DNA of 62,813 nucleotides, filler included, from Malassezia furfur (lineage: Eukaryota): the NCBI GenBank assembly GCA_052055015.1. It is 33 parts of 33 records of this genome, joined end to end, with 100 filler letters (N's around TTAATTAATTAA, not from the genome) between each part and the next. Parts side by side here need not be neighbours in the genome. Positions count along the whole stretch, not along the records: positions 59,209 to 60,962 come from JBQJIT010001060.1; 32 more parts are not named here. The stretch is one strand, 5' to 3'. How positions within the stretch are numbered: position 1 is the stretch's first letter; each line of letters starts with the position of its first letter. The notes under the pieces were generated by a model. That model saw nothing but the letters and a program-made list of their open reading frames with translations. It had not been told where the DNA came from and did no database searches. Positions 1-62,813 of the stretch are shown one piece after another. Both the position numbers and the translations under genes were made by a program.

Positions 1-2
1 CG

Positions 3-1882
3 GCGACCGACAGCCGCGCGCTGCAGAACCTCATCAAGGCCGAGAAGGTCTACGTGGAGAACTTGTTCTCTGCGACGTCTGCGGCAATGTCGGCGGCGTC
101 GTCGATGCAGGCCTGGGGCATGTCGGAGACGCCCGACATGGAAAAAGCAACGCTCACCGTGACCAAGTGGCTCGAGGACGTAGCTTCTGCGCAGCGCACG
201 CACGGCCAGGCGATTGACCAGTTCCGTGAGGCACTGAAGGATGTGCTTGACCGCGAGCACAGCATTCGCACGATCCTCCGCGACCGCGAGATCCTTATTA
301 GCCGCGTCATCAAGACCAGCAAGCGCAAGCCGTCGCGCTGGGAAGTGATTAATGGCGATGAAGAGCACCAGGCGCGCATCTCGGAGGCACAGCAGGAGCT
401 GCACGCGTGCGAGCAGCTGCTCGCGAATGAGAACGCGCTGCTGGTCGGTGTCAAGCGCCGCACCTTCAAGGAGGCGCTGGCGATGCGCGTCAAGACGATG
501 GGCGACACGGGCGCCGTCATGATGGACAGTGCGCGCTCGATTTTGCTCTATCTTGACGAGTTTGACGCCAACGTGCCCGTTGCCCCCATGCCGCCCGCGC
601 CGCTCCCCGTCGAGGCCGCCGCCGAGGCGCCCGAGACCTACGGCACTCCCTCGGTGATCGACCATGGTGCCGAGCACGAGCGCGGCGCACCGATGATGTT
701 CAAGAACGACCCGCTGCCCGCACCGCCCGCCGCCGAGCCGCCGCCCGCCACCTCGGCGCAGCTCGGCGCACCGTACGTCGACGCCGTCGAGACGCCCACG
801 CCCGAAGTGCGCTCGCCTCCCCGCCTCTCGCGCTCGTCGAGTGCTCAGGCGGCGCACGAGGTGCGAGGCGCATCGGTGGACCGTGAGCCGGTGCGCCGCC
901 CGCGCAAGTCGCGCAGCCGTGCGCCGAGTGATGCGTCGCACCGCAGCGGTTCGGCCATGTACGTTGTCCAGGTGCCCGGTGGCGTGCCGACCGCACCGCG
1001 CGTCAACCTCGAGCACATGCGCTCCGACTTCTTGGCGCCGACCGTGCCTGGGGGCGTACCGACCGCGCCTGGCTCGGCGTTCCGCACGACGCACGCCGAC
1101 GACGACTCGTCGGACGACGAGGGCGGCCGCCGCCGCACGCGCGATGCGTATGCGCCGTCATCGACGGACGCGTCGACGGTGCCGCCGCGCCGTGCGCACC
1201 GCCGTGCGGACTCGTCGGACGACGAGGCGCCGCACCACCGCCGCAAGGGCAGCGAAAGCGGCGGCTTCTTCCAGCGCGTCTCGAACCTGTTCCGCACCGA
1301 GGTCAAGGCCCATCCGTCGCCGGGAAAGCACGAGCGCCGCGCGAGCCGCAGCGAGGGCCTGTTTGCGCCGATCGGCGACCTGCCGCGCGCGACACACGCC
1401 ACGCGCGACGATAGCAGCGACGAAGAGACGCCGCGTAACGTCGTGCGCCACGTCAACGAGCGGCCGGGCAGCAGCATGAGCTCGCGCAGCCTGATGAGCC
1501 CGCAACGGGGCATCCCAGGCATGCGCCGTTCGACCTCGGCGATGGGCCGCGGCGCGCAGCCCGAGGAGGACGACGAGCTGATGGCGGCCGTGCGCCGCAG
1601 CGTGATTGGCGCCGGGATCCAGGGCTCGACGACCAAGCCGCCGAGTCGTCCGTCGTCGCGCGCCTCGGCGACGGGCACGCGTGCGACGCACGCGGGCGCC
1701 CGCTCGACGCGTCGCCGCTCGGTGGACCTCGGCGAGACGTCGCTGTCGCGCAACGTGCCGGACGCCGCCGGCCCGAAGCTGCGCACGCGCAGCAGCTCCG
1801 AGCAGCTTGGCGAAAAGCCCACGGCACGCCGCAAGCGCCGCGACTCGGCCAACGCGCGGCCGTCGCACCCGCCGCCCGCCCC
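3..1882 (+). CDS. Pil1/Lsp1-like eisosome BAR-domain protein with long disordered tail (partial at both ends)
   Basis: Frame is open from nt 3. The helical N-terminus (DSRALQNLIKAEKVYVENL...SMQAWG...LKDVLDREHSI) resembles Pil1-family BAR domains, followed by a Pro/Ser/Arg-rich tail. Confidence 0.6.
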
Positions 1883-1982
1883 NNNNNNNNNNNNNNNNNN
1901 NNNNNNNNNNNNNNNNNNNNNNNNNNTTAATTAATTAANNNNNNNNNNNNNNNNNNNNNNNNNNNNNNNNNNNNNNNNNNNN
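1883..1982. other. Artificial contig linker N44-TTAATTAATTAA-N44 (first of 32)
   Basis: Identical 100-nt spacer with stops in all six frames. Copies start at 1883, 3859, 5830, 7798, 9765, 11721, 13677, 15617, 17551, 19485, 21408, 23331, 25241, 27148, 29055, 30962, 32868, 34760, 36647, 38532, 40417, 42301, 44181, 46057, 47928, 49797, 51665, 53530, 55392, 57253, 59109 and 60963. Contig lengths fall from 1882 to 1751. Confidence 0.99.
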
Positions 1983-3858
1983 CCGGCGGCGCCCGCGTCG
2001 CCCGCGCCCGGCGCACGCGCCCCAAGCTCGGACGCGTACAATGGCGCGCCCGATCTCCGCCAGGACGCGACGATCGTCGCGGACCGCGTATCGGGCAACG
2101 AGGAGGTCGACTCGCTCGCCGAGACGCACACGGCGCTCGTCAAACTCCAGGGCCCGTTCACCGACCGTCAGCTGTCGTCGATCGCCGAGGGCCTCGCATA
2201 CCTCAAGCAGCTTGGCCTAATCTGTGTCGTGGTGCTCGACCACGTCGACTGGCGCGCGGTCGCACGCTATGACGCCGAGGGCCACCTCGTCCAGCCTGAG
2301 TCGTCCGACATCCGGCGGTGGCTCGGCGCGCGCGCCGCGGACGAGGACGACGCGGCGACGACGTGCGGGTGGGAGGAGCTCGGACAGCGCAATGCGATGG
2401 TGCGCGAGCTGTGGCATACGTCGAACCTCTTTACGCGCGCGGGCGTCGACCCCCGTCCTTTTGGGCACGCGGTGCTGCGCATCGGCGCGGCGCAGACGCT
2501 CCCGCCCTCGACCGAGGACGGGCAGGGCAGTGCCGAGGCGCTTGCGCGGCGTGCGCCGCTCGCCGCCGATAACGCGTTCGAGGGCGTGTTCCGCGCACTC
2601 GAGGCCGGGCAGACGCCCGTGCTGATACCCCTCGCGCTGTACGACGACTGCCAGCCGGGCGACCCGTCGAAGCCCGGGCCGCTGCGCACCGTGTGTGTTG
2701 AGGCGGACGACGTGATGGTCGCGCTCGCGCGCGAGATGGCGTACGTCGGCAAGCGGCAGACGGTGCTGCAGCCGCACTGCTCCGTCGACGTGACGCCGCT
2801 GCGGCTCATGGTGATCAACCGCGAGGGCGGCATCCCGTCGCATGCGCGCGGCGGCAACCCCCATCTGTCCATCAACCTGCGCTCGGAATACGACTCCATA
2901 CGCTCGTCGTTCGTGTGGAATGATACCCATCCGACCGCGCTGTCGAACCTGGACATGATCCGCGACTGCCTTGCGTACATGCCGCCGACGTCGAGCGGCG
3001 TCATGGTGACGCACCGCTCGCCGCGCAGCCTGATCGCCAACCTGATCACGAACAAGGCGGCGCACTCGCCGAGCCTGCCGCAGCGCCTCCTCGCGCGGTC
3101 CAAGGACGTGCGCGACACGCCGACGATCCTGCGCAGCGGCCTGCCGATCCACGTGCTGACGCGCTGGGCGGACGTGGACCACGACAAGCTGCACCACCTC
3201 CTCGAAAAGAGTTTCCGGCGCACGCTGAACCGCACCGCCTACTTCGACCGGCTGCAGGAGAAACTCGACTTCCTCATCGTCACGGGCGACTACGACGGGA
3301 TGGCGATCGTCACGAACGAGTACGCGCCGGACGACGCGCCGGACGCCGAGCCGATCGCGTACCTCGACAAGTTTGCCATCCTGCCCAAGCTGCAGGGCAG
3401 CGGCGCCGTCGACTTTTTGTGGGGCGCACTGCGCGACGAGGTGCACGGCCTCGGCCTCCTCGACGCGCTCAACAACAACGGCGGCAAGAACGGCGTGGGC
3501 GTCGGCCGCGACCTCGTGTGGAAGAGCCGCGCGGCGAACCCGATCAACCGGTGGTACTTTGAGCGCAGCAACGGGTTTGTGCGCCTCGCGCCGTCGTTTG
3601 CCGTGCCGCCGGGCGCACCGGTCCCCGCCGAGTCGGCGTGGGTGATGTTCTGGTGCGACGCGGAGCAGCGCCTCGCGCGCCTTGGCGGGCGCACCGTGCT
3701 GGCGTCGACGTCGAGCATGGACGAGATCCGCGACTTGGCGTACGCACCGACGAACGACCCCACGACGCCGCTGCCGTCGGCGCGGCTCCCCTCCGAGACG
3801 ATCTTGCCGATCGTCGCGCACGAAGAGTGCGGGCGCCTGGAGCGCTGGAAAAAGTGCC
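1983..3858 (+). CDS. ARG2: Mitochondrial N-acetylglutamate synthase (amino-acid acetyltransferase), partial
   Basis: Frame is open from the contig start. Motifs HTALVKLQGPF, REGGIPSHARGGNPHLSINL, and a C-terminal NAT/DUF619 region (YLDKFA...DLVWKSRAANPINRWYFERSNG). Confidence 0.9.
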
Positions 3859-3958
3859 NNNNNNNNNNNNNNNNNNNNNNNNNNNNNNNNNNNNNNNNNN
3901 NNTTAATTAATTAANNNNNNNNNNNNNNNNNNNNNNNNNNNNNNNNNNNNNNNNNNNN

Positions 3959-5576
3959 CGCGCGGCGGGCGCGGCGGGCGGTAGCCCGGCGGGAAGACCT
4001 GGCCGTTGGCGAACTGCGCCGGGGGGTACGGCGCGTTCGGCGGCATGCCCTGCGGCATGCCCTGCGGCATCATGCCCGGCGCGTAGCCAGGGCGCACCAT
4101 GCCGCCCTGCGCAAACTGGCCCGGCACGCCGGCGCCCGGCGGCTGGGGGTAGTACATGCCCGGCGCGCCGGGGTACATCTGCGCGGCGGCGGCGGCGGCG
4201 GCCGCCTGCTGCTGCTGCAGACGCAGCTGGTTGTGCTGCATCATCTGCGCGGCGAGCTGCTGGTGGCGCACGTCCTTGCGCTGCGCGAGCGCGACGTACA
4301 GCGGGCGGTTGTCGAGCATCTTGCCGTTCATCTCGGCGACGGCCTTGTTGGCCTCCTCCGGCGCCGAGTAGCACACAAAGCCGAAGCCGCGCGACGCGCC
4401 CGTCGAGGTGCGCATCACCTTGGCCGAGGTCACCGTGCCGAACGGCGCAAACTCCTCCTGGAGGCGCTCGTCGTCGAACTCCTCGGGCAGGTTCTTGATG
4501 TACAGGTTCACGCCCTGGTACTTGGCGAGCTTCTCGTTCTTGGCCGCCTCGTACGCGCGGCGCAGCTCCTCCTCGCGCTCGGCCTTCTTCTGCGCGCGGC
4601 CGAGGAACAGCTTCTGGCCGTGGAACTCCTTGTCGTTCAGGTCGTCCACTGCCTTGGCCGCCTGCTCGTGCTCGGCAAAGTTGACAAAGCCAAAGCCGCG
4701 GCTCTTGCCCTCGTCGTCGGTCGAGAGCACCGCCGAGGTGATCTCGCCGTAGCCCTTGAATAGGCCCTCGAACTCCTCCTGGGTCACCGCGGGGTCAATG
4801 TTCTTCACATAGACGTTGGTGAACTGCGCACGCGCCTCCTCGATCTTCGCCTGGCGGTCCTTCTTCGAGATGTGGTGCGCCACGTACACCTTTTTGTCGT
4901 TCAGCAGCATGCCGTTGACGTGCTTGATCGCCGCCTCGGCCGCCTCGTTCGTCTCGTAGTGCACAAAGCCGTAGCCGAGCGAGCCGTTCTCGTTCGAGGC
5001 CACCTTGCACGACAGGATGCGGCCAAACGCAGCAAACGTGTCGTGCAGCGCCTTGTTGTCAATCGCCTCGTCCAGGTTCTTGATAAAGATGTTGCCCTGG
5101 CCCGCACGGCGCTTGCCGGGGTCGCGCTCCGAGCGCATGATGCGGCACGGACGGCCACGGATCGGCGTGTAGTTCAGCTGCTCCATCGCACGCTCGCTGT
5201 CCGCCGCGTTCAAGAAGTTGACATACGCGTACCCGAGCGAGCGGCGCGTCACCATGTCGCGGCACACACGGATGCTGCTCACGGGGCCGATCATGTTGAA
5301 GATCTCAAACAGCACCGCCTCGTTCACGTTCGGGTCCAGCTCGCCCACGTACAGCGACGAGTTCGCCTGCAACTGCGAGCTCGACGACTTGGCCGCCTTC
5401 TCCTTGTCGTCCGCAGACGCCTCCGGCTTGCTCTCGCCGTCCGCAGACGCAGGCTTCTCGACCTGCTTCTCCTCGGCCGCAGGGGCCGCAGGGGCCGCAC
5501 CCGTCGACTCGGCGGCGGGCGTAGCGGCAGGCGCGTTCGTGGCAGCAGGCTGCGTAGATCCAACTTCAGACGACAT
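3959..5576 (-). CDS. PAB1: Cytoplasmic poly(A)-binding protein (3' truncated)
   Basis: Four RRMs (SLYVGEL, RSLGYAYVNF, GNIFIKNLD, KSRGFGFVNF, GVNLYIKNL) and a Q/P/M-rich linker. ATG at 5576. Confidence 0.98.
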
Positions 5577-5592
5577 CACGGTAGTAGGAAGG

Positions 5593-5617
5593 TTTTTTGT
5601 TTTTTGGTTTTTTTTTT
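5593..5617 (-). promoter_or_regulatory. A-rich tract in the PAB1 5' leader (candidate autoregulatory element)
   Basis: Minus strand reads AAAAAAAAAACCAAAAAACAAAAAA 17-41 nt upstream of the PAB1 ATG, in otherwise GC-rich DNA. Confidence 0.65.
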
Positions 5618-5929
5618 AAGGGTAAGGTGTGACGATGCAAGTCTACAACGACCACGGGAGCGATGGAGTACGCAAGGGTACGCCGGCCTTTTTTTCGCTA
5701 CGCGAACAAAAAAAAAATCGCCGCCCGGCCGCGGCGCGCGCCCCATCTTCCTGCCCCCTTTTCGCCGCGGCCGAGGCGGTTGTCACGTGAGCAAATGCAG
5801 TCCTGGCGCGGCGTGCGCCACGGCGCACGNNNNNNNNNNNNNNNNNNNNNNNNNNNNNNNNNNNNNNNNNNNNTTAATTAATTAANNNNNNNNNNNNNNN
5901 NNNNNNNNNNNNNNNNNNNNNNNNNNNNN

Positions 5930-7587
5930 CGCTCGGGCACTCGGTGCACCCCAGCGCGTGGTGGCTCGCGCGCTACGTCGCGCTGGTGCTCGCCGGGATG
6001 CTGTTCGGCGTGCTGCGCTGGGTGGGGCTGTACGCCATGTCGCTCTGTGCGTCGAACCGCCTGTTCGACCGGATGCTGTGGCGCACGCTGCGCGCCCCGC
6101 TGCGCTTCCACGACCTGGCGACGCGCGGCGGCCTGCTCAACCGCTTCGGCCAGGACCTCGAGGTGCTCGACAGCAAGTTTGCGCGCGCGGTCGCCGACGT
6201 GACCATCAAGGCGACGCAGCTGCTCGCCACGTGCCTCGCGCTGTACATCGTGAGCGGGTGGCAGTTCGTCGCGGCGCTCCTGGCGCTCACGCCGCTCTAC
6301 ACGACGCTCTCGCAGCACTACATCGCCACCGCGCGCGACCTGCAGCGCCTCACCTCGACGTCGCGCAGCCGCGTGGTGAGCGCGTTCGGCAACGCGGTGC
6401 ACGGCGTGGTGACGCTGCGCGCGTACGGCGCACAGCAGCGCTTCACGCACGAGATGCACGCCGTGCTCGACAACAACAACCGCTTCGTCTGGTGGGCCGC
6501 CCAGGGCGGGCGCTGGATCAGCCAGATGTTCAACCTCGTCTCCGCGTTCCTGGTGCTCGGCGCGTGCATGTCGATCCTGCTGCAGCGCAACCTGGACGCG
6601 TCGCTCGCCGACTTCTCCATCACCTTCCTGATCGACCTCAACTTCATCCTGCTCATCCTCATGCGCATGTACACCGTCTTCCAGACCAGCGGCGTCGCCG
6701 TCGAGCGCGTGTTCGAGTACGCAGACACCATCGAGCAGGAGGCACCCGAGACCACCGCCGTGCGGCCCCCGCCCCACTGGCCCGCCGACGGCCACGTCGT
6801 CGTGCGCGACCTGTGCGTGCGCTACGCGCCCGACCTCCCCGACGTGCTCCACAACGTCTCGTTCTCCATCGCGCCGGGCGCCAAGCTCGCCGTCGTCGGG
6901 CCCACGGGCAGCGGCAAGTCGACCCTCGCCAGCGCGCTGCTCCGCTTCGTCGAGCCGCACGCCGGCTCGATGCAGATCGACCGCGTGGACCTCGCCCAGC
7001 TCGGCCTCACCGACCTCCGCGCGCGCCTGCAGATCGTGCCGCAGGACCCCGTGATCCTGTCGGGCACGCTGCGCTCGGCGCTCGACGTGTTTGGCGAGTT
7101 CGACGACGCACAGCTCCTCGAGGCGCTGCGCCGCGTCGCGCTCGTCACCTCGGACAGCAGCACGTTCGCCGACCTCGACTTCCGCATCGCCGAGGGCGGC
7201 ACCAACCTCAGCCAGGGCCAGCGCCAGCTGCTGTGCCTCGCTCGCGCAACGCTCCGCCGCTCGCACGTCGTGGTGTTCGACGAGGCAAGCTCGTCGATCG
7301 ACTACGACACCGACGTCCGCATCACGCAGGTCATCCAGGACGCCTTCCGCTTCAGCACGGTGCTCACCATCGCCCACCGCCTGCGCTCGGTCATCGCCGA
7401 CGACCAGCTCCTCTTCCTCGACCACGGCCACGTCGCCGAGATGGGCGAGCCGCACGCGCTCCTCCAAAACCCCGCCTCGCGCTTCTACCGGCTGTGCCAG
7501 AGCGCCGGGCCCGCCGAGTTTGCGCACCTCGTCGACGCGGCTCGCCGCGCGCACGAACAACGCACCACGCGCCAGCCCACTACGTAG
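5930..7587 (+). CDS. ABCC/MRP-family ABC transporter, TMD2+NBD2 (5' truncated)
   Basis: GLLNRFGQD, AVERVFEY, Walker A GPTGSGKS, signature NLSQGQRQ, Walker B VVFDEA, H-loop IAHRL. Stop at 7585-7587. Confidence 0.95.
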
Positions 7588-7797
7588 CTACGTACGCCGC
7601 ATCCGTCGTCACCGCACTCACTCGCTCCGCCATGTGCTGGATCGCCCGCACCTCGTCGGGGCCGATGCGCAGGCCCAGGCGCAGCAGCTCCGCCTCGCTC
7701 ACGCCCCGCCGGCCCGCCGGCGGCCCACGCACGCGCTGCGACGGGGGGGTATACGCCTCGTGCGCATACACGGGGCTCTGCGTGCCGACGCCCAGCA
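7580..7797 (-). CDS. 3' end of an unidentified protein
   Basis: Frame is open from the contig edge (LGVGTQSPVYAHEAY...RIGPDEVRAIQHMAERV...AT*) with coding-like codon usage. It converges on the ABC gene. Confidence 0.55.
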
Positions 7798-7897
7798 NNN
7801 NNNNNNNNNNNNNNNNNNNNNNNNNNNNNNNNNNNNNNNNNTTAATTAATTAANNNNNNNNNNNNNNNNNNNNNNNNNNNNNNNNNNNNNNNNNNNN

Positions 7898-9101
7898 GCG
7901 GTGTGCTCGTGGACGTGCGCACCGCACGCCCACACGTCCGTGCCCGGGGGCACCGGCGGCGCCGGCACATCCCAGGCGTCCGCCGCGCCCGCGAGCGACA
8001 CGTGCGTCGTGGAGAACGTGGCGTGCGGCGACGCAAGCTCGACGCGCACCGCGTCCATCAGCGGGTTCGTGAGCGTGACGTGCACGCCGTCGTCCGTGCG
8101 CCGCGCGAGGTGCAGCGCCGGCACATACGCGCGCGCGAGGCGCCGGAGCTTGTACTGGCTCGACGAGGTGCGCAGCTCGGGCCGTACGAGCAGGTGCGTG
8201 CACGTGGCGCACCGCTTCGCGAGCTTCGCGCGGAGCCGCACGCGCTGCGGGCGCAGCGCATGGGCCTCGTACGGCTGCTCGAGCGGCATGCGGTAGCGCT
8301 GCGCGAGCGTCGACACGGCGAGCGCGGGCGTGTCTGGCGCGGTGCACGGCGTGAGGCGCTCGACACGCCGCGCCTCGCGCGTGACCTGCTTGCTCTGCGC
8401 GCGCGTCGTATGCACGGTCGGCACCGGCAGCTCGTCGCGCACGGGCGCCGGCGGCGCGCGGCGGCCCTGCCAGTAGCGCGCCGGGAGCGCCGGGAGGTCG
8501 GCGAGCACGCGGGGCACGCGCGCGGGTTCCGCAGGGTCGGGACGCGTGCCGACGTGGTGCGCGACGTGCCGCGCGAGGTCGTCGAACGCGCGCTGCTCGG
8601 CGCTCGGCTCGGACGCAGACGGGAGGCTGGCTGGGTGAGTGGGCACGACGCACCCTGCAGTGCGCTCGGCTTGGCGCCGACGAGGCCGATGCGCTTCGAG
8701 TCCCAGAGACACGCGGTGCACGCGTAGTAGAAGGGCGCGACGCCGATGCTCGCCTCGGCGCTCGTGAGCGGTGCGCCGTTGCGCGGGGGGTCGGTGCCGT
8801 GGATGGTGAGGACGTGCGTGCACACCGGGCACGCGACGCAGCTGCGTGCGCACTGTCCCTTTTGCGCGCCCGCGCTCGTGCTCGGCACCTCGAACAGGCA
8901 GTGCGGGCAGAAGCGGCTGCTGACCTCGCACGCGACGCACGCATTGCACCGCAGCTCGTAGCAGGCCTCGCAGAAGTAGAGCGCGCGCAGCGGTGCTCCG
9001 GGTGGCGGCGCGACCGCCGGCCACGCCGCGGGTACGCGCGCGGCGTGCCGCGCCGTGTGCAGGTCGTCCCACGCACACGCGCACAGGTACGTCGTGGTCA
9101 T
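7898..9101 (-). CDS. Dynactin p62 subunit (DCTN4), 3' truncated; 23-nt intron at 8631-8653
   Basis: Cys-rich [12 protein letters not shown]...[10 protein letters not shown]...[11 protein letters not shown] and downstream [20 protein letters not shown]. The two frames join exactly when GTGCGTCGTGCCCACTCACCCAG is removed. Confidence 0.9.
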
Positions 9102-9167
9102 GCACGGTGCGTCGCGGGGCGAAATTCGGGCGCATTTGCGTGAGCCTCCACACAGCACACCCCCACC

Positions 9168-9764
9168 ATGGCGACCAGGGCAGGGCCCGACGCCAGCGTC
9201 GCGGGGCTGCAGGCCGTGTCGTCGATTGTGCGCCGCGACTTCTCGTGGATGCCGCTCAAGATCGACCATGCGAGCCGCCCGCTGTGGATCTCGCCGGACG
9301 ACGGACATATCATTCTCGAGGGCTTCAACACGCTCGCGGAGCAGGCGCAGGATTTCCTGATTGCCATCGCGGAGCCCGTGAGCCGGTACGTCGGCGCGCG
9401 CCACCCACTGACCGCAGCCCGAGCTTCGTGCACGAATACAAGCTCACGCCGTACTCTTTGTATGCGGCCGTGTCGGTCGGCCTCGAGCCGGACGACATCA
9501 TCGAGGTGCTGAACCGCCTCTCCAAGGTGCCCGTGCCCAAGTCCGTGCTCGACTTTATCCGCGAGTACACGGCGAGCTTCGGCAAGATCAAGCTCGTCTT
9601 GCGGCAAAACAAGTACTTTGTCGAGAGCTCGCACCCCGAGATCCTGCAGATGCTGCTGCGCGACGAGGTCATTGCCGAGGCACGCATCAAACCCGACGGC
9701 GGCGCAGCGGTGGCGCGCCCCGAGGCGCCGCGCCCCGCGCGCGATGCTGCAGCGGCGGCGCCCA
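9168..9764 (+). CDS. SSL2: TFIIH XPB helicase N-terminus; 32-nt intron at 9386-9417
   Basis: [24 protein letters not shown]...[37 protein letters not shown] after splicing GTACGT...CTGACCGCAG. Confidence 0.95.
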
Positions 9765-9864
9765 NNNNNNNNNNNNNNNNNNNNNNNNNNNNNNNNNNNN
9801 NNNNNNNNTTAATTAATTAANNNNNNNNNNNNNNNNNNNNNNNNNNNNNNNNNNNNNNNNNNNN

Positions 9865-9963
9865 GCCGCGGTTCCCAACAACCGGCTGTCGGACGAGGAG
9901 CCGCCGGCGCTCGGCCTGCCCGAGTCGCTGAGCTTCTCGCCGATGCTGATGCAATATCTGTAA
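9865..9963 (+). CDS. 3' end of an unidentified protein
   Basis: AAVPNNRLSDEEPPALGLPESLSFSPMLMQYL* from the contig edge, followed by an AT-richer 3' UTR-like stretch. Confidence 0.5.
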   Translation, partial: AAVPNNRLSDEEPPALGLPESLSFSPMLMQYL

Positions 9964-10040
9964 AGCGCGTGCCTACGTTCGATCGCCCACCCACCCACAT
10001 CCTCCCTACCTTGTCCGTAGCTGTATAGACCTTGTCGCGT

Positions 10041-10071
10041 GTGTGCTGTGTGCTGTGTGCTGTGTGCTGTG
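10041..10071 (+). repeat. (GTGTGCT)n microsatellite, about 4 copies
   Basis: gtgtgctgtgtgctgtgtgctgtgtgctgtg in intergenic DNA. Confidence 0.85.
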
Positions 10072-10355
10072 CCTTGCGTGTGCGCTGGCGCCGGCGGTGC
10101 ACACCGCTGGTGGGCGCCTGCCCCAACGCGCTGTGCCCCAGCGCGCGCGCGCGCGTGCGTGGAGGTGGAGGTGGAGGCGGCGGCGGGCCGCCCGGGCCGA
10201 CCGGCTTTCACACCGGCTACGCGACGTGGGGATTGGCTCTGCCACGTTGTGCATTATGGATGCGCCCAATCACGGCGCACGTCGACAGCCCCCCGCAGCT
10301 CGCGCGCCATAAGAAGCACGCGCGGGGCGTTGGACGTCTTCCCCACCATTCTACC

Positions 10356-10756
10356 ATGAGCGAGTTCAAGTCGGCAGAGTACTTCAAGCAGATCACCGAC
10401 GGCCTGAGCGGCATGTCGGATGCCGAGAAGAAGGATCTTCAGAAGAAGACCAACGCCGTGTTCGAGTTCCACATCAAGAACTCGGGCGGCAAGGAGCTCG
10501 TGCAGACGATCGACCTCAAGAAGGAGGCGGCCGCCTACGAGGGCAAGGCCAAGGGCAAGGCCGACTGCGTGATCAACACGTCGGACGACAGTATGTATGC
10601 GCGTGCGCAACTGACTCTTTAGCGTTCGCCGACCTCGCCAGCGGCAAGGTCAACGGCCAGAAGGCGTTCATGTCGGGCAAGCTCAAGGTCAAGGGCAACG
10701 TCATGCTCGCGACCAAGCTCGACGGCGTGCTCAAGGCCCAGAAGGCCAAGGCGTAA
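10356..10756 (+). CDS. Sterol carrier protein 2 (SCP2/POX18-like); 32-nt intron at 10591-10622
   Basis: [13 protein letters not shown]...WTIDLK-like QTIDLKK...[44 protein letters not shown], ending AKA*. Confidence 0.93.
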
Positions 10757-10853
10757 ATGCCGTGTGCGTACGTAGTGCGTAGCGCAGAAGACCAGGCAGT
10801 GCCGGTCAATCGTGTGGGGGGTGTGGGGTCGGTAGGATGTGGTGTCTATCTGC

Positions 10854-11285
10854 CGAGGTGGCTACGGCGGGAGCTGCGGCGGCGGTTGCGGTAGGAGCTG
10901 CGGCGGTGGTTGCGGCGGGAGCTGCGGCGGCCGCTTTGACGGTAGCTTCGACGGCAGCAGCGTGGTAGCTTCGGCGGCAGCAGCGTGGTAGCTTCTGCGG
11001 CAGCTTCGGCGTCCGCTGCGGCCGCTTCGACGTCCGCTACGGCCGATACGGCCGACACGGCGGGCAGCAGCAGGGCAGCTTCGGTAGCCGCTACGGCGGT
11101 AACTTTGGCAGCAGCGACGGTAGCTTCGGCAGCTTCGGCAGTAGCTTCGGTGGCCACTACGGCGGCAGCTTTGGCGCCCGCAACGGCGGCCGCTTCCACG
11201 ATCGCTTCGGCAGCAGTTTGGGCGTCCGCTACGGCAGCTTCGGCAGCAGCTTCAGCGGCCGCTACGGCTCTGGCCTCGGCCCTCA
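10854..11285. repeat. Degenerate GGC/AGC/TTC-based low-complexity repeat with 23-nt tandem units
   Basis: Recurrent GGCAGCTTCGGC. Tandem unit GGTAGCTTCGRCGGCAGCAGCGT at 10941-10963 and 10964-10986. Confidence 0.75.
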
Positions 11286-11540
11286 TCCAGCCGCGTCGCC
11301 ATCGCTGCGTCCCCCACGCTGCGTCCCCCACGTTGCGTCCGCCTCGCCGCGTGCCTGTCGTATGCACCGCATGCGCCCCGCCGCGTGCATGCCGCCGTCG
11401 TTGGAGTCCCGGCGCGTATCACCACGCGCCGACCGTGCATACATGCACACACTCCCTCGGCGTGCCGCTCCCGTGTCGTCTCCATCTCGTGCCTGGCTCG
11501 TTCCTTCTACTTTACAGCAGGCGCCGCCCGCGGCCAGGTA

Positions 11541-11700
11541 TCAAATCACGCGTGCGCGGCTCGAGTTGGCGAGGCGCGACAAAAACGTCTTGGAGCGGCC
11601 GAGCGACGGCTTGCCGTCCTGCTCGGCATCACCCACGACCGCCGTGTAGTCCGCTGCGCCCGGCGTCGCATACAGCTCGCCCTTGGGCGGCGGCGCCGGG
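11541..11700 (-). CDS. 3' end of an unidentified protein
   Basis: PPPKGELYATPGAADYTAVVGDAEQDGKPSLGRSKTFLSRLANSSRARVI*, with coding-like codons and TGA at 11541-11543. Confidence 0.5.
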
Positions 11701-11960
11701 CCGCCCAAGGGCGAGCTGTANNNNNNNNNNNNNNNNNNNNNNNNNNNNNNNNNNNNNNNNNNNNTTAATTAATTAANNNNNNNNNNNNNNNNNNNNNNNN
11801 NNNNNNNNNNNNNNNNNNNNCCGCGCCGCGCCGCGCCGCACCCGCCTCGCCCGCGCCAGCGTCCGACCATCTCCAGCGGCGCCGGCCCGGCGCGCCCCCG
11901 ATCCCGATCCCGTCGCGTGGCCGCCCGCCGCTGGTGTGCCTCCACCGATTCTCGCTGGGG

Positions 11961-13184
11961 ATGCCCTTGCCCCGCGGGCGCGCACGATCGGGAGCTCGGA
12001 GCATGGCATGGACCTCGGCGCACGCATCCAAGGCTGCGCGTGCGCATGGCGCGCACGAACCGGCGGCGCGCGGGGCGCGCGCGTCCCCGCCGGCGCCCCT
12101 GCTCGTCGTGCTTGACCTGAACGGCACGCTCGTGTACCGCCGCAAGAACAGCTCGGGGCGCGCGGTCCAGGGCGCAAAGATCACCCCGCGGCCGTACCTC
12201 GGCAACTTTCTGCGGTACTGCCTCGGGCCGATGTACGACCTCAACGAGCGGCAGCTGCGCGACGCATGGCCGGAATCGGAGCGCGTGCTGGTCGGACGCA
12301 ACGTCGCGCCGCACGGCACGCAGTTCTGGCTCCGGAACGAGGCCAACACCGGCGTGTACGAGCCGCCGCGCACGCCCGTCGCCCTGATGGTGTGGTCGAG
12401 CGCGACGGAGGCGAACGTCGACCGCATGCTCGAGCAGTTTACCGAGACGCGCGTCCAGCGCGCGCTCTTCCAGCGCGTGTGGTCGCGCGCGACGCTCGTG
12501 CGCCCGCAGGACATGGAGCGCAAAGTGGGCACGGTCAAGGACCTGAGCATCGTCTGGGACGACCTGAACCACTGGCGGGCGCACGTCGGCGCCCAGACGC
12601 ACGTCCAGCGGCACATGCCGTTCCCGGTGCGTGCGCTGGCGTCGCAGCGCATCGTCGAGTACCACCGCGCGGTGCAGGCCGCGCACAGGGCCGCACACGA
12701 CGCATGGGCCGCGGCGCAGGCGAAGCAGCCGACGCCGCGGCCGCGGCGGCGCATCGTGCCGTACGCCGACGAGCTGTACGACGAGTCGGTGCAGCGCACC
12801 GCGCACGACGGGCACGACTCGGTGTACGGGCCGCTCCTGCACGCCCCATGGGGGCCGCACAATACCCTGCTGCTCGACGACAGCGGCGACAAGGCGCGGT
12901 GCCAGCCCGAGAACCACGTGCAGATCCACGAGTACGAGCGCGCGAGCGCCAACGCCTTCCGCGACACGCACGCAGCGGACGGCGAGGGCGCGGACGACGA
13001 CTACCTGCTACGGTGCATCGGCATGCTCGATGCGATGCGCGACGTGCCGGACGTCGCGGCGTGGCTCGGCACGGACGACCGCCGCCGGCTGCTGCTTGAC
13101 GACCAGCCCGAGGCGGTGCGCACCCACTGGTGCGAGCGCGGCCGCGCGGCGCTCGCGCGCCTCCAGATTCCGATAGAGCCGTAG
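11961..13184 (+). CDS. NIF/FCP1-like HAD-superfamily protein
   Basis: LLVVLDLNGTLVYR, RPYLGNFLRY, VWSSA, VKDLSIVW, NTLLLDDSGDKA..QPENHVQIHEY. The start codon is uncertain (11961, 12003 or 12008). Confidence 0.85.
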   Translation: MPLPRGRARSGARSMAWTSAHASKAARAHGAHEPAARGARASPPAPLLVVLDLNGTLVYRRKNSSGRAVQGAKITPRPYLGNFLRYCLGPMYDLNERQLRDAWPESERVLVGRNVAPHGTQFWLRNEANTGVYEPPRTPVALMVWSSATEANVDRMLEQFTETRVQRALFQRVWSRATLVRPQDMERKVGTVKDLSIVWDDLNHWRAHVGAQTHVQRHMPFPVRALASQRIVEYHRAVQAAHRAAHDAWAAAQAKQPTPRPRRRIVPYADELYDESVQRTAHDGHDSVYGPLLHAPWGPHNTLLLDDSGDKARCQPENHVQIHEYERASANAFRDTHAADGEGADDDYLLRCIGMLDAMRDVPDVAAWLGTDDRRRLLLDDQPEAVRTHWCERGRAALARLQIPIEP

Positions 13185-13407
13185 GTGCCGGTGCCGGTGC
13201 CGGTGCCGCTGTAGGTGCTGCCCAGCCGGTGCTGCTGCCGCCGCCGCTGCTGCCGCCGGGGGGCGCACCGCCCATCGGCCGACGGCGGGATGCCACGTGG
13301 GATATCGGTGGGGGCCAGCGCGCGTGGAGCGCCGCGAACGCCGTTGGGGTGTGGCACCGCCGTCGAATTTCTGCGTCCCCGCTCGTGCACGCACGAGCCT
13401 GTCTGCG

Positions 13408-13676
13408 ATGCCCGACCCTGCCGCGTCCGACGGCGCGCCCCACGTGCCGTCGATGCGCGAGCATGTCGAACGTGCGAACCGCATCGCGTCGTCCCAGGAG
13501 CAGCTCCTGCACGCCCAGCTGCAGCAGCTCGGCCTCGACACGGGCGACGACGCGTCGCTCGAGCCGACGCCCGACGCCCTGCTGCCCCCGCCACACGTCG
13601 ACGAGCCGGGCGCCTGGGGCGCGCCCTCGTGGGGCCCCGCGAGCCTCGCGGGCGCCTGGGCTTGCGGCGGCGTGTG
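13408..13676 (+). CDS. 5' end of an unidentified protein
   Basis: MPDPAASDGAPHVPSMREHVERANRIASSQEQLLHAQLQQLGL... open to the contig end. Confidence 0.5.
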
Positions 13677-13776
13677 NNNNNNNNNNNNNNNNNNNNNNNN
13701 NNNNNNNNNNNNNNNNNNNNTTAATTAATTAANNNNNNNNNNNNNNNNNNNNNNNNNNNNNNNNNNNNNNNNNNNN

Positions 13777-15616
13777 GCACGCACCCACGCGACGAGGCGC
13801 GGCACGGCGAGCGGCGTGTGCGGCGCATCGACGAGCGGGCCCGCACACAGCGCGGCCATCGCGCGCTCGGCGTGCGCGGCGAGCAGGTGGAGCTCGTGGC
13901 GCTGCTGCACAATCACGCGCTCCTTTTGGCGCGCGTCGGCGCACTGCTCGGCGGCGGCCGAGAGCTGCGCGGCGAGGCGCTGCGCGTCCTGCACGCTGTG
14001 CCAGTCGTCGAGCAGCGTAAACAGCTCGACGCGCAGCGCGCTCGGCAGGTAGTGCGGCGCGTCCGCGCCGAGCGCGCCGTAGTAGTGCCCCACGGTCGCG
14101 GCAAAGTAGCGCCGCAGCGCACACAGCTCCACGGTCGGCAGCCCCGCGCGTGCCTGCAAAAAGGTGAGCGTGTCCTGCACCCATGCGCCCACGAGCCGCG
14201 CGGCACGCGCGTCCACCGCGGCCGGCGGCATGCGCGGCGCAGTGAGGTACACCACCCGCGCGGTCTGCACGCGCGCGGGCGTCAGCCACGTCTCTTCGTG
14301 CACCGGGAGCGCCGCGGCCTGCAGCGCGGCGAGCAGCGCAACGTACACGGGCGGCTGCGTGTACCCGAGCGCGTGCGCCGCGGCGTCGCGCAGCTCCGCG
14401 TCCTCCGCGCCGAGGTACGGCACCAGCAGCGGCACGACGTCGGCGCGCGGCACGTCGGGCGTATCGAGCGCGGTCGCCACACACAGCGCCGCGGTGTAGG
14501 TGCGCCAGCACCGGCGCGCAAACGGCGTCGCGTGCGCGCGCGTGCGCGACGAGCCCAGCACGGCATCGAGCGCCTTGACGCGCGCCAGCACGTGCAGGTA
14601 GAACGCGGTGGCGCTCGCGGGCATGCGCGCGGCAAACGCCTCGAGCAGCGCGGGGAGCGCGTGCTGCCACAGCGCCTGGCTCGCGGTGTCGCTCGCGGCG
14701 CACAGCGCGCTGAGCGGCGCGGCCGCGTCCCACCGCGCAACGCGCGCGCGCTGCGACGCGGACAGCTCGGGGTGCTCGGGCGCAAGGAAGGCGCCGCGCG
14801 CGCCCTCGAGCAGGTGCACGATGCGGCGCGGCGCCGCGGGCAGCGGGCGCGGCGCGCCCTCGTCGTGGAGCACGGCGAGCAGGCGGAGCACGGTGAGCGC
14901 CTGCTGCCGGAGCGCGACCGACGGCGCGCATAGCAGGTACACGGCGCACCCCTCGATCTCGTCGAGCGTGTCGAGCGCGGGGTCCGGCGCGTCGTCGTAG
15001 CGCCGCTGCATCCACCACACGTCGAGCAGGTCGATGAACAGGCCGACCGTCTGCGTGAGCTTCGGCAGGAGCGTCTCGGCGTGCGGGACGAGCTCCCAGA
15101 CAAAGCCGTCCTGGCGGATCGCCCAGCGCAGGTACGCGCGCACGACGCTGTGCGCGCGCTCGTTGCTCTGCCGCGCGATGCGCAGCAGCGCCGCGGCGGA
15201 CGCGCGCTGCAGCGCGGGCTCCGCGCTGTACTGCGCGCGGAAGAGCGTCGTGAGCATCGTCGGCAGCGCGAGCGCCGGCGACGCACACAGCGGCCACGCG
15301 TCGAAGCACGCGCGCAGCAAATCGAGGTACGCCTGCTGCTCGCGCGCATACACCACCGTAAACGCGCCGTGCACGTGCGTGCGCACCACAAACTGCTCGC
15401 GGTCCAGCGCGGAGCGGTCGCCGGGCACGCTCGGCAGCGCCGTCCCGCGCGCCACATGCGTGCGCGTGTCAAACACGCTCGTGTCCTTCACCTGGTAGTC
15501 GGCAATCAGCGCGATCTGGCCCATCACCTCGAAGAACGCCGCGTACGCCGCGCCGACCGCCGCGCTGGGGTACGCCGGCGCGGCGCCCGCGTCGAGCCGC
15601 ACGTCGCGCGCCGCGG
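13777..15616 (-). CDS. TAO3: Tao3/Mor2/Furry cell morphogenesis scaffold (internal fragment)
   Basis: HEAT-like helical protein with LFIDLLDVWW...LDEIEGCAVYLLCAPSVALRQQALTVLRLL and AERAMAALCAGP, typical of the MOR2-PAG1 N region. Confidence 0.75.
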
Positions 15617-15736
15617 NNNNNNNNNNNNNNNNNNNNNNNNNNNNNNNNNNNNNNNNNNNNTTAATTAATTAANNNNNNNNNNNNNNNNNNNNNNNNNNNN
15701 NNNNNNNNNNNNNNNNGCTTCTTCCCATCCCCCGCA

Positions 15737-17303
15737 ATGGCGGAGACCGCGGGCCGAGGCACGCCCGCGTCGGCGCGCGCGAGCGTCGCGGCCGACGAGC
15801 TCGGCGATACGCGTGCGATCAAGGCGCGGCTGCTGTCCGTGCTCGGCGACCATGCGACCGATTACTGGGCGGCGCTCGGCGATTTCTGTACCGCGGCGAT
15901 CGACCGTGCGGAGTTTGCCGCACGCGTGGAGCCATGGCTGCCCGACGAGTATGGTGGGTGCAGGCGTCCGCGCATCAGCGACTAACGCAGTTCCCCTGCA
16001 CAATGCGCTTGTACTGAGCATGCTCGCGGCTGCGAGCGCGCCGCCACGGCACGCGGGACGCGGCGCGCCCGGCACGACCGCGGCGCCCACCTCGCCGATC
16101 CGCGTGCGCGACGCATCGCTGCTCGACACGGACGCAGACGAGGACCTCGAGCATGAGCCGCCCGTGAACGGCATCGACACGCGGAGCAGCAAGCGCCTGC
16201 GGCACATGTACGCGGGCCTGACGCAGCGCGAGCGCGCGCGGCTGCAGCAGCTGCCGACCGGCAGCCAGAGCGGTGTGCACACCGCGGCGACTGTGTGGGC
16301 CGGCGCCGGCGCCGAACTGCTCGAGAAGAAACGCAAGGAGGACGAGAAGCGCAAAGCCGTCGAGGAGCGGCGCCGCACGCGCGAGGCCAAGTCGGCGATC
16401 GGCGCCGTGTCCTGGCGGGCGCATGCGGTGCAAAGCGCCGTGCAGACCGACGCGATCCGCGCACGTCTCTCCAACACGATGCAGGAAACGTTTGCACGTG
16501 GCGTCATGGTGCCCCACTGCGTCGAGATGCACGAGCTGCCCGACGTACATACCCTACAGGACCGCATGACATTCACCGCCGTCGAGGCCGGCCTCGCCGA
16601 GGGCGTGCATGTGCAGGCCGCGGCGGTGGTGCTTGCCGCGCTCGAGGACCACCTGCGCAACATTATCAGCAGCGCGCTCGCGCGCGTTCGCGGCCCATCG
16701 CGCGGCGATGCGCATGCATCGACATTTGGGCGCCTCAAGATGCCCGACATGGCTGCGCTGCTCGACCTGTCGCCGCACGTCGTGGTCGAGCCGCTGGGAC
16801 AGGGCGCGCTGGAGCGCCTGCTCACGCCGGACCTCGACGACTCTGTGGCGCCGACCTCCTCGGGCCCTGCAGCAGAGTCGTGGGCGCCCGAAGAGGCGCT
16901 CGCACGGTATGCCCAGGCATGTGCCACGGCCAAACTCGCCGACTCGGCCGCCGCGACGCCGCCCACCGACCCCAGTGCAGACGCGGCGATGCGTATGCGG
17001 CAGCAGCTGCAGAACCAGCGCGACTCGGTGCGCAATCGCGTGCTGTTGGACCAGCTCGCGCCGCTGCGCATGCTCGACCGGCCGGCCATCGCCGAGGCAA
17101 TGGCGCACCACGAGGATCTTGCGGTGGAGGTGCGCCGGCCGCACCCCAGCACCGCGCTTGGCCAGGCGCTCGCACAGCACTACCAGTCTGGCACGCATCA
17201 CCACCACCACCACCACGCGCACCCGAACCCGACACACCGGCACAAGGACGAGTTCTTTGATGTGGTCGACCCGGCCGCCCTGCTCGGCCAGTTGTGTGAA
17301 TAG
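15737..17303 (+). CDS. HFI1: SAGA subunit Ada1/Tada1; 37-nt intron at 15954-15990
   Basis: IKARLLSVLGDHATDYWAALGDFCTAAIDRAEF...EY|VPLHNALVLSML and histone-fold CVEMHELPDVHTLQDRM...EAGL...ALEDHLRNII. Intron GTGGGT...CTAACGCAG joins the frames. Confidence 0.85.
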
Positions 17304-17325
17304 AGTTTCCAGGGGTTGATGTACA

Positions 17326-17550
17326 CTATGTAGGGCCTGCACCCGTATCAAGCACCTGCCATCGCGCACGCAGACCCTCGAGCCACCGGTCGTACAGCAG
17401 GCCCGCGAGTCGCGACGCGCCCGCCGGCGGCCGCGTCGGCATGCGCGGCGCACACAGCAGGTCCACAAACTGCTCCAAGTACTCGGGGTTCTGGCGCCCC
17501 ATGTGGCTCAGCAGGCCGTGCAGCTGGTACAGCTGCGTCGTCGGCGTATC
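17326..17550 (-). CDS. 3' end of an unidentified protein
   Basis: DTPTTQLYQLHGLLSHMGRQNPEYLEQFVDLL...WQVLDTGAGPT*, converging on ADA1. Confidence 0.55.
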   Translation of the reverse strand, partial: DTPTTQLYQLHGLLSHMGRQNPEYLEQFVDLLCAPRMPTRPPAGASRLAGLLYDRWLEGLRARWQVLDTGAGPT

Positions 17551-17650
17551 NNNNNNNNNNNNNNNNNNNNNNNNNNNNNNNNNNNNNNNNNNNNTTAATT
17601 AATTAANNNNNNNNNNNNNNNNNNNNNNNNNNNNNNNNNNNNNNNNNNNN

Positions 17651-19327
17651 ACAGACGAGCGCCGCGTGCGCCTCGGCGGCGCTCGTCTGTGCGTCAAACG
17701 CGGTGCGTGCGTGCGCGCGGAAGGCGTCGCTGTGCCACGCGCCCAGCGCCGCGAGATCCGCGGCGGCGTCGGTGCGCAGCAGCGCACACACCGGGCGCAC
17801 GACGTCGTGCACCTCGCCCTGGGCCCACGCCTCGAGGAACGCGTCGCAGGCCGTCGGGCGCGCGAGGCGCACGTTCGTAAAGTAGTACAGCGCCGCGCGC
17901 GCTTCGTCGTCGAGCGAGCGGTAGACGTACACGAGCCGCGCCGCGTACGGCTCCGGCTCGTCGTTCGGCACGAGGTACGTGTCGAGCGTGTGCGCCACGC
18001 TGTGCACCACGTCGCCGGTGCCCGCCAGCGCACACGGGAGCACCGCGCGCGGGATCCACGAAAAGTGCTCGGTCGCCCCAGGGTCGCGGCGCAGCTCCGG
18101 GTACGCGAGGGCATAGGCGTGGCCGACGGCCTCCAGCGCCGCCTCGCGCACCGCGGCGCGCTTGTCCTTGCCGCGCTGCGCGAGCTGCTCGAGGACGACG
18201 CGGGGGACGTGGTGCCGCAGCGTTTCGTAGTCGAGCGCGTGTGCGCCGCGCGCCAGCGCAAGGCGCACGCGCTCCTCCGGGTCGTTCGCGCGCCGGCCGA
18301 GCGTCTCGCCGAGCTCGGCGGCAAGCGACGCATGGTGCGCCACGACGGCCCATGCGCCGTCCACCCAGTCGGCACGCACGCCCGCGTGGCGGTCGACGGC
18401 GCGCCCCTTCCACGCGCGCCACGCGCTCGCGTACTGCGCCGCAAACGACGCGCGGTCGAGCGCAAAGAGCGACGCCAACACGCGCGTCGCGAGCTGGCGC
18501 ACCTCGGCGTCGTCCGACGCGAGCTCGGCCTCGAGCTGCGGCACGACGCTCGTCAGCAGCGACGGGACGCTTGCGGCGATGCGCACGACGCGCGCGTGCA
18601 CCGCCGTGCGCGCGCCGCGCTGCGCCGCGCCGCGGATCGACGCCGAGAGCGCCTGCGCTACGTGCTTCTGGAGACGGTCCTCGGTCGCGCGGCACACCGC
18701 GACCGCGATGCGGTGCTGCGCAGGGGGCGCATCGTCGTCAAACGCGCTCAGGAGCGTATCGATGGCCGCGCGCGGGAGCGACGCGCTTTCCTCGACGAGC
18801 TGCACGAGCACATCGACGACGTACAGCTCGACGTTCGTGGCGAGCTCGTGGGCCCCCAGCGCCATGAGCTGCGCAAAGTACGACGCGATGAGCTTCGAGG
18901 CGCCGTGCACGTCGCACACGAGCGCCACGCTCTTGACCGTGCTCAGGCTCTGCAGCACATACACCTTGTCCGCGTACAGCTCCGCGTCGCGGTCCGCGAG
19001 GCTGCTGCCCGGCTCGGTGAGCTGCGCGAGGAACTGCGCAAAGATCTGCGCGATCTCCGCCTCGGAGAACGGCGCGTTCGGCGCGTACAGGCGGAGCATG
19101 TCCGACAGACAGCACGCGACGCTCGCACGTACGGCGCCGCGGGGGTGCTGCAGGAACTCGCTCTTCTTGAGCACGTCGCAGTACGGATCGAGGTGTTTGG
19201 TATCAAGGGTGTCTTGCTCGGTCGCCGCCAGCTCGCGCCGCAGCGCCTGGACGCGCTCCAGCACGGTGTCCGGCGCGTCCTTCGCGCTGAGCCGCCCGCG
19301 GAAGCGCAACGCCCGCTCACGCGCCAT
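17651..19327 (-). CDS. PDS5: Cohesin-associated protein Pds5 (3' truncated)
   Basis: VACCLSDMLRLYAPNAPFSEAEI, YVLQSLSTVKSVALV, VVPQLEAEL, DPEERVRL, RGKDKRAAVR, FSWIP. Confidence 0.95.
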
Positions 19328-19363
19328 GGTAGAGCGCGTGCGCGTCGCGTCCTCGCACGTGAT

Positions 19364-19483
19364 CTATGGTCTGTGCTCCGCGGCGCTCGTGTGGAGGGAC
19401 CAGAGCTTGGCGAGGTGGTCGGGCGCGTGGCTCGCGCGGGTGTACGCGTGCGTGCCGCTCGAGGCCGTCGCGGCGTACCTCGG
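19364..19483 (-). CDS. Possible 3' end of the gene upstream of PDS5
   Basis: PRYAATASSGTHAYTRASHAPDHLAKLWSLHTSAAEHRP*, open from the contig edge. Confidence 0.4.
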   Translation of the reverse strand, partial: PRYAATASSGTHAYTRASHAPDHLAKLWSLHTSAAEHRP

Positions 19484-19584
19484 GNNNNNNNNNNNNNNNN
19501 NNNNNNNNNNNNNNNNNNNNNNNNNNNNTTAATTAATTAANNNNNNNNNNNNNNNNNNNNNNNNNNNNNNNNNNNNNNNNNNNN

Positions 19585-20457
19585 GGCGCCGCGGCCGAGG
19601 ACGCGGTCCTGGCGGCGGCGGCGGCGCACGTCGAGCGCAGTGCCGACGCCGACAGCATTGCGGCGCTGGGTGCGTGGCATGCGCACGCGCCGACCGAGCG
19701 CACGCCGCGGTTCTGCTCGCACGACGCTTTGCGCCGCGCGCTCCCGGCGGTGTACAGCGCGGCGCACCTGCGCGGCGACGCGCAGGCGCACGCGCTCTGG
19801 ACGTCGGTCGCCGCCGCGGCGCCGGATGTGGAGGTGTATGCGGCGGACGCCCTGCGCGCCGCGCTGCTCGACGGCACCGCGGCGCCGGCCGCGGTGCTTG
19901 CCGCGGCACGCACGCTGCGCAGCACGGGCGAGGAGGACGCGGTGCTGCGTGTGTTGCCCGATGCGTCGCAGCTCGACGCGGCGCTGCTCGTCGCTGCGGC
20001 GCCCGTGCCGCCGGTGCTGCGCATCGTCGATCCGCTGGTGCCGCTCGCGCCCGCGGACGGCGACGAGGCCGAGTGGCACAGCCTCGCACGCATCGCGCAT
20101 GCCTACGTCGCGGCGCTCGAGGCCGAGGGCGCGCTCGCAGCGCACGCCGCCAAGGCGCTGCCGCTGCTGACCTACGCGGCGCTCGGCTTGGAGGACGCGC
20201 TGTGGCTCGACGACGCCGCGCGCGTCCACGTGCTGTGTGGCGCGCCCGACGACGACGACGCGCCGCTCGGCGCCGACGTGCCGATGCACGACGTGCGTGG
20301 CGACGCACGGCCGCCGCGCGTGCGGCCCGCCGACGACGCGGTGGCGCCCGAGCCGCGCACGCTGCGCTTCGACCCGGACCACCGCCTCGTGTCCTATGCG
20401 GCGTCCGAGGCGCCGCCGCGCGCCGAGCCGACGCGCAAGCGGCCGCGGCATCACTAG
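19585..20457 (+). CDS. 3' part of an unidentified helical protein
   Basis: Frame open from the contig start with Ala/Leu-rich coding-like codons. It ends in a basic NLS-like RKRPRHH*. Confidence 0.6.
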   Translation, partial: GAAAEDAVLAAAAAHVERSADADSIAALGAWHAHAPTERTPRFCSHDALRRALPAVYSAAHLRGDAQAHALWTSVAAAAPDVEVYAADALRAALLDGTAAPAAVLAAARTLRSTGEEDAVLRVLPDASQLDAALLVAAAPVPPVLRIVDPLVPLAPADGDEAEWHSLARIAHAYVAALEAEGALAAHAAKALPLLTYAALGLEDALWLDDAARVHVLCGAPDDDDAPLGADVPMHDVRGDARPPRVRPADDAVAPEPRTLRFDPDHRLVSYAASEAPPRAEPTRKRPRHH

Positions 20458-20506
20458 CGTGGGCAGGTCATTGCGAAGCTACGGAGAAAAAAAAAACCGA
20501 ACGTGT

Positions 20507-21187
20507 CTAGTTCTTGGCGAGCGCCTCCTTGAGACGCTTCTCGGCCTCCTCAAAGTTGATCACGGTCCAGATCGCCTTGAAGTAGTCGGCCTTGACGTTC
20601 TTGTACTGCAGGTAGTACGCGTGCTCCCACGCATCGATGCCAATCAGCGGCTTGTGCGACAGGAGCGGGTCCTGGTTCGCGGTCGTGATGATGTCGAGCT
20701 TCTGCGTCGTGGGGTTCAGGCCGAGCCAGCCCCAGCCGCTGCCCTGGATGCCCGCGAGCGCCGCGTTGAACTTCTCCTTCATGGCGTCGACCGAGCCAAA
20801 GTCGCGGTCGATCGCGGAGCGCAGCTCGCCCGAGTCGAGCTCGCCGCCGCCCTTGTTCGTCGGCGCGAGGTTCTTCCAGAAGAGCGAGTGGTTGATGTGG
20901 CCACCGCCGTTGAACTTGATCGCGTTCAGCTGCGCAATCTCGCCGAGCGGGCTCTGCTGCGGGAGCGCGTCGATCAGCTTGTCCTCCGCGGCGTTCAGGT
21001 TGTTGACGTAGGTGCGGTGGTGCTTCTCGTAGTGCGTCTCCATGATCTCGCCCGAGATCGCCGGCTCGAGCGCGCCGTAGTCGTACGGCAGCGGCGGCAG
21101 CGTGTACTTGGTGCGCACACCCATCTGGGCGGCGTTCGCGAGGGGGGCGGCAGCAGCGCGGCGCGTAGCAAGCGTGAACATCGTCAT
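20507..21187 (-). CDS. SOD2: Mitochondrial Mn superoxide dismutase
   Basis: Presequence [12 protein letters not shown], then [60 protein letters not shown] at 21187 or 21181. Confidence 0.98.
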
Positions 21188-21507
21188 GGTGAAAGGCAAG
21201 GCGTCCCGTGCGGAACCCAGGGCCGTTTTATCGGGCCCCGGCGGTCCGAGCGCCAGGGTCCGTCGATGCCCGCTTAGGTCAGCGCACGTCACCGATCGCC
21301 CCCCCCGCCGCGCGATCGATCGCCGATTCGCTCGTCTTCGATGAGCGCCCTAGCGCCGCGGCCGCCGGCGCTCGTGCCGCCGAGCGCCGCGCGCACGCAC
21401 GCGCGCANNNNNNNNNNNNNNNNNNNNNNNNNNNNNNNNNNNNNNNNNNNNTTAATTAATTAANNNNNNNNNNNNNNNNNNNNNNNNNNNNNNNNNNNNN
21501 NNNNNNN

Positions 21508-23330
21508 CACGGCGCGGCGCTGGGCGGCGGAGCGCCCGGCGCGGGCAGCGCGGACGGCGCGCGTCCGCCGGTCGAGTTCAACCACGCGATCAACTACGTG
21601 AACAAGATCAAGCAGCGCTTCTCGGGCGAGCCAGACACCTACAAGCAGTTCCTCGAGATCCTGCAGACGTACCAGAAGGAGCAGCGGCCGATCCACGAGG
21701 TGTATGCGCAGGTCACGGTGCTGTTTGACCATGCGCAGGACCTCCTCGAGGAGTTCAAGCAGTTCCTCCCCGACACGGGCGCGCCGCCGCCGCCGTGCGC
21801 GCCCGAAGCGGAGCAAGCACGGCAAGGGCGACAGTGTGCCGCGGTCGGCGCACGGCGCGGCATATGCGCTGCCGCCCGGTGCGGAGATGCACGAGATGTA
21901 CGGCGCGCCCGTGCCGCACGGGGGTGTGCCGCCCGGCTACGAGCTGCCGCCCGAGGCGCCCGCGCCTGGGTTTGTGCCCGGTGGGGTGTACGACGTGCCG
22001 CCGTATGCGCCGCCGCCCGTGATGGCCGCGCCGGGCGGTGGGGCGCCTGCGCCGGGCGGTGTGGTGCAGCTGCCGCACATGGCGACGGTCGACGAGGTGG
22101 CGTTCTTTGAGCGCGTCAAGAAGCACATTGACGACCGCGCGGCGTACGTCGACTTCCTCAAGCTGCTCAACCTGTACACACAGGACGTGATCGATATCGG
22201 GACGCTGGTGGACCGTGTGACGCTGTTCCTCGGCGGGCAGCCCGAGCTGCTCGCCGCGTTCAAGACGCTCACCGGCTACGACATGGGCAAGCACGGGTGG
22301 CTCGAGAACGAGGAGCCCGTGCTGGAGAACGTGCCTGCGCTCGAGCGCGAGCGCTTCGACCTGAGCACGCGGCGCTCGTACGGCCCGTCGTACCGCAAGC
22401 TGCCCGACTCCGAGGTGAACCTGGCGTGCAGCGGACGCGACCCGCTGTGCTGGGAGGTGCTGAACGACACGTGGGTGAGCCACCCCACGTGGGCGAGCGA
22501 GGGCGAGTCGTTCAACCCGCACAAGAAGAACGTGTACGAGGACGCGCTGTACCGCTCCGAGGAGGAGCGCCACGAGTACGACTACCACATCGAGGCGAAC
22601 CTGCGCACCATTGCGCTGCTCGAGCCGATCGCCGCGCGCATCGCCGTGATGGACGCCGAGGAGCGCGCAAGCTTCCGCCTGAAGTCGGGGCTCGGCGGGC
22701 AGAGCAAGAGCATCTACCAGCGCATCATCAAAAAGGTGTACGGGCGCAACCACGGCCTCGAGGTGATCGCCGCGCTGCACGACAACCCGTCGGTCGCCGT
22801 GCCGGTCGTCCTCGCGCGGCTCAAGCAGAAGGACGAGGAGTGGAAGCGCGCGCAGCGCGAGTGGAACAAGGTGTGGCGCGAGGTCGACGCGCGCAACTTC
22901 TACAAGGCGCTCGACCACCAGGGCATCAACTTCAAGTCGACCGACAAAAAGACCATCACCACCAAGGCGTTCGTCCACGAGATCGAGACGCTGCGCACCG
23001 AGCAGCAGCAGCGCCGCCTCGCGCTCGACCCGAGCCTGCCCGCGCTCGCGCCGCGCTTCCAGCTCACGTACGCGCTCGACGACGGCCACGTCGTCCTCGA
23101 CGTGCTCCGACTCGCGCTCCACTTTGTCGACCGCGCCGCGTCGGGCTTCAGCGCCGGCGAGAAGGAGCGCGTCGTGTCCACGCTGCGCCAGCTGCTCCCG
23201 CGCCTCTTCCACATGGACGCCGCGGTGCTCGACGCGCTTGCGTCGCGCCGCGCCGCGCACGACGACGACGACGCCCATGCCCGCGACGAGACGCCCGAGT
23301 ACGCCGCCGAGCCCGCCGCAGGGGGGCGCG
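21508..23330 (+). CDS. SIN3: Sin3 corepressor (PAH2, PAH3, HID), partial, with a frameshift near 21795
   Basis: [17 protein letters not shown]...[14 protein letters not shown] in one frame. [33 protein letters not shown] and EEERHEYD lie in another frame. Confidence 0.95.
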
Positions 23331-23430
23331 NNNNNNNNNNNNNNNNNNNNNNNNNNNNNNNNNNNNNNNNNNNNTTAATTAATTAANNNNNNNNNNNNNN
23401 NNNNNNNNNNNNNNNNNNNNNNNNNNNNNN

Positions 23431-24703
23431 CTGCGGATGTCTGCGCGACGGCCGGGGAGGCCGGGGAGGCCGCGGCGGCAGCGGGCGCTGCGCCCGACGC
23501 CGCACGCATCTGTGCGTGGATATGAGCGAGGGCGACGTGCAGCGCGGGGTAGTACTCGACGGAGGCTTTGCGCAGGGTGTCGAGCACGTCGTCCATGCCG
23601 CCCTCGCGCAGGTCGGCACACAGCTGTGCGCCGGCGTCGGTCGGGAGGTGCGCCAGCAGGGTACAGAGCAGCTCGAGGTGCGCGGTGGCATACCGCATCG
23701 CCTCGGACTCCACGGAGCCGGTCATGCCGCTCGGGATGCGGGGCCGCTGCGCCTCGGTGAGGTCGATGGCGTCGTAGTCCTGCACGACGTTCTCGTCGTG
23801 GCAAAAGATCCAGAAGAACTCGGCACAGAGCGTCTGCAGCTCGGCGACGTACGGGCGCATCGGGCGGGCCTTGCGCGGGACGAGCTCGATGGTATCAGAG
23901 GCAGGCGGCGCGACGTGCAAGAGCTGCAGCACGTACGGCACGCCGCTCGGCTGGCAGGCACGCGCGCGCTCGGCGCTCGGCGCGTGCGCCGTGCTGGGCA
24001 AGGGTATGTCGAGCTGGGCGCCGAGCGTCCAGAGCTGCACGATCCGCCGCCGCGTCTCGAGGTCCGCGGGGCGCTTGGGCGAGAAGAGCAGCGTGCCGAG
24101 CGCGTCGAACGGCGCGGGGGCGTGCTGTGCCATGGCCGCCATGCCGAGGGGGTGCGTGCCGAGCGCCACGACGCTCCGCACGAGCTCGTCGAGGAGCTGG
24201 TCGTCGTGCTGTTCCTCGCGCCATTCCATCGCGAGCACCTCGCGCAGGCGGTCGAGGATCGCAACGTACCCGCCGTCCGACACGAACGCGTGGATCCACA
24301 CGTCGTTTTCGGCGGCGAGCGCCACGCGCACCTGGCGCACCGAGTCGACCGGCAGGTGTGCGGCCGGTGCGGCCCGCAGACGGTGCACGGCGAGTGCCGG
24401 CGTGAGGCGGCGCGACGTGCCGCGCGGCGCGGCGGGTGCGTGCGAGGCCGAGGTCCGCCGGCGCAGGCCCGATGCGACGCGTTTCGGCATCCAGCGCAGG
24501 AAGCGCGGGCGCTCGGTGGGCGCCGGCTGGAGCGACAGGGCGTCGAGCTGCGCGGCGAGCGGGTCGTTTTGGCTGAGCGGTGCGAACGGGATGCGGCGCT
24601 CGTGCGTGGTGTAGGTGCGCGCGACGCGCTTCGGCGACAGCGTGCGCGGCACCTTGGCGTGCCGCGGCACGCGCGGCGTGAGCGGCGTGTTTTCCGAATC
24701 CAT
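23431..24703 (-). CDS. Rid1-like protein with formin-type GTPase-binding (GBD/armadillo) domain
   Basis: VRQVRVALAAENDVWIHAFVSDGGY..ILDRLREVLAMEWREEQHDDQLL and EFFWIFCH...GSVESEAMRYATAHLEL. ATG at 24703. Confidence 0.65.
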
Positions 24704-24813
24704 CGCGCCGAGAGCACGACGCGTGGAGGTGTGTTGACGCGTAGATGTTGTTTTCGCGATCAACACGGCCAGTGGAGGCGCGCGCCGTGCCTCTTGCCTG
24801 TGTCCTTCGTGAG

Positions 24814-25240
24814 ATGCCCGCGGCGGACGCGATGGCGGGCACACGCGAGAACGTCGCCGTGTGTGTGCGTCTGCGTCCTACGGAGGAAGAGGAGAGCGTA
24901 TGGACGGTGGACGCGAGCAGCCAGCGCATTGCGCCCACGCCGCTGCACCCCGCGCTCGCGAAGCGCGCCGGGAGCAGTGCGGGCGGCGACGAGCGCAGCG
25001 CGGCCGCGTACGACTTTCGATTTGACCATCTGGTGCTGGGCCACGAGCGCACCGAGTGCCTCTACGACCGCGCCGTGTTTCCCGTGGTGCGCGCCGCGAT
25101 GGAGGGCTACAATGGCACCGTGTTTGCCTATGGCCAGACGGGCTCGGGCAAGACCCACACGATGAGCGGCACGCGCGACGAGCCCGGCGTGATCCCGTGT
25201 GCGGTGCACGACGTGTTTGCGATGATCCGCGACGCGCCCG
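24814..25240 (+). CDS. Kinesin motor domain, kinesin-7 (Kip2/CENP-E-like), 5' part
   Basis: ENVAVCVRLRP, FRFDH, AMEGYNGTVFAYGQTGSGKTHTMSG..DEPGVIP. Confidence 0.9.
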
Positions 25241-25340
25241 NNNNNNNNNNNNNNNNNNNNNNNNNNNNNNNNNNNNNNNNNNNNTTAATTAATTAANNNN
25301 NNNNNNNNNNNNNNNNNNNNNNNNNNNNNNNNNNNNNNNN

Positions 25341-27147
25341 CGCGTCGTGTGCCGGCGACGGCGGCGCGCGCGCGGGCGCCGGCCGCACGCCGCGGGGGGT
25401 ATCAAACGGCGGGAGGAGCTGGGCGGCGGAGTCGGACCCGGGCGTCTGTGGTGGTCCGTGCGCGGGCGGCACACGTGCGTCGTCAGAGGGGGCGTCGCGC
25501 GTGGCGGGCGCTGCGCTGTCGTTGGCGGGCGCGGCGTTGTTGGCGGGCGCCGTGTGTGCCGCGCTGCCGTCCTGCGCCTTTTTGTCGGCGTTGGCGTTGG
25601 CGTCGCCGGCGTCGCCATCTTTGCCGCCCTTGCCGCCTTCGCCCTCCTTGCCGTCGCCATCATCGCCGCCGTCGCCGTCCTTGCCACCACCGTCCTTGTC
25701 ACCCCCACCGTCCTTCTCGCCTTCGCCGTCCTTCTCGCCCTCACCATCCTTGTCGCCGTCGCGCTTCTCGGCCGCGCGCGCCTTGTCGCGCTCGTCGCGT
25801 CCGCCAAACATGTCCCACAGGGACAGGCTCGACACGTCGAGCGAGGTGCGTTTGGTGTCTACCGACGGCGTGTCGGTGCGCGTCGGGCGCTCGCTGGGCG
25901 TGTCCGCCGCAGAGTCGTCCGCGTCGTGCTTGGCGTACGACGCCAAGAGGCGGCGCAGCTCGCGCTCCGACACGCTCGAGTGCTTCTCAAACTCGAGGAA
26001 GAGGCCGTCCCACTCGACGACCTTGTCCTGGAGCACGCGGCGTGCGTCGTTCAGGCGGAGCAGGTCGTGCCCCGAGTCCCAGTAGAGCTGCACAATGAGG
26101 CGCTGCACCTCGGCGCCGTCGGCGTGCGCCGCGGCGGCGATGCGGCGCAGGAGGCGCAGCGCCTGCGTCTGTACCTTGCTGAGCGACGGCGAGGCCGTGT
26201 AGATCGGCGCGGTGCGCAGCTCGCGCTGGAGCGCCGCGAGGCGCGCATGCACCGAGTCCCAGTAGTGTGCGTTGCGCTCAAACAGCGAGATGGTCTCTTC
26301 GTTCTTGAGCGCGTACTGCCGGTCCTCGTACACGAGCAGGTGCATGGGCGGCACAACCACCTCGCACGGCTGCACCCAGTCCGCGTGGAAGCGGATCGCG
26401 AGGTTGCGCAGCGCAAAGTAGCGCACGCTGTCGCGGTAGTAGTCGTGCTGGCACGTCGACGGATGGCACGCGTGGTTCGGGTAGAACTGCAGCTCGAGGT
26501 ACTTGGCGAACGAGAACGACCACGCCTCGTCGCTCAGGTGCGCCACCGGCGTCGTGCGCCCGCACGTCTTGCAGTAGCTCCAGCACAGCAGGTGCTTCTC
26601 CTCGCCGGGCAGCGGGCACGCAAAGCGCTCGACGACCATCTGCACGCGCATCTCGTTGTGCTGGTACGTCGTGTAGTGCAGCAGGTTCGCGCGGTCGCAC
26701 CCCTTGGCGGGGCACAGGTCCGCGCTCTCGTCCACCGTGCGCTCGAGCAGGTGCCCGAGCGGCTCGTCGTCCACGCCATAGTACTCGATCGTGTGCAGCG
26801 CCGGGCCCGTGCACGTCTCGAGCGTCACCGCACACGTCGTGCTCACGAGCGCCACGAGGCGCTGGTGCGCAAACGGCGTGAGCATCTTGGCCATGTTGGA
26901 CACGCACGCCTTCCACGAGTGCTGCATCGCGCTGCGCTCCGCGTCGAGCACGGTGAGCTCCGTGTCCTCGGCAAACGAGCGGGGGTCCTGCAGCGTGATG
27001 TGCGGCACCGCCTCGTCGTCCGGCCCGTCGTCGCGACTCGTGGACGCGGCGGCAGACAGCACGGGCGACGTCGGTGCGGCGGGGGTATCGGCGGCGGGCG
27101 CCTCGGCGCGCTCCGTCGGTGCGGGGGTATCGGCGGCGGGCGCCTCG
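25341..27147 (-). CDS. FAB1: Fab1/PIKfyve PI3P 5-kinase, central CCR region (internal fragment)
   Basis: PFAHQRLVAL...IEYYGVDDEPLG...WSYCKTC...LSDEAWSFSFAKYLELQFY...CQHDYYRDSVRYF. Confidence 0.9.
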
Positions 27148-27247
27148 NNNNNNNNNNNNNNNNNNNNNNNNNNNNNNNNNNNNNNNNNNNNTTAATTAAT
27201 TAANNNNNNNNNNNNNNNNNNNNNNNNNNNNNNNNNNNNNNNNNNNN

Positions 27248-28748
27248 GCATCCCGTTCGGCCCAAAGTACGGGTCCATCTCGAGCGGCGAGCCGTACAGC
27301 AGCGGACTGGGGGACGCCTTGGCATACGGCGTAAAGCACTTGCGCGCCATTGCCGTCGAGTTGACCGGCAGGTTCGTGCCGACCGACGCGGGCGACGCAG
27401 GGAACGACATGGGCTCCTGCGTGGGCGTGTACATGCCCAGGTCGTGCTCCGACGGCCACGACGGCATCCCCGTAGGGTACAGCGTCGGCGCCGACGCCGT
27501 GCGCCCAATCATCTTGGGGTCCGGCGTGTGCTGGTCAAAGTACAGCAGGCCGGGCGACATGGTGAGGGGCGGCGCCGGCGCGTGCGGCGACATGAACTGC
27601 TCGGGCGTGCCGAACGGCTCGTCCAGCTTGAACGCCCCCGGGGCGCTCCCGCGCTGCTGCATCGGCGTGGCTGGGTGTGCCTGGAAGGGCATGTGCGGCG
27701 GGAACTGCGCACCGTGGCCATGTAGCGCACCGTACAGCTCCGTAGCGCCGTACGGCAGCGTCGCTGCGCGGTGCGGCGACATGTCTACCTGTGTGCCATC
27801 CAGCGGGAAGCCCGGCGAGCGCAAGTCTGCCGAGCTCGCGATGCTGTGCGCCGAGCCGTACTCGGGCGTAGCAGAGAGCGCGGAGCTCGAGCCGATGCTG
27901 GGTCCCGAGCGGTGCATGCGCGCACTGCCGGGGTGCTGGTGCGCGTCGTCGCGTGCGCCGCCACGCGCATCCGTGAGGGGGGTCATGGGCGGCATGCCTT
28001 GGGCGAGCATCGCCGGGGGGGTCGCATTCAATTCGTACAAAAAGGAGCCACGGAAGGTGTCGTCCGCGGAGGAGGCATCGGTCGTGCTCTTCATCGGTGT
28101 GTCGTCGTCCAGCGACGACACCGGCGGAGAGATATTCGTTCGCGAGTCGTCGTACATGGACCGCGGCGCAGTGGTGGAAGATGCACCCGTCGTCGTGGGG
28201 CGCATGGGGGTCATGGGCATGCTGGGGATAGAGCGCCCATGGGCGTCAGGCGCAGGGCCGCGCGCCGACGCCTCATTGATGGTGTCTTGCGACGAGACCG
28301 AGTCCACCGAGGGGCGCGTATGCTGCGACGAGGGCGTGTCGAGGCGCATCTCGGCGACGCCGCTCGGCAGCATCTCGGAGCCGCGGCGCTCGAGCGGCGG
28401 CGCGGGCGGCGGTGCAGCGCCGCCCTGGGGGTGTGCGGAAAGCACGCCGTGCGGGTCGTACGTGTACGACGGCCAGGCGCCCGATTCCGACACGGGCTGG
28501 CGGACGTCCTGCCAGAGCATCGACGTGGACTGCGCGCCGAACGGCGTATGCTGCATGGGCGGCTCGTGCTGCAGCGTATCGAGGCCGAGCGAGGGGAAGA
28601 TGGGGACGTTGCCGAACGGGTCGCTCATCCCGCCGGGCGAGGAGCTCGGCATGCCGAACGGCGCGTCGTACGATTCGCGCGGCGCGCCGCTCCCGGCGTG
28701 GTCGAGCAGGAGAGAGGAGTGCAGCGGCGATGCGTGCTCCGAAGCCAT
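27248..28748 (-). CDS. Pro/Ser/Met-rich disordered N-terminus, probably a transcription factor
   Basis: Long ORF from ATG 28748 to the contig edge. No recognisable domain in the visible part. Confidence 0.6.
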
Positions 28749-29300
28749 AGCGGCCTAAAAGCGCACGTTCAGAGCCCTGCTAGATGAACACCACACGCAA
28801 CGGACACGGTGGTGCCTGCGGTCCAGTATGTCGCGAAGCGGACAGTGCGGTATGTGGAACAAGGTTGGACGTAGACCCCACGCACCCGCGGCGCCGTGCC
28901 ACACCGCCGAGCGCACCGTTCGACGCCGACGCGTATCGGCCGATGAACATCCACCGCACAGGGCTCCGCGCGGGTGATTGGGCGTGGATGTTCACGTGAG
29001 GAGCACGCGATTGGGCGCAGCCACGGCGTCACACTCTATAGGATGGGGTGGAGGNNNNNNNNNNNNNNNNNNNNNNNNNNNNNNNNNNNNNNNNNNNNTT
29101 AATTAATTAANNNNNNNNNNNNNNNNNNNNNNNNNNNNNNNNNNNNNNNNNNNNTGGGCCGGGCGCGGCGCGCAGCGCCGCGGGGCGCACGCACGCCGCG
29201 GTGCGCACCGACAGGCCTGCCCACAGCATGACGCACGGTGCCTCCACGCGCCCGCCGAAGGGCCGCGTCGCCCACGTGACCACTCCTTCGTTTCGACACG

Positions 29301-30961
29301 ATGGCCGGCATGCGCGGCAGTGGTGGCGGGCGTCTGGGCATGATGCAGCCGCCCGTGATCGTACTGAAAGAGGGGACGGACACGTCGCAGGGCTTGGGAC
29401 AGCTGCTGTCCAACATTACGGCGTGTCTGTCGGTGGTTGCGTGCGTGGCATCCACGCTCGGCCCGCGCGGCATGGACAAGATGATCGTCAACGACCGCGG
29501 GCAGGCGACCATTTCGAACGACGGCGCGACGATTATGAAGCTGCTGGATATTGTGCACCCTGCGGCGCGGACGCTGGTGGACGTGGCGCGCGCGCAGGAC
29601 GCCGAGGTCGGCGACGGGACGACGTCGGTGGTGCTGCTCGCCGGCGAGCTGCTCAAAGAGAGCCGCCCGTTCCTCGAGGAGGGCGTGAGCGCGCATGTGG
29701 TCGCCAAGGGCCTGATGCGTGCGTCCGAGATGGCAGTGGCGCGCATCCACGAGCTGGCGGTGCGCATCGACAAGAGCGACCCCGCGGCGTTCCGCGAGCT
29801 GCTCTTGCGCTGTGCCGGCACGGCGATGTCGAGCAAGCTGATCGTGTCGCAGCGCCCCTTCTTTGCGCAGATGGCCGTGGACGCGGTCATGGCGCTCGAC
29901 CAGACCGAGCTGAACGAAAAGATGATCGGCATCAAGATGGTGCCCGGCGGCGCGATGCAGGACTCGCTGCTGATCCACGGCGTGGCGTTCAAAAAGACGT
30001 TTGCGTACGCCGGGTTCGAGCAGCAGCCCAAGAGCTTTGACCACCCCAAGATCCTGTGCCTGAACGTGGAGCTGGAGCTCAAGGCCGAGAAGGACAACGC
30101 CGAGGTGCGCATCCAGGAGGTGAGCGAGTACCAGGCGATCGTCGACGCCGAGTGGAGCATCATCTTTGCGAAGCTCGAGGCGATCGTCGCGACGGGCGCC
30201 AAGGTCGTGCTGTCGAAGCTGCCGATCGGCGACCTCGCGACGCAGTACTTTGCCGACCGCGACATCTTCTGCGCGGGGCGCGTGCCGCACGACGACATGC
30301 AGCGCGTCGTGAGCGCCGTGGGCGGCTCGGTGCAGTCCACCGTGTCGGACCTGGACGTGGCGCGCCACCTCGGCACGTGCGAGCGCTTCGAGGAGCGCCA
30401 GGTGGGCAGCGAGCGCTTCAACCTGTTCACGGGGTGCCCGCAGGCAAAGACGGTGACCATCGTGCTGCGTGGCGGCGCGGAGCAGCTCATCGCCGAGATT
30501 GAGCGCTCGCTGCACGACGCCATCATGATCGTGAAGCGCGCCGTGCAGAACAACGAGGTGGTCGCGGGCGGCGGCGCGATCGAGATGGAGCTGTCCAAGT
30601 ACCTGCGCGACTACGCGCGCACCATCCACGGCAAGCAGCAGCTCATCATCGCCGCGTACGCCAAGGCGCTCGAGTGCATCCCGCGGCAGCTCGCGGACAA
30701 CGCGGGCTTCGACGCGACCGACCTGATGAACGAGCTGCGCATGCGCCACGCGCAGGGCCACACGTGGGACGGCATCGACGTCGCGACCGAGGGCGTGTCG
30801 GACAACATGAAAAAGTTTGTGTGGGAGCCGGCGTTGATCAAGATCAACGCGCTCACCTCCTCTGCCGAGGCCGCGCGCCTCATCCTCACCATCGACGAGA
30901 CGGTCAATGCGCAGCAGAGCGCGCCGCCGCAGGCCGGGCCGCCCGCGCCGCCCGGCACCGC
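29301..30961 (+). CDS. CCT7: Chaperonin CCT eta subunit
   Basis: [76 protein letters not shown]. Confidence 0.97.
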
Positions 30962-31063
30962 NNNNNNNNNNNNNNNNNNNNNNNNNNNNNNNNNNNNNNN
31001 NNNNNTTAATTAATTAANNNNNNNNNNNNNNNNNNNNNNNNNNNNNNNNNNNNNNNNNNNNTC

Positions 31064-32867
31064 AAGCGCTTCTGCACCAACCTGCGGCGCACCGCCAAGG
31101 AGGAGCGCGTGCTGTTCTACTACAACGGGTACGGCGTGCCGAAGCCGACGCCCGGCGGCGAGATCTGGGTGTTCAACAAGGCGTACACGCAGTACATTCC
31201 CCTCACACTGTACGACCTGCAGACCTGGCTCGGGAGCCCCTGCATCTACGTGTGGGACACGAGCGCCGCGGGCAACATTGTCAACAACTTCCGCACACTC
31301 GCCGAGGTGCGCGCCGAGGAGGAGGCCAAGGCGGCGCTCAGCGAGGGCCGCGAGCCGCCGCCGCTGCCCAACGCGGACGGCATCACAGTCGACGCGCACG
31401 GCGAGCCGCAGTTCCCGCTGCGCGAGTCGATCCACCTCGCCGCGTGCGGCGCGGACGAGATCCTGCCGATGAACCCCGACCTGCCCGCGGACCTGTTCAC
31501 GTGCTGCCTCACGTCGCCGATCGAGATCTCGCTGCGGTGGTTCGTGCTGCAGAACCCGCTGCCGAGCGCGCTGAACGTGGACATGGTGATGAGCATCCCT
31601 GGGCGCCTGCAGGACCGGCGCACGCCGCTCGGCGAGCTCAACTGGATCCTCACCGCGGTGACGGACACGATCGCCTGGACGGTGCTGCCGCGCGCGCTCT
31701 TCCGCCGCTTCTTCCGCGACGATTTGATGGTCGCTGCGCTGCTGCGCAACTTCTTGCTCGCGGAGCGCATCATGCGCTTCTACCACTGCACGCCAGTGAG
31801 CCACCCGCGCCTGCCGCCGACGCACAACCACCCGCTGTGGGACTCGTGGGACTTGGCCGTGGACCAGTGCCTGGCGCAGCTCCCGACGCTCCTCGCGAAG
31901 GAGAACGCGCGCGTGGTCGCCGCGAACGGCGGCGACCCCATGCCGCCGCACCTCGCCGCGTTCGAGTACCAGCACAGCAGCTTCTTTAGCGAGCAGCTCA
32001 AGGCGTTCGAGGTGTGGCTTTCGCAGGGCGACGTGAGCCGCCGCGCGCCGCGCCGGCGCGTGCAGCGGCACCCCGTGCTGCTCGCGAGTGGCCCGGGCAC
32101 GACGCGCCCCGAGATGTCTGCCGCTGCCGAGGCAGGCGCCGTGCACGGCTACGAGGCCGACGCGGCGCTCGCCGACGACGCCGAGGCGCATGGGTTTGAG
32201 CACGACCCGCCGAGCCAGCTGCCGATCGTGCTGCAGGTGCTCCTGTCGCAGGTGCACCGCCTGCGCGCGCTCATCCTCCTCTCGCAGTTCCTGGACCTCG
32301 GGCCGTGGGCGGTGAATCTGGCGCTGAGCATCGGCATCTTCCCGTACGTGCTCAAGCTGCTCCAGAGCCCCGCGGCGGACCTCAAGCCCGTGCTGATCTA
32401 CATCTGGGCGCGCATCCTCGCGGTGGACCACAGCTGCCAGGTGGATCTGCTCCGCGACAATGGCTACATGTACTTTGCCACGGTCCTCTCGCCCTTCCAG
32501 GGCAACACGCAGGGCTCCTGGACCGCGCATGCCACGAGCGGCGCCGCCCCCGCGGCCGGCAGCGGCACGCCCGGCGCGCTGCCGATCCCCAACGTGTCCG
32601 AGCACCGCGCGATGTGTGCCTTCATCCTGGCCGTCTTCTGCCAGGACTTCCCGCTGGGGCAGGACGCGTGCCTCGAGACAGACGTGATGGACAGCTGCCT
32701 CGAGCACCTCGAGGACGACGACTTCCTGTTGCGCCAGTGGTCCGCGCTGTGCCTCGCGCAGCTATGGGACAACAGCGAGGCGGGCAAGGCCAAGGCGATT
32801 GCCAAGGACGCACACGGCAAGCTGTGCTGCCTGCTGAGCGACGCGTCGCCCGAGGTGCGCGCCGCGA
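31064..32867 (+). CDS. KOG1: Raptor/Kog1 TORC1 subunit (internal fragment)
   Basis: LFYYNGYGVPKPT, DLPADLFTCCLTSP, LGELNWILTAVTDTIAW, QLPIVLQVLLSQVHRLRAL, ALSIGIFPYVLKLLQS. Confidence 0.97.
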
Positions 32868-32967
32868 NNNNNNNNNNNNNNNNNNNNNNNNNNNNNNNNN
32901 NNNNNNNNNNNTTAATTAATTAANNNNNNNNNNNNNNNNNNNNNNNNNNNNNNNNNNNNNNNNNNNN

Positions 32968-33688
32968 CGTCCGCCGCACGCAGCACCGCACCGAGCGCCA
33001 CCGCCTGCGCCGGCGTCGCCGTGCGGACCCACACGAGGCCATTCAGCCCAATCGCCGCCTCGAACGGGAAGTGCGACGCGACGTGCGCCAGCAGCGTGTG
33101 CTTGGGGTTGTACAGTGCATGCGCCAGGCGCAGACTCACGGGCCACACCATCGTGACGCCCTGCTCGGCATCGCGCTTCAGCTCGCCGAGCCCTTCGGCC
33201 TTGCCGCTCACCGCATCGACGCAGCTCAGCTCGGGCTCCGCCCACGGCTCGGCACTCACCACGCGCGCATACACCAGCGCACCCGCCTCGAGGTTCGGCC
33301 GGTTGCGCCGCGTCGCGCCCTCGAACGCCAGCACGGGCAGCGACGCACTGTGTGCGGAAAAGAGCGTCACCGTATACGACTCCATGCCGCGGTTCGTCAC
33401 TTGCCCAATCACCAGGTCGTCGGCGGCCGGCACGTACCGCCGCGCAGGGCTATCGACCCACCACCCATGCACGGTCGTGGGCGCGGTGCCCGCTGCGCGT
33501 TTTTCGCCTTTCGGCGCCTTGCTTCGTTGCTTCGTCTCGACGTGGCCCAGTGCGCCGCCCTGGATCGCAGTGAGCGATAGCTCGTCGGGCGACGCACGCG
33601 CCTGCGTCGGCGTATACAGGACTCCCGGGCCGAGCTTCACGGCATCACTCGCTTGGGGTATCACATCGCCAGGCAGCACAACGACCAT
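32968..33688 (-). CDS. RRP40: Exosome subunit Rrp40 (3' truncated)
   Basis: VVLPGD..KLGPG, RRYVPAADDLVIG, AFEGATRRNRPNLEAGALVYARV, PFEAAIGLNGLVWV. Confidence 0.95.
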
Positions 33689-33811
33689 GCTGGGCTGGAC
33701 GACAGGGCGTGCGTGATGTGGAGGAGCGGCGAATTCGGCGAATTCGCGCTTTTTTTTCCTCCGACGTGCCTCTTGCCGTCCATGACAGGTAGGTGTCGCG
33801 GTCCATGGTGT

Positions 33812-33894
33812 CGACGGGATGATCTATCTATCCAATCTTATCCACATTATCCGAGCCCACACGGGCGTCGACGAACCATTTGACCTGATTCTCG
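33812..33894 (+). ncRNA. Probable box C/D snoRNA, snR62/U34 (SNORD34)-like, inside intron 33789-33921
   Basis: C-like box GGGATGA at 33816-33822, guide CTTATCCACATTAT at 33837-33850, D' CCGA at 33851-33854, D box CTGA at 33885-33888. It is flanked by GTAGGT (33789) and ACTAACCACAG (33911-33921). Confidence 0.7.
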
Positions 33895-34192
33895 CGCGCC
33901 AAAGAGCAGCACTAACCACAGGGCGGTGTGCAGTGCTTCGTAGGGTAGCGTACTAGGGTAGGAATGCGATGCCGGGCAGACGCATGACATGCACCATAGG
34001 AGCCACCGCGCGTGTGTACGCGACGCTCGCCGCGCTGCCGCACTGCCGCACTGGCCTCTGGCCGCGCCGGCCGCGCCGGCCGCGCACCGTCCTGCCAGGC
34101 GGCCGCTCGCTCGCCCTCGGGCAGTCACGTGACGCTTCCGAGCCAATGCGGCGTCGGCGGTTGGTCAGCGCAAGCGATCCTCGTTTGTCGCC

Positions 34193-34759
34193 ATGCCGAT
34201 TTTGAACACGGTTGTGCGTCGCAGTGTGACGGCCGCGCGGCCATCGCTCGCCCGCTCGCTCCAGGTGTCTGCGCGCCACATGAAGGAGGAGGGCAACGGC
34301 AACTACATGGCCGGCGTGCCGATCCCGCGCTCCGGCGAGCGCTCGACGCGCGATCTGATCCGCGAGCAAGTCGACCGCGAGAGCGAGCCGACGCCCGTGT
34401 CGATCGTGAGCGATGCGCCGAGTATGTACTGTGCACACTGACCCAGACTCTCTCCACCAGCGTGTCGTGCGCATCTACCAGCCGGCGAAGCCCGCGACCA
34501 TGTCGGGCCGCGCCGGGACGAAGCACTGGCGTGTGGACTTTGACGTCCTACAGGGCTCGGGCCGCTGGGAGAGCCCGCTGATGGGCTGGGCCAGCACGTA
34601 CGTTGCACCACTGACGCAGTGCGGACTCGCAGCAGGCGCTGTACATGAAGTTTGATACGAAGGAGGACGCCGTGTTCTTCTGCCAGAAGCAGGGCTGGGA
34701 CTTTTTCATCCAGGAGCCGCACAAGGCGCACATCCCGCCGAAGCAGTACGCGAACAACT
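34193..34759 (+). CDS. Complex I subunit NDUFS4; introns at 34422-34446 (25 nt) and 34598-34619 (22 nt)
   Basis: Spliced product reads ...VSDAP|NSLHQRVVRIYQPAKPATMSG...GRWESPLMGWAST|ADSQQALYMKFDTKEDAVFFCQKQGW...KQYANN. It has a mitochondrial presequence. Confidence 0.95.
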
Positions 34760-34983
34760 NNNNNNNNNNNNNNNNNNNNNNNNNNNNNNNNNNNNNNNNN
34801 NNNTTAATTAATTAANNNNNNNNNNNNNNNNNNNNNNNNNNNNNNNNNNNNNNNNNNNNTGGTGCGAAGGCGGCTGACTCAGCCGCGGTGGGCACCGGCC
34901 ACGTGAAAGGCGCGGCGCGGGGCTGCCGCCCCACAGGGGCGCGGCCGTGCGCAGGCCGAAGCGGCGGTTCGCCGTCTTTCACC

Positions 34984-36182
34984 ATGTCGACCTCGCCGAC
35001 GTTCCGCGAGCCGTTCACGATCGATGTTGTTCTGCGTGCGCTGGACCGCGTGCCCTTCTCGCCGCCGTTCCTCGTGCTGCTGCCGCTGCTCACGCTGATG
35101 TGGGAGCTGCGCACGCTGTCGCCCGCGCACGTCGCGGCGTCGCTGCCGACGCTGCGCGGCTGGCACACGCTGCTGTGTGCGCAGCACAAGTGGGTGGGCC
35201 GCGCGATGCTGTTCATCGCCGCCAAGACGCTCTCGCGCTTCCTGTCGCGGCTCGCCGTTGTTCGCCGCGCGCCGATCCGCCCGTGTGGGAGCGCGACGTG
35301 GTGGTGGTCACCGGCGCCGCGACGGGCATCGGCAAGGCGGTGGTCGAGGAGCTCTCGCGGCGGTACCGCGCCAAGATTGCGGTGCTCGACATTGCGCAGC
35401 CGACGTATGCGCCGGCGGCGCCCGGCGCGCCGCCGATCCTGTTTGTGCGCACCGACGTGACGGAGCGCGCCTCGATCCACGCCGCGCACGAAAAGATCCG
35501 CGAGACGTTCGGCACCTCTCCGTCGCTCGTGGTGTCGTGTGCGGGCGTGGCGTTCGGCGGCCCGGTGCTGTCGGTGTCGCTGGACGCGGTGAACAAGATG
35601 ATGCAGATCAACGCGTTTGCCAACGTGCACCTCGCGCAGGAGTTTGTGCCGCACATGGTGCAGCAGAACCACGGGCACTACATGACGATCGCAAGCAGCG
35701 GCAGCTACTTTACGCCGCCGATGATGTCGAGCTACTGCATGAGCAAGGCGGCGGCGCTGGCGTTCCACGAGGAGCTGCGCAGCGAGCTGCGTGTGCTGTA
35801 CAAGGCGCCGCGCGTGCGCACGTCGATCGTGACGCCGACCAAGGTGCGCACGCTGCTGGGCGCGGGGCTCAAGGACACGGACAATGCGTTTATTGCGCCG
35901 ACGCTCGAGCCGATCCAGGTCGCGCGCGCGATGGTCGATGCGCTGAACAGCGGGCTGTCGCACTCGGTGTCGCAGCCGATGTCGACGAAGCTGCTGCCGT
36001 TTTCGCGCGCCATGCCCGACTGGTTCCGCGCGCTGATCGAAACGGTCGGCAAGACGGACCAGGCGGTGACGCCCGAGACGATGCGCGACGCGCTGCGCCA
36101 GGGCTACGGCAAGAACTGGGACACGAAGGACTTTGAGCGGCTCCTGGGCGAGATGGATGCGGCCTACCGGAAGGAGGACTAG
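34984..36182 (+). CDS. Membrane-anchored short-chain dehydrogenase/reductase, with a frameshift near 35256
   Basis: Hydrophobic N-terminus in one frame. WERDVVVVTGAATGIG, TDVT, INAFA and the catalytic YCMSK lie in another frame. Confidence 0.85.
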
Positions 36183-36264
36183 AGGGAGTCGGGGGGTGCC
36201 CCCGCGTGCCGTAGCTACGAAGGTGGAGAGGGTGTGTGTGCGAAGGTCGAGCCACGTGACGAAA

Positions 36265-36646
36265 ATGCGCCGCTTTTCGCGCAGCGACGCGCCTCGAATG
36301 CCGCGGGCTCGTGACCGCTGGGCGGCGTTCCACGCGGCGCACTTTGAGGACGCGGCGCGGCGGGCGTGGTTTGCGGCGCACCTCGTGCCGCGCGACGTGC
36401 ATACGCGTGAGGAGCTCGAGGACGCGTACACGGCGTGTGCGCCTGGCGAGAGCGACGCGGCGTGGCAGGCGCGGTACGGGCTCGTGCACCTCACGCCCGG
36501 CGCCGCGCGCGTGTTTGACCGGTCGCGGCGCTTCCGTGCGGCGCGTGCGGCCGCGGACGATGCGGTGCGTGCGCCGCGCGTGCGTGCGGACGAGGACCTC
36601 GCGGCGCTGCGTGCGCATGCGCTGCGGGGCCTGCGCGCCAAGCGGC
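36265..36646 (+). CDS. 5' end of an unidentified protein
   Basis: ATG at 36265 or 36298, downstream of CACGTGAC. WAAFHAAHFEDAARRAWFAAHL...ESDAAWQARYGLVHLTPG, with coding-like codons. Confidence 0.5.
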
Positions 36647-36746
36647 NNNNNNNNNNNNNNNNNNNNNNNNNNNNNNNNNNNNNNNNNNNNTTAATTAATT
36701 AANNNNNNNNNNNNNNNNNNNNNNNNNNNNNNNNNNNNNNNNNNNN

Positions 36747-38531
36747 GGCAGTGCACCAGCACGCGGCCGCCGCTCACGCGCGCGCGCTCGACGAACTCGA
36801 CCGCGTCGCACAGCGCGGTGCGCAGCGAGTCGGTGCCGTCGTCTGCGACGTTGTCGACGTTGTGCACCTCGATGAGGCCCGCGCGCCGCGCGGCCGCCAG
36901 CGAGTGCGGGTCGGTGTCGTCCTCGTCCGCGGCGCACTCGCCGACGCTCACGACGTGTGTGATGCCGAGCGCGTGCAGCAGGCGCGCGTTGCGTGCGTGG
37001 CCGAGGTTGCCGAGGTACAGGAACGGCAGGATGCGCGACGGCAGACTCCCGTCAAAGTGCGCGTCGTCGAGCCAGTCGTCGTGTGTGGCGGCGGGCGCGC
37101 CGTGGACGAGCGCCTCGACGGCGCGCAGCAGCTCGAGGTCGCGGCCGAACACGAAGAAGGGGCGCTCGGCGCGCAGCTGCAGCGCGAGGTAGGCCTGTGC
37201 GAGGCGCAGGCGCTGGGCGTACATCAGGTAGGCGAGCGCAAACACGGACGATTCAGTGTATCCGTCCGCGCAGCGGATCAGCGCGCGGCGCGCGATGCGG
37301 GGGTATCGGCAGTGGGCGGGCGAGACGTGTGCCTCGAGCCACGCACACAGCGTGAGCACATCGCGCGCGGCGCCGGCGACGTCGCCGGGGCGCAGCGGGT
37401 GCGGCGCGCCCGTCGGGCACTCGAGGTGCGCCGTCGGGACCTGGACGCGGCGGCCGAGCGCGACGTCGCGGTCGAACGCCGCGAAGCTCTCGGCGGCGGA
37501 GCGCAGGAACGCGGGCGTCGGCGGGTCGTTGCCCTCGAACGCCTCGAGCCCGATGGAGAAGGTCGGCGCGCCGACGTACGGCGCGTCCTGCGGCAGCGCA
37601 ATGTTCGGGCGGAAGTCGCGCGAGGGGCCCAGGTATACGTTGGTATCGATGCGCGACACGGACGCCATGCGGTACATCTCGTCCTGCTCGCGCTGCAGGA
37701 AGGGCACCGCGTTCCGCGGCTGCCCCTGCGCGTCGACGGCGACCAGCTCGGGGCACGCGCGCTCGAGCGCGTCGAACGGCTCGGTGAGCACAAACACGTT
37801 GTAGCGCAGGCCGCCGAGGCGCTCGACGAGGCGCTCGTGCCAGTACTGCTGCTGCGCGTACCGGAACGCGAGCGCGACGCTGCGCGCCGCATCCGTCAGG
37901 CCCGCGGGGCTGTACACCACGACGTCGGACACCATCGTGTAGTTGATGCTCTGCGCCTGGAAGTTGCGCGTGCTCACGCGCCGCGACGCGGGCTGGTGCC
38001 GGAAGCGCGCGTCGTGCGCGTCCACGGGCCCGCCGGCCGCCGGCACGTAGCGCAGCGTCTCCTCGGGCGCTTGCGACGAGAGCAGCAGCGCCCGCTGCGC
38101 CTGCGGCGCCCACGGCGGCTCCTCGTCGTTCTGCGCGGGCAGCTGCTTCGCGTGCGCCTCGAGCTCGTCGGGCACACGCACCACCGCCAGCCCGCGGTAC
38201 GCGGGCGCCGGCACGACGCCGGACGTGCTGAAGAAGCGCGTCTGCGCCGTGGGGCCGTGGTGCCCGCAGTACAGGTAGGGGAGCACGACCTCGTGCGGCA
38301 CATCGAGTGTGCTGTAGTCCGCGTACATCTTGGCGAACTGCGCCGCGTCCAGGGCGCGGACGGGCGGCGCACTCGCGAGCCGCACGGGCACCGCGTCGGT
38401 GCTCAGGTCGCTCGTGTCGATGGGGGGGTATATGTCGAGATCGGCGTGGTGCAGGCCCCACGCGGCCGTGTCGTTGGGGGCGCCGGGCGCCAGCGCGCCG
38501 CACCGCACGCCACGGGCGCCCACGGGGGGCG
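36747..38531 (-). CDS. PPS1: Pps1-like dual-specificity phosphatase (internal fragment)
   Basis: Degenerate first domain ALIRCADGYTESSVFALAYLM, then FDGSLPSRILPFLYLGNL...GITHVVSVGE...GGRVLVHC. Confidence 0.85.
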
Positions 38532-38631
38532 NNNNNNNNNNNNNNNNNNNNNNNNNNNNNNNNNNNNNNNNNNNNTTAATTAATTAANNNNNNNNNNNNN
38601 NNNNNNNNNNNNNNNNNNNNNNNNNNNNNNN

Positions 38632-38818
38632 GTGGCGGGGCCCGCGCGTCGCGACGCGGCGGCGCGTCGGGTGGCGGCGCATCCGGCGACGGCGCATCTA
38701 GCGGCGGCGCATCCGGCGGCGGTGCGCCGCGGTCTGTGCGCCAGGGAATCCACGAAGTCCTGGGCGCGGCCTCGGCCGGAGCGCCCGGCACATCGGTACG
38801 GGGCTTGGGACGGCTCAT
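38632..38818 (-). CDS. Possible 5' end of a protein with short Pro/Asp/Ala (PDAPP-like) repeats
   Basis: MSRPKPRTDVPG...WIPWRTDRGAPPPDAPPLDAPSPDAPPPDAPP, built from in-frame 15-nt repeats. Confidence 0.45.
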
Positions 38819-38970
38819 CACAAAGAAACTGGGAACGTGTGCGACACGTCGATGCAGCGACGAGCGCAGGCGGTGTGTTCTCGACCGCGGCCCACGTCGA
38901 AGAAGCCCGCAAGGACGGCGGGTCCCCACACCGTGACCGTGCGCATGCACGTGATCCTACGTGCCTATGG

Positions 38971-40416
38971 TTACACCCACACATTGTCCTGCAGCTCGGG
39001 GCCGACGCCCACGGCGTGCACGCGGAACCCGATCTCGCGCAGCTTCGTTGGATTGACGACGCGGCGGCCATCAAACACGACCGCGGGCTTGCGCATGATG
39101 TTGAAGACTTTGACCCAGTCAATCGCACTGAACTCGTCCCAGTCCGTGGCGATGACGACGGCCTCGGCGTCGTGGCACGCGTCCAGCACACTGGGGCACA
39201 CCGTGACCGCCTCCTCGACTGCATGTGAGCGCTGCGCGCATACGTACCCGCCTTGCGGTCGTCCGTCACCCCCGGCTCGGTGAGGTCGAGGAAGATTTGC
39301 TCGCGCTTCACCTTGGGGTCGTAGATGGCAATGTGCGCGCCCTCCTGACGGAAGTGCTTGCACAGCGTGATGGCCGGCGACTCGCGCTGCGTCAGTGCGG
39401 CGACCTACCGTATCGCCCGTATCCTTTTTGAACGCAAAGCCGAGCAGCGCCAGGCGCTTGGCCGTGACCGTGTTGAAGAGCGTCTGCACGACCTTTTTCG
39501 CAAAGCGCGCCTTGGAGAACTCGTTCATGACAATCACCTGGCGCCAGTACTCGGCGACCTCGGGCAAGCCCAGCGAGCCGCTCAGGTACACGAGGTTCAA
39601 AATGTCCTTTTGGAAGCAGCTCCCGCCGAAGCCCACACTCGCGCGCAAAAAGTGCGGCCCAATGCGCCGGTCGACGCCGCATGCGTCGGCCACCTCGTAC
39701 ACGTTGGCGCCCGTCGCCTCGCAGATCGCCGAGATGGCGTTGATCGAGGAAATGCGCTGCGCCAAGAGCGCGTTCGCCGCCTACACCGTCAGTAGACCCA
39801 CGTACCAGTTTGGTCAGCTCGCTGCTCCACAGCCCCGTACGCAGCACCCGTTCCTTGGGCACCCACCGCTCGTACACCTCGCTGAGCAGCTCGGCGGCGC
39901 GGTGGCCCTGCGCGGTGTCGAGGCTGCCGATCAGCACACGGTCGGGATGGAGCAGGTCCTGCACCGCCGTGCCCTCCGACAGAAACTCGGGGTTCGACAA
40001 GATCTGGAACGGCGTGCCCGGCTTGCTGTTCGCCTCGAGAATCGCGCGCATGGACGCTGCGGTGCGGCACGGCACCGTCGACTTCTCCACAATGATCTTG
40101 GGCGTCTGCGCGATGGACGCAATGCGCCGCGTGGACGCTTCGACGTAGCGCAGATCGGCCGCGAAGCCACTGCCGATGCCCGACGTCTTGGTCGGCGTGT
40201 TGACGCTCACAAACACAATCTGCGCCTCGTCGATGGCCTTGTCAATGTCCGTCGTGAAGAACAGGTTGCGACCGCGGCACTCGCCCACGATCGCCGCCAG
40301 ACCCGGCTCAAACACGGGCAGCTGCGTCAAGTCCTCTGAATTCCACGCGGCAATCCGCTCGGGGTTCACGTCGACGATCGTCACGACAATGTCGGGGCAC
40401 TGCTGCGCCAGCACCG
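38971..40416 (-). CDS. UGD1: UDP-glucose 6-dehydrogenase (5' truncated); introns at 39781-39805, 39387-39408 and 39219-39247
   Basis: [77 protein letters not shown]. Splicing the 25-, 22- and 29-nt introns restores the motifs. Confidence 0.97.
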
Positions 40417-40516
40417 NNNNNNNNNNNNNNNNNNNNNNNNNNNNNNNNNNNNNNNNNNNNTTAATTAATTAANNNNNNNNNNNNNNNNNNNNNNNNNNNN
40501 NNNNNNNNNNNNNNNN

Positions 40517-40931
40517 CGGGCGGGCGCACCGCCGCTCCGCCTGGCGCGGGCGGCGGCCGTGCGGCGCCAGATGCGGGTGCGTCAGGACGCGCCGAAAACG
40601 TGCTCGCATACGCGTTCATACCGGGCACCATCATCGGCGCCGGCGACGCGTGTGCGCCATCTGTCGGCATCCCAGGCAGCCGCGGCTGGCTGCCGACGAA
40701 CCGATTTGCGTGCATATCGCCAAGCATCGTGGTGTCCATCGGATTCACCGTGGGGGGCCGCTGGGCGTGGAAGGGGGCGCCCGGCATCGCGGCGGCGCCC
40801 GGCGCGCCCATCGCCGCGTACACGCCGGTCCCGAGGTTCGCCGTACTCGGGCTCGATGGATTATGTGCATCGGTCGATGCCGTGGCGTTCCACGGAGCGC
40901 CGCCGGTGTCATTCCCCGGCGCGCCGTACAT
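40517..40931 (-). CDS. 5' end of a Pro/Gly/Met-rich unidentified protein
   Basis: MYGAPGNDTGGAPWNA...PPTVNPMDTTML, open to the contig edge. Confidence 0.55.
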
Positions 40932-41098
40932 CGTCGCGATGAAACGCGGTGGCACTGACCGCGGAGGCGATCAGCGCAGGTCACGTGGTACGCGCGACGC
41001 GCGACGCCCGGGCGCTTGGACGGCGCGCGCGTGCAGGGGGTGAGGGGCCTCGCGGGGCGGCGCGCACACGCCTGGGGAATACGTGCGTAGCTACGAAA

Positions 41099-42168
41099 CT
41101 AGCTGCGCTGTGCACGGCGCTTGCGGGAGCGCATGCGCTTTTCATGTGCCTCACGCGCGGCGTGCAGGCTGCGCAGACCGTCCTGCCCGGCCTTACTCAG
41201 CACACCGAGAATCAGCTCGGCGACGCGCGGCGAGTCGTCGTTAGCAGGGATCGCGTATGTCACCGCACGGGGGTCGACGTCGGTGTCGACGATCGCCATC
41301 GTAGGGATATTGCACTGCGTCGCCTCGCGCAGTGCGTTGATGTTGTCCACCGGGTTCAGTACAATCACCAAGTCGGGCTGGTACAGCTGCGACGCAAGCT
41401 TGGCCGTGCTGGGCGCCTCCTCACCCTCACGGAGGTGCTCGGCATGCCGCGCGGCCGAGTGCTGGATCGCGGGCGCAAGCAACTTCGGCGCGTTGGTCAG
41501 CACACCGGGCACCCAGCGGTCGGTGCTCACGTGGAAGCCATTGTCGCCCAGCCGCGCGGCTGCGGCGCGCACCGCAGGCTGAAGTTCGGGGCGGGTGCCC
41601 ACAATGAGAATGATGCCGTCGTTCTCGGCGATGCCGCGCACAACGTGCACGGCACGACGGAGCGCGGGGAGCGTCGCGCGCTCCACGTCAATCACTGCCA
41701 TGCCGTGGCGCGTGCCGTACAGGTACGGCTCGTAGCTGCGCTGCACATGCGAGCGGGCGTGCCCGAGCTGCGCCGTGGCCGCAAGCAGATGCGACAGCGT
41801 AAGCTGGTGCGGCTCGAGCGCCTGTGTCCGCTGCTTGTACGGCCGGAACGACGAGGCGCGTGTCTGCGTGCTTGCCATGCCCGCGAGATCATCGACTGCA
41901 TGGTGAGTAGGGCGTACGTACGCATGGTGCGGCGCATCTTGCGCACAAGGCGCTCTGCTGCGCTCTCGGTGCCCTGTACGTCCGCCAGGGCGGCCGCGTG
42001 ACGCTGGCGCTGCGCTTCCTCGCGCGCAATCTTGGCGTCGGCATGCTCGATCTGGATCGGCTCCTCCGGAATGACAAAAGTATCGTGCGCCTCCGTTGTC
42101 ACTGTGCGAGCGCGCACGCGCGGCGCGGCGCGCAGCACGCTCCTTCGCACCGACGTCCACATGGACAT
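41099..42168 (-). CDS. MRP4: Mitochondrial ribosomal protein uS2m; 26-nt intron at 41896-41921
   Basis: Presequence MSMWTSVRRSVLRAAPR, then LLAATAQLGH...PYLYGTRHGMAVID, RWVPGVLTN, PDLVIVLNP, NIPTMAIVDTD..YAIPANDDS. Confidence 0.93.
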
Positions 42169-42400
42169 GCTTCGCAGAGTGGAAGGAGCACGTCGGCCGA
42201 ACTTCGGCCGAACCGCAGCGCGAAGAAAAAAGCCACGCGGGGCGGAAGCGAAGAAAAAACGCCCAGCAGTTCTGCTTTCCAGTTCCACGGAGCTTTTCAC
42301 NNNNNNNNNNNNNNNNNNNNNNNNNNNNNNNNNNNNNNNNNNNNTTAATTAATTAANNNNNNNNNNNNNNNNNNNNNNNNNNNNNNNNNNNNNNNNNNNN

Positions 42401-42622
42401 GACGCTGTCCGCGGGCGGCGGGTCGACGCGCGCGCCCGTCTCGATGCGGGCCGCCTCGTCGGCCGCGAGCGCCTGTGCGACGGTCGCGTTCACGCGCGCG
42501 GGGTCGATGCCCTCGAGCTGCGCATGCAGCGCGTCCTGCTCGGCGGGCGCGAGCGTGTCGTAGAACGCAAACACGTGCTCCTGGCCCGCGGCCGCATACT
42601 TCGCGCGAAGGTCCTCGGACAT
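42401..42622 (-). CDS. QRI1: UDP-N-acetylglucosamine pyrophosphorylase, 5' end
   Basis: MSEDLRAKYAAAGQEHVFAFYDTL...LHAQLEGIDPARVN matches the UAP1/Qri1 N-terminus. Confidence 0.8.
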
Positions 42623-42687
42623 GGTGGTTCGTTCGGTGCACGTGCCCGGGGTGGAGGCGGCGGCTACAGGGGGGGCCACACGAAGTT

Positions 42688-43866
42688 CTACGAGAGCGTC
42701 GCGCCGACAAACGTCGCGGCAAAGCACGGGCCCTGCGCGGTGCGCAGCGCGCGCGGCGCCTTGTCGCCGTCGGGCGCGTCGGGCAGCGGGCCGTACCACG
42801 CGGCGGTGCGGTCGTCCGTCGTGCAGTAGTTCGGCTGGATCGCCTCAAAGATCTTCTTCTTGGGGTTCAGCTGCTCGAGCGGCGCGAGGTGCTCGTAGCC
42901 CTCGACGTAGATGCGCTCGCCGAGCGGCGCGTCCGCGGGCGGCTGCACGGGCTCGATGCCGTGCTCCTTGCCGTCCTTGTGCGTCGCACAGAGCAGCATG
43001 CCGTAGCTCTTGATGCCGCGCATCGCGACCGGCTTCAGGTTGCAGATGCCGACCACGCGGCGGTCGCGCATCTCGTCGATCGGCACGTAGTGCACGAGGC
43101 CCGAGAGGATCGTGCGCGGGCCGTCCGGCTCGCCAAAGTCGACCTTTTCGAGGTACAGCGCGTCCGCGTCGGGATGGCGCTGGATGTCGACGATGCGGCC
43201 GACGCGCATGTCGACCATGCTCGGCAGCGGCCCCGTCTCGGGGGCGACGGGCGGCGCGCCGCCCTTTTGCTTCGGCGCCTTGGGCTCCTTGGCCTTTTTC
43301 GGCGCAGCAGCGGCGGCGGCCTGCTGCGGCGCGTCGTCCTTCTTCTCCTGCTTCTCCTTCTTGTCCTTCTTGTCCTTCTTCTCCTTCGCCGGCGCCGCGC
43401 GCTCGATGCGCGGGAACCCGTCGAACGCCGGCTCGAACGCGGTCACGGGCGGGTCGAGCTGCGCGCCCGCCGCGAGGTGCGACATGTGCGAGAAGTAGCG
43501 CACGAGCGACGGGTGCGCATGCTGCGCGGCGGGCGGCAGCGTCGACACGACGTCGTACAGCGACGCGAACAGCGAGTAGTCCGCGGCGGTCGGCGCGTTG
43601 CCCACGAGGAACGTGCGCGAGGCGAGCGCGCGGTCGAGCGTCTCGAGCGAGCCGTTCATCCCGTCGACCTCGTCGAGCCAGCGGTCCGTCTCGGAGCGCT
43701 CGGCGTCGCTCGCGCCGAGCACGCGCTCGGGCGCGTCGGTGAGCGCCGCGAGGTCGTGCGCATAGGCGCGCAGCGGCGCATTCGCATTCAGCGCGCCCAC
43801 CGCGGCGCCCTCACGCACCGCGCGCGCGTACACATCCACCAGCAGCTGCCTTGCTCGTTGCGCCAT
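42688..43866 (-). CDS. ARC1: Aminoacyl-tRNA synthetase cofactor Arc1 (GST-like domain, Lys-rich linker, OB-fold tRNA-binding domain)
   Basis: RTFLVGNAPTAADY, DMRVGRIV..HPDADALYLEKVDFGE..PRTILSGL, CNLKPVAMRGIKSYGMLLCA, LNPKKKIFE. Confidence 0.95.
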   Translation of the reverse strand: MAQRARQLLVDVYARAVREGAAVGALNANAPLRAYAHDLAALTDAPERVLGASDAERSETDRWLDEVDGMNGSLETLDRALASRTFLVGNAPTAADYSLFASLYDVVSTLPPAAQHAHPSLVRYFSHMSHLAAGAQLDPPVTAFEPAFDGFPRIERAAPAKEKKDKKDKKEKQEKKDDAPQQAAAAAAPKKAKEPKAPKQKGGAPPVAPETGPLPSMVDMRVGRIVDIQRHPDADALYLEKVDFGEPDGPRTILSGLVHYVPIDEMRDRRVVGICNLKPVAMRGIKSYGMLLCATHKDGKEHGIEPVQPPADAPLGERIYVEGYEHLAPLEQLNPKKKIFEAIQPNYCTTDDRTAAWYGPLPDAPDGDKAPRALRTAQGPCFAATFVGATLS

Positions 43867-43928
43867 GGCCGTCTAACGACAGGAGGGGGCGAGGAGGGTG
43901 CGTTTTGTGACTCGGCCGAACTCGACTT

Positions 43929-44180
43929 CTACGACTCCAGCTCAAACATGGTATCGTCCGCGTCGTCGCGCGCGGGCAGCAGCGCGGGCGACGCGGGGTA
44001 CGTGGGGTACGCGCGCGCACGCCGCCGCTCGTCGGGGCGCGCGCCAAACGACACGCCCAGCGAGCGCTCGCCGACCGCGCCGGGCGGGCTCACACTCGTC
44101 GGCGAGCCGACGTCCGCCAGGAACGGCGACGCGTCGTGCACGCTGTGCGGAGCGCCGCCGAGCCGACCGGGCACCGGCAC
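43929..44180 (-). CDS. 3' end of an unidentified protein
   Basis: Frame open from the contig edge, ending DDADDTMFELES*. Confidence 0.55.
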   Translation of the reverse strand: MPVPGRLGGAPHSVHDASPFLADVGSPTSVSPPGAVGERSLGVSFGARPDERRRARAYPTYPASPALLPARDDADDTMFELES

Positions 44181-44281
44181 NNNNNNNNNNNNNNNNNNNN
44201 NNNNNNNNNNNNNNNNNNNNNNNNTTAATTAATTAANNNNNNNNNNNNNNNNNNNNNNNNNNNNNNNNNNNNNNNNNNNNG

Positions 44282-45187
44282 GCCATCTCGACGCGCGCGG
44301 CCGTGGACCGCTCCAAGAACCCCGGCGAGTCGATGATCAAGGCCGTGACCAAGGTGCTGGCCGCCGAGGGTGTGCGGGGCCTGTACGACGGCCTGAGCTC
44401 GTCGCTGCTGGGCATTGGAGTGAGCAACTTTGTATACTACTTCTTCTTTGAAGCGACGCGCGACTTTATCATCACGTCGAAGCGCCTGGCGACGTCGACG
44501 TCGGCGGCGCTCGGCACGCTGACCACCGCCGAGAGCATCGTCGCGGGGATGCTCGCCGGCACGGCCACGGCGCTGGTGAGCAACCCCATCTGGGTGGTCA
44601 ACACGCGCCAGACGGTGCGTGCGACGGTCGAGCCGCCGCCGGAGGAGGCGCGCGCGCAGCCGGACGGCAAGCCGGCGCCCAAGAAGGTGGTCAAGCGTCT
44701 GTCGTTCCTGGCGACGCTGCGCCGCATCGTCGAGCAGGACGGTGTCGCGGCGCTGTGGAAGGGCATCGGCCCCGCGCTGGTGCTTGTCATCAACCCGGTG
44801 CTGCAGTACACCGTGTTTGAGCAGCTCAAGGCGTGGATGCTGCGTGCGCGCGCCGCGAAGCGTGCGCCGGCGAGCACGCGGCCGCTGCTGAACGACCTCG
44901 ACTTCTTCTGGCTCGGTGCGCTGAGCAAGCTCGTGGCCACCGCGGTGACGTACCCCCAGATCGTCATCAAGTCGCGGCAGCAGGCGATGAGCAACGAGGC
45001 GTCCAAGGGCCGCAAGAAGGTCAACGTCGTCACCGCCATGACCGAGGTCATCCACGAGGAGGGCGTCGGCGGCCTGTACCGCGGCATCTCGTCCAAGCTG
45101 CTGCAGTCGATCCTCACGGCGGCGATTCTGTTTGCGTCGAAGGAGCGCATCTACCTGCTGACCAAGGCGCTGCTCGCCCAGGCGTAG
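44282..45187 (+). CDS. Peroxisomal mitochondrial-carrier-family transporter (PMP47/SLC25A17-like), 5' truncated
   Basis: EGVRGLYDGL, SNFVYYFFFE, NPIWVVNTR, LWKGIGPALVLVINPVLQYTVFEQLK, TYPQIVIKSR, GISSKLLQSILTAA. Confidence 0.9.
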   Translation, partial: AISTRAAVDRSKNPGESMIKAVTKVLAAEGVRGLYDGLSSSLLGIGVSNFVYYFFFEATRDFIITSKRLATSTSAALGTLTTAESIVAGMLAGTATALVSNPIWVVNTRQTVRATVEPPPEEARAQPDGKPAPKKVVKRLSFLATLRRIVEQDGVAALWKGIGPALVLVINPVLQYTVFEQLKAWMLRARAAKRAPASTRPLLNDLDFFWLGALSKLVATAVTYPQIVIKSRQQAMSNEASKGRKKVNVVTAMTEVIHEEGVGGLYRGISSKLLQSILTAAILFASKERIYLLTKALLAQA

Positions 45188-45225
45188 TGTACGTAGCCGC
45201 ATCCCCACCCCGCCTTGGCCGTGCG

Positions 45226-46056
45226 CTAGGGCGCGGCCCACGTCTGCGCGATGCGCCGCGCGGGCGCATCGTAGTGCACGAGCGCCACCTCGACGGGCGC
45301 GCCGAGCGCCGCAAGCACCGCCGGCACAGGGCGCGCCGACGCGCCGCTCGTCACCGTCGTTGTGCTCGCGCTCGTGGGCGCCTCGTGCGGCGAGCGACTC
45401 GCCAGTGTCACGGTCTGATCCGCGTCAAAGCCCGCCGAGTACGACCGCGAGAGCGGCGAGCGCGTCGCACCCACGCCGCCCGCATCCGGCACAGGCGACT
45501 TCGACTGCTGCTGCTGCTGCTGCCGCTCGCGGCGGCGCGCGAGCCACGACGACGCAGAGCGGCCGTCGGACGAAGTCGAGCGCTGCGACTCGCTGCGCTC
45601 GAGGTGCCGCGTAAAGTCGTTCAGTTTCATGGGCGGTAGCACAAACCCGCCGTGGTGCACGACGGTGTGCGTCTCGCGGCCGCCGGCCGTGTCCTGCACC
45701 TTCTCCTGCGGGAGATCCGCCGGGGACTGCACCAGCCGCCAGACGGCGCTCTGCACAGTCTGCGGCGTGTTGTAGCCTTCGGACGAGCGCTCGGAGAACG
45801 CCTCGGGCGCGGTGTACATCGTGGTTGCCTGGCTGCTCACCGGCGAAAACACGCCCGCAAACGGCGCGTTCGCCGGCGAGCCGGCAAGGCTCGCGATCGG
45901 CGACAGCGAGTCGAGCGGCTCCTTGCTGCCCGGCCGCTGCGTCAGTGCGTTCCACGCCTCGATACTCATGGGCGGCGCAGTGGCAGGCGCGCCGGCGCGC
46001 GCGCCCACGTCGGCCCCCGGCAGCGCGGGCGACCGATACGCGCCAGGGACGGACGG
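45226..46056 (-). CDS. 3' part of a Ser/Pro-rich unidentified protein
   Basis: Open frame with a polyQ run, converging on the carrier gene. Confidence 0.55.
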   Translation of the reverse strand, partial: PSVPGAYRSPALPGADVGARAGAPATAPPMSIEAWNALTQRPGSKEPLDSLSPIASLAGSPANAPFAGVFSPVSSQATTMYTAPEAFSERSSEGYNTPQTVQSAVWRLVQSPADLPQEKVQDTAGGRETHTVVHHGGFVLPPMKLNDFTRHLERSESQRSTSSDGRSASSWLARRRERQQQQQQSKSPVPDAGGVGATRSPLSRSYSAGFDADQTVTLASRSPHEAPTSASTTTVTSGASARPVPAVLAALGAPVEVALVHYDAPARRIAQTWAAP

Positions 46057-46157
46057 NNNNNNNNNNNNNNNNNNNNNNNNNNNNNNNNNNNNNNNNNNNN
46101 TTAATTAATTAANNNNNNNNNNNNNNNNNNNNNNNNNNNNNNNNNNNNNNNNNNNNC

Positions 46158-47660
46158 GAGCGCGCCCATGTGACGCCGACGCGCGCCGAGCTCGACTCGT
46201 TCATGGCGTCGCGCGCCGCTGAGCTGCGCGCGCCCGCGCCGGCGGTCGCGCACGCCGCACGCACCGCTGAGCCCGACGCGGGCTACTCGGAGCTGCAGGC
46301 GTTCTGGGCGCAGGAGGACGCGGCGCGGGCCGAGCGCGAGCAGGCCGAGGCGCAGCGGCGCGATGCGTTTGTGGGCGACGGCGGCGACGTGCGTGCGCGC
46401 ATGCGCGAGGACGAGGCGGCGGCGCAAGCGGCCGGGCGCGCCGCGAACGACGACCCGATCGCCGCCGAGTTCCACAAGTGGAACGGTCTGGGTGCCAACG
46501 TGTCGGCGACGGCGCCCGGCTGGGAAGAGGACGTGATGCACGACCCGCGTGCGCAGGAGACCGACGACAACCAAGACTTTGTCGGGCGCGCATGGACCGG
46601 CATGCAAGGGCGCGGGCAGATGGGCGCGCAGGAGCGCGAGTGGGCGCAGCTGCAGAGCGACTGGGACGAGTTTGAGGCGCGCGAAGACGGCATTGCGCAC
46701 GGCGGCGACACGGACGAGGGGGCACAGACCGCGTTCCCGTATGCGGCGCCAGCCTACCGCTTCCACGAGAGCAATCCGTACCGCACGCGCACGCACCAGC
46801 ACGCGATGCACGCCTCGACCGCGAGCCACGAGGACAGTGTACTGGAGCACGAGGCGGCGGTGCAGGCGGATCCCGGCAAGGCCGAGGCGTGGTACAACCT
46901 CGGCCTGCGGCAGCAGGAAAACGAGCGGGAGACGCAGGCGATTGCGGCGCTGCGCAAGGCCGTCGCGCTGGACCCGCACTTGAAGGATGCGTGGCTCGCG
47001 CTTGCCGTGAGCTACACGAACGAAAACGAACGCAGCGCGGCGCTCGAGTCGATCGAGCGGTGGATCGCGTCGAACGAGCGGTACGCCGAGGTGGTGCGGA
47101 AGCATGCGCCGCGTACCGATGACCGGCACAAGCGGCTTGCGAGCCTGCTGATGGCCATGGCGCGCTCAGGGCTCGGCGACGCGCCGCTCGACGCCGACGT
47201 CCAGGTGGCGCTCGGCGTGCTGTTCAACTCGTGCAGCGAGTTTGACAAGGCCGTCGACTGCTTCAGCGCAGCGCTGAGCGCGCGCCCGGACGACTGGCTG
47301 CTGTACAACCGCATTGGCGCGACGCTGAGCAACTCGGGGCGCTCGCGCGAGTCGCTCGAGTACTACCACCAGGCGCTCAGCTTGCGCCCGGGCTTTGCGC
47401 GCTGCCACTTTAATCTGAGCATCTCGTGCCTGAACCTCAAGATGTACCAGGACGCGGCCGAGCACGCGTACACCGCACTCGCCCTCCAGCATGCCTCGGA
47501 CGAGGAGCAGGCGCCCGAGGAGCTGCGTGGCGCGCAGAACCGCTCGCTCTGGGAGATTTTGCGCGTCTCGCTCGAGCTGCTCCAGCGCCCCGACCTCGCG
47601 CGCAAGTGCGAGACGCGCGATATCAACGCGCTGCAGCTGGAGGACATTGTGGGTATGTAG
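46158..47660 (+). CDS. PEX5: PTS1 receptor Pex5-family TPR protein (5' truncated)
   Basis: YRFHESNPY, AWYNLGLRQQENERE, AWLALAVSYTNE, DVQVALGVLFN, LYNRIGATLSNSGRS...ALSLRPGFARCHFNL. Confidence 0.92.
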   Translation, partial: ERAHVTPTRAELDSFMASRAAELRAPAPAVAHAARTAEPDAGYSELQAFWAQEDAARAEREQAEAQRRDAFVGDGGDVRARMREDEAAAQAAGRAANDDPIAAEFHKWNGLGANVSATAPGWEEDVMHDPRAQETDDNQDFVGRAWTGMQGRGQMGAQEREWAQLQSDWDEFEAREDGIAHGGDTDEGAQTAFPYAAPAYRFHESNPYRTRTHQHAMHASTASHEDSVLEHEAAVQADPGKAEAWYNLGLRQQENERETQAIAALRKAVALDPHLKDAWLALAVSYTNENERSAALESIERWIASNERYAEVVRKHAPRTDDRHKRLASLLMAMARSGLGDAPLDADVQVALGVLFNSCSEFDKAVDCFSAALSARPDDWLLYNRIGATLSNSGRSRESLEYYHQALSLRPGFARCHFNLSISCLNLKMYQDAAEHAYTALALQHASDEEQAPEELRGAQNRSLWEILRVSLELLQRPDLARKCETRDINALQLEDIVGM

Positions 47661-47844
47661 CGCAGGTAGGCGTAGAAGCACCCTCGCACGCAACGCATGG
47701 GGATCCGGCAGCGGCCTGGCCGGCGCCGCTGCCTTCCGGCGGCGCTTGCCTCCGCGCGCCTTCCCCCACCTCCACGCGCCTCCACGCGCCTCCACCTGGG
47801 CACGCGGCCTCCACGCGTGCACGACAACTGCTCAGGCACCGGGC

Positions 47845-47927
47845 ATGGCGCAGTCGCTTCGCGAGGCCGCGCAGCGCGCGCTGCTCGACGATGGGCGCCC
47901 CGATGAGGCGATCACGGTGAACCAGCG
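47845..47927 (+). CDS. Possible 5' end of a gene
   Basis: MAQSLREAAQRALLDDGRPDEAITVNQ, open to the contig end. Confidence 0.35.
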
Positions 47928-48029
47928 NNNNNNNNNNNNNNNNNNNNNNNNNNNNNNNNNNNNNNNNNNNNTTAATTAATTAANNNNNNNNNNNNNNNNN
48001 NNNNNNNNNNNNNNNNNNNNNNNNNNNCG

Positions 48030-48674
48030 CGCCGTGACGCGCGCACGACACCGACGCTGCCGCTACGGCCTCGCACATCGACGCCGCGCGCCGCGCCGTC
48101 CGACGCGCACACCGGCGGCAGCAGCGCCGACGCAGATTCACGCGCGTCGGCTACCTATACCAACGACGCATCGACGACCGACGTGCCGCGGCCGTCGAGC
48201 TCGTCGAGCGCGAGCGCGACGCCGCAGCGGAGGCCAACGCGGCGCGACGAAGCGTCGCCGACGGCGACCCCGACGTTTCCCTGGCAGCAAGGGTGGAGCG
48301 AGCAGCTGCCGCGCTACCGGGAGCTGGCCAAGATGACGCCCGCGCCACCGTCACCCGCGACGCCGCAGTGCTCGGCGCGGCTGCAGCGCAAGCGCGATCC
48401 ATTTGCGGACGTCGAGCACGTGTGGCGAGATGCAGTGGATACACCGTCTATGCACCGCACGAAACGTGCGCGGCCGCTATCTACGCAGACGACGCTGGAG
48501 TCGTTTTTGCTGGCGGCGCCGCGCGCGGGCGACGCGGGCGGGTCGTCGTCGCTCCCGACGTCGCCGACGTCATCGACGTCCAGTGTGCCCGGCGAGGAGC
48601 CGGAGGAGCTTGCGCCCGCGGCGAAGCGGTGGGTGCGCATGCTGGGCTCGTCGCCGACGCACTGGTACGACTAA
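48030..48674 (+). CDS. 3' part of an unidentified Ser/Pro-rich protein
   Basis: Frame open from the contig start to TAA at 48672-48674. Confidence 0.55.
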   Translation, partial: RRDARTTPTLPLRPRTSTPRAAPSDAHTGGSSADADSRASATYTNDASTTDVPRPSSSSSASATPQRRPTRRDEASPTATPTFPWQQGWSEQLPRYRELAKMTPAPPSPATPQCSARLQRKRDPFADVEHVWRDAVDTPSMHRTKRARPLSTQTTLESFLLAAPRAGDAGGSSSLPTSPTSSTSSVPGEEPEELAPAAKRWVRMLGSSPTHWYD

Positions 48675-48886
48675 GGCTCGAGCGCACGCAGCTTGGCGTC
48701 GACGACGTCCGGGACCGGGCAGTTCGGCGTGCGTGCGTCGTTCCCGTGGCGTTCGTAGAAGTCTTTACAGCATCGGTGCAGGTCGCGCACGATGTGGTTG
48801 CAGCGTTCTTGCTGGAACTGGTTGCGCTGGATGCACGTCTGGATCGCGCACGCCAGGCGCTGGCACGGGGGCTCGCGCTCGGGCAT
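48671..48886 (-). CDS. CMC4: Twin Cx9C mitochondrial IMS protein Cmc4
   Basis: MPEREPPCQRLACAIQTCIQRNQFQQERCNHIVRDLHRCCKDFY...CP, 71 aa. Confidence 0.9.
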   Translation of the reverse strand: MPEREPPCQRLACAIQTCIQRNQFQQERCNHIVRDLHRCCKDFYERHGNDARTPNCPVPDVVDAKLRALEP

Positions 48887-49034
48887 GATCGCGCGTGGCC
48901 CGATCGGGCAGGCTGGACCGATGCGGCGTTTTTGGCCGAACGCGGTAAGTCGACGTGTGGAGGCGGCCGATCGCGGGGCGGCGGGCGGCCCGATGCGCGG
49001 CGACGCCGCGGGTGCGGCTTGGCCTCCGCAATCG

Positions 49035-49796
49035 ATGTCGACCGCGCGCAGCGATGGGACGGGCGCCGCGACGCCCCTAATTCTTCTGCGCTCCGAGGCG
49101 CCGTTGCCGCAGTTCTGTGTGCCGTTCCCCCTGCCGCCGCCTGAGACGGACAGCTCGGCGCTGCGGCTCGCGGCGCTGCGCATCCTGTCCGGCGGGACGA
49201 TGGCCGAGGCGACGCAGCCGCTCACCTACAGCGAGCAGCTCAAGCAGGTCACCATCCAGGGCTGGCGGCTCAAGATGCTCGAGCTCGTCCAGGTGCAGGG
49301 CGGCAGCGCGGGCCCCGAGGACGACGAGGTCCCGCTCGGCCTCCTGCTCACCGACGAGCACAAGTGCGGCGCGCTCGAGCACGGCGACGAGATCGTCGTC
49401 CGCCTCGCGCGCGGGCACTCGCTCGCGGACCTGCAGCTCCCGCCGCTCCCCGCCGACTACGACTTCGCCGCCGCCGCGCAGCAGCCCCACTCGGCCGCCG
49501 CGCCGACGACCTACACCCTCGCGCGCCCGACGGAGCCGTCGTCGCACTCGTCGTCCGTGCAGGCGAACCCGACGACCAACTTCCACGCGTACTCGTACCC
49601 CGACTACCGCAACGGGTACCGCGTCGTCGTCGCCCCGGGCGTGCACAACGGCGTCGGCTACCGCGGCGCGCCGCCCGGCGTCGCACAGCGCACAGCGGCG
49701 CCCGGGAGCGCCGACGCGAACCGCGCGGTGCAGACGCACCAGCTCGCCGCGCTCACGAGCATGGCGCGCGCCAACAGCGCCGCGGGCGACGAGGCG
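49035..49796 (+). CDS. 5' part of an unidentified protein with a compact N-terminal domain
   Basis: MSTARSDG..LILLRSEAPLPQFCVPFPL...GLLLTDEHKCGALEHGDEIVVRL, followed by low-complexity sequence. Confidence 0.6.
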
Positions 49797-49896
49797 NNNN
49801 NNNNNNNNNNNNNNNNNNNNNNNNNNNNNNNNNNNNNNNNTTAATTAATTAANNNNNNNNNNNNNNNNNNNNNNNNNNNNNNNNNNNNNNNNNNNN

Positions 49897-51664
49897 GCTG
49901 GGGCCTCGGGGCTCGGTGCGGCCTCGGGCGCGGGCGACGCGCTGGCGGTGCGTGCGGGCGCCTTGAGCTTGAGCACGCGGCGCGGCGCGTCGTGCGCGGG
50001 CTCCGGGTCGGCGTCGGCGTCGGCGTCCTCGGCCGAGCGCCCGGCGGCGGCGCGTGCCTCGGCCTGCTCGAGCGTCTTGGAGATGCGGTTCCACAGCTGG
50101 CGGAAGGCGGCCTCGGAGCGCGCGGCCTCGTAGTGGATCCACGTCTTGGGGTCTGGGGTGTAGGTGCGCGCGTTGCGGAAGATCAGCTCGACGTCCTCCT
50201 TGAACTGGAAGCGGTCGCTGTACTGCCCCGACTGCAGCTTGTTGGCGACCGAGTTGAGGTCCATGGGGTGCTTGATCACGTCGAAGTAGTCGGGCGCCTC
50301 GTCGCGCACCGGGTCGACCGGGTGCAGGAACGGCGCGCAGTGTTTGTTGGCCATGAGCCGCTGGATGCAGTTGCGGCACGCGGTGACGTCCGACGACGAC
50401 ATGCCGCGTGCCTTGGCGGCCTCGACGGGGCGCGGCTTCTTGGCCTTGGGCGTCTTGGGCAGCACGACGCGCAGCGCCGGCTGGGTGGGCGGCGCGCGCT
50501 CGGGCGCCTGCGGCGCCTGCGGCGCGTTCTTGATGAGCAGCTTGATGCGCTGTGCGCCGCTCTGCTCCGCGGGCGCGACGGCCTCCGGGCGCGGCGGCGG
50601 GCGCGCCTCCTCGGCGGGCTTGAAGAGCAGCTCGGCGAGGTGCAGCAGCGCGCGGCGCGTCGGGGCGTCGGCGGCGCCCGCGGCGGCGTACGCGGCGAGG
50701 AAGCCGTCGCGCACGGACGCCGAGCGCCCGATCTCGCGGCGGAGGAACTTGAGCATGGCGTCGTGCTGCGCCTCGTCGTGGATGCGCTGCGCCTCCTGCT
50801 CGCCGAGGTTGTCGATCGGCGACGCGGCGTGCTCCTGGAGCGTGTCGTGTGCGTCGGCGCGCTTCGGCGTCCAGCCGAGCTCGCCCGTGGCGATCGCGAC
50901 CGCGAGCGCGTCGCACAGGCCGCGCGCAAGGTGCATGCGCACCGTGTCGTCGTCGTCGGTGGCGAGCAGCGCGAAGTAGTAGCGCGCGAGGACGCGGTGG
51001 TGCAGGCCGCGCAGGAGGAGCAGCGCGTTGAGCGCGGCGATGCGCACCGGCGCAAAGTTGCCCTCGCGCGTGTACCCGAGGAAGGGCGCGAGGCGGACCG
51101 GGCGCAGGTTCGCAAACGTCAGCGCGAGCTGGAAGTCGAGCGCCGCGAGCGTCACGACGTTGTGGAACGACGGCACGAGGCGGTCGAGCTCCTGCAGGCG
51201 CTCGACCTCGGCGACGGCTGCGGCGCGCAGCGCGACCTCCTCGTCGGAGTACTCGTCGTCGATGCCCGGCGTGCGCGCCGACAGCGCGCCGGTGTCGGCC
51301 GGGACGAGCGTCGCGGCGAGCGCGTTGATGATCGACGCGAGGTAGAAGTCGTCGACGTACTTGTTCGTCGAGTTGTCGTTGTACGTGAGCAGGTCGACGA
51401 GGAAGCGCTGGACGCGCGGCAGCGCCTTGCCCTGGTGGTCGCGCACGCGGGCGATGGCGTGGATGAGCGCGCGGCGCACAAAGTACTCGGCCCAGTCGGA
51501 GAAGTCGTTCGGGCGCGGGATGCACGGCGCGTCGAGCGCGGTGCGGTCGCCGTGCTCCGCCGGGAGGTCGAAGCAGTACGCGGTGCGGAACAGGAGGAGC
51601 AGGTGGAAGAGGCCGAGCAGGTCGAGGTGCGGCAGCGCGCAGTTCGCGAGGCCGTACGCGGCCT
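49897..51664 (-). CDS. TAF2: TFIID subunit Taf2 with C-terminal bromodomain (internal fragment)
   Basis: IPRPNDFSDWAEYFVRRAL, LLTYNDNSTNKYVDDFYLA, LDRLVPSFHNVVT, then PFLHPVDPVRDEAPDYFDVIKHPMDL...LIFRNARTY. Confidence 0.92.
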
Positions 51665-51766
51665 NNNNNNNNNNNNNNNNNNNNNNNNNNNNNNNNNNNN
51701 NNNNNNNNTTAATTAATTAANNNNNNNNNNNNNNNNNNNNNNNNNNNNNNNNNNNNNNNNNNNNCG

Positions 51767-53529
51767 CGCGGCCCGCCTGCCGACGCCGTCGAGGCGCTCG
51801 TCGCCGAGGCCAAGCGCCGGCAGCACAGCGCGGTCGACGCCGCGGCCGACGCCGATGCGTCGACCGAGTCGAGCCGAGCGCTACGTCCGCTGCGTTTAAG
51901 CAGCCTAAATGCGAGCGGCACGCCGCTGCTTGGCACGACGCGGCGCACGAGTGCCGCGCTGCCGAAAGCCGCGCGCCGTGCGTCCAACATTTATTACAAG
52001 CCAGCACAGGCGGCACAGGCGGCGCAGGCGACGCAGACCGATGCCGCCGCGCCGCGTGGCCACCATGCGCCGAGCACACGCAGTGCCCAGTCCTCCAATA
52101 CTTCGTGGCCGCTCACGGACGCGGCGGGCAGTGCGCTGTTCAGCCCCCGCTCGGCGGCGTCCGACTCGCCCGGCGCGACGAGTATCGAATCGAGCGACCA
52201 CACCCCGAAACGTGCGCCGCGGCCGACGGCGCCCGCGCCCGAGCCTGTGCTGGCGCGCGTGCAGTCCGAGCTGCACGCGGAGCGCGAGCGCCATTTGCAC
52301 GAGATCACCGAGCTCCAGCGCGAGGTGGAAGAGGTGCGACATGTCATGGGTGCACAGCTCGCCGGCGTTGCTGGTGCGCGCGATGCGGCCGAGGCGCGTG
52401 TTGCCACGCTTGAGGCGGACACGGCGCAGCTGCGCGAGCGGCTTGAAGAGGCCGAAGGCGTACGTGACATGTATGCGGACGACGTTGAAGGCTGGCGACG
52501 GCGGTGCAACGACCTGGAGCAGACGATCCGCACGCAGCAGCTGCGCTTCAAGCAGGAGCAGGCGTGGCGCAGCGCCGCGATGAAGCGTATGCAGGCGCTG
52601 TCGAACCGGCTCAAGACGCACGAGGGCTCGTTTGACTCGACGTCCAGCTCGCAATTTGGCGCGCTGAGCAACGTGTCGAGCGTGTCGTCCGCGAGCCTTG
52701 TGGACGGCGCATGGGACGGTGTGCCGGAGCTGCCGACGCTGCCCGAGATGCCCTCGGAGGAAGAACTGGGCGACTGGTCGTCGCAGGTCGCACGCCAGCT
52801 GTCCAAGCAGCCACCCGAGACGACCGCGCCGCAGGACCTCGCGCCCGAAACCGTGCATCTGCTTGCCGACATGCGGCAGCAGATCATGGGCCTCTACGCG
52901 GAGCTCAAGCTCGAGCAGTCGAACCACGAGCTGACGCGCTCGCAGCTGCGCGACGCCCAGCATGCCCAGGCCATGCAGCCCGGCGCGTTTGCGGGTGTGG
53001 CGTCGCCCGTGACCACATTTACGCCCGCCGACGTGTCGCAGACGTCGAGCGCCGCATCGAGTGCCCCGCCGAGCGTTTCGACGCCGCGCTCGCGTACCTC
53101 GTCTGCGTCGCGGCGCCGGCGTCAGGCCTTCCTGCGCGACGACGGCACGAGCGGCTCGCAGAGCACCACACGCTCGCACACCTCCTCGCTCGACCCCGGC
53201 GAGACGACGGCCGACGTGCTGTTTGCGTCGCACGGCAAGAACTCGTCGCTCGTAGGCCTCGGCCTGGGGCCGCCTCCGCGGCGTTCCGCGACCGCCGAGC
53301 GCTGGGACTCGGTCGACGCGACGCCGCGCCCTGACGCGGTGCGTGCGACGCGCGACGAGCCCGCGTGGCCCGAAACGAGCCAGGACACCTCGTGGCTCGA
53401 CGAGGACTCGCTGTGGGCCGGCCAGGAAGCGGCGGCGCACCCGAACGAGACGCCGCGCCCGTCAACGGTGCACGCCGATGCCGTGACGGCCGCCGCTGCC
53501 TCGACGCCGGAGCCGACGCGCGCGGCGCC
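51767..53529 (+). CDS. Coiled-coil protein, unidentified (internal fragment)
   Basis: Frame open across the contig, with heptad-rich segments (ERERHLHEITELQREVEE, WRRRCNDLEQTIR, LYAELKLEQSNHELTRSQL). Confidence 0.65.
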
Positions 53530-53629
53530 NNNNNNNNNNNNNNNNNNNNNNNNNNNNNNNNNNNNNNNNNNNNTTAATTAATTAANNNNNNNNNNNNNNN
53601 NNNNNNNNNNNNNNNNNNNNNNNNNNNNN

Positions 53630-55391
53630 CGGGCGCCCGCGGACGCGGCGCCCGAGTGGGACCCGTGGTGCGACCTGCTCGGCGACCTGCTTGTGCCGAT
53701 CGCGCCCTTCTTCAAAATGTACACGCTGTTTATGCAGAACTTTGCCGGCGCGATGCAGTGCCTCGCGGACGAGCGCGCGACGAACGAGCGCTTCGCCGCG
53801 TTCCTGCACCGCGCCGAGCTGGACGCCGCGGCGCTCGGCGGCGGCGCCGAGCTCGGCTTGCAGGCGCAGCTGCTCACCCTCGTGCAGCGCGTGCCGCGCT
53901 ACCGCCTGCTGCTCCAGCAGCTGCTCCACCATACGCCCACGTGGCATGCGGACCATGCGCCGCTGCAGCGCACGTACGAGCTCGTGGACGCGACCGCCGC
54001 GGCGATCAACGAGCACGTGCGGCAGCAGGAGCTCACGCTCGTCGCGCTGTCGCTGCAGCGCACGCTCGTCGGCCTCGACGAGCCGCTCGTCGCGCCGGGC
54101 CGCCGGCTGCTGCGCCACGGCACCCTGCTCAAGACGCGCCGCAAGGACATCCAGCCGCGGCACGTGTACCTCTTCTCCGACTGCCTGCTCGTAGCCAGTG
54201 CCGCGCACACGCTCGGCGACGCGCCGCGCGCCGACGAGGACGCGCCTGCGCCCCCTGACGCGCCGTGGCCGCTGCTGAGCGGCGGCGCGTCGCTCTACCT
54301 CACGCACAAGCTGCCGCTCGCCGCGTGCACCGTCGTGGCGTACGACGAGACCGTGCCGCCGATGCGCCCGGGCCTCCCGCAGTCGATGAGCATGCCGGAC
54401 CTGAGCGCGAGCGCGGGCGGCGCCACGCTGCAGCTGCGGCACCGCTTCGACGTGCACTCGCCGCAGTGCAGCTTCTCGCTGTACGCGTCGACCGCCGACG
54501 CCAAGCGCGCGTGGATCACGGCGATCCGCGAGGCGCACGCAGACCACATCGCCGCGATGCGTTCGCTGCGCAAGACGCGCGACGCCGCATCGCCGCAGCG
54601 GCGCTGCTCGTCGACGAGCTCGACGAGCAGCAGCGGCCTGTCGCACCTGAGCGAGCTCGAGGCGCCCACGCCCGCGACGCCGCGCGCCGTCTCGCGGCCA
54701 CGCACGCCAACGGCCGCGCACGCGGGCGCCGACGCGTCGCCGCTCGCGACGCCGCGCGCCGTGCCGGTGCTCGAGCACTACCATGCGCCCGTGTGGGTGC
54801 CCGATAGCGTCGCAGTGCGGTGCACGCGGTGCGCCGAGCCGTTCACGCTCTGGCGCCGGCGGCACCACTGCCGCCTGTGCGGCCACGTCTTTTGCGGCGC
54901 GTGCTCGGCGGCGGCGGTGCGTGTGCCGCCGAGCGCCGACGGCGGCAGCAGCGTGCGTGCGCGTGCGTGCGTCGCGTGCTATGCGTACGCGTGCCGCGCG
55001 GCGACCGCGCTCGACACGCCGGCCGCGCCGAGCGAGGCGAGCGACGACGCGCCGCTGCCTACGAACCCCCGTCTCTCCACCGCTACGACGACGCCAACCC
55101 TCCGTCTGGTGCTCGACCAGACGCATTCTGATGATCATGCCCCTCATACTAGCTCCCCCCCGCCCCACACGACCCCCGTCGCGCGCAGGAGGCACACACG
55201 CCGCTGGTCGGTCGTGTCGGTGCCCCTGTCGGCCGGCGCCGAGGACGGTGCGCCGTCGTGCCACGTGCATGCGTCCACCGCAGGCACGCTCACGCTCGAG
55301 CTGCACGAGCGCACGTACGCACCTGCCTGCCGCCCACGTCTCCGGTGGCGCCGCGCTCGCACGCCGCGCAGTGGCTCCATACGATGCTGCA
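53630..55391 (+). CDS. FGD/frabin-like RhoGEF (DH-PH-FYVE), partial
   Basis: IAPFFKMY, LLTLVQRVPRYRLLL, PGRRLLRHGTL..YLFSDCLL, and FYVE WVPD..CTRC..FTLWRRRHHCRLCGHVFCGACS..RACVAC. Confidence 0.92.
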
Positions 55392-55491
55392 NNNNNNNNN
55401 NNNNNNNNNNNNNNNNNNNNNNNNNNNNNNNNNNNTTAATTAATTAANNNNNNNNNNNNNNNNNNNNNNNNNNNNNNNNNNNNNNNNNNNN

Positions 55492-56450
55492 ACGCGTCCC
55501 AGAGGCGGTGGCGGCGGCACGCCGCCGCTCGACGCGCTGCTCGCGCTCGACGCCGAGGCACTCCTCGACGCGCTCGACGTCGCGTTCGAAGGCGAGCTCT
55601 TCGACGAGGACCGCGCGGCCGCCGCGCACACGCCGACGCGCCGCGACTGGGTCGACGCGCTCTTGGCGGCGCACGCGCACCTCGCGCCGAGCGGCGCCGC
55701 GTTCGTCGCGCTGTTCGTCGCCCGCAACTCGGCCAAGTACCCGCAGTTTGTGCAGCTGCGCGCCGACGAGGTGCGCGCCGTATTTGCGACGCTCACGCGC
55801 CCCACGAGCTCGCCGGCGCCCGCCGACTGCGAGCTCGGCCTCGAGTGCCTGTTCTCCGCGTACGCGCTGCCGTGGGACGACGCCGAGGTGCGTGCGGCGC
55901 TGCGCACCGCGCAGTACTGGCGCGTGTACGAGTATGCACTGCGCAAGGCGCACGACCTCGACGCGCTCCTCCGCTTCTTCCTCACCGACGAGGACGGCGA
56001 GCACCACACGCCGGGCCAGCTGTACAGCCGCGTCGCACAGCTCGCGCCCTGGCCGGCGTTTGGCGCGCGCCTGCGCCCCGCGCTGCTCGACACGCTCGCC
56101 GACGTGCCCGACTCGCTCCTGGGCGACGTGGCGCGCATCGCGACGCGCTTTGCGCCCCACGACACCCTCGACCTGCTCGCGGCGCTCGCGGACGCGCCGC
56201 AGCGGCAGTACCTGTACCTCGCGCCCTTCTTCCCGCTCGACGCACGCACCGAGCCGCGCGCCGAGCTCAAGCGCGCATGGGTCGCGCTCGTCGCGCACTT
56301 CTGCCCCGCGACGCTCGCGACGCACCTCGAGGCGCGCGCGCCGACGTTCTTTGACCTCGCGCAGGTCGTCGACGTCGCGCGCACGCACCGCATCTACGAC
56401 GCGCTCCTCCTCGCGCACACGTGGCGCGACGAGGCGCACGAGGCGCGCGC
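55492..56450 (+). CDS. Vps8-like (CORVET) alpha-solenoid segment
   Basis: LLALDAEALLDALDVAFEGELF, ALFVARNSAKYPQF, ELGLECLFSAY, QYLYL, WVALVAHFCP..LATHL. It is in frame with the SMC1 segment. Confidence 0.7.
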
Positions 56451-57252
56451 GGCGCTCGACGCGCACGCCGCCGAACGCGCCGCGTGTGCGGAGCGCGAGC
56501 GTGCGCTGAACGACGCGCTCAAGGCGTGCTACGCGCAGCTCCTGCAGATGGGCCAGGACCAGCGGGGGCACGAGCGCGCGCGCCGCCTGCGGGAGTCGCT
56601 GCGCGCGATGCGCTCGCTGTTCCCGGGCGTGCATGGGCGCCTGCTGGAGCTGTGTGAGCCGACGCAGCGCAAGTATGCGTTGGCGGTGGCCACGGCGCTC
56701 GGGCGGTACGCGGACGCCGTGGTGGTCGACACCGAGGCGACCGCCGTCGAGTGCATCGAGTACCTCCGCACGCAGCGCGCGGGCCACGCCACCTTCTTGC
56801 CGCTCGACACGGTGCAGGTCAAGCCGGTGAACGACCGCCTGCGCAGCCTGTCGGTGCACGCGCGCCTCGCGGTGGACGTCGTGCAGTACGCGCCGGCGAT
56901 CGAGCGTGCGGTGCACTTTGCGTGCGGCAATACGCTCCTGTGTGACTCGCTCGACGTCGCGCGCGAGCTGTGCTACGCACGCAACGAGCGCGTCAAGGCC
57001 GTCACGCTCCAGGGCGCCGTGCTCCACAAGACGGGCCTGCTCACCGGCGGCTCCGCGACGCCAGACGCCCAGCACGAGTTCGACGAGCGCGCGATGCTTG
57101 GCGTGCAGCGCGAGCGCGACCGGTGCATGGAGGAGCTCAAGGCGCTCCACCAGCGTAAGTACGACCTCGGCGACGACGACGCGCTCGCCGCCGACCTGGC
57201 CCGTGCACAGCAGCGCGCCGCCGCGCTCGCCGAGGAGCGCGCCGACACCGCG
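56451..57252 (+). CDS. SMC1: Cohesin Smc1 coiled-coil and hinge segment
   Basis: LFPGVHGRLLELCEPTQRKYALAVATALGRYADAVVVDTEATAVECIEYLRTQRAGHATFLPLDT, KAVTLQGAVLHKTGLLTGG. Confidence 0.93.
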
Positions 57253-57352
57253 NNNNNNNNNNNNNNNNNNNNNNNNNNNNNNNNNNNNNNNNNNNNTTAA
57301 TTAATTAANNNNNNNNNNNNNNNNNNNNNNNNNNNNNNNNNNNNNNNNNNNN

Positions 57353-58892
57353 GCGGCACATCGGCCAGGAGCGACGTGCCGCTGCGTGCCAAGTTCGTCG
57401 GCTTCGGCGCAGGCTCGCTGGGCGCCGACGTAAACGCGCCGAGGTCGTCAAACGCGGCGTCGTACGTCGTGCCTGGCGACGCATACCGCTCACCCCCGCC
57501 CCGGTCGACGAGCGGCCCAATGCGGGGCGGCGGCGCACTCGTGCGCGCGTGCACAGGTACCTCGAACGCGAGCTCCGGCGCAAACAGCTCGTTGCCGTGC
57601 GCCGATACGCCGCTGCCACTATCATTGTCGTCGTCATCGTCGTACTCTTCGTCGTAGTGGGTGCCGTAGTGGGTCGCGGCCGGCTCGTCGTCCACGACGT
57701 ACTCGTCGTACGACACGCCCTGCCGGCCGCGGTACTTGCCCGTGTCCGAGTAGCGCGCGCCCGAGCCCGGCGCGTCTTCAAACGCGGCAAACGCATCGTC
57801 CGTCGCGTCGTACGACGTGCGCACCGGCGGGGGCAGCGACGTCGTCTGATCGAGCCACGACAGGTCGAGGTCGCTCAGCGCCGCGGACTGCGGCATGGGC
57901 GGCTTGCGTGCCGCCTCCTTGGGCTTTGGCGCGGGCTTTGGCGAGGCTGGCGCACTCACGTTCGGCGACTGCGTCTGCGGCGTACGGCGCCAGCCACGCA
58001 GAATGCCGCCGGACGGCGCTTCGCTCGTTGTCGGCGTCGACGTGCCGGACCCGCTGCTGCGCGTGAGCCAGCTCGTGAGCTTGTTCGTGGACGGCGGCGC
58101 GGGCGGCGCAACACGGCGCCAGCCCGGGTCCGGCTCTGGCTCGCGCTTCGGCTCCGGCGCACGTCGGCGCCATTGCGAGACGGCCGCGCCGAGTCGCGAG
58201 ATGGCCGACGGCGCGGGCGTCGCGGCGGGCGCATCGGCACTCGGTGCCTGTGCCTCTTGCGCCGCCGGCTCGGGCGCGCGCCCATACGTCTCGTCCGCGC
58301 CGGGCGCGGGGTATGCTTCGGCGTCGTGGCTCGGCGCCGGTTCGGACGGGCGCGCCTCGTGCGTGCCAAGGTCGGGCGCCTCGTGCGTGCCAATGTCGGG
58401 CGCCTCGTGCGCGCCATCGTCGGGCTCCTCGTGCGCGCTGCCCGTGTCGCTTTGTGCGTCGTCGTCCGCGCTGTCGTCCTGCGTGCTTGCGTGCCAAATG
58501 CGCGTCTGGATCGTGTCGCCGCCGCCCCACACGTTTTCTTCGATCGCGGCCGCATCGGTCGCGAGGTGGGTCAGGCCGGGGTCAAGTGACACCGACGGCG
58601 GCTCGGCGATCGACATGTGCGCCACTGAGGACGTGATATCGTCGGCGCCCAGTGCGCCGAGGCCCGCCGACGCGCCGAGCGGCGCCGCGGAATCGGCCGG
58701 CGCCTGGACTTTGGCGGGCGCATCGTCCCACGCCGAGGCGCTGGCGCCCAGATCGTGCGGCGCCGCAGCGCCCCACGGCTCGTCGTCGGCCAGGCCGACG
58801 GGCGCAACAATGCGCGCCGGCTCAGGCTCGGGCAGCGCCGCGTCCGTCTCGCCGCCCGCGTCGCTCGCCCACGGACTCGCCCAGGGGTCCAT
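57353..58892 (-). CDS. Acidic disordered protein with DPW/EPW-type motifs and 8-aa repeats (3' truncated)
   Basis: MDPWASPWAS...DDEPWG...ENVWG, plus in-frame 24-nt repeats GAHEAPDI/GTHEAPDL/GTHEARP. Confidence 0.65.
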
Positions 58893-58947
58893 TCGGAGCG
58901 CGAGGGAACACGTGACGCGCCGAAGAAGTCGGTCGCTTTTGAGCGCC

Positions 58948-59108
58948 ATGTCGCTGGTAGGCAAGAGTGTGCGTGGCCTGCTGCGCTACGCGCCGCTTCG
59001 CGTGCCGAGGTCTGCACGCGCTCTCGCGCGACCCCTGACGACGTATGCGCCGCGGTGGCGCCCGGATGTGGCACGCACCGCGACGCCGACGGCGGACGCC
59101 CCGCCGGC
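58948..59108 (+). CDS. 5' end of a probable mitochondrial protein
   Basis: MSLVGKSVRGLLRYAPLRVPRSARALARPLTTYAPRWR is Arg-rich and acid-free, like a presequence. Confidence 0.6.
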
Positions 59109-59209
59109 NNNNNNNNNNNNNNNNNNNNNNNNNNNNNNNNNNNNNNNNNNNNTTAATTAATTAANNNNNNNNNNNNNNNNNNNNNNNNNNNNNNNNNNNN
59201 NNNNNNNNC

Positions 59210-60133
59210 CACCGCGACCACCGCAAGCTGTACCGCGCGCTGTGCATCCTGCGCGACACCGGCACGCGCCAGTCCGAGTGGGTCCGTGCGCAGGACGCCG
59301 CGGACGACGCGCCGCGCCCGCCGGCGTTTGGGCAGCGCCGCCTCCTGTTCTGGGTATGGAGCGAGCGCGCGGCGCTCAACGCGCGGCTCGACCGGCGCAT
59401 CGGGCAGATGGTCGAGGTACGTCGCCCCCTCACGCAGCGCGGACTCCTCGACGAGATCAACGCTCTGCGCGCCATTGCGCGCCAGGCGCCTACGGACGTC
59501 GACTACACACGCGGCATCTACCAGGCGATCGGTACGTGCGCCGCTCACGCAGGGTACAAGGAGTTTGACGCCTACCTCGCGCACCGCGAGCGCCACGGCG
59601 ACGACGCAGACGCACAGCGCCTCTTTGACGCGGCGATCGCCGCGATGCAGGTCGCTACGCGCCGCTACGCGAAGCGGCAGACTGCGTGGATCCGCAACCA
59701 GCTGCTCCCTGCCGTGCACGCCGCGCAGGACCGCGGCGAGGAGGTGTATCTGTACGTGCTCGACGCCACGGACCCCGCGCGCTGGGACGCCGACGTCCGC
59801 CGGCCTGCCGAGGCGATCACCCAGGCGTTCCTCGCACACGCGCCGATGCCCGAGCCGCGCACGGTGTGTGCGGCGGCCGACGAGCTGCTGGCACGCGCGC
59901 CGCGCAAGCACGGCGCGCTCGAGCGCAACGCGATGTTCACGTGTGAGGTGTGCACGAGCGACGCGGCGCATCCGTTCCGCGTGCGCGAGACGGAGCGCGC
60001 GAAGCACCTCCACTCGCGCACGCACCGCTACGCGCTGAAGCGGCGCACGCGGCAGCAGTGGATCGCCGAGCACAAGGAGCACGGCGAGGAGGTGCGCCGC
60101 ACGCGCGAGGCGCGGCGCCAGGGCAGCGGATAG
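59210..60133 (+). CDS. MOD5: tRNA dimethylallyltransferase (5' truncated); two 21-nt introns at 59417-59437 and 59532-59552
   Basis: HRDHRKLYRAL, RLDRRIGQMVE|RGLLDEI, GIYQAIG|YKEF, TRRYAKRQTAWIRN, and a C-terminal zinc finger CEVC...HLHSRTH. Confidence 0.95.
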   Translation, partial: HRDHRKLYRALCILRDTGTRQSEWVRAQDAADDAPRPPAFGQRRLLFWVWSERAALNARLDRRIGQMVEVRRPLTQRGLLDEINALRAIARQAPTDVDYTRGIYQAIGTCAAHAGYKEFDAYLAHRERHGDDADAQRLFDAAIAAMQVATRRYAKRQTAWIRNQLLPAVHAAQDRGEEVYLYVLDATDPARWDADVRRPAEAITQAFLAHAPMPEPRTVCAAADELLARAPRKHGALERNAMFTCEVCTSDAAHPFRVRETERAKHLHSRTHRYALKRRTRQQWIAEHKEHGEEVRRTREARRQGSG

Positions 60134-60253
60134 AGCGCGCCGCGGGCGGCGCAGTCCATAACACGTACAAACCTAGTCCTATTCTACAGCAAGGGTGGCG
60201 GGGTGGCACAGGGCCAAGGCGGCAGCGGCCGCCACGCGGCACGGCACAGCCGC

Positions 60254-60962
60254 TCACACGGGATGGGGCGCATCGATCTCGATCGTGGGAACAATGCTCG
60301 CCATAAACTTTAAAAAAATGATCAGGTACTGATCCACCTGCACGCCTCCCTCGTCATTGGCCGGCTCCGCGCTCGGGCCCCACAGCCGGCGCACGGCGCC
60401 CGCCCAGGTGCGCGGCTTGGCCGGCGCCGCGTCCGTGCTGCGCTCGGACGCCCCGTCGTTGATGCGCGCAATCATCTTGTGCATCATGCTCGCATGCTTG
60501 CACGGGTGGATGCTCGCGACGTGCATCGCCATGCTCCGCGGCGAGCGCGAGTGGTCCGCGCGCCGCGCCAGCAGGTGGTCCATGCTGCCCCCGCCGGGGC
60601 TCCCGTGCGGGAACGGCTCAATGGTCACTGTTTTGAACGCATAGTCCGACGCCACATCCTCAAAGATCTGCGCGGGCTGCAGCGGCAGGCCGTTCTCGTC
60701 GTACCCAATCAGCCACATGCGCGGCGTCTGGTAGTACTTGTCGTAGGTGATCATGCAGTCGTACGTGCGCACCGCCGTGACGTGCGTCCGGCCGCGCTCG
60801 TGCACCGGCGCTTGCGTCTCGGCAGCGTGACCGGGCACAGACTGCGCGGGGTCCTCCTTCTCGTGCAGCCCGTCCGAGAAGCCACTCAGCTCCTCGGCGT
60901 CGTCGTCGTGCGCCTCGGCGTGCCGCGGCGTGCTGCTCGCGCGGCTGCCCGGCGCACCGCGC
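60254..60962 (-). CDS. ATG3: Autophagy E2-like enzyme Atg3 (5' truncated)
   Basis: RTYDCMITYDKYYQTPRMWLIGYDE, catalytic SIHPCKHA, VDQYLIIFLKFMASIVPTIE. Confidence 0.96.
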
Positions 60963-61062
60963 NNNNNNNNNNNNNNNNNNNNNNNNNNNNNNNNNNNNNN
61001 NNNNNNTTAATTAATTAANNNNNNNNNNNNNNNNNNNNNNNNNNNNNNNNNNNNNNNNNNNN

Positions 61063-62810
61063 TCGGGCGCGGCGTGTATGCGTCGCCCGGCGCGCTCGCC
61101 GTGCTGCTGAACGCGTTCGGGCGCCTGTCGCACGTGAGCCGCATCGACGAGCTGTACACGATGGGCATGCACGTCGTCGCGGCGGCGGCGGCGGCGGCGA
61201 CGACGTCGGCGGCGCTGCACGCATACACCGAGGGCGTGGCGTGCCCGACGCTGCCGGCGGTGCGCAGCCTCGACTCGGGCCTGAACAATGCGCTGCAGAG
61301 CCTTGCGCGGGCCCACGGGCAGCTGCAGGCCGACGAGCTGTACACGCGGCTCAAGGCGAGCGTCGGGCGCGGCGTGTATGCGTCGCCCGGCGCGCTCGCC
61401 GTGCTGCTGAACGCGTTCGGGCGCCTGTCGCACGTGAGCCGCATCGACGAGCTGTACACGATGGGCATGCACGTGGTGGCGTCGCGCCCGCACGACCGCG
61501 AGTGGCGCGTGTCGCACTGGGTGCAGCTCGAGGACGGGATGGTCACCGCGCTGTCGCACGCGGGCCTAGGTGAGCGTGCGAACGCGCACCGCGAGCGGCT
61601 GATCGCCGCGGGCCATGTGCCGAGCGCGAGTGCGTACGCGGCGCTGATCGCGACGATCCAGGAGCGCACGGACGACGCGGTGGTGGCCGAGGAGCTGTTC
61701 AGCGAGTCGCAGCGCCTCGGCGTGCGGCCGACGACCTACCTGTACAACACGGTGATCTCGAAGCTGTCGCGCGCGCGCAAGGCGGAGCAGGCGCTGCGCC
61801 TGTTTGACGCGATGCGCGGCGCGAACCTGCGCCCGAGCAGCGTGACGTACGGCGCGGCGATCAACGCGTGTGTGCGCACGGGCGACGAGGCGCGTGCGAC
61901 GCAGCTGTTTGCCGAGATGGAGGCACAGCCGTCGTTCCAGCCGCGTGTGCCGCCGTACAACACCATGATCCAGTACTACGTGCACAGCTGCATGGACCGC
62001 GAGAAGGCGCTGCAGTACTACGAGAAGATGCAGCAGGCGGGCGTGCGCCCCAGCGCGCACACGTACAAGCTGCTCCTCGACGTCTGGGGCTCGACCGCGC
62101 CCGTGCAGCCGGACCGCCAGCAGGCGGTGTTTGCGCGCCTCGTCGCCGACCGCCTCGTCGGCGTCCAGGGCACGCACTGGGCGTCGCTCCTCCACACGCA
62201 GGGCACCGTGCTCCACGACCTGGACCGTGCGCTCGAGATCTTCGAGTCGATCGCCGAGCACGCGCCGGGGCCGCGCAACGGCGTGAGCACGGTGCCGGAC
62301 GCGGTCGTGTACGAGTCGCTCTTCTCGGTGTTTGTCGCGCACGGGCGCACCGACCTGATGCCCGCGTACCTCGCGCGCATGACGCACCAGGGCATCCTGC
62401 CCACCGCGTACATCGCCAACCTGCTCATCAAGGGCTACGCACAGGACGGCCCGCTCGGCCTCGTCGAGGCGCGCCGCGTGTTCGAGGCGATGATCGACCC
62501 GCCCGCGGGCATCGCCGCCGCGGGCAACCACCTGCCGCGCCACCACGGCGCGGGCGCCCTCGGGATGCACCGCGAGCGCGTCGCGCACGGCTCGCGCATG
62601 CACTCGGTCGACCGCACCAACGTGCTCGGCGCGCTCGTCAACCGCGAGCCCAGCACGTACGAGGCCATGATCCGCGCCGAGCTCGCGTTCGGCAACCAGG
62701 ACCGCGCCCTGGCGCTGTTCGAGCGCATGAAGGCACGCGCCTTCCCCGCGGCGCTCGTGAACCGCGCGCGCGCCATGTTCGACCACGTCGGCCCCCGCGC
62801 CGGGCACTAG
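61063..62810 (+). CDS. Pentatricopeptide repeat protein (5' truncated)
   Basis: PPR motifs PTTYLYNTVISKL, PSSVTYGAAINAC, PPYNTMIQYY, PSAHTYKLLL, PSTYEAMIRAE. Confidence 0.92.
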
Positions 62811-62813
62811 CGC

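Follow-up and report, generated by a model that had tools for sequence, protein, structure and literature searches.

Twelve probable U2-type introns of 21 to 37 nt in short contigs of a Malassezia genome

Twelve GT-AG inserts of 21 to 37 nt interrupt genes in the window (the whole 62,813-nt stretch of DNA analysed here, filler included). From their sequences and those of related genes, we consider it very probable that they are ordinary U2-type spliceosomal introns of Malassezia, a genus with known introns averaging ~30 nt. The window is made up of 33 contigs, each of them short (1882 to 1751 nt), with N44-TTAATTAATTAA-N44 spacers between them, and does not represent one locus. The inserts are spread over 7 of the 33 contigs. 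The sequence-only reading had treated 8631-59552 as one region, which is artificial because the contigs are unrelated. When both strands of the window were scanned for the GT-AG insert motif, all 12 of the inserts claimed in that reading were recovered, with the lengths it gave. The candidate introns, with donor, branch motif and predicted branch A, are as follows.

8631-8653, minus strand: dynactin p62 (DCTN4-like) intron, 23 nt, phase 1, GTGCGT, CTCAC, A 5 nt from the end
9386-9417, plus strand: SSL2/XPB helicase intron, 32 nt, phase 2, GTACGT, CTGAC, A 6 nt from the end
10591-10622, plus strand: SCP2-domain gene intron, 32 nt, phase 1, GTATGT, CTGAC, A 8 nt from the end
15954-15990, plus strand: ADA1/SAGA-Tad1 intron, 37 nt, phase 1, GTGGGT, CTAAC, A 5 nt from the end
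34422-34446, plus strand: NDUFS4 intron 1, 25 nt, phase 1, GTATGT, CTGAC, A 5 nt from the end
34598-34619, plus strand: NDUFS4 intron 2, 22 nt, phase 2, GTACGT, CTGAC, A 5 nt from the end
39781-39805, minus strand: UGD1 (UDP-glucose 6-dehydrogenase) intron 1, 25 nt, phase 0, GTACGT, CTGAC, A 8 nt from the end
39387-39408, minus strand: UGD1 intron 2, 22 nt, phase 0, GTAGGT, CTGAC, A 5 nt from the end
39219-39247, minus strand: UGD1 intron 3, 29 nt, phase 1, GTACGT, CTCAC, A 7 nt from the end
41896-41921, minus strand: MRP4 (mitochondrial ribosomal protein uS2m) intron, 26 nt, phase 1, GTACGT, CTCAC, A 8 nt from the end
59417-59437, plus strand: MOD5 (tRNA isopentenyltransferase) intron 1, 21 nt, phase 0, GTACGT, CTCAC, A at nucleotide 16
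59532-59552, plus strand: MOD5 intron 2, 21 nt, phase 1, GTACGT, CTCAC, A at nucleotide 16

The inserts have a mean length of 26.25 nt and a median of 25 (range 21-37, n=12). Nine are shorter than 30 nt and the other three are 32, 32 and 37 nt long. Every one begins with GT and ends with AG. The signals that had been described for them hold throughout: every donor fits GTRNGT (12 of 12), seven of them reading GTACGT, and all 12 introns contain a CTVAC branch motif ending 4-7 nt before the intron end (CTGAC in six, CTCAC in five and CTAAC in one). The predicted branch A lies 5 nt from the intron end in seven introns, 6 nt in one, 7 nt in one and 8 nt in three. Each 21-nt intron has A at nucleotides 3, 16 and 20 and nowhere else, which leaves A16, the branch A proposed in that reading, as the sole adenosine available for branching. 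A polypyrimidine tract is absent, also as claimed, for the introns leave no room for one. U12-type introns have the consensus RTATCCTT at the donor and TCCTTAAC at the branch; no donor or branch motif among the 12 introns matches these.

We evaluated how often such signals arise by chance using a strict motif (GTRNGT, 3-22 nt, CTVAC, 1-6 nt, AG; 40 nt or less in total). The window contains 13 starts of this motif, compared with 2.54 +/- 1.62 expected from 300 dinucleotide-preserving shuffles (maximum 7). The 13 starts are the 12 introns and an alternative donor nested within UGD1 intron 1, and no start was detected outside the claimed introns anywhere in the window. A looser motif showed no enrichment (18 observed vs 12.85 +/- 3.71 in shuffles, maximum 23); the case for the introns therefore depends mainly on reading frame and homology and not on the motif alone.

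Ten of the 12 lengths are not multiples of three, and in all ten cases removal joins two open frames with high GC3. Homology or the Pfam profile is continuous across 11 of the 12 junctions, the exception being NDUFS4 intron 1. Profile positions continue across five junctions (SSL2, SCP2, ADA1, NDUFS4 intron 2 and UGD1 intron 3) and are consistent with splicing for UGD1 introns 1 and 2 and the MOD5 pair. In SSL2, where removal restores the frame, Helicase_C_3 positions 1-31 reach exactly to the end of exon 1, whereas positions 34-121 begin at the third residue of exon 2. Read without splicing, the SCP2-domain gene and ADA1 each reach a stop after 10 codons; across their junctions the SCP2 profile runs from 8-62 to 65-101 and SAGA-Tad1 from 7-54 to 58-238.

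Removal of the dynactin p62 insert joins frames of 263 and 243 codons, and the two exons match successive parts of Pfam Dynactin_p62 (profile positions 1-110, then 268-337). For six full-length homologs (seven of the 150 listed were aligned) the alignment with the spliced model covers both exons, and P0258, an unspliced call of this gene, continues into an insert at the corresponding site. The exact junction, as opposed to 8627-8649 or 8627-8646, is set by the splice signals and not by homology.

Removal of NDUFS4 intron 2 restores the frame, and the NDUS4 profile passes from positions 2-42 to 44-89 across the junction. The case for NDUFS4 intron 1 is one of frame and signals, the unspliced reading stopping after six codons. 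Exon 1 of this gene has a GC3 of 0.84 and provides the start codon, and we take its N-terminus to be presequence-like; no homolog of this exon was detectable in PDB or Pfam. Exon 2 matches solved NDUFS4 chains starting at its second residue.

Spliced UGD1 aligns without gaps at all three junctions (residues 203/204, 327/328 and 373/374 for introns 1, 2 and 3) with seven annotated full-length proteins (nine of the 120 listed were aligned). P0016, an unspliced UGD1 call, loses frame exactly at the site of intron 1. Removal of intron 2 restores a stretch of 14 residues, and at this site an unspliced call from another Malassezia, P0019, is out of frame. Across intron 3 the UDPG_MGDP_dh_C profile runs from 15-46 to 51-103. 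The spliced MRP4 protein has no gaps across its junction relative to seven of eight full-length Malassezia orthologs. Its exon 1 is conserved, and the start MSMW... is common to the window and M. brasiliensis. The deposited M. brasiliensis uS2m protein (P0136) is without 25 residues just after the site of the 26-nt intron. The window's uS2m protein is 93% identical to this M. brasiliensis counterpart, and for UGD1 exon 1 the identity is 93% with M. obtusa and 90% with M. yamatoensis. Such identities place the source organism in the genus Malassezia, within the furfur/obtusa/brasiliensis group.

The two introns with lengths divisible by three are both in MOD5. Both are stop-free; a depletion of stop-free introns with lengths divisible by three is reported for Paramecium, but two of 12 is too small a sample to compare with it. 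In MOD5 the unspliced frame is open for 238 codons and the automatic protein calls P0001 and P0002 include the inserts, as they would if these were lineage-specific coding insertions, or often-retained introns, each translated into seven extra residues. We regard this as highly improbable. Each insert starts with GTACGT, contains CTCAC and ends with GCAG. The seven would-be residues of the first occur in three of 12 aligned sequences (the window and relatives with 99% and 89% identity) and are absent from nine; the insert is also missing from the genomic DNA of all seven other Malassezia-like loci (L001-L007). The second interrupts a conserved motif, QAIG/YKEF (insert at the slash), which its removal restores, and it is missing from the genomic DNA of six of the seven loci (L002-L007). 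At the same site L001 has a 24-nt insert, GTACGT...CTGACCGCAG, with the same phase and the same signals. P0013 is out of frame here; the length of its insert is thus not divisible by three, and this insert cannot be coding. In the 99%-identical relative (P0001), two of the three residue differences fall in the seven codons of the second insert.

The contigs, only ~1.8 kb long, come from the short end of the size range in a fragmented assembly, and near 21790-21815 SIN3 has one frame switch that lacks intron signals. Draft quality of this kind could generate spurious inserts by assembly or sequencing error, an explanation to which we assign a negligible probability: artefacts are not expected to show GTRNGT, CTVAC and AG all 12 times, nor to reappear at matching sites in relatives that are independent of the window (P0019, P0258, L001, P0013, P0001 and P0002), as these inserts do. 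The expectation that introns this small mislead gene callers is borne out by P0016, P0019, P0258 and P0013, unspliced calls that read straight into the introns, and by the 25 residues missing from the deposited M. brasiliensis uS2m protein.

Taking the inserts as U2-type introns, we infer from the arrangement of the signals that they are excised, that the predicted A serves as the branch point and how the 3′ splice site is chosen. The GTRNGT donor would pair with U1 and later with U6, and the (A)CTVAC element would pair with U2 so as to bulge the branch A. The acceptor would be the first AG, located 5-8 nt 3′ of the branch A, and because a pyrimidine tract has no room it would be chosen by its closeness to the branch. 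The splice sites would be paired across the intron (intron definition). A single uninterrupted ORF fills most contigs, with 12 introns in 59.6 kb, and two relaxed scans of the window, one for introns of up to 100 nt and the other extending to 150 nt, yielded no further introns. Strict, near-invariant signals are as expected for an intron-poor genome with minimal introns.

That introns of 21-37 nt occur here stands from the sequence-only reading, but their novelty does not: very short introns have already been published for the genus and validated by RNA-seq. The tiny introns are thus a correct observation of an already documented Malassezia phenomenon. Table 2 of PMC5389616 gives 5350 introns for M. 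sympodialis, with a mean of 30 bp and 99% RNA-seq support. The average and median for M. restricta are 37.2 and 30.0 bp (PMC9241646), and in its annotation the minimum intron length was put at 20 and later at 15 (PMC6473144). A review also mentions "very short introns" for Malassezia (PMC7426719). The window shares with these two species the genus, a compact genome and very short GT-AG introns (PMC5389616, PMC6473144, PMC9241646). In the available text of the same three papers we found no lower length limit, branch-site motif or branch-to-acceptor spacing. The window agrees with Malassezia architecture in that its intron lengths cluster around 30 nt and its genes have few introns, although its species, of the furfur/obtusa/brasiliensis group, has a higher GC content than M. 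sympodialis and M. restricta.

The sequence-only reading also proposed that the Malassezia spliceosome is reduced or rewired, for example by loss or truncation of U2AF, SF1, SF3b or U1 components, since 21-23 nt would be too short to hold the U1 snRNP and U2/SF3b together. The point in favour of this is geometric: the shortest introns lack a pyrimidine tract and place the branch A at a distance of 16 nt from the 5′ end and of 5 nt from the 3′ end. Reduced spliceosomes occur in microsporidia, diplomonads and Cyanidioschyzon. Microsporidia, which have short introns, and Giardia and Trichomonas, which have a fused branch/3′ motif, have very few introns with strict extended signals and a branch site close to the 3′ AG, and their spliceosomes are strongly reduced. 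The window resembles them in its few introns, its strict extended signals and the position of the branch site near the 3′ AG, but Malassezia has thousands of introns. The literature that we searched contained no survey of spliceosome components in Malassezia, and the window contains no snRNA gene. Nevertheless, we consider a reduced or rewired spliceosome distinctly improbable. Donors and branch motifs alike are fully canonical, implying that U1/U6 and U2 pairing is retained.

Other lineages have comparably small introns. A 2026 paper reports that myxozoans, with introns of 22 bp median length, have a conserved U2 snRNA and conserved U2AF1/U2AF2, and cites the same conclusion for Stentor, with introns of 15-16 bp (PMC13644364). 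Thus, tiny introns do not require a reduced spliceosome. Myxozoans and dicyemids resemble the window in their median of ~22 bp and in a missing or very short pyrimidine tract, and their splicing is judged conventional and U2-dependent by the authors; they differ in being animals and parasites and in having only weakly conserved A residues as the branch signal (PMC13644364). In its available text, that paper does not name Malassezia among lineages with introns under 30 bp. Ciliates likewise have introns of similar length (~25 nt in Paramecium, 15-16 nt in Stentor) that lack a pyrimidine tract. These are apparently removed by a conventional spliceosome (PMC5014332; 10.1101/2021.08.05.455221; PMC13644364). 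Ciliates have AT-rich genomes with many introns, whose internal signals are weak, whereas the window is 67% GC and intron-poor and has a strong yeast-like branch motif in every intron. In our analysis, a reduced or rewired spliceosome would not be required: the canonical signals do not call for such a change and the published precedents argue against it.

It is conceivable, if rather unlikely, that Malassezia of the furfur group splices at or near the physical limit of the U2-type reaction, with a floor of 21 nt, a nearly fixed branch-to-acceptor spacing of 5 nt and no pyrimidine tract. In such a floor the donor and the spacer after it would take 6 nt each, followed by CTNA, in which the branch A is nucleotide 16, and by 5 nt up to the junction. 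These fungi could conceivably have an adapted form of SF1, U2AF or SF3b. If splicing does operate at this limit, recognition of the 3′ splice site would be independent of pyrimidine-tract binding of the U2AF type, and a culturable, transformable fungus would provide a model for minimal-intron splicing.

The twelve inserts of 21–37 nt that the sequence-only reading had proposed as spliceosomal introns were all recovered at their proposed lengths by a scan of both strands for GTRNGT...CTVA[CT]...AG. Each begins with a GTRNGT donor (GTACGT in seven) and contains a CTVAC branch motif, which is CTGAC in six introns, CTCAC in five and CTAAC in one. Counted from the printed sequences, an A precedes this motif in nine of the 12, giving ACTVAC. 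Their lengths average 26.25 nt (median 25 nt), and nine of the introns are shorter than 30 nt. The branch A lies 5 nt from the final base of the intron in seven cases, 6 nt in one, 7 nt in one and 8 nt in three; the “4–7 nt” reported previously is the same distance measured from the end of the motif. Just 3–6 nt separate the branch A from the terminal AG, so a pyrimidine tract cannot fit, and none is present, as had been noted. Each of the 21-nt introns contains just three A residues, at positions 3, 16 and 20. Thus A16, the nucleotide named earlier, is the branch point provided that an adenosine is used. The minimal intron layout is a donor hexamer, a spacer of at least 6 nt, (A)CTVAC, 3–6 nt and AG.

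The strict motif has 13 starts in the window, comprising the 12 introns and a nested alternative donor within UGD1 intron 1, and there are no starts in the window outside the claimed introns. When the 33 contigs were shuffled 300 times with dinucleotide composition preserved, 2.54 ± 1.62 starts were obtained, with a maximum of 7. The loose form of the motif is not enriched (18 seen vs. 12.85 ± 3.71 in the shuffles), and the motif by itself is therefore weak evidence. For example, a 38-nt GTGCGT...CTCAC...CAG match at 33560–33597 (−) lies within the continuous RRP40 coding frame and has a length that is not a multiple of 3. It is a chance match and shows that the loose form cannot identify introns on its own.

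The window has a G+C content of 67% and includes 2816 N letters. Its 33 pieces are ordered by size, declining steadily from 1882 to 1751 nt, and are separated by 32 identical spacers, each N44-TTAATTAATTAA-N44 (1883–1982, 3859–3958 ... 60963–61062). The window represents the shortest contigs of a fragmented assembly, concatenated by way of a spacer with stops in all six frames. Adjacency of genes over the spacers is thus artificial, and the region from 8631 to 59552 to which the introns had been assigned really samples seven unrelated contigs. Many genes in the window are cut by contig ends. Among the matches listed, UGD1 exon 1 shares 93% identity with M. obtusa and 90% with M. yamatoensis, and the mitochondrial uS2 protein shares 93% with M. 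brasiliensis and 84% with M. psittaci. The best named protein matches place the organism in the furfur/obtusa/brasiliensis group of Malassezia. Searches with Rfam and ARAGORN identified no snRNA or tRNA genes in the window.

The lengths of 10 of the 12 inserts are not multiples of 3. In all ten cases removal joins two open frames (GC3 0.71–1.00), confirming the restoration of frame that had been claimed. We searched 20 exon translations against Pfam, with the following results at the junctions.

Pfam profile positions matched by exons flanking the introns
SSL2 junction: Helicase_C_3 profile 1–31, then 34–121; continuous
SCP2 junction: profile 8–62, then 65–101; continuous
ADA1 junction: SAGA-Tad1 profile 7–54, then 58–238; continuous
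NDUFS4 intron 2 junction: profile 2–42, then 44–89; continuous
UGD1 intron 3 junction: profile 15–46, then 51–103; continuous
UGD1 introns 1 and 2: domain starts cut; pattern consistent
59417–59437 (+) and 59532–59552 (+), MOD5 introns 1 and 2: IPPT 119–178, an unmatched 31-residue exon, then IPPT 205–243
8631–8653 (−), p62 intron: profile 1–110, then 268–337; ordered, not contiguous

The exons upstream of NDUFS4 intron 1 and of the MRP4 intron matched no Pfam family. Exon 2 of NDUFS4 matches solved NDUFS4 chains starting at residue 2, and no relative of exon 1 was detectable; intron 1 of this gene is predicted from the reading frame, the intron signals and the requirement for a start codon. 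For p62, six homologs span both exons at full length (7 of the 150 listed matches were aligned). A 169-residue automatic unspliced protein call from a relative (P0258) runs into an insert at the p62 intron site. As the junction falls in a variable stretch, 8631–8653 was chosen from the signals, on which it is preferred over two nearby alternatives. The p62 start codon (−, 9101) and the point where the SSL2 frame opens (+, from 9144) are about 40 nt apart (9101–9144); these genes are divergent and share a very short upstream region.

The UGD1 model, spliced by script from the window sequence, aligns without gaps over all three junctions with annotated proteins from M. obtusa, M. yamatoensis, M. 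vespertilionis, M. equina, Malassezia sp. CBS 17886, Tilletiaria and Coprinopsis (the alignment took in 9 of the 120 matches listed), and the junctions are pinned by this gap-free alignment. Two automatic unspliced calls, P0016 and P0019, lose the frame precisely at intron 1 and intron 2, respectively. Within UGD1, at 38974–39780 (−), introns 2 and 3 sum to 51 nt (22 + 29), and the frame is shifted and then restored. The wrong frame between them is stop-free, so a single 269-codon ORF passes through both introns and encodes 46 wrong residues.

The spliced MRP4 (uS2m) junction is gap-free against seven of eight full-length Malassezia orthologs (10 of the 120 listed matches were aligned), and exon 1 is conserved. 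The deposited M. brasiliensis uS2m protein (P0136) is without the 25 residues directly after the junction, which are RTMLDDLAGMASTQTRASSFRPYKQ in the window model (41820–41895, −) and are kept by the seven other Malassezia orthologs. This gap probably reflects annotation of a longer intron in place of the 26-nt intron.

Both 21-nt MOD5 inserts are in frame and stop-free, and the reading frame is thus uninformative for them. When the window was aligned with 11 homologs, three of the 12 sequences carried insert 1 (the window, a 99% relative and an 89% relative), and nine lacked it. A scan of metagenome contigs yielded 39 loci, seven of which are Malassezia-like (54–59% identity). Insert 1 is absent from the genomic DNA of all seven, and insert 2 is absent from six, in which QAIGYKEF is uninterrupted. 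One Malassezia-like locus (L001) has 24 nt at the insert 2 site, in the same phase; this insert has GTACGT as its donor, CTGAC as its branch motif and CGCAG at its 3′ end. Another unspliced call, P0013, from a further relative, is in frame to QAIG and then enters the wrong frame of the following exon, indicating that its insert is not a multiple of 3. Site 2 thus holds 0, 21, 24 or a non-multiple of 3 bases depending on lineage, with intron signals wherever the DNA is visible, and this length variation is intron-like, not coding-like. In the 99% relative (P0001), two of the three residue differences from the window fall within the seven codons of insert 2. Given its absence from all seven other loci, intron 1 is either a recent gain in the window lineage or the product of multiple losses elsewhere. 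MOD5 introns 1 and 2 are identical at 17 of 21 positions (hand count). An introner-like or duplicated origin was considered and rejected: 15 of the 17 identical positions are shared signals, so the identity provides no evidence for copying.

Two relaxed scans, one for any GT...AG of 15–150 nt uniting two coding-like frames and the other for GTNNGT with a degenerate branch motif within ≤100 nt, revealed no additional convincing introns in the window. Most contigs consist of a single uninterrupted ORF, as expected for an intron-poor genome. Among the rejected candidates, 59864–59947 (+) encodes conserved MOD5 residues, and at 61630–61661, 31786–31825 and 23885–23936 there is no phase in which the two frames joined are both open and both high in GC3. 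For the in-frame, 36-nt candidate at 45945–45980, GC3 is high on either side when read in phase 1, but a stronger minus-strand ORF lies opposite. Alternative junctions at 9386–9423, 39381–39408, 8627–8649, 8627–8646 and 34431–34446 have poorer signals than the claimed ones. A frame join at 42578–42708 (−) was read as an intergenic gap preceding the ACCACCATG start and not as an intron. Another, at 35257–35291 in a short-chain dehydrogenase gene, has no intron signals and is unneeded, as the domain is already within the long ORF.

On contig 12, SIN3 (21770–21830, +) has its first PAH domain in one frame and its second PAH and Sin3_corepress domains in the next. No GTRNGT or CTVAC signal was found at the frame switch, which lies near 21790–21815 in a (GCC)n/GC-rich stretch. 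An assembly indel in the (GCC)n run may account for the switch, as may a 19-nt GT-AG insert of unconventional type at 21795–21813.

The best reading of these sequences is that the minimal introns would be spliced by ordinary U2-type splicing. Beyond the sequence features, we infer every step of the model: U1, and then U6, would recognize the donor hexamer, U2 would recognize (A)CTVAC, the first AG a few bases past the branch would serve as the acceptor, and the splice sites would be paired across the intron. According to Irimia, Roy and colleagues, the possession of few introns is reportedly linked with strict signals. The sequence-only reading had argued from intron length that the spliceosome may be reduced or rewired. 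The signals are canonical and there are published precedents, namely the conserved U2 snRNA and U2AF1/U2AF2 reported for myxozoans in a 2026 paper on ultra-short introns (PMC13644364), which cites the same conclusion for Stentor. Such a machine is therefore unnecessary, and we regard it as very unlikely.

The introns proposed are almost certainly real and are extremely short, but their shortness is not novel, as short introns have already been published for the genus and are a known phenomenon in Malassezia. The curated M. sympodialis annotation has 5350 introns with a mean of 30 bp, 99% of them supported by RNA-seq, aligned with an allowed intron size of 10–2000 bp (PMC5389616). For M. restricta, gene prediction was run with the shortest permitted intron set first to 20 and later to 15 (PMC6473144), its introns have an average/median length of 37.2/30.0 bp (PMC9241646), “very short introns” are noted in Malassezia genes (PMC7426719), and M. 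sympodialis is classed as an intron-poor species (PMC8476143). Short introns are thus established for Malassezia and familiar to annotators. The available portion of PMC13644364 names ciliates, microsporidia and dicyemids as the <30 bp exceptions, and Malassezia is not among the lineages named there; the Sales-Lee preprint (10.1101/2021.03.19.436190) has no mention of Malassezia. In the literature searched, we found no statement of a lower intron limit, a branch motif or a 5-nt branch-to-acceptor spacing for Malassezia, no account spelling out the minimal-intron layout for the genus, and no survey of its spliceosome components.

The chief practical value of the finding is for annotation quality. 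Unspliced gene callers run through the tiny introns (P0016, P0019, P0258 and P0013), and at 67% GC the wrong frame can stay open for 137–205 codons in UGD1 and 198 in p62. Out-of-frame read-through after retained introns is generally long in this 67% GC genome. Malassezia is reported to be transformable (PMC5654937), which would allow direct tests of how short an intron can be and of the distance needed between branch and acceptor, and Malassezia may be a tractable model for minimal-intron splicing.

Follow-up and report, generated by a model that had tools for sequence, protein, structure and literature searches.

The DNA analysed here, referred to below as the window, is a 62,813-nt stretch from Malassezia furfur with a G+C content of about 67%. 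It consists of 33 glued contigs of 1751–1882 nt each, ordered from longest to shortest, with joints of the form N44-TTAATTAATTAA-N44 (for example, at 59109–59208). As a result of this composition, adjoining contigs are not neighbours in the genome and the genes at contig edges are all cut. The contig at 59209–60962 starts within a gene for a tRNA isopentenyltransferase (MOD5), so that just the last 307 codons of this gene lie in the window, and this same contig carries the two 21-nt elements which are the subject of this analysis. The parts of MOD5, its convergent neighbour and two further genes of the window with tiny introns are given in Table 1. It should also be noted that the last contig begins with a pentatricopeptide-like ORF (61063–61560, plus strand) in which a block of ~38 residues (GRGVYASPGALAVLLNAFGRLSHVSRIDELYTMGMHVV) is repeated about 110 residues apart, representing either a true duplication or an assembly artefact of the contig end.

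Table 1. Positions of the MOD5 segments, the neighbouring gene and the genes used as internal standards, counted along the window.
Feature	Position	Strand	Basis
MOD5 partial exon, ends GQMVE	59210..59416	+	IPPT profile 119-178; exact substring of P0169; first residue corresponds to ~174 in P0010 (480 aa)
Putative intron 1, 21 nt, phase 0, reads VRRPLTQ	59417..59437	+	Splice signals; gap in Mod5/MiaA; 48-51-nt introns in L010-L014
MOD5 middle exon, 94 nt, last base is the first of the QAIG Gly codon	59438..59531	+	
Putative intron 2, 21 nt, phase 1, reads TCAAHAG	59532..59552	+	Splice signals; gap in Mod5; introns in L001, L010-L014
MOD5 last exon with zinc-finger extension, TAG at 60131-60133	59553..60133	+	
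Convergent ATG3-like neighbour (Autophagy_act_C), truncated by contig end	60254..60962	-	Pfam PF03987, E 1.7e-39
NDUFS4-like gene, two tiny introns (25, 22 nt)	34422-34619	+	
UDP-glucose dehydrogenase gene, three tiny introns (25, 22, 29 nt)	39219-39805	-	

The 307-aa translation of the MOD5 part was matched by the Pfam IPPT profile (PF01715) with 69.8 bits against a gathering cut-off of 23.6 and by yeast Mod5 (3EPH; E 5e-22), with proteins of Malassezia species being the nearest named relatives. Based on the Pfam IPPT match and on similarity of sequence and fold, the host gene is identified as a Mod5/MiaA orthologue with a predicted role in i6A37 modification. The P-loop GxTGxGKS was found in the full-length protein P0010, which is 99% identical to the window translation; the part of MOD5 in the window begins only downstream of it. 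Within an alignment of 64 sequences (P0010 numbering), the residues C418, C421, H439 and H445 of the eukaryote-type C-terminal zinc-finger extension were invariant.

The two elements have the sequences GTACGTCGCCCCCTCACGCAG (intron 1) and GTACGTGCGCCGCTCACGCAG (intron 2). The first separates M-V-E from R-G-L-L-D-E, while the second splits the Gly codon of Q-A-I-G/Y-K-E-F. They share a common geometry, with GTACGT at positions 1–6, a spacer of six bases, CTCAC at 13–17, one free base and a 3′ CAG, which places the branch A of both at +16, 5 nt from the 3′ end. A search of the MOD5 contig against Rfam returned two sub-threshold chance matches alone, the 21-mers belonging to no known RNA family. 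The first-pass annotation of this DNA had described the pair as in-frame, stop-free introns which are disguised as 7-aa insertions and whose retention would introduce no premature stop. Both are indeed present in MOD5, each being divisible by three in length and lacking an in-frame stop, and retention would introduce no premature stop, as the plus-strand frame 59210–60133 is uninterrupted through both 21-mers to its TAG.

This in-frame and stop-free state of both introns is what would be expected of an exitron-like, regulated retention, by which partial splicing and escape from NMD would yield a full-length isopentenyltransferase with two loop inserts and altered or lost activity, the ratio of the two forms setting the level of i6A37. 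The MOD5 pair also has the tightest geometry in the window and slightly off-consensus branch motifs (CCTCAC and GCTCAC, without the A at −4 which is present in eight of the ten verified introns), and both inserts adjoin conserved residues, M240, E255 and G288 being invariant in the 64-sequence alignment with P0010 numbering, while G251 and I280 are nearly invariant. These features could likewise be taken to favour regulated retention. However, a rough estimate of (1/3 × 0.8)^2 indicates that two introns out of two would be in frame and free of stops by chance in ~7% of cases, which is only weakly unlikely.

To place the elements among other intron-like sequences of the window, matches to their pattern were compared with those in shuffled sequence. 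The narrow pattern GTACGT-N5-12-CTCAC-N1-4-YAG occurs four times in the window, where 0.04 occurrences would be expected, and none of 100 shuffles reached four. With the strict pattern GT[AG]NGT-N4-25-CT[ACG]AC-N0-4-YAG, 12 matches were detected, compared with 1.1 ± 1.1 and a maximum of five in 200 dinucleotide shuffles. Only two of these 12 strict-signal introns, both of them in MOD5, are divisible by three in length, and there is thus no sign of an enriched in-frame class in the window.

A frame test was also applied to 22 candidates taken from 63 loose ones, in which the frame indicated by GC3 was compared on either side of each. With a GC3 of ~0.9 in the coding frame, the frame is readable on each flank of a candidate intron; the test is silent on candidates with lengths divisible by three, the MOD5 pair among them. 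Among the 16 candidates with lengths that are not a multiple of three, the switch predicted by splicing was present in 12 and absent in four. All ten strict-motif elements of this kind (22, 22, 23, 25, 25, 26, 29, 32, 32, and 37 nt) switch frame, with a weak contrast for the one of 37 nt. These ten frame-verified introns have the same class of 5′ hexamer, GT[AG]NGT, and a branch motif CT[ACG]AC lying 5–8 nt from the 3′ end.

The UDP-glucose dehydrogenase and NDUFS4-like genes provide good internal standards for the splice signals of this genome. In the latter, the 22-nt intron at 34598–34619 was confirmed by the Pfam NDUS4 profile, which runs to position 42 upstream of it and resumes at 44. 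In the former, the exons that flank the introns of 22 and 29 nt match consecutive parts of the UDPG_MGDP_dh models (two Pfam domains). Frame switch and Pfam continuity together indicate that 22-nt introns with a branch A at +17 are real in this DNA. Compared with this verified minimum (22 nt, with 17 nt to the branch A), the MOD5 introns are more compact by one base, which, like their branch motifs, counts somewhat against their being ordinary introns.

With 16 nt to the branch A, the MOD5 introns could have reached the smallest size that a fungal spliceosome can physically handle, a size open to them only through their being in frame and free of stops. Splicing would then be leaky and would give a mixture of the normal enzyme and of isoforms with loop inserts beside invariant residues, with its efficiency (under stress, for example) setting i6A37. 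This is considered quite unlikely; if it were true, a tRNA-modification enzyme would be governed by a switch resembling an exitron.

Several further candidates were not accepted as introns. The GC3 frames around the 19-nt candidate at 16208–16226 and around those at 31786–31825, 62421–62442 and 9958–9976 were inconsistent with splicing. The element at 33560–33597 passes the frame test but has stop codons in its flanks, and that at 21702–21738 also passes but has an unspliced reading which is protein-like. Two other in-frame, stop-free intron-like elements with weaker signals were observed, one of 39 nt at 14154–14192 (minus strand) in a long MOR2-PAG1-like ORF and one of 27 nt at 51978–52004 (plus strand) in a long ORF for a coiled-coil protein. 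The Pfam domain matches do not span either site.

The positions of the two elements, termed site 1 and site 2, were then compared with orthologous proteins. Using HMMER, each 21-mer was found to correspond to an exact gap of seven residues in relation to yeast Mod5 (3EPH) and the MiaA protein of Bacillus halodurans (2QGN). In an alignment of 167 proteins, made up of the best 150 of 17,542 library matches and other fetched proteins, 160 extend over site 1, and among these the insertion is present only in P0010 and P0011, apart from a single stray residue in P0152. At site 2, which 156 of the same 167 cover, extra residues are present in five. These five (P0010, P0011, P0012, P0015, and P0007) are all Malassezia-like, and P0011 is 88–89% identical to the window translation.

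At site 2, the introns of the Malassezia-like locus L001/P0012 and of P0015 are likewise in frame and stop-free, with 24 nt, which is in line with a retention that is regulated. The ORFs of P0007 and P0022 shift frame when read through this site. Introns of 23 and 25 nt, respectively, are deduced from their residues, and these could not yield an isoform of the kind proposed. Furthermore, most relatives are intronless at either site. The retained segment is therefore not conserved as coding sequence among the orthologues, being missing or replaced by frame-breaking introns of other lengths, and the same holds for a retained isoform. The annotated M. obtusa protein P0181, which shares a 90% cluster with P0022, reads QAIGYKEF at site 2, showing that the annotators of that species took the site as an intron.

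A metagenome scan for related MOD5 DNA provided 17 loci (L001–L017), in some of which introns occupy the same two positions in the same phase, most notably in five distantly related fungal loci (L010–L014). At site 1, introns of 49, 51, 50 and 48 nt are present in L010, L012, L013 and L014, respectively. A 49-nt intron is also present in L011 by our own reading, with the following exon starting with GG instead of RG. No intron was found at this site in L001–L009 or L016, and L015 and L017 stop short of it. At site 2, L001 has its 24-nt intron and L010–L014 have introns of 50, 53, 52, 56 and 52 nt, with none in L002–L009 or L015–L017. Of the ten longer introns, at least six have stop codons in the read-through frame (site 1 of L011–L014 and site 2 of L013 and L014). 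The nearest named relatives of L012 are Mycena proteins. The presence of introns at both sites in L010–L014, together with this affinity of L012, indicates that both intron positions are older than Malassezia.

In the public databases, the M. furfur protein KAI3623642.1 (446 aa, "LAP2 [Malassezia furfur]") contains the translation of the window exactly, with both introns as coding sequence. The suggestion that annotation of this genus may hide such introns, and the description of these two as disguised, therefore hold for this record. Being in frame and stop-free, the MOD5 introns are taken for coding sequence by ORF callers and by at least one public annotation. No spliced form was present among the 13 members of the 90% cluster, which may all be derived from DNA and of which 12 read through and one is a fragment. 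That all 12 full-length members and the NCBI record read through would be expected if the elements were exonised former introns which are no longer spliced, with the 480-aa read-through protein as the true product. The same can be said of P0011, which has the same two 7-aa read-through peptides as the window. With about 18 of the 21 bases belonging to splice signals, this identity was not judged to be significant, though it could also be compatible with constraint on the peptide.

The variation at intron 2 was also considered. P0010 differs from the window at three of 307 residues, two of which fall within the seven residues of intron 2, in line with a relaxed constraint there. If these are due to single-base changes, they would lie at intron positions 9 and 18, outside of the splice signals. 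Among the 12 full-length M. furfur-type members of the cluster, eight have TCAAHAG and four TCTAHTG. The two variants co-segregate with the few other amino-acid differences between P0010-type and P0169-type members, and P0011 has the TCAAHAG variant. Against exonisation, the only variation observed thus falls outside of the splice signals, both sets of which are intact and identical in geometry. The composition of the read-through codons is also unlike that of the exons, 5 of the 15 ending in A or T compared with 23 of the 293 codons of the exons (P 0.0046, binomial), a contrast which is in part imposed by the splice signals themselves.

When the read-through protein P0010 was modelled with AlphaFold from the 64-sequence alignment, the result had a mean pLDDT of 91.9 and matched 3eph_A (E 5.2e-24, TM 0.85), as might be expected of a true product. 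Insert 1 (243–249) was modelled as a loop between helices 226–242 and 252–265, and insert 2 (282–288) between helices 275–281 and 290–302. Inside the model, confidence is lowest at the inserts, the pLDDT dropping precisely there (72 for block 241–250 and <50 at 281–286), which counts against exonisation. The helices are unbroken and the rest of the fold is intact, making a folded retained isoform possible, and to this extent the predicted loops agree with regulated retention. The model neither shows nor excludes activity of the retained form. Taken with the intact signals, the codon composition and the annotated intron of M. obtusa, it leaves exonisation a very improbable explanation of the read-through records.

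Further features of the public MOD5 annotations were observed. LAP2 is the yeast name of leukotriene-A4 hydrolase, and the M. furfur MOD5 record bears the name of the neighbouring gene. In five Malassezia species and Tilletiaria, the MOD5 orthologue (P0002–P0006, P0181) is annotated as a fusion with leukotriene-A4 hydrolase, with lengths of 1080–1207 aa. In L001, L002, L005 and L006 (at ~800–990), MOD5 is closely preceded on its own strand by the hydrolase gene, which has a short intron after MIRK and is set apart from the start of MOD5 by stop codons. Given this separate gene and the intervening stops, the fusions look like artefacts of annotation. The hydrolase intron after MIRK appears to have been read through, in frame, in M. 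yamatoensis. The NCBI protein of M. psittaci (P0004) is without 24 residues (VLWVWSERETLCKRLDQRITEMIK) of its close relative P0002. This gap ends exactly at site 1 and looks like a mispredicted 72-nt "intron" within conserved coding sequence.

Considering the above, both 21-mers are very probably genuine U2-type GT-AG introns which are ancestral, have shrunken with the other introns of the genus and are spliced in the ordinary manner, their in-frame status being incidental. The gaps in orthologues, the homologous introns with stops or frame-breaking lengths, the splice signals with their common geometry and the third-position composition all agree with the original proposal that these are introns and not true insertions of seven residues. 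Regulated retention is, by comparison, unlikely. Splicing in M. furfur itself, and its efficiency, we infer from the DNA.

As ordinary introns, the pair would have arisen from two ancient fungal intron positions which shrank along with other introns of the genus. Each would present to the spliceosome a 5′ splice site GUACGU, a 6-nt spacer, a CUCAC branch site with its A at +16, one free base and CAG. Removal would take place as for other very short Malassezia introns, resulting in a protein without VRRPLTQ and TCAAHAG, and the in-frame, stop-free state would most simply be incidental.

Very short introns in Malassezia have already been published, and the MOD5 pair is an added case. In the curated annotation of M. 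sympodialis, a mean intron of 30 bp is given, with RNA-seq support for 5271 of 5350 introns (99%; PMC5389616). For M. restricta, the minimum intron length was lowered for annotation to 20 in BRAKER and 15 in AUGUSTUS (PMC6473144), and another report gives an average of 37.2 nt and a median of 30 (PMC9241646). Malassezia genes are also described as having "very short introns" in a review (PMC7426719). The MOD5 introns resemble these in being GT-AG introns in a range of ~20–40 nt, a phenomenon at the level of the genus. They differ in being at the low end of this range (21 nt), in frame, stop-free and unannotated in the public M. furfur protein. In the Malassezia intron literature searched, no description was found of the MOD5 introns or of an in-frame, stop-free class of intron.

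In ciliates, tiny introns which are in frame and stop-free evade NMD when retained and are hence depleted, as related in a paper which cites the original Paramecium study (PMC5014332). In its passage on lineages with introns under 30 bp, a 2026 overview lists ciliates, Microsporidia and Dicyemida, with Malassezia unnamed there (PMC13644364). The likeness of the MOD5 pair to the tiny introns of Paramecium and other ciliates (~25 nt), as these accounts describe them, is in being near the limit of recognition by the spliceosome. However, the ciliates are another lineage with a genome-wide depletion of lengths divisible by three, whereas the MOD5 case consists of two introns in a 60-kb sample, in which two in-frame lengths among 12 would fit with or without depletion.

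The definition of exitrons rests on alternative splicing that has been observed, and what is retained in them is normally true coding sequence. They are the nearest named concept for introns with the appearance of coding sequence, as introduced by Marquez et al. (2015; PMC4484396), and the resemblance lies in an intron-like segment within an annotated coding exon whose retention keeps the frame. They differ in that alternative splicing is observed for exitrons, whereas the MOD5 segments are known from sequence alone and are without counterpart in orthologues. The structures of yeast Mod5 and bacterial MiaA (3EPH, 2QGN/3EXA, 3FOZ) are alike in host gene and say nothing on the intron pair.

With a length of 21 nt and 16 nt between the 5′ splice site and the branch A, the MOD5 introns would come near to the shortest spliceosomal introns on record in any organism. 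In KAI3623642.1 and every ORF-called copy of the cluster, 14 residues are probably never made by the cell. With the default minimum intron lengths of gene finders, in-frame, stop-free introns of this size are read through without warning, and for this reason Malassezia protein sets which were annotated without RNA-seq deserve a targeted check. As retention would alter the length of the protein without a frameshift, the MOD5 introns would also offer, in a fungus that can be transformed, a convenient natural reporter of how faithful splicing is at the limit of length.
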